Assembly: GCA_965207885.1 (NCBI GenBank)
Contig: OZ242311.1
Location: 1,408,001-1,472,000 of the forward strand
Source of the DNA: Candidatus Latescibacterota bacterium
GTDB lineage: Bacteria; Latescibacterota; UBA2968
Length of the DNA: 64,000 bases
Direction: 5' to 3'
Shown here: in pieces, positions 1-64,000 of the stretch
How positions within the stretch are numbered: the stretch's first letter is position 1
How the letters are laid out: the number at the start of each line of letters is the position of its first letter
Notes under the pieces: model-generated
Databases searched by the model: none
Seen by the model: the letters and a program-made list of their open reading frames with translations, nothing else
What the model was told of the DNA's origin: nothing
Translations under genes and position numbers: made by a program

Positions 1-100
1 AATATGCACTGATTAACTGCTCAAATGTTCAGTAAAATATAATCAAGGAATTGAAATTCCGCAAGTTGACAGGCAAATCAACACACGGCTGCTAAAAAAC

Positions 101-138
101 AAAAGCCCAATGGATAACTGGATCCACCGGGCTTTTTT
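101..138. terminator. Intrinsic terminator, probably bidirectional
   Basis: AAAAGCCC-AATGGAT..ATCCA-CC-GGGCTTTTTT hairpin with A-run and T-run flanks, just downstream of the minus-strand permease stop. Confidence 0.75.
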
Positions 139-155
139 ATTTTCATTATACCAAT

Positions 156-2612
156 CTACTCATGCCGCAACGCTTCCACTGGATTGGACACAGCCGCGCG
201 AAGGGCGTGGAAACTCACAGTAAACAACGCAATCGCCAGGGCAACCGCGCCACTCAACACAAATATCCACCACGAAAGATCCGTGCGATAGGCAAAACCC
301 TCCAGCCAACTTCGCATGGCAAAATACGCAATCGGCCAAGCAAACAAATTCGCAATCAAAACCATAATGGCAAATGTCCTGGAAATCAGCATCACAATAT
401 TTGACACACTCGCACCCAACACCTTGCGCACTCCAATCTCTTTCACGCGCTGCTCAACTGTAAATGCCGCAAGGCCAAAAAGCCCCATACACGCGAGCAA
501 AATTGCCATCCCCGAAGAGAGCAATGTCAGCGCCTGCGCCCGTTGTTCTGCAGAGTACATATATTCAAACTGCTGATCCCACATCATATATTCAAAAGGC
601 TGCTCTGCGGGAGCGAATCGCTTCCAGGTCTTTTCAAAAAAAGCGAGCGTCTCTTCTATGCCTTCGGCTTTGACGCGCACGCCCAAACTGTAAAATTGCT
701 GGTGCCGAAGCGTCAGCGCAACAGGCCCAATTTCTTCTTGCAACGGACCGTAGTGAAAGTCTTTCACAACACCAACCACCGTCCCCTTTCGGTTTCTCTC
801 TCGATCAACCCACTCAAAAGACTTGCCAATAGGATCGTCCCAGCCGAGCCGCGCAACCGCTGTTTCATTGATGATAAAAGCTTTTGACGTATCTGTGGGA
901 AATGCAATAGGATCAAATTTGCGCCCTTCTACCAGTTCGATTTGAAACACGTCGAGATAATCTTCATCGACCTCCAAGAGAGGCATACGCCAATCCGTGC
1001 CCTCGTGCCCCTCTGCCCGAATGGTTCGGGTAATACCCCCACTCCAACCAACCCGCCAGCGATACGCCGTTGCTTCGAGCGCGTTCGGATGGGCGAGGAA
1101 TGCCTCTTTCACCGTCGCATAACGGGCGGCGAGCTTTTGCCCCGGATCCAATTTTGTTTCCTGGTCAAGAACAAATATGGGCATGAGAACCATCTGCTCC
1201 ATATTAAGACCCAGATGCTTATTTTTAATATAATCGAGTTGCTGATAGATCACTCCCGTACTCGCGAGCAGCGTAATTGAAATTGCAAATTGCGCCACCA
1301 CCAATCCTCTTCGAATCCACTGCCCCCGAGAACCCGCGCGAAACGCTCCCTTTAGCGTTTCTGTGGGTTCATACGCCGAAAGAAAAAATGCGGGATAGAC
1401 GCCAGCCAACAGCCCGACTAATACGGCAATACCAATCAGGGCAATTGCGAGCAACGGATCACTCGACAAATTCAACTCGATCTGCTTAAAGAAAAAGGCA
1501 TTAAACTCGGGAAGCACGAGTTCGACGGCACTAAGCGCGAGCACAAGCGCGACCAATGAAGTGAGAACAGATTCGCCCAAAAACTGCCCCATCAGTTGTG
1601 AACGATACGCACCTGACACCTTTCGCAAACCCACCTCGTGTGCCCTGCGAGCCGATTGTGCCGTAGTCAAATTTGTAAAATTGATACATCCAATTGCGAG
1701 CACCAGCACTGCAATAGCCCCAAATTGATAGACGCGGTCAATATCGCCGTACCAATCCAGATTGTAATCCTGCCTCGAATAAAGATGAATGTGATTGAGA
1801 GGCTGGAGATGATACGCATTTGTGCGCGCGATCTCTGCCCCCATATAGCGATCAATCAATTCGGGAAATTTTGCGGACAGTGCCTTTGGATCCGCCCCTT
1901 CTCGCAGCAGAAAATACGTATTGACGGGACGCCAACCATCGGTTGGTATCCAATCTTCCCAGAGATATTTCGCGCCTTCGGACGAGAAACTGCCTGTTCC
2001 GATATAATCGATATAATCGGTTTCTCCGTAGCGGCTGAGTGTAGAGTTGCGGGGCACATCTTTTATTAAAGCAGTGATAGTGCGCTCGCCTCCGTGATGC
2101 TTGCTTTCAGAGGTGATGGTCTTGCCAATCGGGTCTTCGTCTCCAAATAACCGCTTTGCTGCTGATTCTGTTATAGCAATAGCATTGGGATTGAGAAATG
2201 CAGTTTCGAGATTGCCGCGCACAAATGGAAAATCGAAAATTTCAAACAACTCGGGATCGGCAATACAGATACTCAGTGGAAATTCTTTTTCTCCCAGGCT
2301 TACGTCTATGAAATCAATCCATACGCGCACGGCTTTCTCCACCTCGGGAAAGTCCCGCTCAAGTGCCCCTGCCAGTGCGCCCGACGTATCGGGCAAATAA
2401 TTCGATTGTCCCCCAGCCTTAGTCTCCCGCATCACGCGATAAATCCGATCTCCTTTTGCATGCCAACTGTCAAAACTCAACTCATCCTGAATATAGAGCA
2501 CGATCAAAATGCACGTAGCCAGACCAATGGCAAGCCCCAAAATATTAATCGCGCTAAAGGTCTTTTGCCGCTTGAGATTTCTCAGCGCGATAATCAGGTA
2601 ATTTCTAAACAC
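156..2612 (-). CDS. ABC transporter permease, MacB/FtsX family (duplicated MacB_PCD-FtsX)
   Basis: 818 aa; MFRNYLIIALRNL..FSAINILGLAIG N-terminus; two FtsX motifs (RRAHEVGLRKVSGA, QRVKEIGVRKVLGA); ends NPVEALRHE; GGGGAGG RBS before GTG. Confidence 0.93.
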   Translation of the reverse strand: MFRNYLIIALRNLKRQKTFSAINILGLAIGLATCILIVLYIQDELSFDSWHAKGDRIYRVMRETKAGGQSNYLPDTSGALAGALERDFPEVEKAVRVWIDFIDVSLGEKEFPLSICIADPELFEIFDFPFVRGNLETAFLNPNAIAITESAAKRLFGDEDPIGKTITSESKHHGGERTITALIKDVPRNSTLSRYGETDYIDYIGTGSFSSEGAKYLWEDWIPTDGWRPVNTYFLLREGADPKALSAKFPELIDRYMGAEIARTNAYHLQPLNHIHLYSRQDYNLDWYGDIDRVYQFGAIAVLVLAIGCINFTNLTTAQSARRAHEVGLRKVSGAYRSQLMGQFLGESVLTSLVALVLALSAVELVLPEFNAFFFKQIELNLSSDPLLAIALIGIAVLVGLLAGVYPAFFLSAYEPTETLKGAFRAGSRGQWIRRGLVVAQFAISITLLASTGVIYQQLDYIKNKHLGLNMEQMVLMPIFVLDQETKLDPGQKLAARYATVKEAFLAHPNALEATAYRWRVGWSGGITRTIRAEGHEGTDWRMPLLEVDEDYLDVFQIELVEGRKFDPIAFPTDTSKAFIINETAVARLGWDDPIGKSFEWVDRERNRKGTVVGVVKDFHYGPLQEEIGPVALTLRHQQFYSLGVRVKAEGIEETLAFFEKTWKRFAPAEQPFEYMMWDQQFEYMYSAEQRAQALTLLSSGMAILLACMGLFGLAAFTVEQRVKEIGVRKVLGASVSNIVMLISRTFAIMVLIANLFAWPIAYFAMRSWLEGFAYRTDLSWWIFVLSGAVALAIALFTVSFHALRAAVSNPVEALRHE

Positions 2613-2712
2613 AATAGCCCTCCCCTGTTACAAGCAGAACGAATTAAAAACTATTAACCCATTAGACACACCTGGTAAATAATGGGGTGGAAAGTTTTCC
2701 ATCCCAAGAGGA

Positions 2713-2831
2713 AGCAATTTCTGTGCCAAAATCCTCTTCTCTATGTTTTACAAGGAGTTATAAAAATTAGTGCCATGGGCACAGTTCAATAAGTGTCCGA
2801 TTTTGATACAGTAGTGTCCGAAAATGAACAC
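2713..2831 (-). promoter_or_regulatory. Sigma-54 promoter with IHF-like site and two tandem enhancer-like boxes
   Basis: Minus strand TTGGCAC-AGAAA-TTGCT (2729-2713) matches the -24/-12 consensus; TTACAAGGAGTTA (2748-2760) is IHF-like; TGTCCGATTTTGATACA (2794) and TGTCCGAAAATGAACAC (2815) start 21 bp apart. Confidence 0.8.
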
Positions 2832-2833
2832 CT

Positions 2834-2874
2834 AAAATAAAAACAGACACATTGTTTTTATTTCAATGTGCCTG
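2834..2874 (-). terminator. Intrinsic terminator of the galU-PBP1A-propeller run
   Basis: CAGACACATTG..CAATGTGCCTG stem (2844-2874) followed by a T-rich tail on the minus strand. Confidence 0.6.
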
Positions 2875-2902
2875 CTGTATTATCCGTTTTAAACCACACA
2901 AC

Positions 2903-4099
2903 CATAGTACACGACAAAACCTAAATCGGGTTAAAATCTGGCGGATTAATCAGTAAACGAATGCATTTGAGGAACTGCTGGGCTTGTTGGTGTATATTGA
3001 GCAGGACATACTGCAAATAGTCCAACCCATATCGGAAGAGACTTTTTTCCATCCGTCCGTGGTTTTTGACCTTCAAAGGTTTTGTAAGGGCGATCCATTC
3101 GCCGATGATATGGGCCCAGGTGCAGGCAATAGCCAAAAGCGCGATGAGTTTTTCAATGCGATCTTGATGTATAAGGTGGGTCTCTTCCAGATTAAATCCT
3201 CGACTTTTCAAATTTGCAAAAAGGACTTCAATGCCCCAACGTTTTTTATACACCTCCAATGCGACTTGACGTTGTTGGTTGCTTGCAAGAATGAGGTATT
3301 GATCCTTCAATCTTAGCGCAGACACATACACAGGTAGGTCATAAACGCGGCGAGGTCTTTGTAGGCTGACCTGCTGATGGATGTGCAAATTTTCAAAGAG
3401 TTTTTTTATGGGTATCTCTCTATCTGCCCTTGAGACAAGGGCATTTTCCTTGATGCGGATGACAAAAGGGATGTTTTGTGTGTCTAACCACGCAAACCAT
3501 TCTCTTCCAATGAATTCTCTATCTGCCAATACAACGCGGATATGAGACTTGGGAATGCGCGTAAGCACCTGTTTCATCAAATTGATACGCTCATCACTAT
3601 TGGAATTGCCTCGTTTTTTTAACAAGTGCCAACACATAGGAAAGGCGACCCCTTCATAGATAATGCCTGCGGTTAGGATGTTGATATTGAATTTGCCTAA
3701 CTTCCAATTAGTGCGATCTATTGAGACTGCAAAATCGGTCTTTATAGGTAATAAGTGCAAGATCAGTCGCGTCACGGCTTCATAAGGAATGTCAAACTCA
3801 GCGAAAAAACGCTGTATCCTGCGGTAATTTGATTGCGGTTTGACCTGTCCATTTAGCGCATTAGCCAATTTGGCGAAGTTGACCCTGCTCAGCTTGACCA
3901 AAGACAAGATGAAGGCCGCTGTGAAAGTGATGCGTGCTTTATGCCACCCAAAATGGCCTTGCAATACATGGTGAAGTTGTATAACTTGACGAGACATAGA
4001 CCTGTGCCTTGTTGAGATGAGAAGGTTCGTTTTCACACATTCAAACCTAACTCTTTTTCACGTTTTGCACAGGTCTTTTATTTTTTGTCGTGTACTTTA
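2903..4099 (-). mobile_element. IS4-family insertion sequence, copy 1 (1197 bp, IS10-like)
   Basis: Terminal inverted repeats CATAGTACACGACAAAA / TAAAGTACACGACAAAA; 9-bp target duplication CCACACAAC at 2894-2902 and 4100-4108. Confidence 0.95.
2921..3997 (-). CDS. IS4-family DDE transposase
   Basis: SIDRTNW, LADREF and YKKRWGIEVLFANLK (YREK signature); ATG at 3997 preferred, the ORF track extends to GTG at 4036. Confidence 0.93.
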   Translation of the reverse strand: MSRQVIQLHHVLQGHFGWHKARITFTAAFILSLVKLSRVNFAKLANALNGQVKPQSNYRRIQRFFAEFDIPYEAVTRLILHLLPIKTDFAVSIDRTNWKLGKFNINILTAGIIYEGVAFPMCWHLLKKRGNSNSDERINLMKQVLTRIPKSHIRVVLADREFIGREWFAWLDTQNIPFVIRIKENALVSRADREIPIKKLFENLHIHQQVSLQRPRRVYDLPVYVSALRLKDQYLILASNQQRQVALEVYKKRWGIEVLFANLKSRGFNLEETHLIHQDRIEKLIALLAIACTWAHIIGEWIALTKPLKVKNHGRMEKSLFRYGLDYLQYVLLNIHQQAQQFLKCIRLLINPPDFNPI

Positions 4100-4110
4100 C
4101 CACACAACAT

Positions 4111-5949
4111 TCAAATCACCAACATCTTCACCTCGTGTTTCTTAGCGAAATACACATTATTTCCCATCACAGGACCGGGGACTTGGAAGGCGTCTTCTTC
4201 CTCATACAGGGGCGTAATAGCGCGGTGGGCGGGATCGAACGCATAAAAAGACGCCGTCGTAAAACCGTATAGCTTCCCATCTGGCCCATTCTGAAGCCCC
4301 AGATCCAGAGGACGGCCATCTAAGGGAATCGCATAGTGAAACGCCCGCGAAACAGGATCAAACGCAAACAGAACAGGACCCTCATCGCCCAGAGCCGTAC
4401 CGTACAGCAACCCATCCTCGCCGACAACAAGTGCATTAATCGCCGAAATCTGCCTATCGAGCGTACCCTCCCACGCTTTCTCTTCCCGCTCATAATCCCA
4501 CAAAAACAACACCGCCTGTGAAACCCGCGGACGGGTACCAGACCCCCCATTAATCGTCGTCCCCACCGCGAGCAAATCCTGGCGAACCAGCCCTGCCAGC
4601 GACCAGCAACTCGCCTCCCCGGCAATATCGCGGTAAGACCCAAACTGCTCCGTACCCGGATCGAACCACGACAACGGACCGCCCCACAAACCGTAATCCG
4701 GAACAGAAGCGATCCACACCCGCCCCATCGGACCCGTCATCATCGCACGGGGGCGATAGGACACCTCATCCACACGCCCCAAATCGCGCGGATTGCTATC
4801 AGCCGCCACCCCAAATTCATACGGCCGCGAAGGATCATACACCGACAGCCTCGCACCGGGATAAGAACAAATATAGAGCTTCCCGTCCAAATTCCCCATC
4901 GAATATGCTTCACCAGTCGCCGTGGAACAAACCCCCAGATCCGTCATATCGCCCGAAGAAGGCACAAAGCGGAACAAATGCAACGGCAAAATACTCGACC
5001 CGTATATATTGTCATCTGGCCCGCGATGCATCAAAAACAACTCACTCCCCGCCGATTCATACGCAATGGGCAACCGCCTCGTCGTCCCCGTCCTGGGATG
5101 CGTAATCCCAACCACGCGGTACATCTGCGTATCCCGATCCGCAAAATCAACAATCGAGCCATCGGACATCGTCGGCAGCGTTTCAGACTCGGGAAGCGAC
5201 GCCACCCGAACCGCCTCAAACCCTTCCAGACGAAAATTGCCTTCAGACGACGCGATATAAAGCGTCCCATCGGACGCCCGAATCAACGCCGACGCCCCAC
5301 CATCCTCCTTTGCCACAACCGGTCCCACCGCCTCCCGAACACCCGTCTTCGGATCCAACACCACCACATGGGGCCGCGTCATCTTAATATCGCAGGCAAT
5401 TGTCCCATCGGGCGCACACATCGGATAACAATACATATCCATCTCATCCATCCGTCCATACCGCACAAACACACCCGTCCTCGGATCGTAACTCGTCAGC
5501 CCCGCCGAACCGTAACACCCGATCCACAGCACCCCCTGGGCATCCTCATCAATACGGCAGGGAAACGTATCATCCGGCAAATTAATCGCCCCCAAATTAT
5601 CCAAACGCCCCGCCATTGGATCATAGCAAAACAAATACCCCGCGTACGCCGCCCCGATATAAATCACGCCACTGCGACTCAGCAACGTCGCCGTCGGATA
5701 ATGCGCCGAAGGCAGCGTCGCCGTCACCTGATCCGTATCCCCCGTAACCGGATCTACCTTCACCACCATGAAACCATCTGCCTGCTGGCCCATCACAGCC
5801 ACCAGACAATCGCGACCCTCTGCATCCAGCACCGGAAAAATACGCACCCAATTCACACTGCGGATCGGCACGCCAAGAGTATGGACAGAAGACATATTTA
5901 CATTCCCAAAAAATATGGGATGACCCGTTTTTGGATCATCCCACAGCAA
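4111..5949 (-). CDS. Hypothetical beta-propeller repeat protein
   Basis: Repeated blades of type G.DG.(L/I)YG..LF.(F/Y)DP; no signal peptide; the true start may be ATG at 5895. Confidence 0.7.
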   Translation of the reverse strand: MLWDDPKTGHPIFFGNVNMSSVHTLGVPIRSVNWVRIFPVLDAEGRDCLVAVMGQQADGFMVVKVDPVTGDTDQVTATLPSAHYPTATLLSRSGVIYIGAAYAGYLFCYDPMAGRLDNLGAINLPDDTFPCRIDEDAQGVLWIGCYGSAGLTSYDPRTGVFVRYGRMDEMDMYCYPMCAPDGTIACDIKMTRPHVVVLDPKTGVREAVGPVVAKEDGGASALIRASDGTLYIASSEGNFRLEGFEAVRVASLPESETLPTMSDGSIVDFADRDTQMYRVVGITHPRTGTTRRLPIAYESAGSELFLMHRGPDDNIYGSSILPLHLFRFVPSSGDMTDLGVCSTATGEAYSMGNLDGKLYICSYPGARLSVYDPSRPYEFGVAADSNPRDLGRVDEVSYRPRAMMTGPMGRVWIASVPDYGLWGGPLSWFDPGTEQFGSYRDIAGEASCWSLAGLVRQDLLAVGTTINGGSGTRPRVSQAVLFLWDYEREEKAWEGTLDRQISAINALVVGEDGLLYGTALGDEGPVLFAFDPVSRAFHYAIPLDGRPLDLGLQNGPDGKLYGFTTASFYAFDPAHRAITPLYEEEDAFQVPGPVMGNNVYFAKKHEVKMLVI

Positions 5950-8148
5950 TCAAAACTGATATTCCCGCTTAGTCCTCGGCTTTTTCGGTTGACTGGGCGA
6001 GGGCAAAGACTGCGGAGTCGAAGTATGTACAGGACACGGACGCCTGGGTTCTGTCCCCGGCTTAAACACCTCCGTATAGCGCCTGGAACAATAAATAGAC
6101 GCCACCTGGTATGTCTCCCCACAAACCTCCACCTTTGGAATATCTTCTGGCAACACAAAATCTTCAACCGGCAACTGGAGCATCGTGTGCGCGCGCCTCA
6201 TAAACTCCGCCCAAATCGGCAACGCCACAGCCGCACCCGACATTCGGCTACCCATCGACACCTTGGAATCGAACCCCACCCAAACCCCACACACAATCTG
6301 CGGCGTAAACCCGATAAACCACGCATCGGCATACTCCTGCGTCGTACCCGTCTTCCCCGCTGCTGGACGGCGAAAACCAAAAGCCGTGCGCGCAATCCGC
6401 CCCGTCCCGGTCAAAACCGCGTAATTTTCACCCGCCCGCATATCCAGAACCGACCGCATCAGATCCACAGTCACAGCCGCAGACTCTTCGCTCAACACCA
6501 CCTGTTCGCGCCCCTGCACATTCTCCTCGAGCACATTCCCATTCTTATCCTCAATTTTCAAAATCGACACTGGCGTCACCCGAATACCCTTATTCGCCAG
6601 CGTGCCATAAGCCGACACCAATTCCAGCAACTTGACCTCACTCGTACCCATCCCCAAAGACAAAACCGGTTGAACCTGCGAGTCAATACCCATCCTCATC
6701 GCGTAATCCACCACCGTCTGCGGCCCCACCTTTTCCAACACCTGAGTCGTCACCACATTGCGAGAACCCGCAAGCCCCTCGCGCATCGTCATCCACCCCA
6801 AAAATTTTCGGTCGTAATTCTCCGGCTGCCAATACGTCCCGTCGAACATCTTAATCGACACAGCCGTATCGGGCAACCGCCACGTAGGCGTATGGCCCTT
6901 ATCAACCGCAGCCGTATAAATAAAAGGCTTAAAAGAAGACCCGGGCTGACGCAACGCCTGCGTTGCACGATTGAACTTACTCTCTTCAAAATCGCGCCCA
7001 CCCACCATCGCCAAAACATGTCCCGTATGCGGGTCCAGCGCGACCAGCGCCCCCTGCAACACCAGATTCGCCAGCGTATCCTGATGCGTCTTAATCTTCG
7101 CAAAAAAAGCCGCACCCGGGGGATTGCGCTTCCAATTGGCAGCCACGCGATCTTTTATCCGCTCCATCAAATTTTGCGACACCACATCTTCTGCAATCTC
7201 CTGCAACCTGCTATCCAGCGTCGTAGTAACAGTCGCGCCATCGTAAAGCACACTCAGCCCATAGGTATATTCCAAATACTTGCGGATATCCTCTGTAAAA
7301 TAGGGCGCCTCTCCCGTCTCCTCTCGGACCTCCTTCAAAACAATCGGACGCTGCGCAATCGAATCGTATGCTGCCGCCGTAATCTTACCCGACCCCCGCA
7401 TATTGTACAACACCACATTATTGCGCCTATCCAGCGAGCGCTCGGGATGGTAAATCGGCGAATAGGGCGTTGGTCCCTTCAAAAGCCCGACCAACAACGC
7501 CCCTTCCTCCAGCGTCAAACGCTCGACATCCTTCCCGAAAAAACGACGCGCAGCCGTCTGAATACCGTACGCACTATTGCCAAAATACATCTGATTAAAA
7601 TACATCGTAATAATTTCGCGCTTGGTATAGGTGCGCTCCAAGAGCACGGCAGTCAACTGCTCCTGAATTTTGCGCGTCCATGTTGGATCCAGCGTCAAAA
7701 AAATATTGCGCGCCAATTGTTGTGTCAGCGTACTCGCACCGTGCCCTTTCAAAGTACCCGATGTATAAACATTGCGGAACACCACGCGGATAATATCGGG
7801 AACACTCACACCCCAGTGCCCCCAAAAACGCTGATCTTCCGTAACAATCAGAGCATCAATCACAGCACGCGGCAACTGCTCAAACGCAATGGGATCGCGC
7901 CTCTGCACCCAGAACTTCTTCAACTCGACCCCATCTCGAGAAAAAATATTAGTCGTCTGCGCGGGATCCACATCCTCTAACTTATCAAAAGACGGCAAAC
8001 CATCCTTGTACGCGTAAATCACCGCAGCAGCAATGCCCAAATACCCCACCGCGCAAATCACACAATAGATCGCCATACGGAAAAGATGGGGCCTTATCCA
8101 ATGGATTATACGATCAATATAGGGTCTTATCTTATCTATCCTGATCAT
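5950..8148 (-). CDS. mrcA: Class A penicillin-binding protein (PBP1A family)
   Basis: N-terminal TM helix; transglycosylase EDQRFWGHWG, GASTLTQQL, RKIQE; transpeptidase QPGSSFK, SRN, KTGT. Confidence 0.93.
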   Translation of the reverse strand: MIRIDKIRPYIDRIIHWIRPHLFRMAIYCVICAVGYLGIAAAVIYAYKDGLPSFDKLEDVDPAQTTNIFSRDGVELKKFWVQRRDPIAFEQLPRAVIDALIVTEDQRFWGHWGVSVPDIIRVVFRNVYTSGTLKGHGASTLTQQLARNIFLTLDPTWTRKIQEQLTAVLLERTYTKREIITMYFNQMYFGNSAYGIQTAARRFFGKDVERLTLEEGALLVGLLKGPTPYSPIYHPERSLDRRNNVVLYNMRGSGKITAAAYDSIAQRPIVLKEVREETGEAPYFTEDIRKYLEYTYGLSVLYDGATVTTTLDSRLQEIAEDVVSQNLMERIKDRVAANWKRNPPGAAFFAKIKTHQDTLANLVLQGALVALDPHTGHVLAMVGGRDFEESKFNRATQALRQPGSSFKPFIYTAAVDKGHTPTWRLPDTAVSIKMFDGTYWQPENYDRKFLGWMTMREGLAGSRNVVTTQVLEKVGPQTVVDYAMRMGIDSQVQPVLSLGMGTSEVKLLELVSAYGTLANKGIRVTPVSILKIEDKNGNVLEENVQGREQVVLSEESAAVTVDLMRSVLDMRAGENYAVLTGTGRIARTAFGFRRPAAGKTGTTQEYADAWFIGFTPQIVCGVWVGFDSKVSMGSRMSGAAVALPIWAEFMRRAHTMLQLPVEDFVLPEDIPKVEVCGETYQVASIYCSRRYTEVFKPGTEPRRPCPVHTSTPQSLPSPSQPKKPRTKREYQF

Positions 8149-8154
8149 CCTGAC

Positions 8155-9762
8155 CTATTCCGGGTAAAGCCACGGCACGCGGCTGATGAGATAATCGCGT
8201 TGTTCCTCCATCATCACCTCAATCACAGTAGGACCTTCCAGCCCCAGAGTATCGGCAAAAACCGCTTCAAAACGGTCGGGATCATCCACGCGGATCCCCC
8301 GTGCACCCAGAGACCGCGCCAGATCTGCAAGACGAGGCGTCTTCATATCCGTATCGATCACCCGACCATTAAAAGCCTTCGCCTGCGCACCGCGAATCGC
8401 CGAAAGACTGCCATCATTGGAAACGACCGAAACTGTCTCAACGCCGTGTTCAGCCGCAGTAGCGAGCTCGCTCGCCGTCATCTGAAACCCGCCATCGCCA
8501 CAAAACGCGACAACCTGCTGATCTGGACACGCGAGCTTCGCGCCAATAGCAGCGGGAACCGCAAAACCCAGCGTAACCGAATGACTGGGATAGAGAAACG
8601 TGCGCGGCACAGTAATCGGATACTCGTCAAACGCGCGATACCCAATAGACGTAACATCCACCACAATAATCGCATCATCTGGAAGCGACTTGCGCGTAAC
8701 CCCCATAATGGGCACTGGCGCGCGGTTGGCCCCGGCTTCGGCCCGCGTGCGATCGACAAAATCGCCCCAATCCGCCGTATAATCACCCACCACCTCGACA
8801 AGCTGGGGAATCGACAGCGCCAGATCGCCCGCAGCACCCGCTTCAATCGGATACTCGCGCCCAAGCTCTCGCGGATCGGGATCGAGTTGAACCTTGCGCT
8901 CCGGCAGAGGAAGTGACCAGCTCCGCGTATCGATCTGCGTAAAGCGACAGCCAATCGCGAGAAGCAAATCGGCACTGCCGAGAACCGTCTTGCCCGCCTG
9001 TGCCGAACAATGCCCCACAGTCAGGGGATGGCCATCTGGCATAACCCCCTTGCCAAGACGGGTATAAACAACGGGAATATTGAGATCCTCTGCGAGAGAA
9101 CGGAGCGCATCGGTGGCATTGGCGTGAATAACCGCACTACCCGCCAGAATAGCCGGGCGTTTTGCCGTGCGAAGCACCTCAGCCACGCGGTCAATATCCA
9201 CACTATCGGGACAAAGGCGGTCCCCCTCAACTACAGGTGGAATATCCGCCATACCCTCCTCTGCGGCGACATCGGTCGGTATTTCAATAACCGCAGGACC
9301 GGGGCGCGGAGCGCGCAGTGCCTTGAACGCACCGACAACCGCATCGGGAATTTCAGCAACAGACCTGGGACGCGCAAAAAAGTGCGTAATCGACTTAAAA
9401 AAAGACGCCTGATCCAGACCGTGAAAACACTTGGCGCGATCCCGCCCGTCAAAAGCCACCTCTGTACCCCCGGTAATCAACAGCACGGGAACGCAATCCG
9501 TATGGGCATCCACCAGACCCGTAGAAGCATTTGTCGAACCAGGCCCTGGAACAGTAAGCGCGACACCAACGCGCCCAGAAGCACGCGCATACCCATTCGC
9601 AATCAAAGTCGCGCCCTGTTCGTGGCGGATGAGCAGGTGGCGAATACCACCCGCGCGCAGCACCGCGTCGTAAAGGTGAATATTCTGATTGCCGGGCATA
9701 CCCGTAAGCGTATCAACACCCTGCGCTTTCAGACTCTGGATAAGTACATCAGCACCAGTCAT
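8155..9762 (-). CDS. Thiamine pyrophosphate-binding enzyme (acetolactate synthase-like fold), substrate unknown
   Basis: RHEQGA, PGPGSTN, and the TPP motif GDGGF...N. Confidence 0.88.
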   Translation of the reverse strand: MTGADVLIQSLKAQGVDTLTGMPGNQNIHLYDAVLRAGGIRHLLIRHEQGATLIANGYARASGRVGVALTVPGPGSTNASTGLVDAHTDCVPVLLITGGTEVAFDGRDRAKCFHGLDQASFFKSITHFFARPRSVAEIPDAVVGAFKALRAPRPGPAVIEIPTDVAAEEGMADIPPVVEGDRLCPDSVDIDRVAEVLRTAKRPAILAGSAVIHANATDALRSLAEDLNIPVVYTRLGKGVMPDGHPLTVGHCSAQAGKTVLGSADLLLAIGCRFTQIDTRSWSLPLPERKVQLDPDPRELGREYPIEAGAAGDLALSIPQLVEVVGDYTADWGDFVDRTRAEAGANRAPVPIMGVTRKSLPDDAIIVVDVTSIGYRAFDEYPITVPRTFLYPSHSVTLGFAVPAAIGAKLACPDQQVVAFCGDGGFQMTASELATAAEHGVETVSVVSNDGSLSAIRGAQAKAFNGRVIDTDMKTPRLADLARSLGARGIRVDDPDRFEAVFADTLGLEGPTVIEVMMEEQRDYLISRVPWLYPE

Positions 9763-9774
9763 AAAAAGTTCCTT

Positions 9775-10860
9775 TCAACGCATAAAAAGATCGAAATATT
9801 CTACAGCAGTCTTATCCCATGTAAACCCAGAACGCACATAATCGCGGGCTTCGCGTTCTATTTCCTCGCGCTCTGTTGCGGGCAATTGAAAAAAAGCGTG
9901 AATCTGATCGACAAACGCCTGATAATCATTGGACGGGATGAGATACCCCCCCTTGCTAACACTCTCCGTAAGCGCATCCACAGCAAAAGCAACCACGGGC
10001 GTACCATCGTGCATACATTCGAGATGGGTAATACCAAACCCCTCCACATCGTTGGGATAGGGCACATTGGGCATAAGAAAAAGATCGGCTGCGCCTCTAA
10101 TAAATCCCAATTCTTCATCGCTCAGATAAAGCAACAACACGCGGTCTTGAAGGCCATTTTCTTTGCAAATCTCGCGAATGCGCTCGGCATCTGGCCCAGA
10201 GCCGCTCACGATCAGTTTGATATCTCGGTCGAGCAAAGGCACGCCGCATGCCAAAAATTTAGCCACGCCTTTCCGGGGCACTTGCCTGCCGAAATTCAGA
10301 ACAATTTTGTCCCGTCCAAATTGAACACCGTGTTCGGCTTCAAATCGCGCTTTGAGAGCCTCGCGCTGCGCCCTGGGAATACTGGGCGGATCGATACCGA
10401 GATAAATAATATCAATTTTTTCAGCGGGCACACCAGCCTGAATGGAAAGTTCTCTGGTAATTTGACTGATAACAGCCACCCTGTCACAAAACGAAACACC
10501 AAAGCGCATCATGCGGCTAAATATCGGATTGGAAAACGTCATCTCCAAACCGTAAATAGTCACCACAAAACGCACGCGCGTGAACAACCTCAGAAATGGC
10601 GCAATAGAACAAATCACGCCATCGCTAAAATAAATCGCATCAACCCGCCTGAAAATAACACAACAAAATGATATCAGAAACGCATAAGGCACGAACCAGA
10701 TCAGATGCAAAAGCGAATCTCTGCCCAGTGCGACCAGTTTAACCGAACACATCTCCATCAAACGATGATAGAGATTATAACAATGCGTCTGAATACCCCC
10801 CACACTGGGCGGATAGCGACGCGCGAGAAAAAGGATGCGGAAGTTGTTTTTAGAAGACAT
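9775..10860 (-). CDS. Glycosyltransferase family 4
   Basis: YPPSVGGIQ, GRQVPRKG, EGFGITHLE motifs. Confidence 0.9.
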   Translation of the reverse strand: MSSKNNFRILFLARRYPPSVGGIQTHCYNLYHRLMEMCSVKLVALGRDSLLHLIWFVPYAFLISFCCVIFRRVDAIYFSDGVICSIAPFLRLFTRVRFVVTIYGLEMTFSNPIFSRMMRFGVSFCDRVAVISQITRELSIQAGVPAEKIDIIYLGIDPPSIPRAQREALKARFEAEHGVQFGRDKIVLNFGRQVPRKGVAKFLACGVPLLDRDIKLIVSGSGPDAERIREICKENGLQDRVLLLYLSDEELGFIRGAADLFLMPNVPYPNDVEGFGITHLECMHDGTPVVAFAVDALTESVSKGGYLIPSNDYQAFVDQIHAFFQLPATEREEIEREARDYVRSGFTWDKTAVEYFDLFMR

Positions 10861-10862
10861 AA

Positions 10863-11918
10863 CTATGCAATATCCGCCTGCTCACTACGCTGAATCAATT
10901 CTCGTTCCGCCTGCTCGCGGTCCGCTGCGTTTTCAAGTGGAATAACAGTCGCGCCGGGACAGGGTTTGGGATACATAATGCGACTGGCACCGGCCTGTTC
11001 CATAGCCTCGACAACCGGCTTTGTATCGCACGCAAGCGCGATAATCGTGCCGCCACCCCCTGCGCCAGCGAGCTTTGCGCCCAGAGCGCCGCCATCCAAT
11101 GCAGCCTGAATCAGCCGCTCATTTTCCGGACCCGATCCTCCCAAATCGCGCTGAATCTCGTGGTTCTCAACCATCAGCGCGCCCAGATGCGCCCAATCTT
11201 TGGCGAGAATCGCGCGTTTGCCCATACGCGCCAGATGGGCAATCCGCAAATAACAACGCCTGACCTCTCGATCGCCCTCCAACCAGCGCTCTCGAATCGG
11301 CAAATGAACAGTACCCGACGAACGCTGGACACCCGTATGCCCCAACACAAAGGGATAATCCCCGACATATTCGTGGAGCGGTTCAACAGTCGCATAAGGT
11401 TCATCGCCAAATGCGCGGTAAAACTGCTTGCCATTAAAATCCATATAATTCAGACCGCCAAACATGCACATATACGCATCTTGATACCCGCATAAAGCCA
11501 TATAGTTCAACTCAATATGCCGCGCCATCTCAGCGCAAAAAAAAGGATGCTCATCGCGTCCCAGAAATGCAAAAATCGCGTTGAGAATAGACACACTCAT
11601 AGCCGACGAACTGGAAAGCCCGGCGGCAAAAGGCACATTGCACGCCCAGCGTAGAGAAAATTTCGCGCTGCCGAGATCCAAAAAATGGACGATAGCCTTC
11701 GCCACATCAAAATAACCGCCATCCGGATACAGATCCTCCGGGCAATGCACTTCAAAGCGTTGCCCGGAGACTTCAAAACTGAGCACATCGGACGGCGCAA
11801 TCAGAACCGCGGCGCGTTCTCGCGTCGAACACGAAATAACGCTACCGCCGTACATATCGGTGGGATTTCCAATAATGCCACACCGCCCTGGGGCAGTGGA
11901 AAAAAACGCATGGGTCAT
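10863..11918 (-). CDS. GHMP-family sugar kinase (glucuronokinase/HddA-like)
   Basis: APGR..GNPTD, PFAAGLSSS, CGYQD, GAKLAGAGGGG. Confidence 0.85.
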   Translation of the reverse strand: MTHAFFSTAPGRCGIIGNPTDMYGGSVISCSTRERAAVLIAPSDVLSFEVSGQRFEVHCPEDLYPDGGYFDVAKAIVHFLDLGSAKFSLRWACNVPFAAGLSSSSAMSVSILNAIFAFLGRDEHPFFCAEMARHIELNYMALCGYQDAYMCMFGGLNYMDFNGKQFYRAFGDEPYATVEPLHEYVGDYPFVLGHTGVQRSSGTVHLPIRERWLEGDREVRRCYLRIAHLARMGKRAILAKDWAHLGALMVENHEIQRDLGGSGPENERLIQAALDGGALGAKLAGAGGGGTIIALACDTKPVVEAMEQAGASRIMYPKPCPGATVIPLENAADREQAERELIQRSEQADIA

Positions 11919-12838
11919 TAGAATTGTCTCAGGCGCTTTTGCAGGTACTGGCGAAGAAGGTACCCATAGCGCTGATCGAAAAGGGAAAAATCGATAAAGG
12001 ATTTGAAATACGATTCAAAATCGCCAATATCATAGCGCAATTCTTCGGGATACAACTTGATACAGCGAACAGTATGTCCCATTTTAATAAGCGTCGAAAT
12101 CGCATCTGTAAGCTCGAGCTTGCCCCTGTAACTGGGAGATGTGCGTTTGAGAGCAGTAAAAATTTCGGGATTAAAAATATAACGCGCGGCCACGCCGAGA
12201 TTGCTCGGTGCATTTTCCGGAGCGGGCTTCTCCACAATATGCGCGATTTCAAAATCGTCTTCAGACTCGCCGTTCACAGGCTCGACAATACCGTACTGGT
12301 TCTCTTCGCCCCCGGGCACTTCAACAACCGCAATAGTACAACTGGACCCGTTTTCGCAGTGCGATTTGATCATCCGCCGCAAGAGACCCGCATGATTGCC
12401 CGACTTGATAATCGTATCGCCAAACGCGACCACAAATGGCTCGCCGCCAACAAAGTCCTCAGCCCTGCTAATGGCATCTCCTATGCCCGCGGGTGTAATG
12501 TGACCGGAAGGAATAATTTGTCGCGTATAGAAAAATTTGACCCCTTCTCTTTCATAATCGAGTTCATCGAGTGTGTGATCGCTCTCCGAGAGATAATTCT
12601 GCAATTCCGGATCCCGATCAAAATGATCTTCTATCGTGCGCTTATCCTTTCCCGTCACAAAGAGTATCTTCTTTAACCCCTGCTCAATCACCTCTTCAAC
12701 CACATACTGAACCACGGGTTTTCTCCCCACGGGCAACATCTCTTTGGGTTGAGATTTGGTCGCAGGCAACAGACTCGTGCCCAAACCGGCAACCGGAATA
12801 ACGACTTTTTCAATCTCCATAGCGCGATGCTCCTCCAA
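11918..12838 (-). CDS. galU: UTP-glucose-1-phosphate uridylyltransferase family protein
   Basis: VIPVAGLGTSLLPATKSQPKEMLP, VEKP, LTDAI, RYDIG; the usual GTR Arg is Ser. Confidence 0.8.
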   Translation of the reverse strand: MEEHRAMEIEKVVIPVAGLGTSLLPATKSQPKEMLPVGRKPVVQYVVEEVIEQGLKKILFVTGKDKRTIEDHFDRDPELQNYLSESDHTLDELDYEREGVKFFYTRQIIPSGHITPAGIGDAISRAEDFVGGEPFVVAFGDTIIKSGNHAGLLRRMIKSHCENGSSCTIAVVEVPGGEENQYGIVEPVNGESEDDFEIAHIVEKPAPENAPSNLGVAARYIFNPEIFTALKRTSPSYRGKLELTDAISTLIKMGHTVRCIKLYPEELRYDIGDFESYFKSFIDFSLFDQRYGYLLRQYLQKRLRQF

Positions 12839-12849
12839 ATGCCAAACGC

Positions 12850-12878
12850 TTGACAGAGTGCTATTTGTCCCTTAGAAT
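12850..12878 (+). promoter_or_regulatory. Sigma-70-type promoter
   Basis: TTGACA-17 bp-TAGAAT upstream of the TauD gene. Confidence 0.7.
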
Positions 12879-12933
12879 ATCAATAAAAAATAACAGGAGA
12901 AACTTGTAGAACGCAAGGTAAAAGAATTTCATC

Positions 12934-13893
12934 ATGTTAAACAAACAAATAACAGACGCCCGTGCGTGGACTGCTGATACAATTGATGCGTCTTCTGACT
13001 GGTATTACCCCCTGTCTGAAAGCTATTTGTCTGCGCTCGATAACGAAGTGCAAAAACATGCGGACGCAATATCTGATCTCCGCGTCTCCGACGCCATCGC
13101 TTGTGCGCCGTGTCTCCAGCCCGTTCTGGACGTATTGCACACTGGACGTGGATTTGCCATCATCGAGCGCTTGCCCGTAGAATATTACACGCGGGACCAG
13201 GCGCGAGCCGCATATTGGATGATTGGACAGTGTTTGGGCGTACCCTTTGAACAAAATATCGAAGGCACGCTACTCTACGACGTACGGGACACCGGACGAG
13301 ATGTAAAATCGGGCGCGCGTTTTTCTGTAACCAACGCAGAAAGTTCGTTTCACACAGATGGTGCATTCGGAACACAAGTACCCGAAATAGTCGGCCTGTT
13401 ATGTATCAAAACCGCGCGATCGGGTGGGCGCAGTCAACTGATCAGTGCCTGTGCAGTACACAATATATTACACCAACAAGCGCCCAATGTTCTAAACGCG
13501 CTCTACTCATCTTTCTATTTTGACCGACGCGGACAATATCTCCCGAACGAAGCACCTGTAAAAAAGACCCCTGTGTTTTCCTGGGACAAACAAACACTAA
13601 TGATGCGCTACCTGCATTATTATATCCAGGTGGGACATCGAGAAGCAGGAGTGCCACTCACGCCAGAACAAGAGCGCGCACTACAAACCGTTGAAGACAT
13701 ATTAAAGCATCCCGAAATGTGCGTGGAATTTGATCTCGCGCCTGGACAAATGCTATTTACCAACAACAACTGGATCCTGCACAATCGAACGGCATTTGAA
13801 GACCATCCAGATCCAGATCAAAGACGGCATTACGTGCGACTGTGGTTGATGCAAAAGGACAATGTAGATGGCTGCATTGAGATCCGCGATTGA
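12934..13893 (+). CDS. TauD/TfdA-family Fe(II)/2-oxoglutarate dioxygenase
   Basis: FHTDG (HxD), HNRTAF, RRHYVRLW. Confidence 0.88.
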   Translation: MLNKQITDARAWTADTIDASSDWYYPLSESYLSALDNEVQKHADAISDLRVSDAIACAPCLQPVLDVLHTGRGFAIIERLPVEYYTRDQARAAYWMIGQCLGVPFEQNIEGTLLYDVRDTGRDVKSGARFSVTNAESSFHTDGAFGTQVPEIVGLLCIKTARSGGRSQLISACAVHNILHQQAPNVLNALYSSFYFDRRGQYLPNEAPVKKTPVFSWDKQTLMMRYLHYYIQVGHREAGVPLTPEQERALQTVEDILKHPEMCVEFDLAPGQMLFTNNNWILHNRTAFEDHPDPDQRRHYVRLWLMQKDNVDGCIEIRD

Positions 13894-14992
13894 AGACCGC
13901 AAAAGCCGGTGGCAGATCAGTCTGTTGTTGGACGAGCAGGCTGTCAGTGGTCTCGGTGTGGTAAAAAAACACATGCAGATCGATTCTGCTGTTGTAAAAA
14001 TGGGTGGCATTGCCGGTGTATGGACGGATTCCAATCATCGCCGGAAAGGATATGCCAGTCAGGCCATGTGGGAATCGATTGCACTGATGGAGCGCCAGAA
14101 CTGCGACATGAGCATTTTGTTTGGCATTGACGATTTTTACCATCGATATGGGTATGCCGTGGTATTTGCCGATCAGTCTATGTGGTTGAAAACATCGCAA
14201 TTATTGTCGCTGAACGGCCCTTTGAAAGCGCGGAGAGGGCGCAGGGCTGATCACGAGGCAATGCGCCGATTGTACAGAAATTACAATGCCGCACGCTCAG
14301 GCATGGACGCACGTCAAAAGAACTGGAAGCCGAGATGGTATATGCCAAACCTGGGCAAAGATACGGTTCGCCGTGCGGGAAAATTTCTGGTGGTGTATGA
14401 CGCTCGGGACCGGGTGCGCGGATATGCAGTTTACGACATACAGGCGGAGCGCACCGTGGTAACAGAAGTCTGCGGAAAGGACCGCGAAGCACTTGCCTCT
14501 GTCGGGAAAACCATCGCAAGACGAGCAAAACGTGCGGGCGCTGAAGAAGTACTCTTTCATCTGCCTTGCGATGATCCATTTATCTCGCTGTGCATACCCC
14601 TGGGATGTACGTGTTTAATTGCGTATCCGTTTAATCAAAGCGCAATGGGACGCATTATCCATCTGAATCGTCTGATGAAAAAATTGCTGCCCGTATTCCA
14701 AAAACGATGGGCGCACTCAGAATTGAATTGGACAGGTGAATTTGCCATTGATACAGACATTGGGCGCGTGGGCTTCGAGATTTCCGAATCAGATATTGTC
14801 ATGGCCGATGTTGGTGGCCGTGCCCGGGTGTCAATGCCTCAAATGGCGTTGACACAACTGGTAATGGGGTATCGACAGGTAGTAGATATTGCTTATAATG
14901 ATGGAATAAAAATATCCAGACAACTGCTACCTGTGCTGGATATCCTGTTTCCCAAAGGCAATCCGTATATGTGGTGGACAGATCGATTTTAG
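13868..14992 (+). CDS. Eis-like GNAT acetyltransferase
   Basis: GGIAGVWT..HRRKGYA, FYHRYGY; C-terminal SCP2-like region. Confidence 0.8.
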   Translation: MAALRSAIEDRKSRWQISLLLDEQAVSGLGVVKKHMQIDSAVVKMGGIAGVWTDSNHRRKGYASQAMWESIALMERQNCDMSILFGIDDFYHRYGYAVVFADQSMWLKTSQLLSLNGPLKARRGRRADHEAMRRLYRNYNAARSGMDARQKNWKPRWYMPNLGKDTVRRAGKFLVVYDARDRVRGYAVYDIQAERTVVTEVCGKDREALASVGKTIARRAKRAGAEEVLFHLPCDDPFISLCIPLGCTCLIAYPFNQSAMGRIIHLNRLMKKLLPVFQKRWAHSELNWTGEFAIDTDIGRVGFEISESDIVMADVGGRARVSMPQMALTQLVMGYRQVVDIAYNDGIKISRQLLPVLDILFPKGNPYMWWTDRF

Positions 14993-15009
14993 TACGAAAG
15001 GAGAGAGCA

Positions 15010-15894
15010 ATGTCAACCTTCACAATCGGCTTACTGAGTCCCGGCGATATGGGACACGTCGTCGGACAAGTGGCAATCGCCTCTGGCGCACGGGTAATAA
15101 CCTGTCTCAATGGCCGCAGTGAGCGCACGCGCAAGCTCGCAGAAATAGCCGGAATCGAAGACGTACCCACATATTCCGACCTCGTGCGCGAAGCTTCACT
15201 CGTAATATGCATTCTCGTCCCCGCAGCAGCAGAATCGGTAGCCGCCCGCGTGGCTGACGCCCTGAAAGAAACGAATGAACAAATTGTATATACCGACTGC
15301 AATGCCATAGCCCCGGCAACAACTGTGCGCATTGGCAAAACAATTGAAAACGCGGGCAGTGTATTTGTCGATGCGGGTATTATCGGCGGACCGCCGCGCC
15401 AGCCTGGGGGCACGCGGTTTTACTGTTCGGGACCCGACACATCGGTCTTTGAAAAACTGAACGACTACGGGCTGGACGCGCGAAAAGTAGGCGATGAAAT
15501 CGGACAGGCGTCGGGATTAAAAATGTGCTATGCCGCACAGACCAAAGGGACGACCGCGCTACAAACGGAATTGCTCATCGCCGCACGGCGCATGGGCCTG
15601 TACGAAGGATTGATCGCAGAGTGGGAAATGAGTCAGCAAGACCGGTTGGCGGGCATGGAGCGGGGCTTGCCGGGAATGCCGACCAAAGCAAAGCGGTGGA
15701 TAGGTGAAATGGAGGAAATCGCCAAAACCTTCGGCGATTTGGGACTCACGCCCAAAATATACGAAGGCGCCGCAGACATGTACCGACTCGTCAGTGAAAC
15801 ACCCCTGGCAGACGAAGCACCAGAAACGCGAGACAGGAGCCGAACGCTCGCGCAGGTCATCGATATTTTTTCAGAGCAATCAAAAAGTAAATAG
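15010..15894 (+). CDS. NAD(P)-dependent oxidoreductase (6PGD/3-hydroxyisobutyrate dehydrogenase-like, DUF1932)
   Basis: IGLLSPGDMG, VDAGIIGGPP, ASGLKMCYA, RWIGEMEEI; RBS AAGGAGAG before ATG at 15010. Confidence 0.85.
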   Translation: MSTFTIGLLSPGDMGHVVGQVAIASGARVITCLNGRSERTRKLAEIAGIEDVPTYSDLVREASLVICILVPAAAESVAARVADALKETNEQIVYTDCNAIAPATTVRIGKTIENAGSVFVDAGIIGGPPRQPGGTRFYCSGPDTSVFEKLNDYGLDARKVGDEIGQASGLKMCYAAQTKGTTALQTELLIAARRMGLYEGLIAEWEMSQQDRLAGMERGLPGMPTKAKRWIGEMEEIAKTFGDLGLTPKIYEGAADMYRLVSETPLADEAPETRDRSRTLAQVIDIFSEQSKSK

Positions 15895-15916
15895 ATTTAA
15901 AGACAACACACAAAAT

Positions 15917-15958
15917 ATCCCCTTCTCCTATCAAATGTAGAAGGGGATTTTATTTTTT
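15917..15958 (+). terminator. Intrinsic terminator
   Basis: ATCCCCTTCT..AGAAGGGGAT stem followed by a T-rich tail. Confidence 0.8.
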
Positions 15959-15992
15959 ATTTATCTTTTATAAACATATGCCCAATGGTAAA

Positions 15993-16021
15993 TTGACTTT
16001 TCGATTGTGACAAGCTATATT
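15993..16021 (+). promoter_or_regulatory. Sigma-70-type promoter
   Basis: TTGACT-17 bp-TATATT. Confidence 0.6.
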
Positions 16022-16066
16022 ACGCGTTCTAAAAAACAGTGGGGAAATTTAAACCGGGAGATGTAA

Positions 16067-17110
16067 GTGAAAGCAGCACAAATCGTCGCACCCAGACGCA
16101 TTGTGGTCGTCGAAACAGACGAACCACAACTCATGGGTGCCGGGCAAGTAAAAATTCAACTCGAACGGGCGTGTCTTTGCGGTTCAGACGTGCCATTATG
16201 GGATTACGACCACAACGAACTGGCAGAAAGAGCGCGACTCAATCCGCGCAAAGCAAAACGCGCACCATTTGTCGATTACGTCAATGGAGACCCGTATCCC
16301 CTGCGCGTTGGCCTCTCGATTCACGAATGCCTGGGCACAGTCGTTGAATCGACATCTGATCAATTTCAAACCGGCGATTTTGTCCTTGCACTACCCGACG
16401 CACAAAAGGGACTGTGCGAATATATTTGCGCCCCCGACAGCCGAACCATTCCACTGCCCAAAGGGGCTGTACCCGACGAACAAATTCTGATGACACAGCC
16501 CCTGGGCACAGTCGTATGGGCGTGCCAAAAACTCGGCAACATCGTCGATAGTGACGTGGCAATTGTCGGACAAGGCCCTATGGGCCTGATGTTCACGCGC
16601 ATGCTGGCAAATTTGGGCGCGCGAACCGTAATTGGACTCGACAAATTGGATTACCGCTTACACACCGCAAAAAAAATGCACGCAACCCATACGGTCAACG
16701 TCGATAAAGACGACCCTGTGGAAGCCATCCGCGAGATCACAAACGGCAAAATGGCGGATCTGGTAGTCGAAGCAGTCGGCCATCAGACAAAAACACTCAA
16801 CTCGTGCATGAAACTCGTGCGCCACATGGGCACACTGCTGTGCTTTGGCGTACCCGATGATGCGTATTACCCATTTGCATATCCCGAATTTTTCAGATTA
16901 AATCTCAACCTGATCTCCACAGTTGGTCCCAATGTGGTGCCCAATTTTTCTCTCGCCCGCGACCTGATCGCACAAGGACGTGTTGACATGGCACCTCTGG
17001 TAACTCATGTATTGCCCTTTGAAGAGATTCAGCACGGATATGAGCTGTTCACCGATCGCCTCAATGGGGCCATTAAAGTGGTTATCGATTACAATTCGCT
17101 GCGAACCTGA
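16067..17110 (+). CDS. Zinc-binding (MDR family) dehydrogenase
   Basis: LCGSD, IHECLG, VGQGPMG; no structural-Zn cysteine lobe. Confidence 0.88.
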   Translation: MKAAQIVAPRRIVVVETDEPQLMGAGQVKIQLERACLCGSDVPLWDYDHNELAERARLNPRKAKRAPFVDYVNGDPYPLRVGLSIHECLGTVVESTSDQFQTGDFVLALPDAQKGLCEYICAPDSRTIPLPKGAVPDEQILMTQPLGTVVWACQKLGNIVDSDVAIVGQGPMGLMFTRMLANLGARTVIGLDKLDYRLHTAKKMHATHTVNVDKDDPVEAIREITNGKMADLVVEAVGHQTKTLNSCMKLVRHMGTLLCFGVPDDAYYPFAYPEFFRLNLNLISTVGPNVVPNFSLARDLIAQGRVDMAPLVTHVLPFEEIQHGYELFTDRLNGAIKVVIDYNSLRT

Positions 17111-17146
17111 CCAGCGTTTGACAAACACAAAAGGGGGTTTTTACCT

Positions 17147-18733
17147 GTGGCAGCAACGTTTGAATACGGCGCAGTAGTTGGACAACCCGAATCTGATTCT
17201 GCGGCTGTAAGCATATTGAGAAAGGGTGGCAACGCAGTCGATGCCGCTGTAACAGCGGCATTCCTCGCCTGTGTTTTGGCACCTAAATCGTGCGGCATTG
17301 GCGGTTATGGCGGCGCGATGACCGCCTATATTGGCGGCGAAGTCGTCTGCATTGACTTTAACACAGTCGCACCCAAAGAGGCCCATGACCGGATGTTTCG
17401 CGTAACGCGCTCCGACGGGCGATTTGGTTCTGCTGTCAGCGGTTATGCCAATTCAACCGGTTATAAAGCCATCTCCGTACCCGGCGTACTGGCAGGTCTT
17501 GCTCTGGCCCTGGAAAAATTTGGCAAAATGCCACTATCTGAAGTACTCGCACCTGCTATTCGCGCATGTGAACGCGGATTTCGGGTATCGGCAAACTACG
17601 CTACAGGCGTTGCCCAAAGCGAAGCGCGCATTCGCGAGTTCCCAGAAACAACCCGCTTATTGATGATCAGCGGCGAAGTGCCCAAAAGCGGCGACCGTGC
17701 ACAAAACCCCTATTTGGGCAGAATGCTCAGTCAAGTTGCAGACAAAGGCGTACGCGAATTTTATGAGGGACGCATCGCAGAGCGCATTGTCAAACACATT
17801 CGGGATAACGGTGGGATCTTATCGCGAGATGATCTGGCAAATTACGAAGCTCAAGTCGTTGAACCAGTACAAACGGCTTGCATGGAATACGATGTGTACA
17901 GCTCGCCCCTTTGCAGTGCTGGATTGAGCCTGGCGCAAATGTGTGCCATTGCCGACGAAGCCGAATTAGACCTCTACGCACGAGATTCCGCCCGATTGGC
18001 CCATGGCATGGTCGAAATCATTCGCGCAGCCTGGATGGACCGATACCGGCATTTTGGCGATCCAAAGCAAATACATGTAGATACAGACATGCTGATGTCG
18101 GATATCAATCTCGGTGCAAATGCCAAAGAAATTGCCACATATATTGCCGAAGGAAAACGCGGACAATCGCTGTTGCGGCCATTTTATACGGGCGGCACGA
18201 CGCATATCTGCACAATAGACGCGCAAAGCAACATGGTCGCCCTGACCCTCACGCACGGACCGGGCTATGGCTCTCTTGTAACAATTCCCCGCATGGGCTT
18301 GTTGATGAATGCGGGCATGTCGCGGTTTGACCCCGGTTCGGGCTTAAAAAACTCAATTGCCCCCGGCAGAGCACCCATCATGAACATGGCACCAACCATT
18401 GTGTTGCAAGATGGCGAACCCGTCCTGACTGTGGGCGCGTCCGGCGGAACGCGCATCCCATCGTCTGTCTTTCAGGTTTTGGCGCGAAGGCTCGTACTCG
18501 ACGAAGATCCCGAATGGTCCATCGCAGCCCCTCGAGTACATTCAGAAGGCAATGAATGGGTAAGCATAGAAGAAGAGTTCGGCGAAGCCGCGCCAGATTA
18601 TCTGAGTTCAGTCGGATACAAAATAAACAAAAAGGGCGCGGCAGCCGCCCGTGTTCGGATGATTGAGATTGTGGAAGAAGGATTGCTGGCCATGTACGAT
18701 CCGCGCATGAAGGCGCGAGAAAAAGGCTATTAA
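17147..18733 (+). CDS. ggt: Gamma-glutamyltransferase family protein, no signal peptide
   Basis: GGNAVDAAV, GIGGYGG, VPG, TTH nucleophile, GASGG. Confidence 0.85.
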   Translation: MAATFEYGAVVGQPESDSAAVSILRKGGNAVDAAVTAAFLACVLAPKSCGIGGYGGAMTAYIGGEVVCIDFNTVAPKEAHDRMFRVTRSDGRFGSAVSGYANSTGYKAISVPGVLAGLALALEKFGKMPLSEVLAPAIRACERGFRVSANYATGVAQSEARIREFPETTRLLMISGEVPKSGDRAQNPYLGRMLSQVADKGVREFYEGRIAERIVKHIRDNGGILSRDDLANYEAQVVEPVQTACMEYDVYSSPLCSAGLSLAQMCAIADEAELDLYARDSARLAHGMVEIIRAAWMDRYRHFGDPKQIHVDTDMLMSDINLGANAKEIATYIAEGKRGQSLLRPFYTGGTTHICTIDAQSNMVALTLTHGPGYGSLVTIPRMGLLMNAGMSRFDPGSGLKNSIAPGRAPIMNMAPTIVLQDGEPVLTVGASGGTRIPSSVFQVLARRLVLDEDPEWSIAAPRVHSEGNEWVSIEEEFGEAAPDYLSSVGYKINKKGAAAARVRMIEIVEEGLLAMYDPRMKAREKGY

Positions 18734-18735
18734 AT

Positions 18736-18791
18736 GTAGGTGGCGGTTGAACTGCTATCGCAGTTGTACATCACTCGAAACCGCCACCTAC
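18736..18791. repeat. GTAG-ended REP-like inverted repeat
   Basis: GTAGGTGGCGGTT..AACCGCCACCTAC, perfect 13-bp arms, with inner hairpin AACTGC-TATC-GCAGTT. Confidence 0.7.
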
Positions 18792-18834
18792 CCTCACGTC
18801 TTACGTCTCACCTTTTTAACTGGAGATAAATCAC

Positions 18835-19953
18835 ATGGAGCGATATCCTTTTGGCAGCGGACGTCCCGATCCGGCATCATTTCCCAAGCGGGAATTGGCC
18901 GAAGCCGCCATGCGTATCTTGCCCGAAATGGGCAATGAACTGGCACTTTATCCCGGCACATTGGGATATCAACCGATGCGACAGGTCCTGGCCGATCGCC
19001 TGTTGCGGCGCGAAGGGATCGCCCCTCCCGTTGAAGAAATCGCATTGACCAATGGCTCAATGCAGCCCGTGACCCTGATGGCGCAGATGTTTATCGATCA
19101 GCCTGGCGATGGCGTCGTCATGGAGGAATTTTGTTACTCCGGTACAATTGGCGCATATAACAAAGAAGGCGCAGAATTGGTGAGCATTCCCGTGGATGAA
19201 CACGGCATGCGGATGGACGCGCTATCCGACGAATTAAAGAAACGGGGCGCCAATGGAAAACTACCCAAATTCATTTATGTACTCGCAACATTCCAAAATC
19301 CCACGGGTGCGATCATGCCCCTCGAACGGCGAAAAGAACTGTTGCAAATTGCCGCACAGTACGAGATCCCTGTCGTCGAAGACCACTGCTATGCCGACAC
19401 GGTGTACGAAGACGATTATTACGTACCTTCCCTCTATACCCTCCCAGCAGAAGTACCCGTAGTACATATTGAATCCCTCTCCAAAATTTTGGGGCCAGGT
19501 GTGCGTCTGGGATGCTTTTTTACCAAACAACCCCTCCTGGGCAAAATTTTGCAAATTCGCCGAGATGGCGGCACGAGTTCGCTCGCCGCAGCCATTGTGT
19601 ACGAATACTTTCGCGAGCACCTGTGGACCCATGTCAATAACATCAACGCAATCGTAAAAGAAAAGCGCGATTTGATGTTCGAAATGCTGGGACAATGTTC
19701 CGACGCTTTTGAATGGTTCAGCCGTCCCAAAGGCGGATTATTTATCTGGGTCAAATTGCCCGATGCCACCGATGTGATCGAATGCGAACAAATAGCCGAA
19801 GCCCGCGGCATCGACTACGCCACCGGCAAGGCATTTCACGTACACCACGACGACGTGCCCTATTTGCGCCTCGCATTTGGCTACGCATCACTCGCACAAA
19901 TACGAGAAGGCATTCCCAAGCTGGCAGAATGCGTCATGGCAACGCAGAAGTAA
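18835..19953 (+). CDS. PLP-dependent aminotransferase class I/II (LysN/MocR-type)
   Basis: FQNPTG, VEDHCY, SLSKILGPGVRLG. Confidence 0.9.
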   Translation: MERYPFGSGRPDPASFPKRELAEAAMRILPEMGNELALYPGTLGYQPMRQVLADRLLRREGIAPPVEEIALTNGSMQPVTLMAQMFIDQPGDGVVMEEFCYSGTIGAYNKEGAELVSIPVDEHGMRMDALSDELKKRGANGKLPKFIYVLATFQNPTGAIMPLERRKELLQIAAQYEIPVVEDHCYADTVYEDDYYVPSLYTLPAEVPVVHIESLSKILGPGVRLGCFFTKQPLLGKILQIRRDGGTSSLAAAIVYEYFREHLWTHVNNINAIVKEKRDLMFEMLGQCSDAFEWFSRPKGGLFIWVKLPDATDVIECEQIAEARGIDYATGKAFHVHHDDVPYLRLAFGYASLAQIREGIPKLAECVMATQK

Positions 19954-19991
19954 AGCCGCATTTTTGAGCCGCTTATTGGTCTTTCAATAAT

Positions 19992-22900
19992 GTGGACATC
20001 GCTATGGTCCCAAGTCTTTCTCCCCATTTTCTCTCACTGGACCTCGAAGTCAGCAAGCAAGATCACCGCATTCGCGCATTCGCTGCGGTGCGTCCAGATG
20101 TTGAGCAGCCACTGGTTTTCCAAGGCGGCGATCTGGCAGCGGCGTTGGCGGAGCTCGACGACTTCGCTGATGGCGTGGACTTCCTGCTCGGCCACAACCT
20201 GATCACTTTCGATCTACCACATCTTAAAGCTGCAAAACCCAATCTACGAATGCTGAACCTACCGCCGGTAGATACATTGTGGCTCAACCCCCTCGCATTT
20301 CCCCGCAATCCCTATCACCACCTCGTCAAACACTATCAGGATGGACAGCTCAAACGCGGGCGATTAAACGACCCGGAACTCGACGCCCGACTCGCGCTGA
20401 AAGTCTTCGACAGTCAGCAAACCGCGTTACGCGATGCGCCACTTAGCTTACTCGCCGCGTGGCACTATCTGACCGGAACAGGACCTGACAGCGCGGGGTT
20501 CGACGCCGTATTCGCTGCCATAAGGTACTCGCCTCGGCCAAACGAAGCAGCAGCCAATGCGGCGATCCGCGAGCGACTTGCGGGCATCGCCTGCCAGAAT
20601 CGCGGTCAGGACATTCTCGAGAATGTCGCTCAAAGCGGCTGGCCACTTGCTTACGCGCTGGCCTGGCTATCGGTTTCTGGCGGTAATTCTGTGATGCCTC
20701 CGTGGGTTCGACATCAGTTTCCAGAAGCCAGTAAGCTGGTTCGCCAACTACGGGATATGCCCTGTGGCGAGTCGGACTGCGACTGGTGTGGGGAGAGACA
20801 CAATCCACGCAAAGAGCTTAAACGCTGGTTTGGATTTGATGACTTCCGCTCGGAACCGGTGGACGAGGAAGGTCGTCCCCTGCAGCAGACCATCGTCGAG
20901 ACAGCGATGGTCGGGGAGCACATCCTGGGTATTTTGCCCACCGGCACCGGCAAGTCGCTCTGCTACCAGATCCCGGCTTTATCTCGCTATGACAAGACCG
21001 GTGCTCTCACAGTGGTGATTTCGCCTCTGGTCGCGCTCATGGCGGATCAAGTGGCGGGGCTGGAGGCACACGGAATCGGCTCCTGTGTGGCTATCAACGG
21101 GTTGCTGTCCATGCCCGAGCGAGCCGATGCGTTAGACCGGGTTCGACTCGGGGACGCAGGCATCCTCATCATCTCACCGGAGCAACTCCGAAATCATTCT
21201 CTGCACAGGGTACTGGATCAACGCGAAATCGGTGCCTGGGTGCTGGACGAAGCCCATTGCCTCTCAAAGTGGGGGCACGACTTCCGACCCGATTATCGCT
21301 ACGTGGGGCGCTTCATCCGCGAAAAAGCAGGACAAGAGCCGATCCCGCCAGTGTTATGCCTGACCGCGACAGCCAAACTCGACGTGGTGGCGGACATCAA
21401 GCAGCATTTCCGAGATGAACTCGGTGTAAGACTGAAGGTTTTCGACGGCGGTGCCCATCGCACCAATCTGGAATTCACAGTGATGCCGACGACCGGGGGA
21501 GAGAAGTTCTCGCACATCCATCAGATTCTAATGACTGACTTGCCACCGGATATGCCCGGAGGTGCCATCGTCTATTGTGCGACGCAACGGCGGACCGAAG
21601 AGGTGGCCGAATTCCTGCAGGACAAAGAAATCGCGGCTGACTACTTCCACGCCGGGCTGCCGCCCGATACCAAGAAGAATGTACAGCAGTGCTTCATCAG
21701 CGGCGAACTGCGCGTGATCGCGGCCACCAATGCCTTCGGCATGGGCATCGACAAACCGGATGTGCGGCTGGTGATCCACGCCGACATCCCCGGGTCGTTG
21801 GAGAACTACCTGCAGGAGGCGGGTCGCGCCGGACGAGACCGACAGTCGGCGCATTGCGTACTACTCTATGCGACGGACGATGTGGAGAGACAATTCTTCA
21901 TGTCGGCGCGTTCGCGGCTCACCCGGCGGGAGATTCACGGCGTCCTGAGAGCACTACGTAACCTCGATCGGAAGAAGCGGCTGGGCGGCGAGGTCGTAGC
22001 CACCGCCGGCGAGATCTTCGGCGAGGACGACGAAAAGGTGTTCGAGAGGGACTCAGCCACAGACGATACCCGCGTGCGAACCGCCATCTCCTGGCTTGAG
22101 GAAGCGATACTATTGACCCGAAATGAGAACCGGATTCAAATATTTCCTTCGTCTCTCCGGGTGGATTCGGTTGAGGAAGCATGCAGTCGGTTGGCGAAGG
22201 TACCCATGGCCAGCGACTACCGGAGACGACTACTCAGAATCGCCGAGACATTGATCGATGCCGACCCCGATGAGGGCATCTCCACCGACGATCTAATGGG
22301 CGTATCCGGCCTGAGTGCCGAAGGTGTACGCGGTGCCCTGTACGACCTGGAGCGGCTGGGCATCGCCAGCAACGATACGGCGCTGACCGCCTTTGTACAC
22401 GCGGGAGTCGTGCGTAACTCACGCAAGCGCTTTGATGAAGCGATGGAGTTGGAAACTGCCCTGATCGCACAGATGCGAGAGGCGGCACCGAATATGGTCA
22501 AAGGAGACACCTCAGTCCTGCATTTGCGCGTCGCCGCACAATCCCTGCGAGATGCAGGGGTGGTTGATCCCCTGCCGGAACGACTATGGCGTATTCTCCG
22601 CAGCATCGCCAACGACGGACGAGGAGAAGGGGGCGACGCTGGCAGCCTCGGGGTACGACGGTGGGATGCGGAGACGGTACGGGTGACGTTACGACGTGAG
22701 TGGTCGGATTTGGAGGAACTCGCGTCGCGTCGGCGCGAGGGAGCAAAGCGCCTGCTGGATCACTTGCTCGCCTGCCTGCCGCCCGGAAGTCGAGGTACGG
22801 ACCTGCTGGTCGAGACCACCCTCGGCAAGCTGTTGGAAGCGATCACGTCCGACCTATTTATAGAGAGTAGAAATCCTGAAAAGTTGCTGGATCGCGCGCT

Positions 22901-25169
22901 CCTGTGGCTGCACGAGCAGGAAGTCATTCGTCTCAACAAGGGCCTTGCGGTATTCCGTCCAGCCATGACCATCCGGCTTGAAGAGGAAAGGCGCGGCTTC
23001 GCCAATGCTGACTTTGCACCGCTCGATTTTCACTACAAGGGGCAGGTACTACAGATCCATGTAATGGTGGAATTCGCGCAGCGGGGCCTCAACAACATAG
23101 CCGACGCTCTGCGTCTGGCCATTGACTACTTCAGCCTGAAGCAGGAGGATTTCCTTCGCCGCTGGCTACCAGATCGGGATAAGGAAATTGCAAGGGAGAC
23201 CACGCCCGAATCGTGGAGAGCCATCGTCGAAAGTCTGAAAAATCCCATTCAGCAGCGCATCGTTGCGGATGATCGGGAGCAGACGAACGTGCTGGTACTC
23301 GCCGGTCCCGGCTCCGGTAAGACGCGCGTGCTGGTGCATCGCATCGCCTACCTCATACGCGCAAGGCGCGAAAATCCCCGCGGCATTCTGGCCCTGGCCT
23401 ACAACCGACACGCGGCAGTCGAGATCCGGCGACGCCTCATAGATTTGATCGGCGACGACGCCCGCGGAGTAACCGTGCTCACCTGTCACGCTCTCGCCAT
23501 GCGACTGGTCGGTGTCAGCTTTCAAGAGCGAGAACGCCGGCTACTTGACGACGATGCATTCCGAGAGGTTTTGCGCCAGGCAACGGCCCTGCTGCGCGGC
23601 GAGGGGCTGGAGCCAGAAGAAGCGGATGATCAGCGGGAACGGCTTCTCGCGGGTTTCCGCTGGATTCTGGTAGATGAATACCAGGACATTGGCGCGGATC
23701 AATACGAGTTGATATCTGCCTTGGCCGGACGAACCCTGAAAGATGAGGATCGCAAGCTCACCCTCTTCGCAGTAGGCGACGACGACCAGAACATCTACGC
23801 CTTCAACGGTGCTTCGGTAGAGTTCATCCGTCGTTTCGAGGCGGATTACGGTCCAAAGCCCACCTACCTGATCGACAACTACCGATCCACTGACCACATC
23901 ATCGCAACGGCCAACGCGCTGATTAACCCGGCGCGCCAACGGATGAAGACCGGACATCCCATCCGCATTGACCGGGCGCGTGCGAAGAATCCGCCTGGTG
24001 GCAACTGGGATGCGCTGGACCCGATCTCTCGCGGTCGAGTCCAGATTCTATCCACCTGGCGCGATCCGATCTCGCAAGCGCAGGTCGCAATGGCAGAGTT
24101 ACAGCGTCTCGCAGCACTCTCTCCGAATTGGGATTGGTCCACATGTGCGGTGATCGCACGAGAGTGGAAATATCTGGATCCGGTACAAGCGTTTTGCGAA
24201 GTCCACCATATCCCGGTGCAAATAGGAAACGAAGAAATCCCGAGCTTCTGGCACCTGCGGGAAACCCGAGAATTTGTTGAATGGCTGCGTGGACGAGATA
24301 CCCGCCTGGTAGAAGGTGCGGATCTAAGCAATTGGGTAGATGCACATCCCCCAGGACCCTGGATTGAGCTACTGCAGCAAGCCCTGGAGGAGCACGCCCT
24401 GGAAACCGGTGGCGCGGAAGTACCGGTGGACCACTTCATCGAGTGGCTGGCCGAGTGGGGACGAGATATACGCCGCCGCCAGCGTGGACTCTTGCTGTTG
24501 ACCGCACACCGCGCCAAAGGATTGGAGTTTGATCACATAGTAGTACTCGACGGAGGCTGGAACAAAGTCGATAGGGGCGAAGACCCGGACGCACCGCGCA
24601 GACTCTACTACGTAGCCATGACGCGCGCCCGGCAGACTCTCGCGCTCGTGCGTTTTCAAGGATTGCGCCCGGCAGGAGGTACACGACCAGATTTCGTAAT
24701 GGAATCTGAACCTCCAGTGTACGGACGCTTGCACTCGCTACCGTATTCCTTTCCAAACAACGGCTCGGTTCTACACCGCACATCCGGTGACTCGCAACCG
24801 GAAACCCTGGAACTCGCACGTCAATATCGGCGACCCAGTCTGCGCGAAGTCAATCTGGGATTCGCAGGGCGTTACTACACCAACCATCCAGTCCATCGTG
24901 CAATAGCCGCCCTGTCGCCCGGTGATCCGATAGAGACGCGGATTGCCAAAACTGGCTCCTGGGAATTGCTGAACCAGTCGGGAATGGTGGTGGGGCGTCT
25001 TGCCCAGGCGTTTGAACCCCCATTGGGAATGCGGTGCAAGTCTGCCACAGTCTTCGCCGTCGTAGATTGGAGCCGCGAAGCATCGGAACCGCAGTACCGA
25101 GACCACGCGAAATGCGATGCCTGGGAGGTTGTGGTGCCGGAGTTGGTGTTCGAGCCGGAGCGCGAGTAG
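19992..25169 (+). CDS. Fusion of an exonuclease-like domain, RecQ (SF2) helicase, UvrD (SF1) helicase and a C-terminal HIRAN-like domain
   Basis: N-terminal SLDLEV..GHNLITFD..DTL; RecQ motifs PTGTGKSLCYQ, DEAHCLSKWGHDFRPDY, LTATA, ATNAFGMGID, QEAGRAGRD; UvrD motifs AGPGSGKT, DEYQD, VGDDDQNIY, NYRS, HRAKGLEFD, YVAMTRA. Confidence 0.9.
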   Translation: MDIAMVPSLSPHFLSLDLEVSKQDHRIRAFAAVRPDVEQPLVFQGGDLAAALAELDDFADGVDFLLGHNLITFDLPHLKAAKPNLRMLNLPPVDTLWLNPLAFPRNPYHHLVKHYQDGQLKRGRLNDPELDARLALKVFDSQQTALRDAPLSLLAAWHYLTGTGPDSAGFDAVFAAIRYSPRPNEAAANAAIRERLAGIACQNRGQDILENVAQSGWPLAYALAWLSVSGGNSVMPPWVRHQFPEASKLVRQLRDMPCGESDCDWCGERHNPRKELKRWFGFDDFRSEPVDEEGRPLQQTIVETAMVGEHILGILPTGTGKSLCYQIPALSRYDKTGALTVVISPLVALMADQVAGLEAHGIGSCVAINGLLSMPERADALDRVRLGDAGILIISPEQLRNHSLHRVLDQREIGAWVLDEAHCLSKWGHDFRPDYRYVGRFIREKAGQEPIPPVLCLTATAKLDVVADIKQHFRDELGVRLKVFDGGAHRTNLEFTVMPTTGGEKFSHIHQILMTDLPPDMPGGAIVYCATQRRTEEVAEFLQDKEIAADYFHAGLPPDTKKNVQQCFISGELRVIAATNAFGMGIDKPDVRLVIHADIPGSLENYLQEAGRAGRDRQSAHCVLLYATDDVERQFFMSARSRLTRREIHGVLRALRNLDRKKRLGGEVVATAGEIFGEDDEKVFERDSATDDTRVRTAISWLEEAILLTRNENRIQIFPSSLRVDSVEEACSRLAKVPMASDYRRRLLRIAETLIDADPDEGISTDDLMGVSGLSAEGVRGALYDLERLGIASNDTALTAFVHAGVVRNSRKRFDEAMELETALIAQMREAAPNMVKGDTSVLHLRVAAQSLRDAGVVDPLPERLWRILRSIANDGRGEGGDAGSLGVRRWDAETVRVTLRREWSDLEELASRRREGAKRLLDHLLACLPPGSRGTDLLVETTLGKLLEAITSDLFIESRNPEKLLDRALLWLHEQEVIRLNKGLAVFRPAMTIRLEEERRGFANADFAPLDFHYKGQVLQIHVMVEFAQRGLNNIADALRLAIDYFSLKQEDFLRRWLPDRDKEIARETTPESWRAIVESLKNPIQQRIVADDREQTNVLVLAGPGSGKTRVLVHRIAYLIRARRENPRGILALAYNRHAAVEIRRRLIDLIGDDARGVTVLTCHALAMRLVGVSFQERERRLLDDDAFREVLRQATALLRGEGLEPEEADDQRERLLAGFRWILVDEYQDIGADQYELISALAGRTLKDEDRKLTLFAVGDDDQNIYAFNGASVEFIRRFEADYGPKPTYLIDNYRSTDHIIATANALINPARQRMKTGHPIRIDRARAKNPPGGNWDALDPISRGRVQILSTWRDPISQAQVAMAELQRLAALSPNWDWSTCAVIAREWKYLDPVQAFCEVHHIPVQIGNEEIPSFWHLRETREFVEWLRGRDTRLVEGADLSNWVDAHPPGPWIELLQQALEEHALETGGAEVPVDHFIEWLAEWGRDIRRRQRGLLLLTAHRAKGLEFDHIVVLDGGWNKVDRGEDPDAPRRLYYVAMTRARQTLALVRFQGLRPAGGTRPDFVMESEPPVYGRLHSLPYSFPNNGSVLHRTSGDSQPETLELARQYRRPSLREVNLGFAGRYYTNHPVHRAIAALSPGDPIETRIAKTGSWELLNQSGMVVGRLAQAFEPPLGMRCKSATVFAVVDWSREASEPQYRDHAKCDAWEVVVPELVFEPERE

Positions 25170-25200
25170 CACACCAAAAACTGTTTATTCAGAATTTTCC

Positions 25201-25229
25201 TTGATGATTTGGCGTCTTAATGGTACACT
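25201..25229 (+). promoter_or_regulatory. Possible sigma-70 promoter of the toxin-antitoxin pair
   Basis: TTGATG-17 bp-TACACT, followed by a GGAGG RBS. Confidence 0.45.
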
Positions 25230-25268
25230 TTATACGCGATGTGTGACTTCAAATTGGAGGTAAAGAAG

Positions 25269-25511
25269 ATGGCCAGCATGACTATACGTAATCTTAGCGA
25301 CGACATTAAGCAGCGTCTGCGCATCCAGGCGGCTGAGCATGGCCACTCAATGGAAGAGGAAGCGCGGATAATTTTGCGTGCTGCGCTTATGGAGCACACG
25401 CCTCCCATCAATTTAGCACGCGCTATACACGACCGATTCGCGCCTCTGGGCGGTGTGGAACTGGATATACCGCCTCGCGAGCCGATGCGCGCCCCACCCC
25501 GATTCGGTTGA
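25269..25511 (+). CDS. FitA-like ribbon-helix-helix antitoxin
   Basis: MASMTIRNLSDDIKQRLRIQAAEHGHSMEEEAR. Confidence 0.88.
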   Translation: MASMTIRNLSDDIKQRLRIQAAEHGHSMEEEARIILRAALMEHTPPINLARAIHDRFAPLGGVELDIPPREPMRAPPRFG

Positions 25512-25521
25512 ATTATCGAAT

Positions 25522-25974
25522 ATGATCCTACTCGATACCAACGTTGTCTCGGAGTTGATGCGCTCCAAGCCCGATCCCGGCGTAAAGATGTGGCTTGCTA
25601 AACAGGACACCACAAATGTCTTCATCTCGGTGATCACAGAGGCCGAGCTACGGTACGGCGTCGCTATTCTGCCAATGGGTCGGCGGCGAGATCAGATCGC
25701 AGCCGAAGTCGAAAATATGCTCAAGGAAGATTTTGCACGACGCATTCTACCTTTTGACAGTAAGGCATCACCCATCTATGCTGAGATTGGTGCTGGTCGC
25801 CGGGCCGCTGGCCTGCCGATCAGCCACGCGGACTGCCAAATAGCAGCTATCGCCCGTTGTCGCGGGGCGGCCATCGCTACTCGCAATGTCGGGCATTTCG
25901 AGCACTGTGGCATTGAGGTAATCAACCCTTGGACCGCTCTTACAGGTCTTCAGTCAGAGAGTACAGAGACATGA
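25522..25974 (+). CDS. vapC: VapC/FitB PIN-domain toxin
   Basis: MILLDTNVVSE, AELRYG, DCQIAAIA, ATRN, INPW. Confidence 0.92.
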   Translation: MILLDTNVVSELMRSKPDPGVKMWLAKQDTTNVFISVITEAELRYGVAILPMGRRRDQIAAEVENMLKEDFARRILPFDSKASPIYAEIGAGRRAAGLPISHADCQIAAIARCRGAAIATRNVGHFEHCGIEVINPWTALTGLQSESTET

Positions 25975-26019
25975 GCACTGTAGAACAACGGGAGATCAAG
26001 ATGGAATATGGAGTAAGCT

Positions 26020-26241
26020 ATGGCGAGCCAAATTCACGTTAGTTCTAAGGCGGTTCAAGTCCCTGAGATAGCTTCCGAGCCGGATAAAACAACAAGCATG
26101 CCCTCAAGCAACGCGATCATCTGGCAAGAATGGACACAAAAACGCGCCCAAGACGCGCCGACTCTTGAACAGATCCAAGAAATCACTAAAAAAGTTAAAC
26201 TCAATGTGACACAAACTATCCTGGAAGGTCGGAAAATCTAA
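26020..26241 (+). CDS. Hypothetical protein, possibly an orphan antitoxin
   Basis: 73 aa with GGAG RBS, lying between TA genes; family not recognised. Confidence 0.45.
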   Translation: MASQIHVSSKAVQVPEIASEPDKTTSMPSSNAIIWQEWTQKRAQDAPTLEQIQEITKKVKLNVTQTILEGRKI

Positions 26242-26243
26242 TA

Positions 26244-26309
26244 ATTTCAGATAAAGGCGTTTTGGCAACCATGCTCAAACACCTCGGCATTGACAGGAAG
26301 GAGTTCTGA
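26244..26309 (+). pseudogene. hicA: 3' remnant of a HicA-type toxin gene
   Basis: Reads ISDKGVLATMLKHLGIDRKEF*, resembles a HicA C-terminal helix, and ends 3 nt before the hicB ATG; the 5' part is missing. Confidence 0.65.
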
Positions 26310-26312
26310 TTC

Positions 26313-26747
26313 ATGCAATATGCCTATCCATGCAATCTGATTCCCGACCGCGAAGAGGGCGAGGGATTCATCGTGACCTTTCCCGACGTACCGGGAGCCA
26401 TAACAGGGGCGCAAACCAGAGAAGAATTTCTTTTCTTAGCCGAAGACGCCCTCGTTGCCATGCTCGCTGTGTACGTCCAACAGCAACGGGAAATCCCAAC
26501 GCCAAGCCCTGTTGCGGACGGTCAGGAACTCGTCGCAGTCCCACCTATCGCTGCCGCCAAGCTGGCCCTCTATACGGCCATGCGCGAGCAAGGAATCACT
26601 GGGGAAACACTCGCCACTCGTCTAAACCTGAGCGATTCAGCCCTTCGCAAGTTGCTCAACCCGGACTGCTTCTCCCATATCAGTCAGATCATGAAAGCAC
26701 TCCGAACCGTCGGGCGTAGCCTGGTCATAGAAGACAGAGCGGCATAG
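26313..26747 (+). CDS. hicB: HicB-family antitoxin
   Basis: GFIVTFPDVPGAITGAQTREE..AEDAL plus a C-terminal HTH. Confidence 0.88.
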   Translation: MQYAYPCNLIPDREEGEGFIVTFPDVPGAITGAQTREEFLFLAEDALVAMLAVYVQQQREIPTPSPVADGQELVAVPPIAAAKLALYTAMREQGITGETLATRLNLSDSALRKLLNPDCFSHISQIMKALRTVGRSLVIEDRAA

Positions 26748-26771
26748 TTGCCCAAATGTAAAAAAACCTTT

Positions 26772-26866
26772 CTGGATTGCGGCTAAAACCCTGCCGCAAT
26801 GACGGGCGAGGCATGCCTCGCCCCTACAGCACCATAGCCTGCCCCGCATGCTTTAAGCAGGGGCCG
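26772..26866. repeat. Cluster of REP-like palindromes
   Basis: CTGGATTGCGGC..GCCGCAATGAC (26772-26803), GGGCGAGGCATGCCTCGCCCCTAC (26804-26827, GTAG type), and a third imperfect hairpin. Confidence 0.65.
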
Positions 26867-26920
26867 CGATGACGGATTTCAGATACAGCGCATGCTACAA
26901 AATAAAAACAGGAGTATAAC

Positions 26921-27712
26921 GTGAGCGCACCACCAATCCCAGAACGCCCCCCCATCCCGGGTGTCAGACACATCGTCGCAATCGCCAGTGGCAAAGGTGG
27001 CGTGGGCAAAACGACAACCGCGTCAAATCTGGCTGTGGCAATGGCACAATCGGGACACGCGGTGGGATTGATGGATGCGGATATTTACGGACCCAATGTA
27101 CCGATCATGATGGGCAGCAAAGCGCAGCCGCAAATGACACCGGAGCAAAAAATTGAACCCCTTGAGCTGTACGGTGTAAAAATGGTATCTCTGGGACTAA
27201 TCGCCGGCGATGGCGTACCCATCATCTGGCGCGGACCCATGTTGGCCAAGATGGTCACCCAATTCGTGCGCGACGTGGCCTGGGCACCGCTCGATTGTCT
27301 GGTCATCGACTTGCCTCCGGGCACCGGCGATGTGCAACTGACCCTGACCCAATCAACCCCATTGGACGGCGCAGTCATCGTAACGACACCCCCCCTGGTC
27401 GCCCTGGAAGACGTGCGGCGTGGCGTCGAAATGTTTCACACCGTTGAAGTGCCCGTACTGGGTGTAATTGAAAACATGAGCACTTATATATGCGGCAAGT
27501 GCGGCACAGAAACGCCGATCTTTGGTCAGGGAGGTGGCGAGCGCACGGCAAAAGCCTATAGCGTGCCATTTTTGGGCGCGATTCCCCTGCACCTACAGGT
27601 ACAAATGGGAAGTGACACGGGAGCACCAATAGTAGCCTCTGACCCCGACTCGCCTCTGGCAAAAATATATCGCGACATCGCCGATAGCATCTGGCGATCT
27701 CTGGAGATGTGA
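26921..27712 (+). CDS. mrp: Mrp/NBP35 (ApbC) Fe-S cluster carrier ATPase
   Basis: SGKGGVGKTT, DADIYGP, WRGPM, DLPPGTGD, ENMS..CGKC. Confidence 0.93.
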   Translation: MSAPPIPERPPIPGVRHIVAIASGKGGVGKTTTASNLAVAMAQSGHAVGLMDADIYGPNVPIMMGSKAQPQMTPEQKIEPLELYGVKMVSLGLIAGDGVPIIWRGPMLAKMVTQFVRDVAWAPLDCLVIDLPPGTGDVQLTLTQSTPLDGAVIVTTPPLVALEDVRRGVEMFHTVEVPVLGVIENMSTYICGKCGTETPIFGQGGGERTAKAYSVPFLGAIPLHLQVQMGSDTGAPIVASDPDSPLAKIYRDIADSIWRSLEM

Positions 27713-27740
27713 AAACAGCATTGCACAATCGCATGTCACA

Positions 27741-27772
27741 AGAAGGCGATCGTTATGCGAACGTCTTTTTTT
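27741..27772 (+). terminator. Probable intrinsic terminator
   Basis: AGAAGGCG..CGTCTTTT imperfect stem followed by a T-run. Confidence 0.5.
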
Positions 27773-27781
27773 ATTTCTCCC

Positions 27782-27810
27782 TTGAAAACTATACACCCGT
27801 TTAGTATATT
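27782..27810 (+). promoter_or_regulatory. Sigma-70-type promoter of the RND genes
   Basis: TTGAAA-17 bp-TATATT. Confidence 0.55.
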
Positions 27811-27894
27811 TAATGCGGATTTCCGAAACCAGTCTTCCCACTGGTGCGTCAAAGGTCTTGTAGAATTCAGGCATATTCCAACCCGTGAGGATAA

Positions 27895-29145
27895 ATGATG
27901 TTGCAACGTATATCGGTTATACTCGGAATTCTAATTCTTCTCTGGGCGTTTTCGGGGTGCAGTGAGGAAGCCACTGCCGACAAGGCATCTTCTGATAGCA
28001 CGGCAAAGACCAGTTCGACCAAGGCCGATTCTGCCAAAGCTGATTCTGCCAAAGTTGCCGCAAAGCAGAAGCGCAACAAACAACCGAATCCAAAGGCCAA
28101 AACTCAACCAAATCCCAAGCGCAAAAATCAAAAACCGAGAGTCGCCGAAGGAGTCCCCGTAAAAGTATCTGTCGTGGGAACGGGTAAAATCTCCCAGCAT
28201 GTGCTCTACAGCTCCGCAGTAGAAGCCGAAGAAACCATCGACATTTACGCGCGAGGCTCCGGATTGGTGCGACGCGTACTGGTCGAAGAAGGGGAGCGTG
28301 TGCGCGAGGGCCAGGTGCTGATCGAACTGGTTGACGACGAATTAAAGCTCAACGAAGCCGAGGCGAAATTGATGTATCAGAAGTTGGAAAGCCAGCTCAA
28401 ACGAAAAGAAGAGTTATTTAATCGACAACTTTTGGCAAAAGAAGAATACGAAGACCTCAAAATCAATGTTGAACAGAACAAAATTCGGTGGGAACGCGCC
28501 CGATTATCTCTCGATTATGCGCGCGTGCGCGCGCCGGTAAGCGGGGTCATTTCAAGGCGCTCGGTCAAGCTGGGCGACCGCATCGGTGCCAGCACCAAGC
28601 TCTACGAAATGGTCAACTTGAGTCGCTTGATCGCTTATGTACATGTGCCGGGACAGGGCATGCACAATTTAGCGGTTGGACAGCCCGCACTCATAACAAC
28701 AGATTTCTTACCCGGTACAAAATTTGACGGAAAAATATTGCGTATCAGCCCAGTCGTCGATCCCGGATCGGGCACCTTTAAGGTAACCCTGGAACTGAAA
28801 TCAAAGAACCGGTTGCTGCGGCCCGGTATGTTTGTCAATGCACACATCGTCACAGCGACCCACCCCCAGGCTGTACTCGTACCCAAGCGGGCTGTGGTGT
28901 ACGACGATGGACTACCGCACGTATTCGTCGTGTCGGACAGCACAGTCAATAAAGTGCGCTTTGAAATGGGCTTTGACGACACCGAATTTGTCGAAGTACT
29001 CGCGGGCGTAAAAAAAGGCGACCAGATAGTCGTGGTGGGACAAAACGGTTTGAAGGACAAAGCCAAAGTGCGAATCATCGAAGGTGAAGGATTGCGCATT
29101 CCCGCGAAGCCAGATTCAACAGGGGAACAGGCAGAAAAGACGTGA
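27895..29145 (+). CDS. RND efflux periplasmic adaptor (MFP) lipoprotein
   Basis: Lipobox FSGC; low-complexity KADSA linker; VRAPVSGVI, ISPVVD, LRPGMF. Confidence 0.92.
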   Translation: MMLQRISVILGILILLWAFSGCSEEATADKASSDSTAKTSSTKADSAKADSAKVAAKQKRNKQPNPKAKTQPNPKRKNQKPRVAEGVPVKVSVVGTGKISQHVLYSSAVEAEETIDIYARGSGLVRRVLVEEGERVREGQVLIELVDDELKLNEAEAKLMYQKLESQLKRKEELFNRQLLAKEEYEDLKINVEQNKIRWERARLSLDYARVRAPVSGVISRRSVKLGDRIGASTKLYEMVNLSRLIAYVHVPGQGMHNLAVGQPALITTDFLPGTKFDGKILRISPVVDPGSGTFKVTLELKSKNRLLRPGMFVNAHIVTATHPQAVLVPKRAVVYDDGLPHVFVVSDSTVNKVRFEMGFDDTEFVEVLAGVKKGDQIVVVGQNGLKDKAKVRIIEGEGLRIPAKPDSTGEQAEKT

Positions 29146-29255
29146 TGAGGTATCTTTCTTTTGTTTGCCTGTCGTTGTATAAAATAGCGAATCGCAGACC
29201 TTAATGTGTGGGCGGTTCGCTGATTTTTTATGCGGAGCGATACAGGGAGAACAAT

Positions 29256-32200
29256 ATGGGATCGGAAGTTCGGGACAATGTAAAACGGGATTTTTCTCGC
29301 ACATTTGAGATTACAACCCGGCGGCCCGTAGCGATTTTTATGGTCGTCCTGGCCGTTGCCGTATTTGGTTATGTGTCTTATCAGCAACTGCCGCTAAACA
29401 TGATGCCCGACATTTCATATCCAACATTAACAGTGCGTACTGAATATCCCGATACCGCACCCGAAGAAGTTGAAAATTTGATCTCAAGGCCCATTGAACA
29501 GCGCCTGGGGGTTGTGAGCAATCTCGTAAGCATTACATCGATCTCCAGACCTGGCATGTCCGATGTCATTTTGGAATTTGGCTGGGACACCGATATGAAT
29601 GACGCCGTGCAAACAGTGCGCGAAAACCTCGACCGCCTCAACTTGCCGCGCGGGGTCAATCGCCCATTGATATTGCGCTACGACCCCACGCAAGATCCAA
29701 TCATGCGCGTTGGGATTTACGACACCGAAAATATGTATGTATTGCGCCATATCGCCGAAGAAGAAATCAAGCAAGAACTGGAAGCGCTCAAAGGCGTAGC
29801 AGCGGCGCGTGTAAAAGGCGGACTCGAAGAAGAAATTCGGGTTGAAATCAGCGAACGGCAATTGGCACTGATGGGACTCAATATCAACACCATCAACCGG
29901 CGGTTGCAAGAGGAAAATGTCAACCTGGCCGGCGGCAGTTTGCTGGATGGACAAACGCAGTACCTCGTGCGTACGCTGAATGAATTTCGCACCATTGACG
30001 AAATTGCCAATCTGGTGGTAGGCGACCGCAACAACATTGAAATCCGGGTAAAAGATGTGGGGCAAGTTTATCGCACGCACAAGGAGCGGGAGATCATCAC
30101 GCGGGTCAATGGCATAGAAAGTGTAGAAATCGAAATTTTTAAGGAAGCCGACGCCAATATCGTAGCCACAGCACAGCGTGTGCGCGACCGCCTGTTCGGC
30201 ACACCCGAACAATTGGCATACATAGAAAAACTCAAAGCGGGCGAGATCGAAAAAGCCAAAGCCAACGACCGGCGGGAACAGGTGCGGCAATTTGTGCAGA
30301 TGAAGGAGATGACGAGTTTTATCGCCTTTACATTGCCCGAAGGCGTGGCCATGGAAATGCTGTCCGATCAATCGACATTTATTGAATCATCGGTCAATGA
30401 GGTCAAGCAAACCGCGCTGATAGGCGGGTTATTGGCCATACTGGTCCTGTACATCTTCCTTCGCAATCCATCTCACACAGCTATTGTGGGCCTCGCCATC
30501 CCGATTTCAATTGTGGCGACATTTGCCCCCATGAACATTTTTGGCGTATCCCTGAATATCATGTCTCTGGGAGGGCTGGCACTCGGTATTGGAATGCTGG
30601 TTGACAATGCCATTGTGGTATTGGAAAGCATTTTTCGATGTCGCGAAGAAGGCGACGATATGATTTCGGCTACCATCCGGGGGACCGGGGAAGTCGGCGG
30701 AGCGGTTTTTGCATCCACGCTGACAACTGTGGCGGTGTTTTTTCCCATTGTATTTGTCGAAGGCGTGGCCGGGCAGATTTTTGGCGACATGGCACTAACC
30801 GTTGTTTTTTCACTCCTGGCATCTCTGGGCGTCGCGCTATTCTTTATCCCCATGCTGGCTTCTCGGCAAGTGCATCTGGCACGCGGCAATAGCGAAGGAC
30901 AAGGCGAGCGTCTAATGCAGTCTGAAGTATTGCAATTGCGTTCGGTCGCGTGGCTACTCGAAGGCATGGGCCTGAAAAACAGGGGCGAAAATGCGCTTCA
31001 ATATCACGCCATGAATTTTAGCACGCTGTTGATGCGCATGCCAATTGGCTTTATCTATTTACTGGGCGAATACATCGCCCGCACATTGTGGCTTGCAAGT
31101 GTAATTGCGATCGTGGCACTCAAAGCCGTATTCACCGTATTGGCCGTTCTTCTATACCCCATCATCTATCCCGGATGGGGATTTTATTGCTGGCTCGGTT
31201 CCGGACCCTTATGGCGTCGGGAAATAAATCGCCTGTGGGGACCTCTGTGCACCTGGGCTGAGGATCGCGACCTGTTTGGCAAAGCATGGGTGCGGATCAT
31301 ATGGGATGATTTGCTGGCATTTGTAACGCCCCAAAATTTGGGACGCGACTTGAGTGTGCAAATGCGATGGACAGGGAGTACATTGAAGCGTCTGTTCCGC
31401 TGGGTCGGGAAGCACGCGATCTGGAAGCGCGTCTTAAAAATCGCACCCGTGCTCCTCGGCTCAGTAGGCGTTTTGCTGCTCTTTGTGCTCGGTGCGGTTT
31501 ATTTTCTTCTTCGATTTCTGATCTTTACAACACTCATCCTGGTAGGCAAAATACTGATCTTGACACTCATGTTTGTATTTTTAACCGGATTGGTCGCATT
31601 GCTGGTGATCGCCCTTGTCCTGTTGCCCATCCTCGCGCCAGTACTGTTTTTGTTTGAGCGCGGTTTTGCAGCCATTCGGCGCGCTTACACGCCTTTTATC
31701 CGCTGGGCTTTGCACAACAGACTGAGCATTGTAGCGGGTGCTGTGGTGCCTTTTGCGATATGCTGGATGGTCTTGTTGCCCCGATTGGGCAATGAATTGA
31801 TCCCACAGGTGCATCAGGGCGAGTTTAATGTGGATATTGGTTTGCCCGTAGGCACACCGCTCGAAATGACCGATGAAACCCTGAAGCTCATCGAATCGCG
31901 GGTGATGGATGCTTATGATGTGGGCGCGATTTCTTCGACAGTTGGCGTGGATAAAACCGATATCACATCGTCTGATCAGGGCGAGCACACCGGAGTTGTG
32001 TCTGTAGTGCTGGAGGATATCGAAACAGAGATCCCCCAAAATGTAATGGCGGGTTGGGGGCAAGACCTCCTGACATTGCCCGCACGTATTTGGGGCGGCA
32101 TCAAAGGGGAAAGTGTTTTGGCACAGCGCGAAGACGCATTGATGGCTGATTTGCGAAACAGGCTCTCGGATTTGCCGCAGATAAAAGCCGATTTTTCACG

Positions 32201-33284
32201 CCCTGCACTATTTAGTTTTAAGACACCTATAGAAGTAGAAATTCGCGGTTATGATTTGCCAACATTGACCCAATTGGGGCGCGAAGCCGAGCGGGTAATG
32301 AGCGAGATTCCCGGACTTTACGATGTGAAATCGAGCCTTCAGCGCGGCAACCCGGAAGTGCAAATTGTCTATAAGCGTGAATTGTTAGCAAAATACAACT
32401 TGAATGTGCGTCAGGTAGCCTCGCTGGTGCGCGAAAAAGTACAGGGCAATGTGGTGACGCGATTTCGAGAGGCCGACCGACGCATTGATGTGCTGGTGCG
32501 CGTAGATGAGGCCGACCGCGCCGGAGTAACTGAGTTGCGTCGGCTGGTGGTGAACCCGGGACGACAGCAAGTGCCCATTCGCCTATCTGCGATAGCCGAA
32601 ATTGAAGTACACGAAGGACCGAGTGAAATTCGGCGCATAGATCAACAGCGCGCAGTTCTGATTTCAGCCAATGTGAGCGGTATAGACCTGGGAACAATGA
32701 CCGCTATGATTCAGCAGGCACTGGAAACAATGGAAGTACCCCAGGATGTGTCGATGGTCATTGGCGGGCAAAACAAAGAAATGGAGACATCGTTGAACAG
32801 TTTGACCTTTGCATTGGCTCTCGCAATTTTTCTCGTGTACATCGTAATGGCCTCGCAATTTGAATCATTTCTCCATCCATTCGTAATTATGTTTAGCATT
32901 CCACTGGCACTGATTGGCGTAATCGTCATTCTATTTCTCACGGGCATACCTCTTTCCGTCGTGGTGTTTTTGGGCGTTATCATGCTGGCGGGCATTGTGG
33001 TGAACAATGCCATTGTGCTCGTAGATTATATCAACCATCTGCGGCGCAGTGGTCTGTCCAAATTGGAAGCAATCGCGCAGGCCGGCGAAGTGCGATTGCG
33101 CCCCATCTTGATGACCACATCGACAACCGTGCTGGGATTATTGCCCATGGCACTCGGCCTGGGCGATGGCGCAGAAATCCGCACGCCAATGGCGATCACC
33201 GTCGTTGCCGGACTAATCAGTTCCACCCTATTAACACTGGTAATTATTCCAACCGTATATTCTCTAATGGACCGCAGCGAATGA
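29256..33284 (+). CDS. RND efflux permease (AcrB/AcrD/AcrF family) with a large hydrophobic insertion
   Basis: RRPVA, GMLVDNAIVVLE, GIVVNNAIVLVD, RLRPILMTT; GGGAGA RBS before ATG at 29256. Confidence 0.93.
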   Translation: MGSEVRDNVKRDFSRTFEITTRRPVAIFMVVLAVAVFGYVSYQQLPLNMMPDISYPTLTVRTEYPDTAPEEVENLISRPIEQRLGVVSNLVSITSISRPGMSDVILEFGWDTDMNDAVQTVRENLDRLNLPRGVNRPLILRYDPTQDPIMRVGIYDTENMYVLRHIAEEEIKQELEALKGVAAARVKGGLEEEIRVEISERQLALMGLNINTINRRLQEENVNLAGGSLLDGQTQYLVRTLNEFRTIDEIANLVVGDRNNIEIRVKDVGQVYRTHKEREIITRVNGIESVEIEIFKEADANIVATAQRVRDRLFGTPEQLAYIEKLKAGEIEKAKANDRREQVRQFVQMKEMTSFIAFTLPEGVAMEMLSDQSTFIESSVNEVKQTALIGGLLAILVLYIFLRNPSHTAIVGLAIPISIVATFAPMNIFGVSLNIMSLGGLALGIGMLVDNAIVVLESIFRCREEGDDMISATIRGTGEVGGAVFASTLTTVAVFFPIVFVEGVAGQIFGDMALTVVFSLLASLGVALFFIPMLASRQVHLARGNSEGQGERLMQSEVLQLRSVAWLLEGMGLKNRGENALQYHAMNFSTLLMRMPIGFIYLLGEYIARTLWLASVIAIVALKAVFTVLAVLLYPIIYPGWGFYCWLGSGPLWRREINRLWGPLCTWAEDRDLFGKAWVRIIWDDLLAFVTPQNLGRDLSVQMRWTGSTLKRLFRWVGKHAIWKRVLKIAPVLLGSVGVLLLFVLGAVYFLLRFLIFTTLILVGKILILTLMFVFLTGLVALLVIALVLLPILAPVLFLFERGFAAIRRAYTPFIRWALHNRLSIVAGAVVPFAICWMVLLPRLGNELIPQVHQGEFNVDIGLPVGTPLEMTDETLKLIESRVMDAYDVGAISSTVGVDKTDITSSDQGEHTGVVSVVLEDIETEIPQNVMAGWGQDLLTLPARIWGGIKGESVLAQREDALMADLRNRLSDLPQIKADFSRPALFSFKTPIEVEIRGYDLPTLTQLGREAERVMSEIPGLYDVKSSLQRGNPEVQIVYKRELLAKYNLNVRQVASLVREKVQGNVVTRFREADRRIDVLVRVDEADRAGVTELRRLVVNPGRQQVPIRLSAIAEIEVHEGPSEIRRIDQQRAVLISANVSGIDLGTMTAMIQQALETMEVPQDVSMVIGGQNKEMETSLNSLTFALALAIFLVYIVMASQFESFLHPFVIMFSIPLALIGVIVILFLTGIPLSVVVFLGVIMLAGIVVNNAIVLVDYINHLRRSGLSKLEAIAQAGEVRLRPILMTTSTTVLGLLPMALGLGDGAEIRTPMAITVVAGLISSTLLTLVIIPTVYSLMDRSE

Positions 33285-33383
33285 CCAGTCCCCAACTCCT
33301 AAGATTTTTTTCCAATTGACTTTTGACAACTTTCCATTTTCTTAAACACTTGTAGTTCTTTATGGCAAGGAAGCAAATACCCG

Positions 33384-33410
33384 GTAACTTTTTGGGCGTT
33401 TTGTCGTCTA
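33384..33410 (+). promoter_or_regulatory. Possible ECF sigma-factor promoter
   Basis: GTAAC-16 bp-CGTCTA upstream of the TolC-family gene. Confidence 0.5.
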
Positions 33411-33463
33411 ACCCTTGTAACAACGATAGTCATCCTATTTGCCGAAACATGGAGATTTGAACG

Positions 33464-34837
33464 ATGCGTTGCGTTAAATATATTGCTGTATTGGCAATTA
33501 TCTTTGCCAGTGTGAATACCAATGCTCAAGAAGATCGGCGGGAAATGCGCCTCACGCTAAACGAGTGTGTGGAGATCGCGCTGACGAGCAGTGCCCAGAT
33601 CGAGCAATTCAAGTACACAGTTGCGATTGCTGAGACCCAGGTAGATAATGCGCGAAATAGTTTTTTCCCGACTAATTCTACGATGAACTGGGGGCTCAAT
33701 AGAAGTGTTCAGGGACCGCGTGAAGGACAAGTTCTGGATCAGACAACCGGTACTCTGGTGCAGTTATTGGGGGAAGATCGAATTGGTGGTGGGCAGAACT
33801 TCAGAATTGGTGGACTGTCAATGCCGATTTATGACGGTCAGATCATCTCCCAGCTATCGAGCGCGAAAAACAGCCTGATGCAAACGCAAATGCAACAAGT
33901 AGTCACTCGCCAAACGATCATTTTTCAAACCAAGCAGCGCTACTTTCTATTGTTGCAAGCCATTAAATTATTGGAAGTCCAGCAAGAGCGCGTGCGAGTA
34001 TCCGAAGAAAGTCTGCGCAGGGCAGAGACATTGTACGAAATTGGGTCCGCTGCAATTTTGCAGGTAACGAACGCAAGATCAAATCTGGCGGGTTTGCGCG
34101 CAACCCTGATTCAGCGAGAAAATGCCGTGTTCATCGCCCAGTCAAACCTGGCATTTACAATGGGCCTGGGCACGGATGTGGATATTATTCCATCAGAAGA
34201 AGAGTTTGAACTTCTGACTCCGAAATATTCTGAAAGCGATGCACTATCTATAGCCCTTAAAGAACACCCCGACATTCTGGGTACCAAGTACAGTATGCTG
34301 GCGTCCCGGGACACTTATAATGCGACGAGAAAGAGTTTGTACCATCCCAGAATAACGATGAGCACGGGTGCTTATAGCTGGAGCATTGGTAAGGATGAGG
34401 AATTTGGCGGTATAGAAGACATATTCCTCAAGAACTATAATTACAGTTTTAGTATCGGCGTGACCATGCCCCTTTTTAACTTCAATACGAGCATCAACCT
34501 GAAACGGCAAAAGTTGCTGTATTTGCGCAGTCAGGAACAGTTAGATCAGGCCAAACGACAAAAAGCATTGGACCTTCGACTGCGCTATCTCAACCTGGAG
34601 CGCTTTCGGCGTTTGATCGAAGCAAATGAAGTGGCAGTGCAAGCGGCTGAAGAAAATTTTAAGCTGGAAGAAGAGCGGTATAATTTTGGCGGGGGAACTT
34701 TTCTCGAGCGATTGACCGCTCAGCGCGATTTGTTTGATGCACGCAATAATCTCGTGCAGTCAAAATACAACTATCTGATCGAAATGGCGAATTTGGAAAG
34801 CGAAGTCGGCACACCTGTTGTCGGAAATCCTGAATAA
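33464..34837 (+). CDS. TolC-family outer membrane protein
   Basis: Signal peptide; LTLNECVEIAL; two outer-membrane efflux repeats (YF.LL..LYEIG; ERYNFG). Confidence 0.88.
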   Translation: MRCVKYIAVLAIIFASVNTNAQEDRREMRLTLNECVEIALTSSAQIEQFKYTVAIAETQVDNARNSFFPTNSTMNWGLNRSVQGPREGQVLDQTTGTLVQLLGEDRIGGGQNFRIGGLSMPIYDGQIISQLSSAKNSLMQTQMQQVVTRQTIIFQTKQRYFLLLQAIKLLEVQQERVRVSEESLRRAETLYEIGSAAILQVTNARSNLAGLRATLIQRENAVFIAQSNLAFTMGLGTDVDIIPSEEEFELLTPKYSESDALSIALKEHPDILGTKYSMLASRDTYNATRKSLYHPRITMSTGAYSWSIGKDEEFGGIEDIFLKNYNYSFSIGVTMPLFNFNTSINLKRQKLLYLRSQEQLDQAKRQKALDLRLRYLNLERFRRLIEANEVAVQAAEENFKLEEERYNFGGGTFLERLTAQRDLFDARNNLVQSKYNYLIEMANLESEVGTPVVGNPE

Positions 34838-34852
34838 TACGGAGGCGAGTTT

Positions 34853-35311
34853 ATGGGTATGTTTTATCGAACTGGTGTGGGATTGGTTGCGGCTGCTCTG
34901 ATCTTGAGCATGGCTGTACCTGCCCAGGCTGTAGGTAAGGACTTTTTGATGCGATCAAAATTTCACAGTGCACTGATGTTTGGCCTGGGTGGCGTTCTGG
35001 TTAAGCAAGCATTCGATGCAAAAAAAGAGGCCAATGATGCGTATGATCTTTACAAACAAGCCGGCACCTCTGCATTGGCACGAGAATTTTACGATAATTC
35101 CAAGCGTCATGACACCCGCGCCGCAGTATTGGGCGTTGCCGGTGGCGCAGCGATTCTTTTTTCCGTGCATCTGTTTATGAAAGAAGACGAGAGTGGTTTG
35201 CCTCCCCCGGAAATGAATCGGGGCATCGTGAATATCAAAGGTGTGGCATTAGATATAAAAGGCGATGTGTTTCAGAGAAAGATGCAGGTTCAGTTAAAAA
35301 AAGGATTTTAA
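34853..35311 (+). CDS. Hypothetical exported or membrane protein
   Basis: GGAGG RBS, signal peptide, two hydrophobic segments. Confidence 0.7.
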   Translation: MGMFYRTGVGLVAAALILSMAVPAQAVGKDFLMRSKFHSALMFGLGGVLVKQAFDAKKEANDAYDLYKQAGTSALAREFYDNSKRHDTRAAVLGVAGGAAILFSVHLFMKEDESGLPPPEMNRGIVNIKGVALDIKGDVFQRKMQVQLKKGF

Positions 35312-35323
35312 AGCATAAAAAAT

Positions 35324-35364
35324 AAAAAAAGGGTCAATGCTCGCGTGAGTGTTGACCCTTTTTT
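35324..35364. terminator. Intrinsic terminator
   Basis: AAAAAAAGGGTCAATGCTC-GCGT-GAGTGTTGACCCTTTTTT. Confidence 0.85.
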
Positions 35365-35391
35365 GCATGGTATTTGTGGAGGGCGTTTGAC

Positions 35392-35886
35392 ATGCCATCG
35401 GGTAAAACACATACGCGGATTGATCTTTTTTTGCTGGTAATCATTATCGGCATAGGAGCCTGCTTTTGGAATCCCCTCGTCGAATATTTCGGACGCGATG
35501 AAATGGTCGAATACGGAACTGTTTTTGTGGTTGCCTACTTATTTGGCACGTTTTTACTATCGCCCGACCTGGACTTAAAAGCCAGTGACCCGTTGAAAAA
35601 CTGGGGGATTTTGCGTTTGCTGTGGCGGCCTTATTCTCATATTTTCAAACACAGAGGACTTTCTCATACGCCGATTGTGGGCACCCTGACCCGGGTGCTT
35701 TATATTTTCATAGTTGTGTACGCAATCGCAGCTGTAGCCAACGCATTCTTTGATCTGGGTTGGAAAATGTCGTTTGACGACTTGAAAGACCTGGATTTCA
35801 AAATCGTTATATGGGCACTCGCGGGGCTGTGTTTGCCCGATCTTTTTCACATTTTAGCCGATCACACACTTAAAAACGCCCGTTGA
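35392..35886 (+). CDS. DUF2227-family putative metal-binding membrane protein
   Basis: MPSGKTH, LSPDLD, HRGLSH, HILAD. Confidence 0.85.
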   Translation: MPSGKTHTRIDLFLLVIIIGIGACFWNPLVEYFGRDEMVEYGTVFVVAYLFGTFLLSPDLDLKASDPLKNWGILRLLWRPYSHIFKHRGLSHTPIVGTLTRVLYIFIVVYAIAAVANAFFDLGWKMSFDDLKDLDFKIVIWALAGLCLPDLFHILADHTLKNAR

Positions 35887-35911
35887 CTTCTGGTTTAGTG
35901 CCCCTTATATT
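35883..35911 (+). promoter_or_regulatory. Sigma-70-type promoter
   Basis: TTGACT-17 bp-TATATT upstream of the M23 gene. Confidence 0.5.
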
Positions 35912-35944
35912 GCACACCCCACAGCTCAAGGCATTAACGGAGGC

Positions 35945-36778
35945 GTGTTGAACTGGCAACGCAAAAATTTTTCAGTGCTGGTCATTCCAGACGATGGATC
36001 AAGGACCCTGAAGTTTAAGCTCAGTTATCGCATGCTATTGGGGATAGGTTCGGGATTGGCCTTTGCCCTGTGTATGGTATTTATCGGTCTGTTTTTTTTC
36101 TGGCAGGCCCTATCCTGGAAACACACCGCGCAAACTCTTGAACAGGAAAATGAGCGTCTATACGCCGACGTTGCCCGCGTGGATGAACTGGCGCAAGTGG
36201 TAATGCGTATGCAGGTCGGAGAGCAAAAACTGCGTTCTATATTGGCAGGTCACATGGGTTTGTCGCCAATACCCGATGAAGCGCAGTACATTGAAGGATC
36301 CTATGAAATAGCAACCCTATTGGTGCAAAACAAGCCACGTAGTGGTCTGGATATGCACTGGATTCCCGCAATCTGGCCTGTACCCCCTTCTCTTGGATGG
36401 GTGGCACGCGCATTTGAAGTGGGAGACAACTGCGTCAATGGGTTATCCCCGAGTGGCGTATTGAAAAAATGCCACTCGGGGATTGATATCGCCGCCAGTG
36501 CAGGGACACCCGTGCAGGCCACAGCCAATGGACAGGTGACATTTGCAGATTTCGATCCCGAGTTGGGACATATGGTGGTTATTGATCACGGTGGTATTTA
36601 TACGACGCGGTATGGTCACAACCGCGTACTGCTGGTCAAAGAAGGGGACTATGTCAGACAAGGGCAATACATTGCACAGGTAGGCACCTCAACGCAAAGC
36701 CGTGAACCTCATTTACACTACGAAGTTATCGAAGGGGGACGGGCATGCAATCCGCACGATTTCTTACCTCAAAATTAG
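35945..36778 (+). CDS. M23-family metallopeptidase with TM helix and coiled coil
   Basis: HSGID, YGH, PHLHYEV. Confidence 0.9.
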   Translation: MLNWQRKNFSVLVIPDDGSRTLKFKLSYRMLLGIGSGLAFALCMVFIGLFFFWQALSWKHTAQTLEQENERLYADVARVDELAQVVMRMQVGEQKLRSILAGHMGLSPIPDEAQYIEGSYEIATLLVQNKPRSGLDMHWIPAIWPVPPSLGWVARAFEVGDNCVNGLSPSGVLKKCHSGIDIAASAGTPVQATANGQVTFADFDPELGHMVVIDHGGIYTTRYGHNRVLLVKEGDYVRQGQYIAQVGTSTQSREPHLHYEVIEGGRACNPHDFLPQN

Positions 36779-36783
36779 CGAAG

Positions 36784-37242
36784 TTGAACAAACAAGACCA
36801 CGTAGAAGCCATCAATACAATTGTGGGCGAGGGGTCGGTTGTGGAAGGGCATTTTCAGATCGACGATAGTATCCGAGTAGATGGGACTTTTCGCGGAAAA
36901 ATCACGTCTTCTGGTTCACTGATCGTCAGTACTCAGGGAGAGGTAGATGCCGATTTGATTCAGGTAAAAGATGCGGTTGTTGACGGATGTGTCAAAGGAC
37001 CTCTGGACGCCTCGCACTCCGTAAGACTTGGCCCCAGTGCTGAGGTTGATGGCGACATTACAACTCAAGTGTTGATAGTCGAAAAAGGTGCTGTATTGCG
37101 CGGGACATGCGCTGTAGCACCCAATGCTGTAGATATAAAAAAGCAGAAAGAGGACAAAGAGAAACAGGAAGAGGGCGATATAGAAAAACAAGAAGAGATG
37201 GATATAGAAAAGCAGGAAGAAGTCGAGCAGGTAGCAGATTGA
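36784..37242 (+). CDS. Bactofilin (polymer-forming cytoskeletal protein)
   Basis: TIVGEG..G..RVDG.F.G.I beta-helix repeats; acidic repeat tail; start uncertain (36745-36784). Confidence 0.88.
   Translation: MNKQDHVEAINTIVGEGSVVEGHFQIDDSIRVDGTFRGKITSSGSLIVSTQGEVDADLIQVKDAVVDGCVKGPLDASHSVRLGPSAEVDGDITTQVLIVEKGAVLRGTCAVAPNAVDIKKQKEDKEKQEEGDIEKQEEMDIEKQEEVEQVAD
37132..37224 (+). repeat. Coding tandem repeat, 4 x 21-24 nt (D-I-E-K-Q-E-E-x)
   Basis: GATATAGAAAA(A/G)CA(A/G)GAAGA units in the bactofilin tail. Confidence 0.8.
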
Positions 37243-37259
37243 TCGACACCGCAATAGAC

Positions 37260-37292
37260 AAAAAAACGCGCGTTTATGACGCGCGTTTTTTT
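37260..37292. terminator. Bidirectional intrinsic terminator
   Basis: AAAAAAACGCGCGT-TTATG-ACGCGCGTTTTTTT between convergent genes. Confidence 0.9.
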
Positions 37293-37333
37293 ATGCCTAT
37301 CCGAAAGGCTGACCCGCTGATACCGAATCGCAT

Positions 37334-38629
37334 TCAGCACATGATTTGATAACGACCATTGGGCAAAAGACGCCGTGCATTGTGTTGGCTGAGTTTAACC
37401 TCCATTAAAACATCATTGCCCTTGTAGTCCGTGTGCAAAACCTCGCCAATTCGGTAGAGTTCTGACAGGAGTTTGCCCTCGCGTTGCGGAATCTGAACCA
37501 CGAGCGTCAGACGGTCGCCCTCAAGGTGGTTGTAGATCGCCAACCGCAGGTCTTCGAGTCCATCGCCCGTCTCAGCAGAAAGCCAGACCGCGTCGGGATA
37601 TGTCGCTTTTAGATATTTGCGTCTGGCCCGATCGTCTAACAGATCACTTTTGTTAAACACCATCATAGTCGGTCTATCGGCCACATCGAGTTCCCCAAGC
37701 ACCTCAATCACCGTAGCGATGTGTTCTTCACAAGCTGGATGACTGACGTCAACCACATGCAGCAAAAGATCGGCTTCGATTGCCTCTTCAAGGGTACTGT
37801 GAAAAGAAGCGATCAGATGGTGGGGCAGCTTTTTAATAAAACCAACAGTATCGGACAAAAGAATATCGCGGTTATAACCGAGGGAGACGCGCCGCGTAGT
37901 GGAATCAAGCGTGGCAAAGAGCCGGTCTTCGATCAACACATCGGCGCCAGAAAGGGCACGCATAAGGGTGGATTTGCCCGCATTGGTATAGCCGACAAGT
38001 GCTGCGCGAAAAATATCGGTGCGTTGTTTGCGGGCAATCTCGCGCTGTCTGGCAATGCGGCCCAGTGCTTGTTTGAGAATAGTAATGCGGCGATTGGTCG
38101 CGCGCCGATCCACCTCGAGCTGCGTTTCACCCGGGCCGCGCGTACCCACCCCGCCAGTGCCACCAGTACCGCCAGCCTGCCGCGAAAGATGGGTCCATTG
38201 ACGGGTCAACCGGGGCAACATATAGATAAGTTGAGCCAACTCGACCTGAGTCTGGGCTTCTCGAGTCTTGGCGCGACTGGCAAAGATATCGAGGATGAGT
38301 CGGCTGCGATCGATAATTTTAACTTCAAGCAGGGTTTCGAGATTGCGGGTTTGTGCCGGCGAGAGATCTTCGTCAAAAATAACGACTTGTGCATGGTGTT
38401 CTACGACCTGTTCGACGAGTTCTTCGGCCTTGCCGCGACCAATCAGGTACGCAGGGTCTCTGCGCCCGCGTTCCTGAAGCACCTGCACGGCAACATCAAC
38501 ACCCGCCGTATCCGCCAAAAGCCCGAGTTCGTCAAGCGTGTCCTGTGCTTCGCCCAGTGAAATGCCGGGCAGCGCAAGCCCGACGAGTATGCCCCGCTCA
38601 AGCGCGTGTTCTTTTGTGATATCGTACAT
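37334..38629 (-). CDS. hflX: GTPase HflX
   Basis: GPGETQLEVDRR, GYTNAGKS, LFATLD, DTVGF, NKSD. Confidence 0.96.
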   Translation of the reverse strand: MYDITKEHALERGILVGLALPGISLGEAQDTLDELGLLADTAGVDVAVQVLQERGRRDPAYLIGRGKAEELVEQVVEHHAQVVIFDEDLSPAQTRNLETLLEVKIIDRSRLILDIFASRAKTREAQTQVELAQLIYMLPRLTRQWTHLSRQAGGTGGTGGVGTRGPGETQLEVDRRATNRRITILKQALGRIARQREIARKQRTDIFRAALVGYTNAGKSTLMRALSGADVLIEDRLFATLDSTTRRVSLGYNRDILLSDTVGFIKKLPHHLIASFHSTLEEAIEADLLLHVVDVSHPACEEHIATVIEVLGELDVADRPTMMVFNKSDLLDDRARRKYLKATYPDAVWLSAETGDGLEDLRLAIYNHLEGDRLTLVVQIPQREGKLLSELYRIGEVLHTDYKGNDVLMEVKLSQHNARRLLPNGRYQIMC

Positions 38630-38665
38630 AGTAGTGATTAAGTAAGTGTGTTATTGCAACTCTCA

Positions 38666-38687
38666 TGCATCCATCCGGATGGATGCA
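38666..38687. repeat. Perfect 22-bp palindrome
   Basis: TGCATCCATCC|GGATGGATGCA. Confidence 0.85.
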
Positions 38688-38703
38688 CTTTGGAATATCC
38701 CAT

Positions 38704-39204
38704 CTAAATAGTCTTGAAATTCGGCCTTATAATAGACGCAATCTCTTCCGCCCGTTCCCATGACACGGTCACCTTCTGCTTCAAACCCCCATCTTTTGGC
38801 TGTAAGGCAGCGATATGCGGTGGTCCACTCCCCCAGGTGCTCGACTTTCTGCGAGGTACAACGTGCATGTGAAAATGCGGCACCTCCTGCAAACTGGCCA
38901 CACCGTTATTCTGATAGACCGTAATCCCATCTGGATTGAAAGTTTTAACAAGTGCTTTCGCTGCTATTCGGACCATCTTCACAATTTCACCAGCCTCATC
39001 ATCCGTCAAATCCAATATCATCGGCGCATGGCGGCGAGGAACAACGAGAAGCTGGCCGATTTCAAACTGCCTGGGATTGAGCAACGCAAGCGTCTTGTCA
39101 GTCGAATGGATAACATGCCTCATTTCACCGCGTCCGGCAACTATTTCACAAAATGGACATGGATCCCATGTCGGCATCTCAAAAGGGGCAACAGTATCAC
39201 TCAT
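38704..39204 (-). CDS. HIT-family protein
   Basis: CPFC and the HFHMHVVPR histidine triad. Confidence 0.92.
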   Translation of the reverse strand: MSDTVAPFEMPTWDPCPFCEIVAGRGEMRHVIHSTDKTLALLNPRQFEIGQLLVVPRRHAPMILDLTDDEAGEIVKMVRIAAKALVKTFNPDGITVYQNNGVASLQEVPHFHMHVVPRRKSSTWGSGPPHIAALQPKDGGLKQKVTVSWERAEEIASIIRPNFKTI

Positions 39205-39218
39205 CTCTCATCCTCATC

Positions 39219-40115
39219 TCATCCGCTTTGATTTTCTCTCCCCCAGTGCTTTTGTCGCACCAATGGCATCCAGCCAAACCGCTTATAGAACCTTCCCGCG
39301 CCAGCCTGTTCGTCCTCCCGCGCAACGGACAGCACGACCCGATCGCACTCAGCCAGCCGCAGCCATTCAACAGCGTGACGGACAACCCACGAACCGACTC
39401 CCTGATTTCGCATTGAATCGCTCGTCTCGACCTCCGAAAGCTCAGCCCATCCCGCCAATGCGGGCAACTGGCCGCCTTCAGTAAGATCCGAAATACATTC
39501 ACAGTGCGCAACATCTCGTCCTTCCCATCGCGCGACAAATCGGGTACCGAATTTCCCCACATCGCGATGGATTGTTACACCTCTTACTGGCGGCTCACCA
39601 GGAGAAGAAATTTCATTCAGCGTGCCACCATAGACGGTTGAATCAACTTCCCTATTCGATGAATAACCAAATCGCTCTATCAGATCAGCTATGTGCGGCC
39701 AGACCTTCGGTATTCCTACACAAGTATGAACCGGCAAGGTACCCGAAATCCTCTCGTCCAATACCTGCCAGGCATTCATTTGACGCCGGCACTCCGTCAT
39801 GATTACCTCGCCAGCTTCACGCTCTCCGGGCCAAAACAAGATCCAATCAATTTCTCCAACGCCCCTCCAGCGCGTGTCGTCACCGTATCGGAGGAGATGC
39901 GCCGCCGCGCAAACGCGATCTCTGACTATTCCAACAATGGACCTTCTCTCAACAACCCAGGGATCAACGACTTCCTCCCGCGGATTTCTCTTCAGATGCT
40001 TCCAAAAGTAATCGGGTGTCAAGCTCCACCCGGGTATCACGGTGCTGAGATGACTATTCACAAGATCCATGACTTGGGGTAGATGAAAGCGATCAAGTGG
40101 TGCTATTTGTACCAT
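39219..40115 (-). CDS. GNAT acetyltransferase (tandem domain)
   Basis: MRNQGVGS, RFYKRFGW; start estimated. Confidence 0.8.
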   Translation of the reverse strand: MVQIAPLDRFHLPQVMDLVNSHLSTVIPGWSLTPDYFWKHLKRNPREEVVDPWVVERRSIVGIVRDRVCAAAHLLRYGDDTRWRGVGEIDWILFWPGEREAGEVIMTECRRQMNAWQVLDERISGTLPVHTCVGIPKVWPHIADLIERFGYSSNREVDSTVYGGTLNEISSPGEPPVRGVTIHRDVGKFGTRFVARWEGRDVAHCECISDLTEGGQLPALAGWAELSEVETSDSMRNQGVGSWVVRHAVEWLRLAECDRVVLSVAREDEQAGAGRFYKRFGWMPLVRQKHWGRENQSG

Positions 40116-40581
40116 ATAATTTCTCATAAAAAACAATAGTCATTCTGTCATTGAGCTCTCGCGTAATACCAGTTCTCCTATAGCCCATTTTCTCATAAAA
40201 ATAACAATTGCCTTCCTCTTGTAAAATCGTCTCAAGCTCCCAGTGCTCCGCATCAACAACATCTTCAACAAGTGCCATAGCATCCTGACCATACCCCTTC
40301 CCCTGATGCTCTGGGACGATAAACATGGGACTAATCCTCGCCCGTCTCACCTCGCCATCGTAGATAATTCTGATCGCTCCGATTCGCACGCCGTCAAGCA
40401 TAATGAAGTAATAAGTGGTATGGGGCTGCTTTAATCTGTCGATAACCCGTTCAACATCTTCAGTGGCTGGATTCGTATCGTAATCCCGATACTTGCGAAG
40501 CAGTGGCAAAAATGACTCAATCTGAAGTCCGTGAATAGCTTCGGCATCTCTAATAGATGCTTTCTTTAAACTGATTCGCAT
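40093..40581 (-). CDS. GNAT acetyltransferase
   Basis: PEHQGKGYG, N.YFYEKMGY. Confidence 0.88.
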   Translation of the reverse strand: MRISLKKASIRDAEAIHGLQIESFLPLLRKYRDYDTNPATEDVERVIDRLKQPHTTYYFIMLDGVRIGAIRIIYDGEVRRARISPMFIVPEHQGKGYGQDAMALVEDVVDAEHWELETILQEEGNCYFYEKMGYRRTGITRELNDRMTIVFYEKLYGTNSTT

Positions 40582-40585
40582 AAGT

Positions 40586-41137
40586 TCACCTATTTTTTCG
40601 AGCCTCCCATTCATCACGCAATAACCCACACCACACCATGTTTTTAAATTCGCCTCTCAGATAGATATCCTGGCGCAGGACACCTTCACGGACCATTCCG
40701 AGCTTCTCCATTACCCGGAGAGAACCCACATTCCTCTCATCGGCTGCAGCGCGAATGCGATTCAACTCTGGATAGCCTGAAAACGATTCGTCGATAACAG
40801 CACCCGCAGCTTCCGTAGTCAACCCTTTTCCCCAAAAGCGTCGGGCAATGCTATAGCCCATTTCGCCAACGCGATTATCAAAATCAAACCCAATATTGAT
40901 TCCACCAATAACAGAACCAGCGTATTCAATCGCCCAGGACACGTGTGTTTTGCGATCCTGCAACACTTGACCTGCTACAAATTTTTCGGCATCTGCTCTC
41001 GTGTAGGGTTGGGGAACCGGGAGAAAACGCGCCCATTCCGGATCAGATGCGTATAACAAAACATCTTCAACATCCACAAGGCTAAACAGCCTGAGTATCA
41101 ATCGGTCTGTTTGAATAAGTTCTGACAGCATTTTCAT
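40586..41137 (-). CDS. GNAT acetyltransferase, RimJ/RimL type
   Basis: TDRLILR, EMGY, FWGKGLTTEA, N.GS.RVMEKLG..EG. Confidence 0.92.
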   Translation of the reverse strand: MKMLSELIQTDRLILRLFSLVDVEDVLLYASDPEWARFLPVPQPYTRADAEKFVAGQVLQDRKTHVSWAIEYAGSVIGGINIGFDFDNRVGEMGYSIARRFWGKGLTTEAAGAVIDESFSGYPELNRIRAAADERNVGSLRVMEKLGMVREGVLRQDIYLRGEFKNMVWCGLLRDEWEARKNR

Positions 41138-41151
41138 GTCTCTTTTTTCAG

Positions 41152-41772
41152 TCAGCGCACATCCTCATTTAACCACCTGGAAAAACTCTCGTCATTGGTG
41201 TACTCATAGGCAAAACCACCACAACCTCTGAACAACTTTGGCTCCTTGCTGCCATCTTCAATCAAGAGACTATTTTCATAGTGAATATCATCCCCCAGCG
41301 CTTTAAATGCAATGGGCCAGAGTACGCGCTTATCGAATTCTCCGTAATCAGAAGAATTGATAATCACATCAAATTTTTCATCCAATCTATGCGCTGGAAC
41401 GACGACATTTGAGAAAACATCCATATTGGCAGTTACAATTGCAGTTCGTCTCCCTTGACTTCTCTGCGCGAGCGCGAAATTCAGAACTGCCTCGTTAAAG
41501 TCAAGATCTCTGCATCCCAACGCCATAGTTTTCAAAACCGTAGAAATATCCATATTTGCGTGATCGGAGACAATGGCCGCAATATCTCTAAGACCCAGGG
41601 CATTCGTCATCCACATCCTGCAGACAGGCCGATTGGCGAACACATGCTCTTGGATAATATCGTGCCACTCGGGACATTCAGGTGGAGATACCTTGAAATA
41701 GAGATCCGATGACAACGTAAAACCGAAATCGAAAACAATACACTTGATCTTACTCAGATCACCAACCTTCAT
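41152..41772 (-). CDS. HAD-like hydrolase
   Basis: IVFDFGFTL (motif I variant), VTAN, LLIED. Confidence 0.7.
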   Translation of the reverse strand: MKVGDLSKIKCIVFDFGFTLSSDLYFKVSPPECPEWHDIIQEHVFANRPVCRMWMTNALGLRDIAAIVSDHANMDISTVLKTMALGCRDLDFNEAVLNFALAQRSQGRRTAIVTANMDVFSNVVVPAHRLDEKFDVIINSSDYGEFDKRVLWPIAFKALGDDIHYENSLLIEDGSKEPKLFRGCGGFAYEYTNDESFSRWLNEDVR

Positions 41773-41786
41773 TTCCCACACCTTTT

Positions 41787-41848
41787 GACTGAACTTTTGG
41801 AATAGTCTCGAAATGGTGAAGGCATCAATCTACAAATTGGGATTCAAT
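41787..41848. repeat. 62-bp direct repeat, copy A (3' end of the APH gene plus downstream spacer)
   Basis: 55/62 identical to 45941-46002 by manual alignment. Confidence 0.9.
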
Positions 41849-42670
41849 AGCTCTGACAACACCAGGTACGTACTGCTCAAAGCCGTAATTTAGAGCGAAG
41901 AAAACAACAAAAAAGAGCTTTCGCTTTGACTCATAATCCACCCGCGGCCAGAAATCCTCCCCCAACGGCAATTGGTAGTGTTCAACCATATCCTCGGTAA
42001 ACTGCTTCCCGAACCTGCGATAAAACGTTGCGAAATCAGCAGCCGGATCGCTGATACTTATATCGCCGAAATCAATCACCCCAACAATCTTCGAGTGTGC
42101 CGCATCAATCAGGACATTGTTGGTACCAAAATCCGAATGGGCAATGACGTTCTGATAGGTGGCAGACGTGACTTTCGGTATTGCTCGTTGGAAGTAGTCT
42201 TCGGCTTTCTTCCGAACATGGCCTCGCAGATGCGGAGACACGGCTGGCCACAATTCTCCCCAGAAATCATTGCCCCCAAATGGAGCAGCCTTGATATGCT
42301 GGTGTTCGAATACAACAGCGTGAAGACAAGACAGAAAATTGCCCAAAACTTCTGCCGTAGTCTTTCTCTCCCTCTGACCGAGATTCTGAAATATCTTCTC
42401 AGAAAACTTGGCACCCTCTATCTTTTTGTAGGCTATGTAGTTGGTGCCCGAGTGGCGTATTTCCGGAATTGACAGAGGTGAGACTTTCTGGAAAAGGGGT
42501 AGAAAAGCCTGTTCAACAGCAAGCTGAGTATTTGAGAGATCCCGAACAAAGCGGAATATCCACTTCGCGTTTACTTCCAAAACCACATGCGTCCAGCCTT
42601 CATCCAACTGAATAATGGATTCGACAGGCTCAGTTAGCGCATTTCGAATGATTGATTCGTACGTCTGCAT
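41825..42670 (-). CDS. Aminoglycoside phosphotransferase (APH/ChoK) family protein
   Basis: EGW, HSDFGTNN (Brenner motif), GVIDFGD..DPA.D. Confidence 0.85.
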   Translation of the reverse strand: MQTYESIIRNALTEPVESIIQLDEGWTHVVLEVNAKWIFRFVRDLSNTQLAVEQAFLPLFQKVSPLSIPEIRHSGTNYIAYKKIEGAKFSEKIFQNLGQRERKTTAEVLGNFLSCLHAVVFEHQHIKAAPFGGNDFWGELWPAVSPHLRGHVRKKAEDYFQRAIPKVTSATYQNVIAHSDFGTNNVLIDAAHSKIVGVIDFGDISISDPAADFATFYRRFGKQFTEDMVEHYQLPLGEDFWPRVDYESKRKLFFVVFFALNYGFEQYVPGVVRAIESQFVD

Positions 42671-42900
42671 GCGATTTAGCTGAAATGCGCGTAATCCCCA
42701 AGTCCTTCAGACTTGGGATGTAACGCGCTAAAATTTATGGGGCGGTGCTTTAGCCTGGGGCATATCGCGAATATGCGATATGGGTGGTGAATCAACCAGA
42801 CTATTCGAATAATTCTACATGACAATGTGCTATGTATTTATTAGATTGAACCTATACAATCTAACACAAGGGGTTGATCGTGAAGTTGAAAAGTCCTGAC

Positions 42901-43293
42901 ATGAAATATCACACCTCGCACAGTGCAGTTTTCAGTTGCCATTATCATGTTGTCTGGTGTACCAAATATCGACGCCAAGTGCTGTCTGTTGACATGCAAA
43001 CCCGACTGAAAGACTTATTGCTTGAGAAGCAGTGCGAATATGGCTATGAAGTGCAAGGTTGTGAAATCTTGTCTGATCATGTTCATTTGCTTCTTTCTGT
43101 TACGCCGTCAAAGCCAGTGAGTAGTGTTGTAGGCAGGCTCAAAGGCTATACGGCTCATATTCTGCGGTCTGAATATCCAGAACTTAAAAGCAGATTGCCG
43201 TCTTTGTGGACGCGGAGTAAGTTTGTAGCAACCGCTGGCGAAGTGACGCTTGGAGTTCTGAAACGCTACGTCGAAAATCAAAAGGGCGTATAG
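42901..43293 (+). CDS. tnpA: IS200-type Y1 HUH transposase
   Basis: YHVVWCTKYRR, DHVHLL (HUH), LWTRS, YVENQ; start between 42874 and 42901. Confidence 0.95.
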   Translation: MKYHTSHSAVFSCHYHVVWCTKYRRQVLSVDMQTRLKDLLLEKQCEYGYEVQGCEILSDHVHLLLSVTPSKPVSSVVGRLKGYTAHILRSEYPELKSRLPSLWTRSKFVATAGEVTLGVLKRYVENQKGV

Positions 43294-44396
43294 TGGACTA
43301 TATAACTTACAAATTCAAGCTGTATTCGGTGTGTGACCGCAACAAGTACCTGCACTATGAGATAGACGCTTTTGCGGGCGTGTATAACCACTTCATAGCT
43401 TTGCACAAGAGATACTATCAGCGTTTCAATAAGTATCCGAACAAGTATGCACTGAAGAAGCATCTGACAAAACTGAAAAAAACTGAGCGGTTTGGTCATT
43501 GGAGTGCGCTACCGTCTCAGGCATTGCAAGATGTGGTATTTCGCATAGATTTTGGCTACCAGAAGTTCTTTGCCAGAGACAACAAGCGACCGCCCACATT
43601 CAGGTCACGCTTTCGGTATCAGTCCTATACGCTGGCGCAGGCAGGCTACAAATTTCTTTCTGGTAACAAAGTGCGTATCGGCAAGCGTGTATTCAGATAC
43701 CATAAAAGCAGAAACTTCGATGTAGATAGTATCAAGACGGTCACAATCAAGCGTGACCGTGTAGGTGACTTGTGGCTATGTGTTGTTGCAAAGGCTGAAG
43801 GTATCAAGTCATTCATTGCCAAGAACGGTAAAACCGCAGGCTTTGACTTTGGCTTGAAAACATACCTGACAGCCTCAGACACCACACGAACACAATCGCC
43901 TTTGTTCTTTTCTCGCAACGCCAGACAGGTGAAAAAAGCCAACCGCAATCTGTCACGTAAGCAGAAAGGCAGCAACAACTGCCATAGCGCAAGAGTAAAC
44001 CTTGCCAGAATGCATCGGCGTGTTGCCTCAAAGCGCAGGGACTATCACTGGCAACTTGCCTACCATCTTTGCAGGCAATATGACGTAATGTGCTTTGAAA
44101 AGCTGAATATCAAAGCCATCCAACAGTTGTGGGGCAGAAAGATTAACGACCTGGGCTTTGCCGACTTCTTGACCATCCTCAAGTATGTCGCACAAAAGAC
44201 AGGCAAGACAGTTCGGCAACTCGACCAGTGGCTACCCACATCTAAGACATGCTCCGCATGTGGCATGTTACAAGAGAATCTTGAATTGCGAGAAAGAACA
44301 TTCCGCTGTGGCTGTGGTCTTGAAATAGATAGAGACCTCAACGCAGCGATAAACATTCACAGGTGGGGGCGTCCACCTCTGGCGGAGGCAGCGTAA
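43293..44396 (+). CDS. tnpB: RNA-guided endonuclease TnpB
   Basis: RuvC-I GFDFGLK, RuvC-II CFEKL, Zn ribbon CSAC..CGC, RuvC-III DRDLNAAINI. Confidence 0.95.
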   Translation: MDYITYKFKLYSVCDRNKYLHYEIDAFAGVYNHFIALHKRYYQRFNKYPNKYALKKHLTKLKKTERFGHWSALPSQALQDVVFRIDFGYQKFFARDNKRPPTFRSRFRYQSYTLAQAGYKFLSGNKVRIGKRVFRYHKSRNFDVDSIKTVTIKRDRVGDLWLCVVAKAEGIKSFIAKNGKTAGFDFGLKTYLTASDTTRTQSPLFFSRNARQVKKANRNLSRKQKGSNNCHSARVNLARMHRRVASKRRDYHWQLAYHLCRQYDVMCFEKLNIKAIQQLWGRKINDLGFADFLTILKYVAQKTGKTVRQLDQWLPTSKTCSACGMLQENLELRERTFRCGCGLEIDRDLNAAINIHRWGRPPLAEAA

Positions 44397-44509
44397 GACC
44401 AGGCTTGAATAGCTGGCTACTGCCGTTGATACCACAATCCCTGCTGAAGCAACAAGAATCCCAATGCTTCAGCTTTGGGAGTACGTCAATCTCTCCACTT
44501 ATCGCGCGG
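44340..44509 (+). ncRNA. Predicted TnpB omega/reRNA: scaffold to 44489, guide from 44490
   Basis: Inferred from known IS605 architecture; the 5' boundary is a guess. Confidence 0.5.
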
Positions 44510-45220
44510 ATAGGCATAGAAGTTAAATTCTCCTCTATTGAGCGCCTCATCGAATTGCACAAGAGCCTTGATTACCTTTTTTCGGGCATCTGCCATAAAC
44601 GGATTCAGCAATTGCGTCTCTCTGTATGTAGAAGGCGAGTTCGTTTTCAGGTGTTCAATCAATTGCAGGAGAAACCTGCCTGCTCCAGATGGTAACTTCT
44701 CGCGCTCGTCCTCCGGTAGATAGAGTTCAAGAGCCATCCCAATGAAATGCGCCATACCAGGACCTGTTCTGCGGTCTTCATCTTCTGCAGTCCTGGGAAT
44801 CAGCTTACAACCCATTCGCTTCAAACATGCTGCTATATTGGGATCCGCTTTTCCAAATAGTGGTATATTGCCTGGACCAAGATGCGACAGTCCAAACCTC
44901 TTTCGATTCAATATTGACAGTTCCTTATCTACAGCAAGTCGTGCTGTACAACAATCAATCACAACGCAATCAGATTTGGCATGCTCATTGATCTTCGGAA
45001 CCCACTTGCCAAGTGCCCAGATGGGAATAGCCAAAAAAATAACATCTGCCTCGGAAAGACTTTCAGTATTGTTGCTTGACTGCCGCGCTCTAACATCAAT
45101 CAGCTCAGAGCTTATATCGCGACTTGAAATAACCTCGACCTGAAATTGATCTGCGAATGCATTTACTGCCTGCTTTCCCATTCTGCCAAAACCGATTATG
45201 CAAAGTCTCTTCCTTGCCAT
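44486..45220 (-). CDS. Prephenate dehydrogenase-like NAD(P)-binding protein
   Basis: IIGFGRMG, ADVIFLAIP, VIDCCT, Q.LNPF. Confidence 0.7.
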   Translation of the reverse strand: MARKRLCIIGFGRMGKQAVNAFADQFQVEVISSRDISSELIDVRARQSSNNTESLSEADVIFLAIPIWALGKWVPKINEHAKSDCVVIDCCTARLAVDKELSILNRKRFGLSHLGPGNIPLFGKADPNIAACLKRMGCKLIPRTAEDEDRRTGPGMAHFIGMALELYLPEDEREKLPSGAGRFLLQLIEHLKTNSPSTYRETQLLNPFMADARKKVIKALVQFDEALNRGEFNFYAYPRDKWRD

Positions 45221-45939
45221 TACAAATGACTTCCTTTATGTGAACTTCTGCTCGCCTGCTCGATCCAGTTGGGAAGATGCAAAACCAGATCATTCATTAT
45301 CCTCTCTGTATTTTCTACATAAATCTGCACATTGCCTTCATAAGCTTCGCCGCCTTCAGCCCCCACCAAATCTGTAACCCCGCGTAAAATGAGACATCTG
45401 ACCTTATTTCGGTTTGCTACCCAGGCAATTGCGCCCGATTCCCAATCCCCTGCTACTGCACCATATTTGGACTTCAAAACCGAAATATCTTCTGCCACCA
45501 GATCGCGGTCTGCTGATACCAGAACAGTTCTCAACACGGGATGGGGATATGGCTCACTTAACCACGAAAGATCAATCTCAGTTGTATAATCTCTGATCGC
45601 TTCCTCGGCATCCAACATCTGCTCGACAATATCATAGACAACCGTACGCTCAACCAGCACAATCGTATCCTTCTCAACCCCACTTTCAAATCCACCGCAA
45701 GTCCCCAAATTCACCACGAGATTTGGAGACCATTGATCAATAGCATATTGTGCTGATGATGCTGCCGAAATCTTACCCCATCCTCCGTGAAAAAATATGA
45801 CTGGCTGTTGCCCACCTTTAATGTCAAGGTGCGTCTCAAACCATTGTCCATAAGGAGATACTTGTAGGTCAGCATCGGGAAAAATTCTCTCGATAGCATC
45901 CCATTCAATATTGGCTGAAATGATCACAACAACAAACAT
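45220..45939 (-). CDS. 5'-methylthioadenosine/SAH nucleosidase family protein
   Basis: ISANIE, GGWGKISAA, NLGTCGG, DWESGA, RGVTD. Confidence 0.85.
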   Translation of the reverse strand: MFVVVIISANIEWDAIERIFPDADLQVSPYGQWFETHLDIKGGQQPVIFFHGGWGKISAASSAQYAIDQWSPNLVVNLGTCGGFESGVEKDTIVLVERTVVYDIVEQMLDAEEAIRDYTTEIDLSWLSEPYPHPVLRTVLVSADRDLVAEDISVLKSKYGAVAGDWESGAIAWVANRNKVRCLILRGVTDLVGAEGGEAYEGNVQIYVENTERIMNDLVLHLPNWIEQASRSSHKGSHL

Positions 45940-45940
45940 A

Positions 45941-46002
45941 GACTAAACTCTTGGGATAGCCTCGAAATAGTGAAGGCATCACTCTACAAATAGGGATTCA
46001 AT
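45941..46002 (-). pseudogene. 62-bp repeat copy B: last codons of an APH paralog (IESLFVE*) plus spacer
   Basis: Fills almost the whole gap between the racemase stop and the nucleosidase ATG; homologous to 41787-41848 (IESQFVD*). Confidence 0.85.
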
Positions 46003-46004
46003 TT

Positions 46005-46667
46005 TCAGTCTCCAACTTGTTTCCAAACATTGGCTGCATACATTAAGCCTATTTCAGGGCTGCTGAGGATTGGAACTGAAATTTCCGGGCACAAATTTGC
46101 GGCTCCCGCCATAGAGGCTTGTGCCAATACAATGACATCTCCTTCAGATGCTTTGTCTTTTATATTTCGGGCTATTTCACTAAAATATCCTTTGTGGTCT
46201 CCCTCCTCAAACCTGCTCCAAGCATTAGCACAAAAAACCTCAATAAGCTCAACGCGCTTTCGACGTGTTTTTGCGGTTTCAAAAATAAGGTCACGAGTTG
46301 GAGCGATTGTACTCTCAAGTGCGGCAGCAACAATAATTCGAGAACCTATTTCGACTGCTTTCTCAGCCATGGGTCTATCGATTCGAACAATAACACCATC
46401 TGTTAAATGATTTACTTTTTCCGCACTTGCTCCAATTGTAGAACATGTGCAGAGTATCACAGTTGCGCCTTTTTTTCTTTCGGAGAGGATACAATCCCGA
46501 ATACGTTCATCTAACTTTTGAGTGATTCCTTTGTCACGGGCCTCTGTCAGAAATTGCTCCTCTATAATATGTCTAACGGGTAATTCTAAAGAAGCTTCCT
46601 CTATAAGCCGATTGAAAGTATCGATATGCACCGGTGAAGTGTGAAGCAAAGCCAAATGGGATTGCAT
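46005..46667 (-). CDS. Asp/Glu/hydantoin racemase-like protein
   Basis: LLHTS, LCTCSTIG, RIDRPMA, VLAQASM; RBS before ATG at 46667 (the ORF-track start at 46742 lies inside the IS). Confidence 0.8.
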   Translation of the reverse strand: MQSHLALLHTSPVHIDTFNRLIEEASLELPVRHIIEEQFLTEARDKGITQKLDERIRDCILSERKKGATVILCTCSTIGASAEKVNHLTDGVIVRIDRPMAEKAVEIGSRIIVAAALESTIAPTRDLIFETAKTRRKRVELIEVFCANAWSRFEEGDHKGYFSEIARNIKDKASEGDVIVLAQASMAGAANLCPEISVPILSSPEIGLMYAANVWKQVGD

Positions 46668-46727
46668 GAAATGACGCCCTTTCTCCGATAAATAGCGTTT
46701 TACCACAAAAATTTTACTAATATTGTG

Positions 46728-47924
46728 CATAGTACACGACAAAACCTAAATCGGGTTAAAATCTGGCGGATTAATCAGTAAACGAATGCATTTGAGGAAC
46801 TGCTGGGCTTGTTGGTGTATATTGAGCAGGACATACTGCAAATAGTCCAACCCATATCGGAAGAGACTTTTTTCCATCCGTCCGTGGTTTTTGACCTTCA
46901 AAGGTTTTGTAAGGGCGATCCATTCGCCGATGATATGGGCCCAGGTGCAGGCAATAGCCAAAAGCGCGATGAGTTTTTCAATGCGATCTTGATGTATAAG
47001 GTGGGTCTCTTCCAGATTAAATCCTCGACTTTTCAAATTTGCAAAAAGGACTTCAATGCCCCAACGTTTTTTATACACCTCCAATGCGACTTGACGTTGT
47101 TGGTTGCTTGCAAGAATGAGGTATTGATCCTTCAATCTTAGCGCAGACACATACACAGGTAGGTCATAAACGCGGCGAGGTCTTTGTAGGCTGACCTGCT
47201 GATGGATGTGCAAATTTTCAAAGAGTTTTTTTATGGGTATCTCTCTATCTGCCCTTGAGACAAGGGCATTTTCCTTGATGCGGATGACAAAAGGGATGTT
47301 TTGTGTGTCTAACCACGCAAACCATTCTCTTCCAATGAATTCTCTATCTGCCAATACAACGCGGATATGAGACTTGGGAATGCGCGTAAGCACCTGTTTC
47401 ATCAAATTGATACGCTCATCACTATTGGAATTGCCTCGTTTTTTTAACAAGTGCCAACACATAGGAAAGGCGACCCCTTCATAGATAATGCCTGCGGTTA
47501 GGATGTTGATATTGAATTTGCCTAACTTCCAATTAGTGCGATCTATTGAGACTGCAAAATCGGTCTTTATAGGTAATAAGTGCAAGATCAGTCGCGTCAC
47601 GGCTTCATAAGGAATGTCAAACTCAGCGAAAAAACGCTGTATCCTGCGGTAATTTGATTGCGGTTTGACCTGTCCATTTAGCGCATTAGCCAATTTGGCG
47701 AAGTTGACCCTGCTCAGCTTGACCAAAGACAAGATGAAGGCCGCTGTGAAAGTGATGCGTGCTTTATGCCACCCAAAATGGCCTTGCAATACATGGTGAA
47801 GTTGTATAACTTGACGAGACATAGACCTGTGCCTTGTTGAGATGAGAAGGTTCGTTTTCACACATTCAAACCTAACTCTTTTTCACGTTTTGCACAGGTC
47901 TTTTATTTTTTGTCGTGTACTTTA
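46728..47924 (-). mobile_element. IS4-family insertion sequence, copy 2 (1197 bp)
   Basis: Same termini as copy 1; 9-bp target duplication AATATTGTG at 46719-46727 and 47925-47933. Confidence 0.95.
46746..47822 (-). CDS. IS4-family DDE transposase
   Basis: Protein identical to copy 1 in the ORF track. Confidence 0.93.
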   Translation of the reverse strand: MSRQVIQLHHVLQGHFGWHKARITFTAAFILSLVKLSRVNFAKLANALNGQVKPQSNYRRIQRFFAEFDIPYEAVTRLILHLLPIKTDFAVSIDRTNWKLGKFNINILTAGIIYEGVAFPMCWHLLKKRGNSNSDERINLMKQVLTRIPKSHIRVVLADREFIGREWFAWLDTQNIPFVIRIKENALVSRADREIPIKKLFENLHIHQQVSLQRPRRVYDLPVYVSALRLKDQYLILASNQQRQVALEVYKKRWGIEVLFANLKSRGFNLEETHLIHQDRIEKLIALLAIACTWAHIIGEWIALTKPLKVKNHGRMEKSLFRYGLDYLQYVLLNIHQQAQQFLKCIRLLINPPDFNPI

Positions 47925-47988
47925 AATATTGTGACAATCTTAGCGGCAAAATGGTTTCCATATCGCAGAAGTGGAAATAGACCATTGC

Positions 47989-48249
47989 TCAAACGGCTGT
48001 GGTCTGTCTAATTTCCCAACCGGGAAAAACGAGAACAGCCGGATGGCACTTCAACGCCCGAGCGAGCACCTTGGCGCGCTCAACACCAAGCCGGATGCGG
48101 TTATTTTCGATAGCCGAAATAGTCGATTGGGGAATACCTGTGCGCCTGGCAAGCTCATTTTGACTAAGTTCCTGAAGCTCTCGGATAATACGGACGGATT
48201 CTCCTACAGATACATCAATCTGTTTCTTGGCACGACGGTAATTTTCCAT
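47989..48249 (-). CDS. XRE-family HTH protein (HigA-like antitoxin)
   Basis: VGESVRIIRELQELSQNELARRTGIPQSTISAIEN. Confidence 0.85.
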   Translation of the reverse strand: MENYRRAKKQIDVSVGESVRIIRELQELSQNELARRTGIPQSTISAIENNRIRLGVERAKVLARALKCHPAVLVFPGWEIRQTTAV

Positions 48250-48250
48250 T

Positions 48251-48298
48251 TCACTGTCTCCGGTAATCATGAGCGGTTAGACTTACAACCTGTATGTA
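48251..48298 (-). pseudogene. 3' remnant of a RelE/HigB-type toxin gene
   Basis: Reads YIQVVSLTAHDYRRQ*, with an HDY end like HigB/RelE toxins; its stop is 1 nt before the antitoxin ATG; it starts directly after the GNAT stop. Confidence 0.7.
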
Positions 48299-49006
48299 CT
48301 ACGAAATATGAATATCCACACCATATAATTGTAATCCAAGCTTTTCTGCAACGCGTTGAGAGGCTTTATTGTCCCAGGAAGTACTATAAAGAGGAATACG
48401 ACCTTGTTCTCTAACCAGCCCAGCCCACCTTGCTACAACCTGTGCTGCATAACCCTTGCCCCGATGTGATAGTAAGGTATCTACTCCCGCTTCCTCTGCC
48501 TCCACTGATTTCCGCACACTCTGGCAAACCGATACCGCTTTGTCTCCCTCGACAATCGCCACAACAGGCTGGCAGTGATCCAATTCAGGAACCAGGTCGG
48601 AAAAACCAAATTCAAGGAGATATGCTGTATCCCGATCAATCTGCACGACCTCGGGGGAGACTCCAAGCGAGTCTGGAAATCGATAGGCGGGACCCATCCA
48701 TTGCCGATCCATTGTAATATGTGGTGTAAGCAGATCCTTCACTTTAGCCAGGTACGAGGGGCTTTCATATAAATTGTCAGACAGTGGTTGAGCCTGGATG
48801 ATCGTCTGGACTCGCTGACAGAGCGCTTCTGGTATGTCATAGCGAAAACGCACGATCGAACCGCAACGAGTTCGTCCAATGAAAACAACAGGGGCAGGAT
48901 GGTCCTCTGGTCGAAACGGTTCATTTATGAAACGGAGACGTTCATCATTATCATGAACAAAGAGCGTATCAACCTGAATTTTCATGAGTAATAAGTCAGA
49001 AATCAT
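48299..49006 (-). CDS. GNAT acetyltransferase
   Basis: AGVDT..HRGKGYA, YSTSWDNKASQRVAEKLG. Confidence 0.88.
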   Translation of the reverse strand: MISDLLLMKIQVDTLFVHDNDERLRFINEPFRPEDHPAPVVFIGRTRCGSIVRFRYDIPEALCQRVQTIIQAQPLSDNLYESPSYLAKVKDLLTPHITMDRQWMGPAYRFPDSLGVSPEVVQIDRDTAYLLEFGFSDLVPELDHCQPVVAIVEGDKAVSVCQSVRKSVEAEEAGVDTLLSHRGKGYAAQVVARWAGLVREQGRIPLYSTSWDNKASQRVAEKLGLQLYGVDIHIS

Positions 49007-49437
49007 AGATTTGAGTCACGCGATCGTATCAGAGTATCTACCCCGTATTTTCCTGAGCCGATAACCACGAACATCCCTGTAATAACCAGGTACAGAAATG
49101 CCATCTCCTTCGTGCTGAATGGATCCGCTGCGTGTTGTAAGAACCCGGCCACCAGCATGGTCGAGCATATCAAAAACGCCCCTGGTCGCGTGAGTAATCC
49201 CAGTGCCAACAATAGCCCGCCGCCAAACTCCGAAAAGGCTGCCATCCAGGCAAAAAACTCGGGCAAGGGAAACCCCAAATTTTCTATAACGGCCACAAAC
49301 CGCTCGGAAGGTGGGATCTTCCCCAATCCATGTCCCAATGCCATACTCAACCCTACAAACACCCTGAGAATCGCCAGCCCGACATTTGCCGGGATCGACT
49401 CAATAACCGCTCCGCCAAATACAAGTCGCTTAATCAT
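49003..49437 (-). CDS. DoxX-family membrane protein
   Basis: LRVFVG..HGLGK, EFGGGLLLALGLLTR, GSGKYGVD. Confidence 0.9.
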   Translation of the reverse strand: MIKRLVFGGAVIESIPANVGLAILRVFVGLSMALGHGLGKIPPSERFVAVIENLGFPLPEFFAWMAAFSEFGGGLLLALGLLTRPGAFLICSTMLVAGFLQHAADPFSTKEMAFLYLVITGMFVVIGSGKYGVDTLIRSRDSNL

Positions 49438-49475
49438 AAAACCACCTCCATATTAAGGTTTACAGATGTCGTCAT

Positions 49476-50219
49476 TTACTCAGATAGTTCAACAGCATCT
49501 CTGAAAATCGCTGCTGTGGTCGATATGACCTCATCCCAAAGCCTGCGTCCCAACTCGGCACTCGCTCGGGTCGCGTCGCCAATGACACCAGTATCTGAGT
49601 ATTTTGTGAAATCGAGATGCGGATCATCCCAATTCACTTCTCTTGAACTGGAAGAAGGGATACTTTCGAATCTAACCGTGTCCGGACGTTGATACAGGGC
49701 AATTGAAGTCGTAAAACTATCGGCGTGACCGCCAGGAACGCTGGGATCGGCTACACGGCACCAGATGTCGTGATATGGCAGGGGTGGAAGACAAGCCTTG
49801 CATCCCGGTTGGAATTTCGCGTTGAACCTGTCCACCGCCTCCTGCAGTCGATGCTCACCGCAGCCGCGCCAGACAACAATAGTGCCGAGACCCTGCTCTG
49901 CCAGCGATTCAAGGACAAAATAGACACACGCTTCATGAACAACGTGCGGGATGTTGACATATCCCGAGCCAAACCCCCGATGTTCGGGCGTGGGACCAAA
50001 TGGCATGGCTGGCAAAACCAGAGCACGTACATCGTGACAGCGTGCCGCATGCTTTGCAGCCTCCAACGCAACGGCTTCCGCAAACCATGTGTCGAAATCT
50101 ACTGACAAATGCGGACCCTGTTGCTCGGTACATCCTGTGGGTACAATCGCCAGGCATCCGGCATCAACCAGATCCTTGATTTCTAAGTACGTATAATCAG
50201 TAAATTTATGGGATTTCAT
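49476..50219 (-). CDS. Creatininase/MftE family protein
   Basis: PTGCTEQQGPHL..D, GGHAD, GVIGD. Confidence 0.85.
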   Translation of the reverse strand: MKSHKFTDYTYLEIKDLVDAGCLAIVPTGCTEQQGPHLSVDFDTWFAEAVALEAAKHAARCHDVRALVLPAMPFGPTPEHRGFGSGYVNIPHVVHEACVYFVLESLAEQGLGTIVVWRGCGEHRLQEAVDRFNAKFQPGCKACLPPLPYHDIWCRVADPSVPGGHADSFTTSIALYQRPDTVRFESIPSSSSREVNWDDPHLDFTKYSDTGVIGDATRASAELGRRLWDEVISTTAAIFRDAVELSE

Positions 50220-50664
50220 TTTGACTCTTCCACACATTAACCAAATCAATAGCAGAAGGACCTGTTTGCACCTTGTAATAGGTCCTCGTCTTGTCCGCGA
50301 AGTAATCCTTGATGCGTTCGACCTGCTTTGGGGACGTGTTGCTCGGGATACGATCTAAATGAAAATACTCAATCTGATCCGCCTCATCGGTGAGTTGAAT
50401 TGTGCCCCCTGTAACCTGGCAAAAAAATGACAACACGATCTCATTCTTATCTGTTTTACTGTACACCCCACTGAGATGGACGGGCACAGCTTTCAAACCC
50501 GTTTCTTCTTCTATCTCTCGCACCAGAGCAGCCCACGGACTCTCGCCTGCCTCAACGCCACCACCCGGTAAATTCCACAAATCGAAGTCGCGTCGGTGGC
50601 ACAACAAGACGCGGTCTTTGTCATCGGTAATAATCCCAAAAACTCCGATAGTGAACACGGTCAA
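50206..50664 (-). CDS. NUDIX hydrolase
   Basis: PGGGVEAGESPWAALVREIEEETGL Nudix box. Confidence 0.92.
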   Translation of the reverse strand: MTVFTIGVFGIITDDKDRVLLCHRRDFDLWNLPGGGVEAGESPWAALVREIEEETGLKAVPVHLSGVYSKTDKNEIVLSFFCQVTGGTIQLTDEADQIEYFHLDRIPSNTSPKQVERIKDYFADKTRTYYKVQTGPSAIDLVNVWKSQNEIP

Positions 50665-51209
50665 AACCCTCTTTTGATATATCGAACATATCCCAACTCT
50701 GCCTCGGAGATATCCAACCCGTCGAGTTCACCTATTGGGACAAATGTCGCGTCCTCCTCATAGTCATCATCGCACATCAAATCTGGCACATGTTTGGAAG
50801 CGCGGGCGGTATAAATAATTTGAAAAAAGTGAGGGAGATATGGGAACTGGAATCCAGGCGGCTTCGGCTTGAGATGTTCCAGATGGATGAACCCCAGGCG
50901 TGAGATAGATTCAACCGTCCAGCCTGTCTCTTCAATAACTTCACGGCGAAGTGTTTGTTCGAAAGTCTCTCCCTCCTCGCGACGACCGCCCGGCAAAATG
51001 TGATTGCCCTTACGGTTCCTGAGTACGAGAACAGAATCATTCTGGAAAACGAGACATCGAACAGAAGTTACAAACTGCTCTGATGGCTGTTCATCGGAAC
51101 AAAAATAACGCACGCGCAAAGGCATCGTCCCATTTGCCCACAGAGCCTCTGTCTCGTGAAAAGGAGTCTTACCCTTCAAAAACGTCTGTATATCTCCGTT
51201 ATGATTCAA
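50661..51209 (-). CDS. NUDIX hydrolase
   Basis: PGGRREEGETFEQTLRREVIEETGW. Confidence 0.9.
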   Translation of the reverse strand: MNHNGDIQTFLKGKTPFHETEALWANGTMPLRVRYFCSDEQPSEQFVTSVRCLVFQNDSVLVLRNRKGNHILPGGRREEGETFEQTLRREVIEETGWTVESISRLGFIHLEHLKPKPPGFQFPYLPHFFQIIYTARASKHVPDLMCDDDYEEDATFVPIGELDGLDISEAELGYVRYIKRGF

Positions 51210-51738
51210 TGCTGTCTATTCCTTTAAAATCGAGATATAAACGACTGGGTTGAATACCCGTATTATTTTGATACTTTCCACTTTTGTAGGTCTCGAAATC
51301 GCCATCCAGCGTATGATAGTAAATCTGGCAGATTTCCACATTTGGATAGATTCGGACGGGTCGAATACAGAACATTTCCAAAGTCCAGTAGCCCGCGAAG
51401 CCTACATCGCCAAAACCTGCGGTTATGTGTACAAACAACCCCAATCTACCCACTGATGACCGCCCCTCAAGCATGGGGACATAATTATCCGTTCTGGTAA
51501 ATTCTACTGTCCTGCCAAGATAGAGCGTTTGGGGTTGCATCTCGTACCCATCATCCGGAATCTGTATAGATCGCGTGCGATTTTTCTCTTTCATATCGAG
51601 AACACCATCCTCGTATATCATAAGTTCATTGGCAAGTGACAGGTTATAGCTATTGGGATTGAGCCTGGCAGGATCAAATGGCTCAATAATGATATCCTTT
51701 CCCATTCGCTCGTGAATCATTTTTCCCGATAAAATCAT
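51199..51738 (-). CDS. dcd: dCTP deaminase (trimeric dUTPase fold)
   Basis: MILS, NPNSYNL, EGRSSVGRLG, AGFGDVGF.G.WTLE, KYQ. Confidence 0.92.
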   Translation of the reverse strand: MILSGKMIHERMGKDIIIEPFDPARLNPNSYNLSLANELMIYEDGVLDMKEKNRTRSIQIPDDGYEMQPQTLYLGRTVEFTRTDNYVPMLEGRSSVGRLGLFVHITAGFGDVGFAGYWTLEMFCIRPVRIYPNVEICQIYYHTLDGDFETYKSGKYQNNTGIQPSRLYLDFKGIDSIES

Positions 51739-51752
51739 TACGCGCTCCCCGA

Positions 51753-52229
51753 CTATTCTACTTCTGGAAGATCCCTGTACATGATATGCATATAATCTGT
51801 AAATCCATGCTTTCTCCAAAATGAATATCCAACGGTATTCATAGAAGCCACTCGAAGTTCAACTCTGTCTATATCCTGAGACCGAAACCAATCCAACATC
51901 TCTTTTAGCATCAACTCTCCAATTCCCTTTCTCCTGTGTTCAGAAGAAACAGCCAAATCTTCAATAGTGCCACAGGTTTGCTTGATGAATACGGGAGGAT
52001 ATTTGTCAACTCTCGCTATTCCAAAGCCCAATGGCTTTGTATTCTCAACCGCCATAATCACAAGGGCATCCTCAGCTTCGATCAGTCTTTCCAGATTCTT
52101 ATCCATGCTCTCTTCTGCACCATCGGACAGAGTATATCTCGAATCAAACGGGACGTGAAAATCCATGAGTTCTTTCCAGATCTCGAGTATACCGGATATG
52201 TCAGATTTCAAAGCCCTAACAACTTCCAT
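51753..52229 (-). CDS. GNAT acetyltransferase
   Basis: LAVSSEHRRKGIG, N..G.SFWRKHGF. Confidence 0.9.
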   Translation of the reverse strand: MEVVRALKSDISGILEIWKELMDFHVPFDSRYTLSDGAEESMDKNLERLIEAEDALVIMAVENTKPLGFGIARVDKYPPVFIKQTCGTIEDLAVSSEHRRKGIGELMLKEMLDWFRSQDIDRVELRVASMNTVGYSFWRKHGFTDYMHIMYRDLPEVE

Positions 52230-52247
52230 TTCATCCTCTCCAATATA

Positions 52248-53060
52248 CTATCCGTCATTGACCACCTGACTATATATTTCCGTTTTTAAAACCTCCGAAA
52301 TTACAAAATCGAGAAAATCTATAGCCTCTTGTCTCGCGTCCAATTCAATACCGTATTGCCACGCCAGAGCATCCCCTACCAGATCACGCCATCTTTCTCC
52401 ATAATTCTCCTGCACCCATGACGCAGCCATCTTCTTTGAGCCAACAACGGAGCAAATTACAGTATGCAGTATTCGACACAGATTCAGAATGAAATACGCT
52501 TCGTGGTGGCTATCTCTAAACCACTCCGGAATAAATTTTTTCGGTGCCCATTCCTGAAACAAATCGCGCACGCAGGCTTTTCGCACATCCTCAACATCAA
52601 CCGGAGGCAACAGCTTCTTAAAACTCGGACCAAATAAAGCAATGGAATGACCATAAAGAAAATATTTGTTGATTATCCATTCATTTCCATAAGGTGCCTC
52701 CTCATAAAGGGTACAATCACCACCCCAATACCACGGTCTCGGCTCCGTTGGAGGCATAACACATGGGAGCATATCGACAGGCGTATAAGAACACTCTAAC
52801 CTCCGCGCCCATTTCTCAAATCTCCCTTCCATATCTCTGTGCAAACGCCCAATGGAATCGAGTTCACATCGAGAAACAGGTCGATGCACAATCACTATAA
52901 TATCAATATCACTGCTATGGTAGTTAAACGCCCCATGGGACAGCGAGCCAGTTAGATATATCCCGAGTACATTTTTTTCGAGAACGGGAATAACGCCTTT
53001 AACGAAAAAGTCTATAATCTCGTTCACATCTGAATATTTCGTAAGGTTGCCAGCAATCAT
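52248..53060 (-). CDS. AadA-like nucleotidyltransferase (DUF4111, aminoglycoside adenylyltransferase domain)
   Basis: YLTGS..G....SDIDI, RLECS, YFILNLCR..SKK.AA.W. Confidence 0.82.
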   Translation of the reverse strand: MIAGNLTKYSDVNEIIDFFVKGVIPVLEKNVLGIYLTGSLSHGAFNYHSSDIDIIVIVHRPVSRCELDSIGRLHRDMEGRFEKWARRLECSYTPVDMLPCVMPPTEPRPWYWGGDCTLYEEAPYGNEWIINKYFLYGHSIALFGPSFKKLLPPVDVEDVRKACVRDLFQEWAPKKFIPEWFRDSHHEAYFILNLCRILHTVICSVVGSKKMAASWVQENYGERWRDLVGDALAWQYGIELDARQEAIDFLDFVISEVLKTEIYSQVVNDG

Positions 53061-53082
53061 TGGATTGTCTTCGTCTATACTA

Positions 53083-53214
53083 TCACATCAACTTGCGTTT
53101 CATGAACACTGCAACTTCACCATCGACATCACTATTGGTATAATAGGACAAATCGACACCCTCGACTTCAAAACCGACGCTGCGATAGAAATCAATGGCT
53201 GGCACATTCGATAG
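53083..53214 (-). pseudogene. 3' remnant of a GNAT (streptothricin acetyltransferase-like) gene
   Basis: Reads SNVPAIDFYRSVGFEVEGVDLSYYTNSDVDGEVAVFMKRKLM* (GNAT motif B); no start codon; abuts the AAC(3) stop. Confidence 0.8.
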
Positions 53215-53216
53215 GT

Positions 53217-54041
53217 CTATTTCGATCTATTCTCTTCCAACCAATCAACTGCGAAATCCACAACATCGCGTTGTGGCATGAGATGACAACTCGCGAGACC
53301 AACCTTGCCCTGACGCACCACTTTCCCTGTATCTGACCGCAAAAAATCCTCACCTATGCGATCAAAATCCGAACTATCGATGTCAACATCTTCAAAGGTA
53401 GCCCAGGTCCTTAAACCCGACGCAGAGATCGGAGCGCCCTCCTGCACAATGCGTTTGGTAGAAAAATTCGCCCGATATTCTGCAAGGTGCATAGACGTAT
53501 TATTTCCGTGACCTACGCCAAGAAGCAGGACAAAACCGTGCAAATCGTAGATTCTCGCAAGCGGCGAATGCTCACCCATGCCAAAAGATAGTGAATGATC
53601 ATTTACGATATACGACGCTTGAGGCCCATACGCGCAAAATGAGTCCAGCGGATGTGAACTGCGGAGAACCCTTCTCTGCTTGCGAAATGTCTCCGCAATA
53701 ATCCCCATAGCACGAGTTGGTGTAAGCGCCGGATCGTAAGCCGGCATAGTCTCGCGTATCACCGGCCACCACGACTCGGGCACAGGAGGACTTTCCCACT
53801 TGCTCGGCTCGCTCAGACCGGATGAATGGGCGGGCATCACAAGCGTTCCCGTAGAACCCAGAACTTTCTGAAGCGCGGTGACAACCGCCACGGCTCCTCC
53901 GCACACCCATCCCATAGCACTCAAAGACGAATGCACCAACACGACCATCCCCGGCCTAACACCAAGCGCGCGAAGATCTGTCTGCAACGATTCAATCGTA
54001 GCAGGCATTTTTGTTTTTTCAACAACCTTGTCTTCACTCAT
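53217..54041 (-). CDS. AAC(3)/YokD-family N-acetyltransferase
   Basis: LVHSSLS..GWVCGG, LVMP, W..PPVP, RSSHP..SF, NTSMHLAE. Confidence 0.92.
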   Translation of the reverse strand: MSEDKVVEKTKMPATIESLQTDLRALGVRPGMVVLVHSSLSAMGWVCGGAVAVVTALQKVLGSTGTLVMPAHSSGLSEPSKWESPPVPESWWPVIRETMPAYDPALTPTRAMGIIAETFRKQRRVLRSSHPLDSFCAYGPQASYIVNDHSLSFGMGEHSPLARIYDLHGFVLLLGVGHGNNTSMHLAEYRANFSTKRIVQEGAPISASGLRTWATFEDVDIDSSDFDRIGEDFLRSDTGKVVRQGKVGLASCHLMPQRDVVDFAVDWLEENRSK

Positions 54042-54062
54042 TATTTTTTTCCACTGCACCAC

Positions 54063-54407
54063 CTATTTCGCAGCAATCACGACCATCTCTACAAGCGTAT
54101 CTCCCTCCAGCTTAACCTCCACACAGGCGCGCTGGGGCCAATTGTAGGGACCAATCCAGGCGTCCCAAACCTCGTTCAGGATGGGTTTCTTTGACATATC
54201 CGTGATATAAATCGTGACGGAAAGAAGACAAGACTTATCGGTTCCAGCCTCGGCGAGATTCGCATCCAACTGTTCGAGCACCTGCTGGGTCTGGCCCTTG
54301 AAATCTGCAGACACGTCCGGTGCGATGACAACCGTATAGACGATGCCATTGTGCTCAACGGACTTGCTGCGGCCAAATGCCTTTCCCGGGTACCGTTTGA
54401 TAGTCAT
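54063..54407 (-). CDS. RidA (YjgF/YoaB) family protein
   Basis: QTQQVL..LD..L..AG.DK, N.VWDAW, P.RACV, LVE. Confidence 0.9.
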   Translation of the reverse strand: MTIKRYPGKAFGRSKSVEHNGIVYTVVIAPDVSADFKGQTQQVLEQLDANLAEAGTDKSCLLSVTIYITDMSKKPILNEVWDAWIGPYNWPQRACVEVKLEGDTLVEMVVIAAK

Positions 54408-54610
54408 AAATACTCCAATAGATATTACAACATAAATTTTACTGATCTTGTGACAATTCTATCCACAAGATGGTTTCCGTGATGCACACGATAAGTTTTT
54501 TGGGAAGGACCAGGATGACTGGGATAATGGTCTGCGGATTGCCGAACCTGACCGAAAGATAAGAGAAAGGTTGAGTGGGCTGAGTAAGGAAAGGGTTGGG
54601 AATGGGTGTA

Positions 54611-54934
54611 TTACATCTCCTTGCGATCTGAATGCGTGCCCACTTTCCGAGCCGCAAATCTCATCATCTCATCTGAAAAATCGATAGCCACACACGTTGC
54701 TTTTGGATATTTCATCAGAACACAATTGAGAAATATACCCGTTCCACATCCCAAATCGAGCATTCGAAATTCCGTCTGGTCATCAAACGGAATAAAATCC
54801 ATAGCCAGACTGTGGTAAAATTCAAACATCTCAATCCGAACTGGTTGCAGGCGATCATAAGCCTCAGCACGGGTTGAGAATTGAACACTTTGAGATTTTT
54901 GGTTCTTTTGATTATTCATCATTTCGGCCATCAT
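54611..54934 (-). pseudogene. Truncated class I SAM methyltransferase (N-terminal half only)
   Basis: MLDLGCGTG and AIDFSDEM present; stops at about 107 aa, before the later motifs. Confidence 0.75.
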
Positions 54935-55691
54935 ACTTCCTTATTTTTAATTTTTTTAAATTTGATATGTACCCTTCTGCTTGATCACAAAACGCGAGAT
55001 ACTCTTCAGTTGAAATTGCTTCGGATTTGCGGATCTCTAACGCTCTATGAGCAAAATGATCTTTTCGATCTTTTAGATGATCAATAAGCCCTTCGTATGA
55101 TGGAGTGAATTTAAACCCATACGCTACTTCTGCCTCTACGAATGCCAGATGCAGCACCTGTTTGGCAAATGCTTGTGGGGAGAGCCTGAGCTTTCCATTC
55201 TTGCGACGGATGCTTTTAATACTGCGCTTGATGCCAATGAAATGGATGCTTGCTTCCTGTTTTGGTGGATAGGGCTTGATGGGAAAAGTAGTAAAATTGA
55301 ATTTTATGCCCCATAAATACATATAGAATGGTAATCGTTTTATCATTATGCGGATTGGAATCCAAGATGTTGCATTGCCCCTTTGATTGCCCCCTTGTAG
55401 TTCGGAAATGGTAATTCCTCTAAAACAAGATTTGATACCAAACCCAGGTTCAACAGACTCATCGAAATAGCTATTGAGATGGTCTTCTTCACAAAAATCA
55501 AACGTCTTAGCTACTATTCCAAGCAGATCTATATCGCTGGAAGGTAGTCGATCAGGAGTCAGAAAAGTACCCCCGAGATAAAGGGCAAGCAATCCTCTAT
55601 CGTGTAGCTTTGAAACAGTTTCTTCTGATACTCGATCGATAATAGCATGATGAAGATCATCTCTTTTGGAATTTGTTGACACTTGGGACAT
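54912..55691 (-). CDS. Pol-beta-superfamily nucleotidyltransferase-like protein
   Basis: YLGGT......SDIDL motif; AT-rich. Confidence 0.65.
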   Translation of the reverse strand: MSQVSTNSKRDDLHHAIIDRVSEETVSKLHDRGLLALYLGGTFLTPDRLPSSDIDLLGIVAKTFDFCEEDHLNSYFDESVEPGFGIKSCFRGITISELQGGNQRGNATSWIPIRIMIKRLPFYMYLWGIKFNFTTFPIKPYPPKQEASIHFIGIKRSIKSIRRKNGKLRLSPQAFAKQVLHLAFVEAEVAYGFKFTPSYEGLIDHLKDRKDHFAHRALEIRKSEAISTEEYLAFCDQAEGYISNLKKLKIRKYDGRNDE

Positions 55692-55747
55692 TTCTTCTCA
55701 ATGCAAGCAAAATTTAGTATGAATCTGACTGACGTAATCACCCAAAG

Positions 55748-56485
55748 TTACTTTGAAAACAGCAGACAGGCATCCACTCTGCTTACGAAACCTTGCGGCT
55801 GACGACTACACAAAATTTGCTGTGCTTTCATCTTAAATTCATCCGGGAGTTCATCCCAACTTTTCTTATTGAGAAAACCTATTAGATCTTTAGCTTCTCC
55901 AGTGAGACTCCCCTCACAAAAGAAATCCTTGATTGGTATTGGTAGAGTGTGTGTAAAGCACTCATGCTCAAATCCCTCTGAGGAGGCCCACTCTGAGAAA
56001 TTCTCTCCCGCAATCAGATCTTGGGTATATTGACTCAGTTCTTTCCGTAGCTCATCATCCCTGGATGAGACGGATATAAATAACTTCCCACCAGGTCTCA
56101 CCAGGTCTAACGCCTTCTGAAGCATGATGCGATCATTTCCTATCCGATACCAGGAATGAATAGAGATAACAAGATCATACTGATATTGAGATTCAAATGT
56201 TTGGAGAGTATCATAATGCCGTTCTATGATAAGGTGTTCGACATCATTCGCTTCAGTCTGGGCGTTAAAGATCCGGCTCGCGAATTCGGATAAATCTATA
56301 TAGCCCAACCTGATTCCTAATTCTTTGGCTAATTGGATCTCCAATTTTCCTTCGCCACTTCCTATTGAGAGCAGTGAAGACACGCCTCCCAATAATCCGT
56401 GGTCTTTGAATATCTGATAGAAAATCGCATCATTACGGATGAATTTTTCATATATCCTGTAATATATGGGCCAGAGTGACGACAT
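55748..56485 (-). CDS. Class I SAM-dependent methyltransferase
   Basis: LSIGSGEG, YDLVIS.HSWY, VRPGG.L. Confidence 0.85.
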   Translation of the reverse strand: MSSLWPIYYRIYEKFIRNDAIFYQIFKDHGLLGGVSSLLSIGSGEGKLEIQLAKELGIRLGYIDLSEFASRIFNAQTEANDVEHLIIERHYDTLQTFESQYQYDLVISIHSWYRIGNDRIMLQKALDLVRPGGKLFISVSSRDDELRKELSQYTQDLIAGENFSEWASSEGFEHECFTHTLPIPIKDFFCEGSLTGEAKDLIGFLNKKSWDELPDEFKMKAQQILCSRQPQGFVSRVDACLLFSK

Positions 56486-56509
56486 AGTTCTCCTATACTC
56501 GAACCATTT

Positions 56510-57661
56510 TTATCTCAACCCCCTGGGAGCCAACTCCCCGATAGAACTCTCCAACCCATCCTCCGTATCCTCCTGAACCCGTTTCACAGACTCTGGCAGC
56601 GGTGTGTCGAATTGGTAGCCCGGATCAATCTCCTGCTTCTGCCAGGTCTCATACATCTCTCGCCACGCGCCCAAAAGCGTGCGCGGCTCTGGCATATCAT
56701 CGGCGACCTCCCGGTATAACTTCTTGAGGTTATAGCACGGGACACCGGCATACATGTGATGCTCCAGATGCCAGTTCATCCGCCAATAGAGAAACTCTGC
56801 GAGTGGATTGAGCGTCATCGAACGCACGCATTTGCGAAAATCGGGGTCATTGTCGCGCAGACCGCAGTGCTGTGGCAAACCGACGAAATAGACCCCCCAA
56901 TTCCCAATAAACGGAAAAAAGGTGACGAGAAGCGGCAGCACCCATAAACCCGTAGCAATAGAAACAGCCACCACCGATCCGTGAAAGAGAAGCAGCAGAC
57001 GCGACCACCACACCGACTTGCGTTTCTCGTCCGGCTGGTCCGCGTGCAAAGCCTGTAACCATTCGCGACTTGGACTCTCCGTGGAACCGATGATACCAAG
57101 CGCCGACTTAATCGTCACAAAAATCGTCGAAATCACCCCGCCCTTGCCAAAGGTGCGTCCCGGTTGCGTAAAAATATTCACCGTAAACATCTGTAACAAA
57201 AAGGTCGGATCAACCGATGGCTTCAGCGGCAGCAATACCTCTCGATCCCCCTCCGGATGCAGCGTATAGCGGTGGTGATAGGTATGGCTGGTGGCATAGT
57301 CGAACGGGTCCCACCAGCTCAAGAAACTAAACAAATACTTGAAAACCTTATTTAGCCACTTTGTGCGAAACACAGTACCGTGACCAAGCTCATGCGGAGC
57401 CACGCCCGAAAAAAAACTCCCGACTGTCCCGTGGGCGAAAAGCGCCACTGCAAATCCGATCCAGTTCTGTTGCGACCAGAAGAAATAGGTCAAAGCACCC
57501 GTACCCAAAAATAATGCGAAGTGCCCCCCAGCCTGAAACCATCCCTGCAAATCGCTCCGTTTTGAAAGCGCGCGAAGTTTGGCGTGGTCAATAGGACATC
57601 TATACCACTCGACCCGAAGATCTTTTCGCACGTCAGCAAGTGGTTGATAATTCGCGTCCAT
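56510..57661 (-). CDS. Fatty acid desaturase family protein (MocD-like membrane oxygenase)
   Basis: His boxes HELGH, HTYHH, HLEHH. Confidence 0.88.
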   Translation of the reverse strand: MDANYQPLADVRKDLRVEWYRCPIDHAKLRALSKRSDLQGWFQAGGHFALFLGTGALTYFFWSQQNWIGFAVALFAHGTVGSFFSGVAPHELGHGTVFRTKWLNKVFKYLFSFLSWWDPFDYATSHTYHHRYTLHPEGDREVLLPLKPSVDPTFLLQMFTVNIFTQPGRTFGKGGVISTIFVTIKSALGIIGSTESPSREWLQALHADQPDEKRKSVWWSRLLLLFHGSVVAVSIATGLWVLPLLVTFFPFIGNWGVYFVGLPQHCGLRDNDPDFRKCVRSMTLNPLAEFLYWRMNWHLEHHMYAGVPCYNLKKLYREVADDMPEPRTLLGAWREMYETWQKQEIDPGYQFDTPLPESVKRVQEDTEDGLESSIGELAPRGLR

Positions 57662-57676
57662 ATCTTTCTCTTCAAA

Positions 57677-58981
57677 TCAACGACTACAAACAGCACCATT
57701 GATAGTATCAAGAGCCGCTTTCACCTCACACCACGGAACCTCATGGGGCAACGTATCCGACAGAGTGGCTCTGGCCGCACAAACACCAGCAGCTTGTCCC
57801 ATTGCCACGGCATTTCCAGTCACCCGATAGCTCGAATGCGCTATAAAATCACCACTGATGCAACGCCCTGCCATCAGCAAGCCATCGACATCCCGTGCAA
57901 TCAGCGCCCTGAGAGGGATATCATAGGGCTGTGACCGATGCGGCTTCGCCTCCACAATCTTTGTTTTTTTCGGATCAGTCGAATGCACGTCAATCCCCAT
58001 CGTAACCCGACAGACCGCATCCTCAAACCGCGCACCCCGCAGAAGGTCCTCTCCGGTCACCTCGTACCGTCCGTGAATCCGCCGTCCCTCCCGAACACCA
58101 ATCTGCGCGCCCGTTGCCACCACGCGCATATCCGACCAGACACCGCCGTGCGCCCGCAAAGCAGCCACCTGTGTATGAATCTCTCGACGCGCGCGAATCA
58201 TCGCCTCTGTAATCGCATTGGCATCATCGCATTGCACGCCGTACTGATGATTCGCCATCAACGCGAACAAATTGTCCCTGATCCGAAACAACGTCGGATG
58301 ACCATACGAAGGCGAAACACCGATCTCCTCCATCAGCGCGCTCAACCTCTGCTTTGGCTCTACCATAGACCCGCCCACATAGGGTTCGATCTGATCGAAC
58401 TGCAACCCCGTAATCAACGCCATCAGGCTCATCGGCTGAACATCCCCGGTCTCCGGATGACCGACATCGAACCCGCATCCGCAAAGCGCCCCCAGATCAC
58501 CGTCGCCAGTCGCATCGACAAAAGCCTTCGCATGCCATGCTTCTCGTCCACTTTTGGACTCCGTAATCACGACCGAAAGCCTGTTCTCGCTATCCCGTGC
58601 TGCACCAACCACGCGCGTCAACAGCCGAATCTCAACACCTGCCTCGACACACATCTCGTCGAGAAGCAACTTCATCTCTTCGACATCATACGCGTAATTC
58701 TTTCCACCTTGGGCGCGAAGCCTGCGCGCATCCCGCGCGTCGAGCCGAGATGTAATCTCCGCCATAATGCCGGGCTTATCCGCCGAATCGATAATCCAAC
58801 TCAACGCACCTGTCGTCCACACACCCCCCAGGCTACCGTGCAACTCGATCAACCGCGTCCTGGCACCCTGACGCGCACACGCGATCGCAGCGGCAATACC
58901 AGCCGGACCCCCGCCACAAACGACCACATCCACATCTTCCACAATCGGAATGTCTCTTTTTTGTTCCTTATGCGTCAACAC
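57677..58981 (-). CDS. FAD-dependent oxidoreductase
   Basis: VCGGGPAG, DATGDGD, REGRRI.G, AGRCIS, GQAAG. Confidence 0.9.
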   Translation of the reverse strand: MLTHKEQKRDIPIVEDVDVVVCGGGPAGIAAAIACARQGARTRLIELHGSLGGVWTTGALSWIIDSADKPGIMAEITSRLDARDARRLRAQGGKNYAYDVEEMKLLLDEMCVEAGVEIRLLTRVVGAARDSENRLSVVITESKSGREAWHAKAFVDATGDGDLGALCGCGFDVGHPETGDVQPMSLMALITGLQFDQIEPYVGGSMVEPKQRLSALMEEIGVSPSYGHPTLFRIRDNLFALMANHQYGVQCDDANAITEAMIRARREIHTQVAALRAHGGVWSDMRVVATGAQIGVREGRRIHGRYEVTGEDLLRGARFEDAVCRVTMGIDVHSTDPKKTKIVEAKPHRSQPYDIPLRALIARDVDGLLMAGRCISGDFIAHSSYRVTGNAVAMGQAAGVCAARATLSDTLPHEVPWCEVKAALDTINGAVCSR

Positions 58982-58994
58982 AGCAGCCTCCTAT

Positions 58995-60926
58995 TCAACT
59001 ACAGTACCTCTCCAACCACGACAACATCCTATCGAGATATTCCACGTGCAGCGCGGGATGCCCGCTCCTCCTGAACCCGTGGGACGATTTAGGAAAGCGC
59101 ACAAACTCCACCGTCTTGCCCTGTCGCTTCAGCGCGACAAAAAACTGCTCGGCCTGCTCGATTGGACAGCGATAGTCCTCCTCCCCGTGCATCAGCAACA
59201 CCGGCGTCTGCACCTCAGATACATACGTCAACGGCGACCGCTCCACAAGAGCCTCCACATTCTCCAGAACCGAACCCTGCCACTGATTCTCTCCAAACGA
59301 CACCCCAATATCTGACGTACCGTACATACTGTGCAAATTGATACACGGAGCACCGATCACCGCCGCCTTGAACCGATGGTCGTGACCGACAATCCAGCTA
59401 CTCATAAAACCGCCATAACTATAGCCGTGAACCCCCAACCGATCTGCATCCACATAGGATCGCTCGCACAGCAGGTCAACCCCTGCCATCAGATCCAAAA
59501 AATCTTCTCCTCCCCAATCCCCCAGCACCGCCTTCAGAAAATCTGGACCATAAGACGACGACCCCCTCGGATTCACCGCCAGCACAATATAGCCCGCACC
59601 CGCCAGAATCTGATGCGTGACATCGTACGAATCCGAAAACCGGCCATTTGGTCCCCCGTGAATATCCAGCACCAGCGGATATGACCTCGCCTCGTCGAAA
59701 TCCTGGGGAAACAGCACCCGCGCCTGAATCGTTTCGCCCCCCCGCTCGAACACCAACTTCTCCACGCGCGCACTGGGATGAGCCTCTAAAAACCCGGCAT
59801 TCACAGCCGTCACCGCGCGTTGTCGTTTCGCCCCCACATCCATCACCACCACATCGCACGGACACACAGGCGAAGTCATCACCATAGCCACCCGCGCACC
59901 CGTGCGGTCAACCGACAAACCCGTACAAACCCGACTGCCCCCATCCACAACCTCGGTCTGCAAAGAAGGAGCATCGGGATTCACCCGACACAAAAACGAC
60001 TCACCCGCCCTGTCACCGATAAACAAAATCTCGCCCTTCGGCGTCCAGCACCGCGGTGCAAGAGGTTGCACAACCGTATAAACATCACCCTCTAAATACA
60101 CCGGCGATTCGTCTTCCTCGAGCACAAACAACCACGACTGCCTTGAATCCCACACATCCGCGTCGTGAGAACCCGCAACCACCAGCCGCTTCCCATCCGG
60201 CGACCACGCCACGGACTCTGCGCGGCTCAACCCCTGCGACCAGCACCGCGACCTATCGCCCGCCTTGTCCATCACATGGACCTCTGAACCCCGCACAAAA
60301 TCGCGCTCCTCAACGCAATCCGTCACAAAAGCAATACGACTCCCATCGGGCGACCACGCCGGCACCCCGTGGTCGCCTTCCCCATCTGTAATCTGCGTCG
60401 CCTCGCCCGTTACAGCATCCACCAGAAACAACTGCGAAAATGCATCGCCTCGCCAACCACCCTCGTCATCGCGATACCGCACGCGACGGGCGACTTGCGT
60501 CCTCGGCACCTTCTCCTCGTCTTCTACCTCGCGATCTGGATCCACGCGAGACACAACGACAAACTCCGAACCATCAGGCGACCACGCCATATCCTTCACG
60601 CCATCGGGAAGCGTCGTCACCTCCCTCGCATCTCCACCATCGACTGGCATCACCCAGACCTGCTTTTTATCGTCCTCTCCCGAACGCAAAAAAGCCAGAG
60701 ACTTCCCATCAGCCGAAAGTCTGGGCGCACTGTCCCCTGGCTCCTGCGTCACATCGACAGCATCTCCCCCCACAAGCGACAGCATCGCGATCTGCGACTC
60801 CCGCTTCATCGTCTCCTTGTTGATCTCCTGCCGCACGAAAACCACAGCTGACCCATCTGCCGCGATCTCCACTGCCGATACTTCGATCAAATCGTACGTA
60901 TGCTCGGGTTTAATTGGCGACGACAT
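58995..60926 (-). CDS. S9-family peptidase (acylaminoacyl peptidase-like)
   Basis: WSPDG propeller repeats, IHGGP, GYSYGG, D.RC, H.F catalytic triad. Confidence 0.93.
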   Translation of the reverse strand: MSSPIKPEHTYDLIEVSAVEIAADGSAVVFVRQEINKETMKRESQIAMLSLVGGDAVDVTQEPGDSAPRLSADGKSLAFLRSGEDDKKQVWVMPVDGGDAREVTTLPDGVKDMAWSPDGSEFVVVSRVDPDREVEDEEKVPRTQVARRVRYRDDEGGWRGDAFSQLFLVDAVTGEATQITDGEGDHGVPAWSPDGSRIAFVTDCVEERDFVRGSEVHVMDKAGDRSRCWSQGLSRAESVAWSPDGKRLVVAGSHDADVWDSRQSWLFVLEEDESPVYLEGDVYTVVQPLAPRCWTPKGEILFIGDRAGESFLCRVNPDAPSLQTEVVDGGSRVCTGLSVDRTGARVAMVMTSPVCPCDVVVMDVGAKRQRAVTAVNAGFLEAHPSARVEKLVFERGGETIQARVLFPQDFDEARSYPLVLDIHGGPNGRFSDSYDVTHQILAGAGYIVLAVNPRGSSSYGPDFLKAVLGDWGGEDFLDLMAGVDLLCERSYVDADRLGVHGYSYGGFMSSWIVGHDHRFKAAVIGAPCINLHSMYGTSDIGVSFGENQWQGSVLENVEALVERSPLTYVSEVQTPVLLMHGEEDYRCPIEQAEQFFVALKRQGKTVEFVRFPKSSHGFRRSGHPALHVEYLDRMLSWLERYCS

Positions 60927-60928
60927 AT

Positions 60929-62074
60929 CTATCTCCCACGCGACGTATAAACGCGACCGCCCTTGACAACCGCAACCGGCACCAGATTCTGCCGACCCAT
61001 CCGAACTTCTCCGCGCGAATCCTCAAGCCGAAACGCCCCTTCTCGCAACTCAAACACCACAGCATCCCCAAACGCTCCCTTTGCCAGCGTCCCCACCTCG
61101 CCCTTCATCCCAATCACCTCAGCAGGCACAGACGTCACGCGCGAGATCGCCTCTTCCATCGACAGACCCAGATGCAAAAATTTTGTCACCACAGACGCGA
61201 GATCGTAAACAGGACCATTTACATTGTAAATATGCAAATCTGATGAAATCGTAGTCGGCAGAACATCCTGTGACATCGCCGCCTCGACAATCTCCCACGA
61301 AAAAGACCCCGCCCCGTGTCCCACATCGAACACAACGCCCCCCTCAACCGCATCCAGAACCGAATCGCGGATGCGACCTTCGCCATCGAGAATCCCGCAC
61401 GGAAAGTCGTGAAAACAATGCGTCAAAATATCTCCGCTCTTCATCACCTTCAAAATATCGTCAATTGAATCGCACCACGCATCCTGCGGATGCACCATAA
61501 TCGGCAACCCGGCCGCATCTGCCGCCTCTCTCGCTCTGTGCAAAGGCAGCATCCCGGACCGCTCGCTGACAATACTATTCCGCGTCAGCCGAACCTTCAC
61601 CCCGAGAACAATATCGCGGTGCTGTTCAATCATGCGGCATGCCTTATCCACATCCGCGTATTCGGGAATCTCGAACTCGCCAATCTCGGCAGTCAGCATA
61701 CCCTGCGACGAGATATTCATCTGCGCCAGAATCCGCGTCTCGCTCACATCGATCACGTACTTCCGGAACCCCGGAAAAATATCTGCACCAGCAGACCCCG
61801 CATCGACCACAGTCGTCGCGCCTCGCGCAAGACATGTAGGATCGGGTTCAATACCGTAATGGCTGACACCTGCAAATACATGGACGTGAATATCGATCAA
61901 CCCCGGCGTCACCACACAACCCGCAGCATCAATCACCTCGCGGGCATCGCCCGTATCCAGATCTTCCCCAACAGCAGCAACCAGTCCCCCTGCGAACGCC
62001 ACATCCCGCACGGCACTGAGGCTTTCCGCCGGATCGACCAGCGTCCCGCCCTTGATGAGCAAATCGTATCGCAT
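60929..62074 (-). CDS. Amidohydrolase/deacetylase-family metallohydrolase (dihydroorotase-like)
   Basis: PGLIDIHVH, DAGSAG, GVKVR, DVGHGAGSFS, ISSD; RBS before ATG at 62074. Confidence 0.9.
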   Translation of the reverse strand: MRYDLLIKGGTLVDPAESLSAVRDVAFAGGLVAAVGEDLDTGDAREVIDAAGCVVTPGLIDIHVHVFAGVSHYGIEPDPTCLARGATTVVDAGSAGADIFPGFRKYVIDVSETRILAQMNISSQGMLTAEIGEFEIPEYADVDKACRMIEQHRDIVLGVKVRLTRNSIVSERSGMLPLHRAREAADAAGLPIMVHPQDAWCDSIDDILKVMKSGDILTHCFHDFPCGILDGEGRIRDSVLDAVEGGVVFDVGHGAGSFSWEIVEAAMSQDVLPTTISSDLHIYNVNGPVYDLASVVTKFLHLGLSMEEAISRVTSVPAEVIGMKGEVGTLAKGAFGDAVVFELREGAFRLEDSRGEVRMGRQNLVPVAVVKGGRVYTSRGR

Positions 62075-62103
62075 CGCAACCCCCTTCTCGTAAATTCCTT
62101 CAC

Positions 62104-62886
62104 TCACCCGGCGTGTACGCGCGGCATGATCAAGCGGCGTTTACGCGCCAGGGGCAAACCGGCAAAAGCGCAACGGTTATTCCACTGATCTATAGCCGCG
62201 GCACTTTTGTATTCGTTAATAATGGCGTGGCGGCCCCGCTGGGTATAGTTATGCCCAGCTCTGTGTACGACCAGCACGTGAATAATCGCCACATCGCCGG
62301 GTTGCGCGCTCAGAACAACTGGACGTTCGGGAGCAATCAAATCATCTGCAATCGAGTGACCTCTGTACGTGGGAAACTCGCCCTCACGGTGAGAACCAGG
62401 CACCACCTCAGTGGCCCCGGCCTCAAAATCAGTGGGATCGAGATACGTGATTGCCGCGGCCAGATCCGGAATCGTATGCCGCTCGTACGGCCAATCCTGA
62501 TGCCAGCTCTGCGCGCAGAAAAAACCGGGTGGTTTATTGCGGATCTTCCCATTGTGAAAATCGAGATCAGGCCCCAAAAGATCAACCATAACCGAAACAA
62601 TGCGCGGCTCGGTGAACTGATCGAACCAGTAGTCATCAGCCAGCGTCTGATCCATCATACCCACCACATTCTCCGGATTAAAAGGATCGGGCTGATACCC
62701 CTCGGGCACCTCCATAAAACTGTAGCGCATATTTTGGGGACGACCTTCTGTGCGGACGACCAGATCGTGGAAACGGCCGCGCATCTCCTTCATTTCTCGG
62801 GAATCGTAAAAACCCTCCAAAAAGAGAAAGCCATCCTCGTCAAAAGCACGCTTCTGCTCTGGCGTCAAAATCAACAAATCAGACAT
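62104..62886 (-). CDS. Phytanoyl-CoA dioxygenase (PhyH) family protein
   Basis: F.EDGF, KPP, WHQD, VVPGSH, HRAG.N. Confidence 0.9.
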   Translation of the reverse strand: MSDLLILTPEQKRAFDEDGFLFLEGFYDSREMKEMRGRFHDLVVRTEGRPQNMRYSFMEVPEGYQPDPFNPENVVGMMDQTLADDYWFDQFTEPRIVSVMVDLLGPDLDFHNGKIRNKPPGFFCAQSWHQDWPYERHTIPDLAAAITYLDPTDFEAGATEVVPGSHREGEFPTYRGHSIADDLIAPERPVVLSAQPGDVAIIHVLVVHRAGHNYTQRGRHAIINEYKSAAAIDQWNNRCAFAGLPLARKRRLIMPRVHAG

Positions 62887-62898
62887 GACACAATCCTC

Positions 62899-63861
62899 CT
62901 ATAACAACACGGGCAATAGATAAGCGATAGCAACACTAACGATCAGACCGAAAGTGATCTTTGCGAAATCGGAAAGCACCAGACGCGACACCTCCCGGCG
63001 GCTACGGTGCTTCTCGTTCCCTGCAACGGCGATCTCGCGTCCTGCCAGCAGACCAACGAAAACCCAGGTCGTACTCATCGGGAGCTTGCTAACTTCCTTA
63101 AACAGGAACAGCACAATGCCGTAAATCAAATCTACAAACGTCGCCGAACGGATATCAGTAGTATTCGTCTTCGTCAACACCACCTTCTGGATCGCACCGC
63201 CATGCGTATAAAAGATAACGGCTTGCATAGCCAGCATGGCGACAATGGATACAATGAACCATTCCACGGGTATGTCTGGGATACGAGTAACCGGGTCGCG
63301 CGGCAGGAAAACATAGATATTGGCCAGATCCTGAATCAGCCACTGGCTCCAGAGAAAACCGGTTGAGCACCACTGAGCCACCACCCACCAGGGACTTTTC
63401 GGTCCCTCCGTTTGCCTGAAACGGGACTCTAACCCCCGCGTAACCAGCCTGTAAATAAAGATAGCGGCCACGAATGCCGTCGCATATCCAGCCAACGACT
63501 TGATCAGCATGCTCGGCAATGCCTTTGGTGCAAACACAGTCAGCGTCAGGAAAGTAGTACTAACCGGAATACCTCCGCGGGTCAGCAAAAGCAGTACAAA
63601 AGGCGGGATACAGTAAACCCAGTTAAAATGGTCTGGCACTGTAATCGCCGTAAGCCTCCCATACGAGACATCGCCATCATAGACCACCCACCCATACACG
63701 AGGACCACAGTCAGAATGCCGCCGCCAAAGAGCCACAGCACCCACCAGGGACGGTGAGAGTTGGAGCTGAGAAACGTCCCCAGCGTCTGAATTGCGTCGT
63801 TGCCGACAATAGAATACGCACCGAGCAAAAAGCCGATGACCATTAAAACTTCCAAACTCAT
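62899..63861 (-). CDS. Multi-pass membrane protein, PiT phosphate-transporter-like
   Basis: VGNDAIQTLG, GIPVSTT, QDLAN, LPMSTT repeated signature. Confidence 0.7.
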   Translation of the reverse strand: MSLEVLMVIGFLLGAYSIVGNDAIQTLGTFLSSNSHRPWWVLWLFGGGILTVVLVYGWVVYDGDVSYGRLTAITVPDHFNWVYCIPPFVLLLLTRGGIPVSTTFLTLTVFAPKALPSMLIKSLAGYATAFVAAIFIYRLVTRGLESRFRQTEGPKSPWWVVAQWCSTGFLWSQWLIQDLANIYVFLPRDPVTRIPDIPVEWFIVSIVAMLAMQAVIFYTHGGAIQKVVLTKTNTTDIRSATFVDLIYGIVLFLFKEVSKLPMSTTWVFVGLLAGREIAVAGNEKHRSRREVSRLVLSDFAKITFGLIVSVAIAYLLPVLL

Positions 63862-64000
63862 AAATCCCCTCCCTATAAGGTTGTGTTAAATCCATTACCC
63901 GAGTCATGGCAGATATTCAACGAATGATTGCGATGATACGCATATCACGCAATCGAAAGATCAAATTTAACACGCGACTGATCGGGTGCAGCGGTAAATG

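Follow-up and report, generated by a model that had tools for sequence, protein, structure and literature searches.

WRN combines an N-terminal DEDD-fold 3'-5' exonuclease domain with a RecQ-family core in a single chain; its exonuclease is of the DEDDy type, and RQC and HRDC domains are also present. In Gram-positive DinG (S. aureus/B. subtilis type), a DEDDh exonuclease is joined to an XPD-like motor. HIRAN domains are known from HLTF, Rad5 and L. plantarum lp_0118, and the full SF1A motif set is common to UvrD, PcrA and Rep as well as eukaryotic FBH1. RecBCD and AddAB, which act on DNA ends with two motors and a nuclease, are multi-subunit machines using SF1 motors of opposite polarity and a PD-(D/E)xK nuclease. 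The protein reported here shows a strong likeness at the level of single modules to GajB (Gabija), PsyrT/RqlH and DpdF. The first-pass annotation knew of no characterised protein with its overall architecture, and our literature search likewise found no description of an exonuclease-RecQ-UvrD-HIRAN arrangement; text matches to 'HIRAN' in the Millman preprint turned out to be the author name Hirano. A passage in a 2019 paper on Desulfonema ishimotonii describes a second, horizontally acquired 'RecQ' consisting of the ATPase domain alone.

The gene analysed here (19992..25169, + strand, stop codon included) lies in a window of 64,000 nucleotides and encodes 1725 amino acids from a GTG start, with no rival long ORF over the same interval. 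Translation may in fact begin at the ATG at 20004, since the alignments of relatives begin at residues 3-14. Pfam searches of the protein place both helicase superfamilies in one chain, with matches to DEAD (residues 295-468, 5.2e-31) and Helicase_C (518-616, 2.4e-21), followed by UvrD-helicase (from residue 1084, 9.3e-40), AAA_19 and UvrD_C (1501-1553, 1.9e-11). This agrees with the two complete motif sets read by eye in the first-pass annotation, which had put the RecQ Walker A near 20930 and the UvrD Walker A near 23300; K321 of PTGTGKS and K1110 of GPGSGKT fall at about nt 20937 and 23304, respectively. One polypeptide thus unites two motors, RecQ-type SF2 and UvrD-type SF1A, separated by a conserved middle, with an exonuclease-like domain of DEDD fold at the N terminus and a HIRAN-like domain at the C terminus. 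This bears out the proposed architecture, including its nuclease-like and HIRAN-like parts, both of which had been guessed by eye, and the protein is a variant of helicase-nuclease fusions.

We counted motif conservation in 63 full-length relatives from more than ten phyla. PTGTGKS (K321), DEAH (419-422), GPGSGKT (K1110) and DEYQD (1228-1232) are each at least 97% conserved, column identity in the motor domains is 0.86-0.92, and four acidic residues predicted to bind metal are, like the two ATPase motif sets, strictly conserved. It is therefore hardly credible that the gene is a decaying or non-functional fusion without a current role. Among 41 relatives searched, 20 carry intact and 5 broken or remnant copies, and metagenomes contain forms with internal deletions (P0168), but the window copy is intact and the helicase motifs and DEDD acidic residues persist across the 63 relatives. 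Contigs from four metatranscriptome libraries (four studies) also cover relatives of ~90% identity, although some are multi-gene contigs of 10-12 kb, which leave DNA carry-over possible, so that they do not prove transcription. Scans for promoters (2 found, 2.4 expected) and terminators (3 found, 5.0 expected) stayed at chance level.

The N-terminal domain (20013..20435, + strand, residues ~8-148) is predicted to adopt the DEDD (DnaQ-like) 3'-5' exonuclease fold. The DxE..GHN..FD..D pattern that had been likened to DnaQ/RNase H exonucleases is present as D17-x-E19, G67-H68-N69, F73-D74 and D131, all invariant in the 63 sequences; by the modelled fold and the four acidic residues of Exo I-III (D17, E19, D74 and D131), the domain belongs to the DEDD group. 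The fifth catalytic residue, the His of DEDDh or the Tyr of DEDDy enzymes, was not found in Exo III. Its position is taken by Asn126, which is at least 90% conserved among the relatives, aligns with the His of DinG 'AHRADEDA' and is likewise Asn in a 30%-identical Nostoc relative. Because the canonical Exo III His is replaced by Asn, exonuclease activity is not assured. An invariant PYHxLxKH loop contains H109 and H114, either of which may stand in for the missing His. Weak Pfam matches were obtained to DNA_pol_B_exo1 in 12 of the 63 members (best E 0.025) and to RNase_T in 6 (best E 0.042). The helical subdomain that follows (20439..20756, + strand, residues ~150-255) has invariant tryptophans (W217, W225 and W238) and a GGNSVMPPW block; an alignment with S. 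aureus DinG covers a portion of the subdomain, past the exonuclease domain of that protein, which differs from ours in having an XPD-like rather than a RecQ-like motor and a DEDDh exonuclease where ours has Asn126. Just ahead of the helicase core, the CxxxxCxxC motif of the first-pass annotation extends to a Cys3-His motif, C258-x4-C263-x2-C266-x3-H270 (20763..20801, + strand), a putative zinc knuckle in which the three cysteines never vary in the 63 sequences and H270 is retained in at least 90%; it is absent from the Nostoc relative.

The RecQ-family SF2 helicase core (20817..21911, + strand, residues 276-640, with Walker A K321 and DEAH 419-422) scores 302.9 bits against a cut-off of 219.8 for the NCBIfam RecQ subfamily model TIGR00614 over residues 294-634. 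It stays below the bacterial RecQ equivalogs TIGR01389 (337.6 vs 640.2) and PRK11057 (258.5 vs 1015), the equivalog match being limited to profile positions 5-342 of 591, and RecQ_Zn_bind, RQC and HRDC are absent from the ten Pfam families found at E up to 0.1. The protein shares with WRN the exonuclease fold and the RecQ core, whereas RQC, HRDC and the Exo III Tyr were not found and an entire UvrD motor and a HIRAN-like domain are added. A long central stretch between the motors, already pointed out in the first-pass annotation, corresponds to a middle region of about 440 residues (21912..23240, + strand, residues 641-1083), whose mean column identity of 69% marks it as highly conserved; it yields weak winged-helix signals and nothing else. 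A PDB sequence-profile search with it returned chance-level rows, and an ESM Atlas search with residues 640-1085 gave scores of 0.78-0.82, under the lead level of 0.9. The UvrD/Rep-type SF1A core (23241..24650, + strand, residues 1084-1553, with Walker A K1110 and DEYQD 1228-1232) has motifs I-VI conserved in the 63 relatives and passes the Pfam gathering scores of PF00580 (137.4 vs 23) and PF13361 (44.4 vs 25.6). It shares the full motif set of UvrD, PcrA and Rep, but sits within a 1,725-aa fusion and falls far below the NCBIfam cut-offs of the UvrD, PcrA, Rep, HelD, AddA and RecB equivalogs (best 166 vs 965, helicase II). RecBCD and AddAB are analogues in function, but unlike them the protein holds SF2 and SF1 motors in one chain, both expected to run 3'-5', together with a DEDD nuclease.

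A low-confidence linker (residues 1554-1602), about 24 residues longer in the clade of the window gene, leads to a beta-rich C-terminal domain (24798..25166, + strand, residues ~1603-1725). The ALSPGDPI...VVGRLA segment that had been compared with HIRAN is present, and the modelled fold is HIRAN-like (PF08797); we take 3k2y to be a HIRAN protein. The Pfam sequence model matched none of the 63 members at E up to 10, and a PDB profile search with the domain gave chance-level rows that contained no HIRAN chain. In addition to escaping the Pfam model, the domain differs from the HLTF/Rad5 kind in its C-terminal position and in being carried by an SF1 helicase instead of a SNF2 translocase. By analogy with HIRAN domains, it probably binds DNA ends. 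A profile search with this domain over 1.84 billion representatives gave 1,160 matches at E up to 0.001; the seven examined among the best 150 comprised complete family members, decayed copies and fragments whose first residues lie within UvrD motif VI, and showed no other architecture.

The gene is part of a 6.9-kb inserted segment (19955..26898) that also carries two toxin-antitoxin (TA) pairs and REP-like repeats and is missing from two congeners (G020 and G010), in which the empty site is clean. Neither inverted nor direct terminal repeats bound the segment, the junctions displaying A(A/G)TAAA microhomology alone. As the first-pass annotation had seen, TA genes follow the helicase gene directly, all on the + strand: a FitA-like RHH antitoxin (25239-25511) with its PIN toxin (ORF 25453-25974; pair 25239..25974), and then, within 26020..26747, a HicB-like antitoxin (26313-26747) preceded by a 73-aa ORF (26020-26241) that matched no Pfam family. 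Since a further congener (G001) retains the hicB part without the helicase, the TA pairs count as cargo of this insert that is independent of the helicase. The genus is represented by 21 genomes, 9 with an intact copy, 1 with a broken copy, 2 with remnants and 9 with none; the gene has been gained, lost and decayed among close relatives. It is also richer in GC than the rest of the window (0.589 vs 0.499), a difference first noticed by eye.

Beyond the genus, database searches gave 6,254 matches, module-only matches counted in, and the family is present in several hundred species genomes. Identity across phyla is 58-93% over 1,700 residues, which is unusually conserved for an immune gene. The tree mixes phyla, requiring 20 changes among 12 phylum labels against a minimum of 11, with cross-phylum sister pairs such as Vicinamibacterales/Spirochaetia and Binatia/Thermodesulfobacteriota. 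In 45 of 65 loci the gene is richer in GC than its flanks, the gap being widest in low-GC hosts. Copies spanning 80% or more of the protein occur on 23 plasmid records, and plasmid carriers include Cereibacter, Rhizobium, Paracoccus, Allochromatium and Thiothrix. The gene thus crosses phylum boundaries and rides on plasmids, and the proposed horizontal acquisition is supported by the empty site in two congeners, the raised GC, the phylum-mixing tree and the plasmid copies. The family has no conserved neighbour: in 78 related loci, each from its own source, the largest neighbour family recurs in 6, and the gene is therefore a single-gene unit. Many carriers come from sponge-associated communities.

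Such extensive transfer between phyla, the full-length copies on 23 plasmid records and the integrases, transposases or partition genes close to some copies (L077, L074, L078 from Cupriavidus sp. UYPR2.512, and L006) might indicate a gene that works for mobile elements instead of its host, perhaps as a factor in the establishment or replication of plasmids or islands or against restriction, the chromosomal copies being leftover cargo. We consider this improbable. Neither a conserved mobile-element partner nor terminal repeats were found, the 26 matches in phage records are all partial with none full-length, and 182 of the 223 matching plasmid records (module-only matches counted in) are typed non-mobilizable. 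Many chromosomal copies, moreover, stand alone among housekeeping genes, and in several lineages the gene is stably inherited with its flanks.

The first-pass annotation had suggested a horizontally acquired anti-phage or anti-plasmid protein. While acquisition is borne out, the defence role found no backing in a whole-protein model, a partner or an adjacency signal. In the PADLOC defence library, no model spans the whole protein; the modules match DpdF (4e-111), PsyrT (9e-92) and GajB (2e-50), but no better than they match housekeeping RecQ and UvrD. The OLD-family nuclease GajA of Gabija is missing from the 12 neighbours scanned. The PsyrA/RqlI antitoxin of PsyrTA/RqlHI is absent as well, the downstream FitA/PIN and HicB-like genes varying independently of the helicase, and for the Dpd system the DpdF NCBIfam score is 194.6 against a cut-off of 550, with no dpd-like neighbours. 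Most neighbours of family members are housekeeping genes. Pfam matches to TA, restriction-modification (RM), transposase or integrase classes lie at most two ORFs away in 16 (plus 4 ambiguous) of 56 independent loci, and at ORFs 6-7 in 12 (plus 5 ambiguous) of 53 loci, with Pfam labels classed by hand and distant ORFs of the same loci, rather than whole genomes, as the background; in this near-versus-far comparison the two frequencies are about equal, with no sign of a special adjacency. Some contexts are rich in defence genes, with type I RM and HNH genes in Allochromatium and a type I-D CRISPR-Cas locus 4 kb off in Thiothrix. A defence reading is nonetheless plausible.

We tentatively favour, as a nearly even call, the view that the gene travels on its own and encodes an accessory, self-sufficient DNA enzyme whose role is stand-alone interference with invading or aberrantly replicating DNA. 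Each recognisable module would have a function tied to 3' ends or to 3'-to-5' movement. A free 3'-OH end or a fork would first be captured by the HIRAN-like domain at the C terminus; the two motors, UvrD-like and RecQ-like, would next unwind or remodel the duplex alongside, exposing a 3' strand for the N-terminal exonuclease to trim. Targets could be plasmids and rolling-circle or linear phage intermediates, so that the enzyme would resemble single- or two-protein helicase-nuclease immune systems but sense DNA structure instead of sequence. In a bolder form that we regard as unlikely, the protein would be a complete structure-sensing immune machine, in effect a fusion of WRN, FBH1 and HLTF turned against foreign DNA and exchanged among phyla sharing a habitat, in which the HIRAN-like domain seizes a 3' end at a fork or rolling-circle intermediate of an invading replicon, the motors reverse or strip the fork, and the DEDD domain degrades the nascent strand.

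A substantial possibility, though one we think somewhat less likely, is that the enzyme maintains the genome of its host as an accessory factor. It would then be a single-chain counterpart of a WRN-like exonuclease and RecQ, an FBH1/UvrD-like motor and an HLTF-like HIRAN domain, reversing or processing stalled forks or 3'-ended gaps in host DNA and kept under high replication stress or DNA damage. All structural matches and domain analogies (WRN, DinG, HLTF and UvrD) indeed lead to repair, replication or fork-remodelling proteins, and the strong, uniform conservation of the motors fits such a role, as do the mostly housekeeping neighbours and the TA and RM genes that are no commoner nearby than at 6-7 ORFs. 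In one genus an intact copy is present in 11 of 13 genomes, close to fixation and in syntenic position, and in the window clade the gene and its flanks diverge equally fast (~90% vs 88-94% nucleotide identity). However, the host genome already encodes a standard RecQ (C1:2957252, 40% identity) and has UvrD-like genes besides, and 12 of the 21 genomes of its own genus lack the gene or keep it in decayed form. Transfer between phyla on this scale would be unusual for a 5-kb repair gene. Here the gene shares its insert with TA modules, and copies elsewhere are plasmid-borne with RM or CRISPR-Cas as neighbours.

Defence and host genome maintenance can be told apart directly by experiment, because plasmid copies occur in culturable, genetically tractable bacteria. 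We found no paper describing SF2 RecQ and SF1 UvrD motors in one chain, even less with an exonuclease and a HIRAN-like domain, and the family is large, strongly conserved and mobile between phyla. If the gene acts in defence, a single-gene immune system that reads DNA structure would be new; if it acts in repair, the novelty would be an all-in-one fork remodeller in bacteria, matched in humans by three separate genome-stability proteins.

The gene at window positions 19992–25169 (+) is a single unbroken ORF with a GTG start, encoding 1725 aa, in which Pfam places two helicase superfamilies in one chain. DEAD (residues 295–468; 5.2e-31) and Helicase_C (residues 518–616; 2.4e-21) come first, followed by a UvrD motor comprising UvrD-helicase (from residue 1084; 9.3e-40), AAA_19 and, listed after it, UvrD_C (residues 1501–1553; 1.9e-11). 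The first motor falls within the NCBIfam RecQ subfamily (302.9 bits; cut-off 219.8) and below every NCBIfam RecQ equivalog cut-off, because only its two RecA-like domains match (profile positions 5–342 of 591). The second resembles UvrD, PcrA and Rep, yet lies far under their NCBIfam cut-offs. The motifs that a first-pass annotation had read by eye are where it placed them and are kept in 63 full-length relatives; its impression of a GC-rich gene was borne out (0.589 versus 0.499 in the remaining window), as were the toxin–antitoxin (TA) genes directly downstream (FitA-like/PIN, then a HicB-like gene). We regard this parts list as firm. The sources give only the name 'RecQ family ATP-dependent DNA helicase', and our literature searches turned up no account of the architecture.

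The 63 relatives were aligned separately for the N-terminus, middle and C-terminus, and the two terminal alignments were also folded. N-terminal sequence signals are weak but consistent with one another: a PDB profile match to DinG (E 0.024), DNA_pol_B_exo1 in 12 of the 63 members and RNase_T in six. D17, E19, D74 and D131 are invariant, and an HMM alignment sets the catalytic His of DinG against Asn126 (conservation at least 90%); a 30%-identical Nostoc relative likewise carries Asn at this position. The metal site thus looks intact, but the usual general base is missing; this Asn in place of the Exo III His is a new observation, and exonuclease activity is likely but not assured. The middle region (residues 641–1083) gave weak winged-helix matches only (DprA_WH in 16, RPA_C in 10 and HTH_24 in 9 of 63 members), and PDB and Atlas searches with it returned no useful match. 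Since the Pfam HIRAN model fails to match any of the 63 members, we call the modelled C-terminal domain HIRAN-like in fold only (3k2y is presumably a HIRAN protein). This domain is also present in decayed forms: in the metagenome protein P0168 the middle region is joined directly to UvrD motif V, apparently through an internal deletion, and in P0137 the N-terminal stretch is unrelated.

The genome itself carries a single copy of the gene, plus an ordinary RecQ (40% identity) and separate UvrD-like genes. In two congeners (G020 and G010), window position 19954 is joined straight to ~26899, where the aminotransferase stop codon directly adjoins the Mrp/ApbC ribosome-binding site; the insert therefore spans 19955–26898. 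Besides the helicase gene it contains two TA pairs and REP-like repeats; no terminal repeats bounding it were found. Across 41 genomes of the order, own genome counted, the gene is intact in 20, broken in three (G019, G029, G040), a remnant in two (G009, G002) and absent from 16. The own genus (21 genomes) has nine intact, one broken, two remnant and nine without; a second genus (13 genomes) has 11 intact, one broken, no remnant and one without. Both the exact empty site and the tallies of decayed copies in congeners are new here. That the protein is non-functional we consider very improbable. Two carrier loci (L001, L002) are ~90% identical across the insert and 88–94% across the flanks, and the flanks of the empty site in G020 are 95% identical, so in some lines the insert has descended together with its surroundings, and very closely related ones have either lost it or never acquired it.

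A further relative (G001) keeps hicB without the helicase and without the PIN pair; the TA modules are therefore independent cargo. These modules (25239–26747; FitA-like/PIN, and a 73-aa ORF with the HicB-like gene) vary independently of the helicase: G009 lacks the PIN pair, and the TA complements of L001 and L002 differ. Short intergenic REP-like repeats lie at 26763–26875 and 18734–18791; segments of them (~30–110 nt) occur repeatedly in four congener genomes out of the five searched, at many sites in each. They surfaced as secondary matches of the flank search and, in one RNA-library run, as a very deep pile-up. Separately, an RND transporter ORF (29208–33284; 1358 aa) matches ACR_tran in four separate stretches and exceeds the 1021-position profile by ~330 aa.

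Scanning one genome per species confirmed at least 588 of at least 604 candidate stretches. We fetched 78 loci (58–93% identity; more than 10 phyla, judged by record title), and clustering of 1,506 crudely called ORFs (longest ORF, greedy) revealed no conserved partner gene: the helicase family occurs in 78 sources, the biggest neighbour family in just six loci. Neighbours are mostly ordinary metabolic or housekeeping genes. This setting, together with high conservation, near-fixation in one genus and homologies of repair type, would fit an accessory fork repair enzyme, a possible role that we hold only somewhat less likely than interference with foreign DNA.

The first-pass annotation had instead proposed a horizontally acquired anti-phage or anti-plasmid protein. 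PADLOC models matched individual modules only (DpdF 4e-111, PsyrT 9e-92, GajB 2e-50); no PADLOC model spans the whole protein, and the defining partners of those three systems are absent near the gene. Individual contexts are suggestive of defence: a type I restriction-modification (RM) system and HNH gene alongside the Allochromatium copy, type I-D CRISPR-Cas 4 kb from that of Thiothrix, TA pairs close to that of Cereibacter, and insertion sequences with a methylase/helicase pair close to that of Nostoc. In a new control, we scanned two ORF sets against Pfam and classed the labels by hand. Clear TA, RM, transposase or integrase labels occurred at 16 of 56 loci (four ambiguous) among the two ORFs on each side (212 ORFs), versus 12 of 53 (five ambiguous) among the sixth and seventh ORFs out (184 ORFs). 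The difference within this set of loci is small; it does not establish an association with defence genes, and the control weakens the defence-island argument. Defence-type genes lie near, not adjoining, the helicase gene at two loci, six to seven ORFs away: an ApeA-like gene (L043:4402–5709), and a HepT-like RNase gene with a caspase-domain gene (L041:19920–23157).

A FastTree phylogeny of the 63 proteins required 20 phylum-label changes over 12 groups (minimum 11; shuffled mean 40.4), the labels being submitters' metagenome-bin titles, some of which could be binning errors. Well-supported cross-phylum sister pairs include Vicinamibacterales/Spirochaetia, Binatia/Thermodesulfobacteriota and Dehalococcoidia/Poribacteria. 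Gene GC follows host GC only in part (slope 0.58, r 0.71) and is higher than that of the flanks in 45 of 65 loci. Among plasmid records, 23 encode at least 80% of the protein, including those of Thiothrix (64.5%), Microvirga, Cereibacter, Rhizobium, Paracoccus, Croceicoccus, Sulfitobacter and Allochromatium (43%), with Nostoc plasmid forms ~30% identical; all 26 matches on phage records are partial, none full-length. A function for the mobile elements themselves is unlikely. On Nostoc punctiforme pNPUN02 (L082, 7800–12818), the annotation of a 30%-identical relative consists of three successive CDS (RecQ family helicase, UvrD-helicase domain protein, '3'-5' exonuclease'), next to both an ISNCY transposase and an N-6 methylase/helicase pair; this copy may be split or broken. 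PMC6390638 reports a second, horizontally acquired 'RecQ' of Desulfonema ishimotonii (DENIS_2369), with the ATPase domain only and 78% similar to a mussel gill symbiont counterpart; it may belong to the same family.

From its modules, each of which would act on 3' ends or move in the 3'-5' direction, we infer a role for the protein: binding of a 3' end would fall to the HIRAN-like domain, 3'-5' translocation to the SF1A and RecQ motors, and trimming of a 3' end to the DEDD domain. Such a set of activities points to an enzyme that would load at a 3' end or fork, unwind or remodel it, and then trim the exposed strand. The gene's mobility as a single unit, its loss and decay in close relatives, plasmid carriage and occasional defence-rich contexts lead us to favour, tentatively, stand-alone interference with foreign DNA.

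Follow-up and report, generated by a model that had tools for sequence, protein, structure and literature searches.

The array of about 24 small genes located at positions 38704-56485 of the window (the whole 64,000-nt stretch of DNA that was analyzed) is probably an old, inherited cluster of small genes that has been lost piecewise by deletions in related species, and not a new gene-capture machine. The integron-like reading of this array does not hold. The source genome is a Latescibacterota-labelled MAG derived from sponge metagenomes. We found no description of the array in the literature, including PMC12993501 without its supplementary files; the resistance-gene table of that article may include some array genes.

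The organization of the array was analyzed with Pfam and with scans for non-coding elements. The genes are found in a single orientation together with two Insertion Sequences (IS). As stated in the original prediction, all non-IS ORFs are on the minus strand; their products range from 72 to 305 aa, and most genes overlap or are separated by gaps of 0-40 nt. Only one other equal run of short co-oriented genes exists in the genome when IS insertions are disregarded. The G+C content is lower in the array (42-54 %) than in the upstream flank (57 %), a point against the reading as an old, inherited cluster. Scans of the window for tRNA and Rfam families gave no match, and promoter-like and terminator-like sites occur in it at chance level, with the exception of a bidirectional, terminator-like hairpin (37266-37286) after hflX.

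Most of the gene families listed from the sequence alone were recovered with Pfam: HIT, five GNAT (at 39219, 40093, 40586, 48299 and 51753), two NUDIX, APH, AadA-like (AadA_C/NTP_transf_2), AAC(3) (Antibiotic_NAT), RidA, DoxX, methyltransferases and the HTH_3 antitoxin. F420_oxidored-like, PNP_UDP_1, Asp/Glu racemase, creatininase and dCTP-deaminase-like families were found in addition. The exception concerns the 209-aa gene at 41152..41781, which had been called HAD: it has no Pfam match at E<=0.01 (its G035 ortholog is 83 % identical). The AAC(3)-, APH- and ANT-like products share 25-32 % identity with plasmid-borne resistance genes, to which they are only distantly related.

From low to high coordinates, and all on the minus strand, the window contains first hflX (37334..38629; GTP-bdg_N/M, MMR_HSR1), which is the downstream flank in the genus and has an ortholog in each of the 21 genus genomes. 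The last gene of the array encodes a HIT-family hydrolase (38704..39204; HIT, 7.5e-19) and is present in all 13 complete arrays. It is preceded by a GNAT gene (39219..40136) missing in several sister genomes and reduced to its tail in G032 and G005, by two GNAT genes (40093-40629, and 40586-41137 with Acetyltransf_3) with orthologs at 67-76 % in a second family, f2, and, beyond the 209-aa gene, by an APH-family phosphotransferase (41825..42670; APH, 6.1e-21). Then come the F420_oxidored-like (44486-45220) and PNP_UDP_1 (45220-45939) genes, whose G002 and G008 copies are internally deleted, and the Asp/Glu racemase family gene (46005..46742). The region 48299..53060 holds GNAT, DoxX, creatininase, NUDIX, NUDIX, dCTP-deaminase-like, GNAT and AadA-like nucleotidyltransferase genes, and is followed by the AAC(3)-family and RidA genes (53217..54407; f2 orthologs at 70-84 %) and by a methyltransferase pseudogene (54439..54934) with a 476-nt internal deletion at 54622/54624 compared to G017. 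A 259-aa gene, unassigned to a family, and a 245-aa methyltransferase gene (54912..56485) complete the array; they have remnants in G015 and G003 and on this basis are ancestral. Fatty-acid desaturase and FAD_oxidored genes (56510..58981) form the upstream flank in the genus, and S9-peptidase and amidohydrolase genes (58995..62107) an upstream anchor common to both families.

Two IS interrupt this arrangement. The first (42874..44396, plus strand) encodes a TnpA of 139 aa (Y1_Tnp, 1.5e-36) and a TnpB of 367 aa (OrfB_IS605, Cas12f1-like_TNB). Subterminal hairpins are a feature of the IS200/IS605 family, and one end of this element (42671-42800) is hairpin-rich (folding z -4.1), so that Y1 TnpA, TnpB and hairpins all place it in that family. 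The insertion is common to G010 and G003 only. The second, a DDE_Tnp_1 IS (46728..47924, minus strand), has 20-nt inverted repeats and a 9-bp target duplication (CACAATATT), interrupts a PE element and exists in 39 near-full copies genome-wide. Another copy of the PE element lies upstream of RidA (54408..54485, minus strand) and contains the inverted repeat ATCTTGTG-N11-CACAAGAT.

The array is conserved within the genus. All 13 genus genomes with hflX and FAD_oxidored on one contig carry it between these two genes, in an interval of 4-21 kb. These arrays contain the same families, mostly in one backbone order, with 85-97 % amino-acid identity, which matches the divergence of flanking core genes. 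Pooled, they comprise about 45 gene families. Among the 44 tabulated, no more than 6 remain intact throughout the 13 arrays, and these include X39, which overlaps RidA and probably does not represent a gene of its own. Within the genus, the four species that diverge most have no array at hflX or FAD_oxidored; of three array genes searched there, two have no ortholog and the third has only paralogs at 33-34 %, in two of the four. We read this absence as a loss; taken alone it would fit equally well with a gain in the other clade, and loss is favoured only because of the arrays of the second family.

Four genomes of family f2, whose HflX is 67-69 % identical, carry a recognisably collinear array (62-89 % amino-acid identity) in the order MT-RidA-AAC3-X20-DCD-NUDIX-NUDIX-MT-racemase-APH-...-GNAT-GNAT. 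As in the window, it is located downstream of amidohydrolase and S9-peptidase genes: the f2 arrays follow orthologs of 60929-62107 (87-89 %), and an ortholog of 58995-60926 (80-81 %) was detected in three of the four genomes, with none in G033. Every window-array gene that can be polarised is ancestral, as judged from remnants in sister genomes or from presence in f2. The original prediction had named a stable gene order among relatives as one argument against gene capture, and order is indeed largely stable in the 13 genus arrays and in the second family.

At least three of the longer gaps had been described as 3' ends of other genes, and one gap outside the array as similar. This proved correct for all four scars, which are true 3' ends of genes intact in sister species; in the window they start 0-5 nt past the upstream stop. 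They are the persisting tails of X21, APH, X27 and hicA. The X21 scar (53061..53216, tail 53083-53214, minus strand) retains residues 137-181 of the 182 of a GNAT-family protein, and X21 is intact in 7 of the 12 other arrays. The APH tail scar (45941..46002, minus strand) starts 2 nt past the racemase stop. The X27 scar (48271..48298, minus strand) consists of the last ~9 codons (QVVSLTAHD) of a YafQ-like toxin. It precedes an orphan HTH_3 antitoxin (47989..48270, minus strand) whose partner X27 is intact in G005, G008, G010 and G012. Outside the array, a hicA toxin tail (26244..26309, plus strand) lies upstream of hicB (26313-26747), and hicA is intact in G006; the names HicA and HicB represent our own reading of the sequences rather than a profile call.

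In sister genomes, X27 (93 aa) precedes the HTH_3 gene and X44 precedes X8 (HTH_3), that is, the toxin comes first and overlaps a downstream HTH antitoxin, as in type II toxin-antitoxin pairs. The toxin family names rest on Pfam (Gp49, 1.4e-17, for X44; YafQ_toxin, 0.0025, below its cut-off). The window retains antitoxins and toxin tails only, with no full toxin. Two of the four scars thus resemble decay of type II modules (HicAB, HigBA/YafQ-like), the overlap of the toxin tail with the start of the antitoxin explaining why a toxin 3' end is retained before an antitoxin that is intact; such decay accounts for those two scars only.

Remnants across the arrays fall into 16 tail-only, 8 head-only and 6 head+tail events, and the excess of tails over heads (16 vs 8) is not significant (p=0.15). 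This count leaves out five families whose representative ORF is a read-through chimera (w52248, X28, X20, w51199, w50661) and includes at least two borderline cases, X10 in G008, in fact an internal deletion of small size, and the G000 methyltransferase, which is head+tail. Sister genomes keep the desaturase head and, for 54912 and 55748, the tails. One junction in G009 is a microhomology deletion (AATAGGTG) and one in G002 a CGCTC fusion. Breakpoints are independent among genomes, and 53 of 92 (58 %) lie within 25 nt of a CDS boundary, far above the 11 % expected if they were uniform. Several deletions end within a few nucleotides of a stop codon, as in G017, where the antitoxin ATG comes 6 nt after the NUDIX stop. 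Both features count against the deletion history proposed below; we nevertheless attribute the clustering at gene boundaries to erosion that would be halted by selection on the neighbouring genes.

Differences between genomes consist of deletions that leave a gene head, a gene tail or the two together (in some cases with microhomology), IS insertions, toxin-antitoxin decay and, as we interpret the repeats, differential loss of old segmental duplicates. Two copies of a 62-nt direct repeat, t62 (89 %, minus strand), flank the PNP-F420ox-IS605-APH segment: one (41787..41848) comprises the last 8 APH codons and a spacer, the other is the APH tail scar. Only one copy is found in G017. In G004 a 33-nt direct repeat, t33, flanks X20, and in G003 the antitoxin-PE-racemase block is present twice. 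These tail repeats and the doubled block are as expected if tandem or segmental duplication came first and the copies were then differentially deleted; in contrast, the full duplicated state is seen in no genome and would have to be assumed.

These observations suggest the following history. The array would be a set of vertically inherited, co-directional and functionally independent small "housecleaning/detoxification" genes of a sponge-associated, Latescibacterota-labelled lineage. The common ancestor of the two families would already have had it, downstream of the amidohydrolase and S9-peptidase genes, and a rearrangement in this genus would have brought hflX to its distal end. The array genes may be co-transcribed by read-through. 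The subset of genes now being dropped would differ from species to species, whole or partial genes being removed by illegitimate deletions, of which some show 5-8 nt of microhomology, and by recombination of short direct repeats with one another. Later deletions would erode the pseudogenes up to selected sequence, i.e. the upstream stop codon and the downstream start region, and erosion stopping there would explain the very short gaps, the boundary-clustered breakpoints and the small scars. Apparent shuffling may result from differential loss of segmental duplicates (APH.t62, AAC(3)/X20 and the antitoxin-PE-racemase block), to which toxin-antitoxin modules and IS insertions would add. One alternative offered in the original prediction, intense gain followed by deletions halting at stops and RBSs, thus fits for its deletions, while its gain is not supported, all polarisable genes being ancestral.

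Reductive evolution under deletion bias proceeds by gene loss and pseudogene erosion in dispensable chromosomal regions. The array resembles it in the presence of all kinds of remnants, in the microhomology junctions, in the IS expansion (the 39 DDE IS copies) and in the species-specific retained subset. It differs in that the region is unusually long, strictly co-directional and compact, and in that the genomes (4.6-6.5 Mb) are not reduced.

Conserved order over two families and tight packing would also be expected of a coherent operon or of a biosynthetic or catabolic cluster, for instance one with genes for self-resistance to, and tailoring of, a metabolite that resembles an aminoglycoside or a nucleoside. 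Contigs from RNA libraries bridge several junctions, a weak argument as these contigs may hold DNA. We consider such a cluster unlikely: nearly all genes are individually dispensable, the G009 array, the smallest, is down to ~10 genes, and Pfam scans of the array revealed no family of core biosynthetic enzymes.

The array resembles sedentary chromosomal integrons and CALIN in being a long series of short, co-oriented accessory genes of unrelated function, in containing toxin-antitoxin pairs and IS, and in having a content that varies among related genomes. It differs from them by the lack of IntI and attC, by its short gaps, and by an order kept across families with variation through loss instead of cassette exchange. 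A search of the whole genome with TIGR02249 yielded no integron integrase or remnant (best score 88.6 bits vs a cut-off of 265), the matches being two Xer-like genes at 0.66 and 1.70 Mb. The predicted absence of an integrase therefore stands for integron integrases; four Phage_integrase (PF00589) genes exist elsewhere in the genome, the nearest at 228 kb. Motif scans, which recover one of the two known sites of a control integron and were complemented with folding controls, agree with the absence of attC boxes noted originally. The window array contains 0 R''/R' pairs vs 2.9 expected; the 13 genus arrays contain 16 vs 33 expected, none with stem complementarity; and the four f2 arrays contain 0, 0, 0 and 6 raw candidates vs 1.4-2.6 expected. 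Junction gaps fold no better than shuffles (z from +1.0 to -2.5), whereas true attC controls reach -4.2 and -4.8. Cassette turnover or reordering among close relatives was not observed, and losses leave remnants.

A fossil integron or CALIN array, of which an ancestor would have lost the integrase while the scar-making deletion bias stripped off the attC sites so that compacted, promoterless, co-oriented cassettes remain, would be consistent with the gene families, the strict co-orientation and the two HigB/YafQ-type modules of the pooled arrays. CALIN, defined by two or more attC sites, may moreover be a step towards cassette stabilisation, as Cury et al. 2016 (PMC4889954) suggest. This origin is improbable: besides the lack of attC-like sites or hairpins in the 13 genus and four f2 arrays and of intI in the genome, the array is compact in both families, so that no intermediate stage is seen. 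We give equally little credit to a stabilised remnant of an ancient gene-accretion platform, older than the family split and based on integron-like or read-through sites. Its recombination sites would have been removed by the deletion bias that now makes scars, and reassortment would continue by tandem duplication, toxin-antitoxin movement and homologous exchange among co-resident sponge symbiont species.

Finally, an undescribed capture or shuffling of units made of the tail of a donor neighbour, an RBS and a gene, joined at stop codons, as the original prediction proposed, would agree with scars starting just past stops, with t62 and t33 being upstream-gene tails recurring at a second junction, and with the antitoxin module, which is found behind five distinct genes and in no fewer than five positions, more than the duplications documented; it is nevertheless very improbable, given the stable order, the flank-like divergence, the common head-only and head+tail remnants and the lack of any shared junction motif besides PE and t62. 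The remnant before one same antitoxin varies with context (6, 22, 30 or 49 nt, a fusion in one genome), and therefore tails do not travel with the gene and are made locally by separate deletions. A shared breakpoint at 48292, considered as the edge of a moving unit, is the end of the window's own remnant, i.e. a reference artefact. Two "goes back" joints in Logan contigs from public runs (48292>40585 and 50222>47989) correspond to other gene orders that occur in relatives and hence give no evidence for circles.

The array opens no new mechanism. It indicates that an integron-looking array can arise and persist without integron machinery, and is a cautionary case for "cassette array" calls made from sequence alone. 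With its many complete sister genomes, it is also a clean natural case in which to follow the erosion of dispensable genes by deletions, as far as the neighbouring genes allow. Work on sponge microbiomes may find the array of interest too, as a conserved set of small enzymes of the detoxification type.

The array (38704-56485) lies between hflX (37334-38629) and the desaturase and FAD_oxidored genes (56510-58981) on the single 6.23-Mb contig (51.1% G+C) of the source genome, G000, of which the window spans C1:1408001-1472000. All its non-IS ORFs are on the minus strand and encode 72-305 aa; neighbours either overlap or leave a gap, mostly of <40 nt. Pfam families represented are HIT, GNAT (five genes), APH, an F420_oxidored-like reductase, PNP_UDP_1, Asp/Glu racemase, HTH_3, DoxX, creatininase, NUDIX (two genes), a dCTP-deaminase-like protein, methyltransferases, an AadA_C/NTP_transf_2 nucleotidyltransferase, Antibiotic_NAT (AAC(3)) and RidA. 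The minus-strand row of small genes of cassette-type families described in the original prediction was thus borne out by ORF calls and Pfam. Two genes, 41152-41781 and 54912-55691, had no Pfam match at E<=0.01, so that the "HAD" label proposed for the first was not retained. The array is interrupted by an IS200/IS605 element (42874-44396, plus strand) and by a DDE_Tnp_1 IS (46728-47924) with 20-nt inverted repeats and a 9-bp target duplication. The expansion of the latter is active: 39 near-full-length copies (84-100% identity) are present in the source genome. Its contig depth is very high in the public run that best covers the window. IS insertions set aside, the run length of short co-oriented genes is equalled by one other run in the genome (31 genes, genome positions G000:C1:6208636-6228523). 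No prior description of the array was found in the literature searched.

Integron components were then looked for, with integron, In0 and CALIN understood as defined in PMC4889954. The integron integrase profile TIGR02249 reached at best 88.6 bits in the source genome, against a cut-off of 265, and its best scorers were two Xer-like genes far from the array. Phage_integrase genes number only four in the genome, and the array is 228 kb away from the closest of them, in agreement with the absence of tyrosine recombinase noted from the sequence. The window contains no tRNA genes or Rfam matches, and terminator-like and promoter-like sites occur at chance level. The sequence was also scanned for pairs of R''(RYYYAAC) and R'(GTTRRRY) spaced 40-150 nt, a crude method that recovered the aadA1 attC of a known class 1 integron and missed its dfrA1 attC. 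It gave 0 pairs in the window array (2.9 expected), 16 over 13 related arrays (33 expected), with stem complementarity in none, and 0, 0, 0 and 6 in the arrays of four genomes from a second family, f2 (1.4-2.6 expected). Because of this crudeness, the few gaps >=50 nt were also folded as single-stranded DNA. Their z-scores ranged from +1.0 to -2.5, the IS605 ends excepted (-4.1 and -1.8), compared to -4.2 and -4.8 for two true attC controls; the gaps therefore fold more weakly than true attC sites. A perfect 9-bp-stem palindrome (38646-38667, z -2.5) is located between HIT and hflX. Among sister genomes the hflX leader region varies, identity in its bin being 66-97%. The source genome, at G000:C1:1710369-1711586, and most sister genomes also have a second hflX paralog of 48% identity.

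The distribution of the array among relatives was then considered. Relatives identified through the HIT protein are MAGs labelled Candidatus Latescibacterota or Poribacteria, and the public runs containing the stretch are sponge metagenomes. In a collection of 21 species of the genus, hflX and FAD_oxidored are on one contig in 13 (source genome included), 4.2-20.6 kb apart, and all 13 intervals contain the same families in a single backbone order. Sister arrays are 85-97% identical to that of the window in amino acids, and nucleotide identity is ~88-95% across the whole array, the level of hflX and FAD_oxidored themselves. The pooled arrays contain about 45 families. Among those that the window lacks are two toxin-antitoxin pairs (Gp49-like with HTH_3, and YafQ-like, a weak match, with HTH_3), S8 and S9 peptidases, a second gene each of the APH-like and PNP_UDP_1 types, an ArsR-type regulator, and more GNATs and methyltransferases. 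Patches of 97-100% nucleotide identity, against a background of 88-93%, occur at 44400-46000 and 56500-57700 (vs genome G010), 50800-51200 (vs G017) and 49000-49400 (vs G032), which suggests occasional, recent homologous exchange between species.

Distant arrays were located by a search with the dCTP-deaminase-like protein. Four complete genomes of the second family contain array families, 62-89% identical, in the order methyltransferase-RidA-AAC(3)-S8 peptidase-DCD-NUDIX-NUDIX-methyltransferase-racemase-(creatininase-S9)-APH-(41152)-GNAT-GNAT-(toxin-antitoxin)-APH-like, 41152 being the window gene of that start. In these genomes hflX (67-69% identical) is at another place, away from the array, which sits downstream of an amidohydrolase ortholog (87-89%). 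An S9-peptidase ortholog (80-81%) lies between the two in 3/4 genomes, none being matched in G033; amidohydrolase and S9-peptidase genes (58995-62107) are also upstream of the array in the window. Given the single backbone order of the 13 genus arrays and this collinearity, gene order is largely stable across relatives, an outcome that the original prediction had named as refuting it, and the integron-like reading fails. In the four species that diverge most within the genus, hflX and FAD_oxidored are at separate loci with no array at either; of three array genes searched there, two have no ortholog and the third has only 33-34% paralogs, in two species. Since the second family has the array, we interpret this absence as the array having been lost entirely. 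MAGs from other lineages (loci L128-L132, L138, L142-L144) also encode the dCTP-deaminase-like protein (51199-51819), at 81-92% identity; in the one checked (L128, 3.9 Mb), hflX is only 51% identical to that of the source genome. The protein has no other array genes beside it there. It may have been transferred between lineages of sponge symbionts, or it may be unusually conserved.

As predicted, the four flagged gaps are all 3' ends of genes, and these genes are intact elsewhere. The scar at 53083-53214 corresponds to residues 137-181 of a GNAT (family X21) intact in 7/12 other arrays; 45941-46002 matches 41787-41848, the last 8 codons of APH and the spacer, at 89%; 48271-48298 encodes QVVSLTAHD, the end of a YafQ-like toxin (X27); and 26244-26309, outside the array, encodes the end of a 68-aa toxin that G006 has intact. 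The antitoxin of this toxin comes next (26313-26747), and the two are a putative hicA/hicB pair by sequence. They belong to a second small variable islet (25239-26900), in which a PIN-like gene and partner, then hicA/hicB, are short genes on the plus strand. Here too, sister genomes differ in gene presence, with breaks at gene boundaries; at 26235/26253, G006 has an extra 1.1 kb with a 299-aa ORF and intact hicA.

These tails had been taken to suggest, as one of two alternatives, a captured or shuffled unit made of the tail of a donor neighbour, an RBS and a gene. The toxin remnant before one and the same antitoxin measures 6 nt in G017 and G015, ~22 nt in G000 and G004, 30 nt in G003 and 49 nt in G006. 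The tails are therefore made locally and repeatedly and do not travel with the gene, contrary to such a unit. Deletion is visible elsewhere: methyltransferase 54439-54934 has an internal deletion of 476 nt. Genes seemingly unique to the window are ancestral too: the tail of 55748-56485 is fused to the desaturase gene head in G003; a piece of 54912-55691 is retained in G015; and 20 desaturase codons are left in G002 and G032. Junctions are idiosyncratic: the region from the RidA stop to NUDIX codon ~158 is deleted across an 8-nt AATAGGTG repeat in G009, and the first 15 GNAT codons are joined to the antitoxin via CGCTC in G002. A rule-based census of the 13 arrays, with five chimeric representatives dropped and two rows borderline, gave 16 tail-only, 8 head-only and 6 head-and-tail remnants, a tail excess that is not significant (p=0.15).

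Comparison of the window array with the 12 others gave 92 distinct homology breakpoints, of which 32 are <=10 nt (35% vs 5% if uniform) and 53 <=25 nt (58% vs 11%) from a CDS boundary, the events being non-independent and the uniform null taking no account of selection. The clustering is real, as anticipated for stop codons; deletion combined with selection may be its cause. Deletions harming a retained neighbour would be removed, those within a dead gene would be free of selection, and remnants would shrink to the upstream stop codon and downstream start region, because only neighbour-damaging deletions are selected out. The constraint is obvious for two of the four window scars, which are toxin tails overlapping the antitoxin start.

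A few families shift position between arrays. Copies of t62 (the 62-nt APH end plus spacer), of the 33-nt repeat t33 and of the antitoxin with PE, a repeated element of ~75 nt, point to old segmental duplications followed by differential loss. In G000 and G010, PNP-F420ox-IS605-APH has a t62 copy on either side; G017 has a single copy between racemase and 41152, and G002 has APH and t62 directly before PNP. The end of the S8 peptidase gene in G004 consists of 33 nt that repeat the AAC(3) tail and AAC(3)-X21 spacer, the native C-terminus being seen in G008 and the second family. Of two antitoxin-PE copies in G003, one is a remnant and precedes the racemase gene; the other is intact, lies between 41152 and 40586 and is followed by the first racemase codons. 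Short second-site copies comprise a NUDIX tail and head upstream of the APH-like gene (G015, G032) and a DoxX tail with GNAT head after NUDIX (G002). The antitoxin module is seen at five or more positions among arrays, which exceeds those derivable from the documented duplications, and it may thus move on its own. PE, restricted to the array in the source genome, is upstream of RidA (54408-54485) and of the racemase gene (46700-46727 and 47926-47988), and in some sister genomes also before APH, F420ox or 41152. As it usually follows an HTH_3 gene, PE may be an operator or promoter. RidA-type copies contain an 8-bp inverted repeat, ATCTTGTG-N11-CACAAGAT.

Logan contigs of four public runs were also compared. 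DNA contigs from another sponge metagenome show joints as in sister genomes (e.g. 54919>57699 and 44557>45184) and lack both IS elements. Circular junctions, expected of a capture process, were not seen in the Logan contigs: two joints that go back fit other gene orders. In two metatranscriptomic libraries, contigs cover 28 and 26 of 30 bins; some contigs are 99-100% identical and span gene junctions, which is compatible with, and not proof of, transcription across these junctions.

Taken together, the observation behind the original prediction was right and carefully made, and the array is real and unusual-looking; its interpretation as gene capture does not hold. Rather than a capture device, the array is quite probably an ancient cluster that has been passed on by vertical descent and is eroding differentially.
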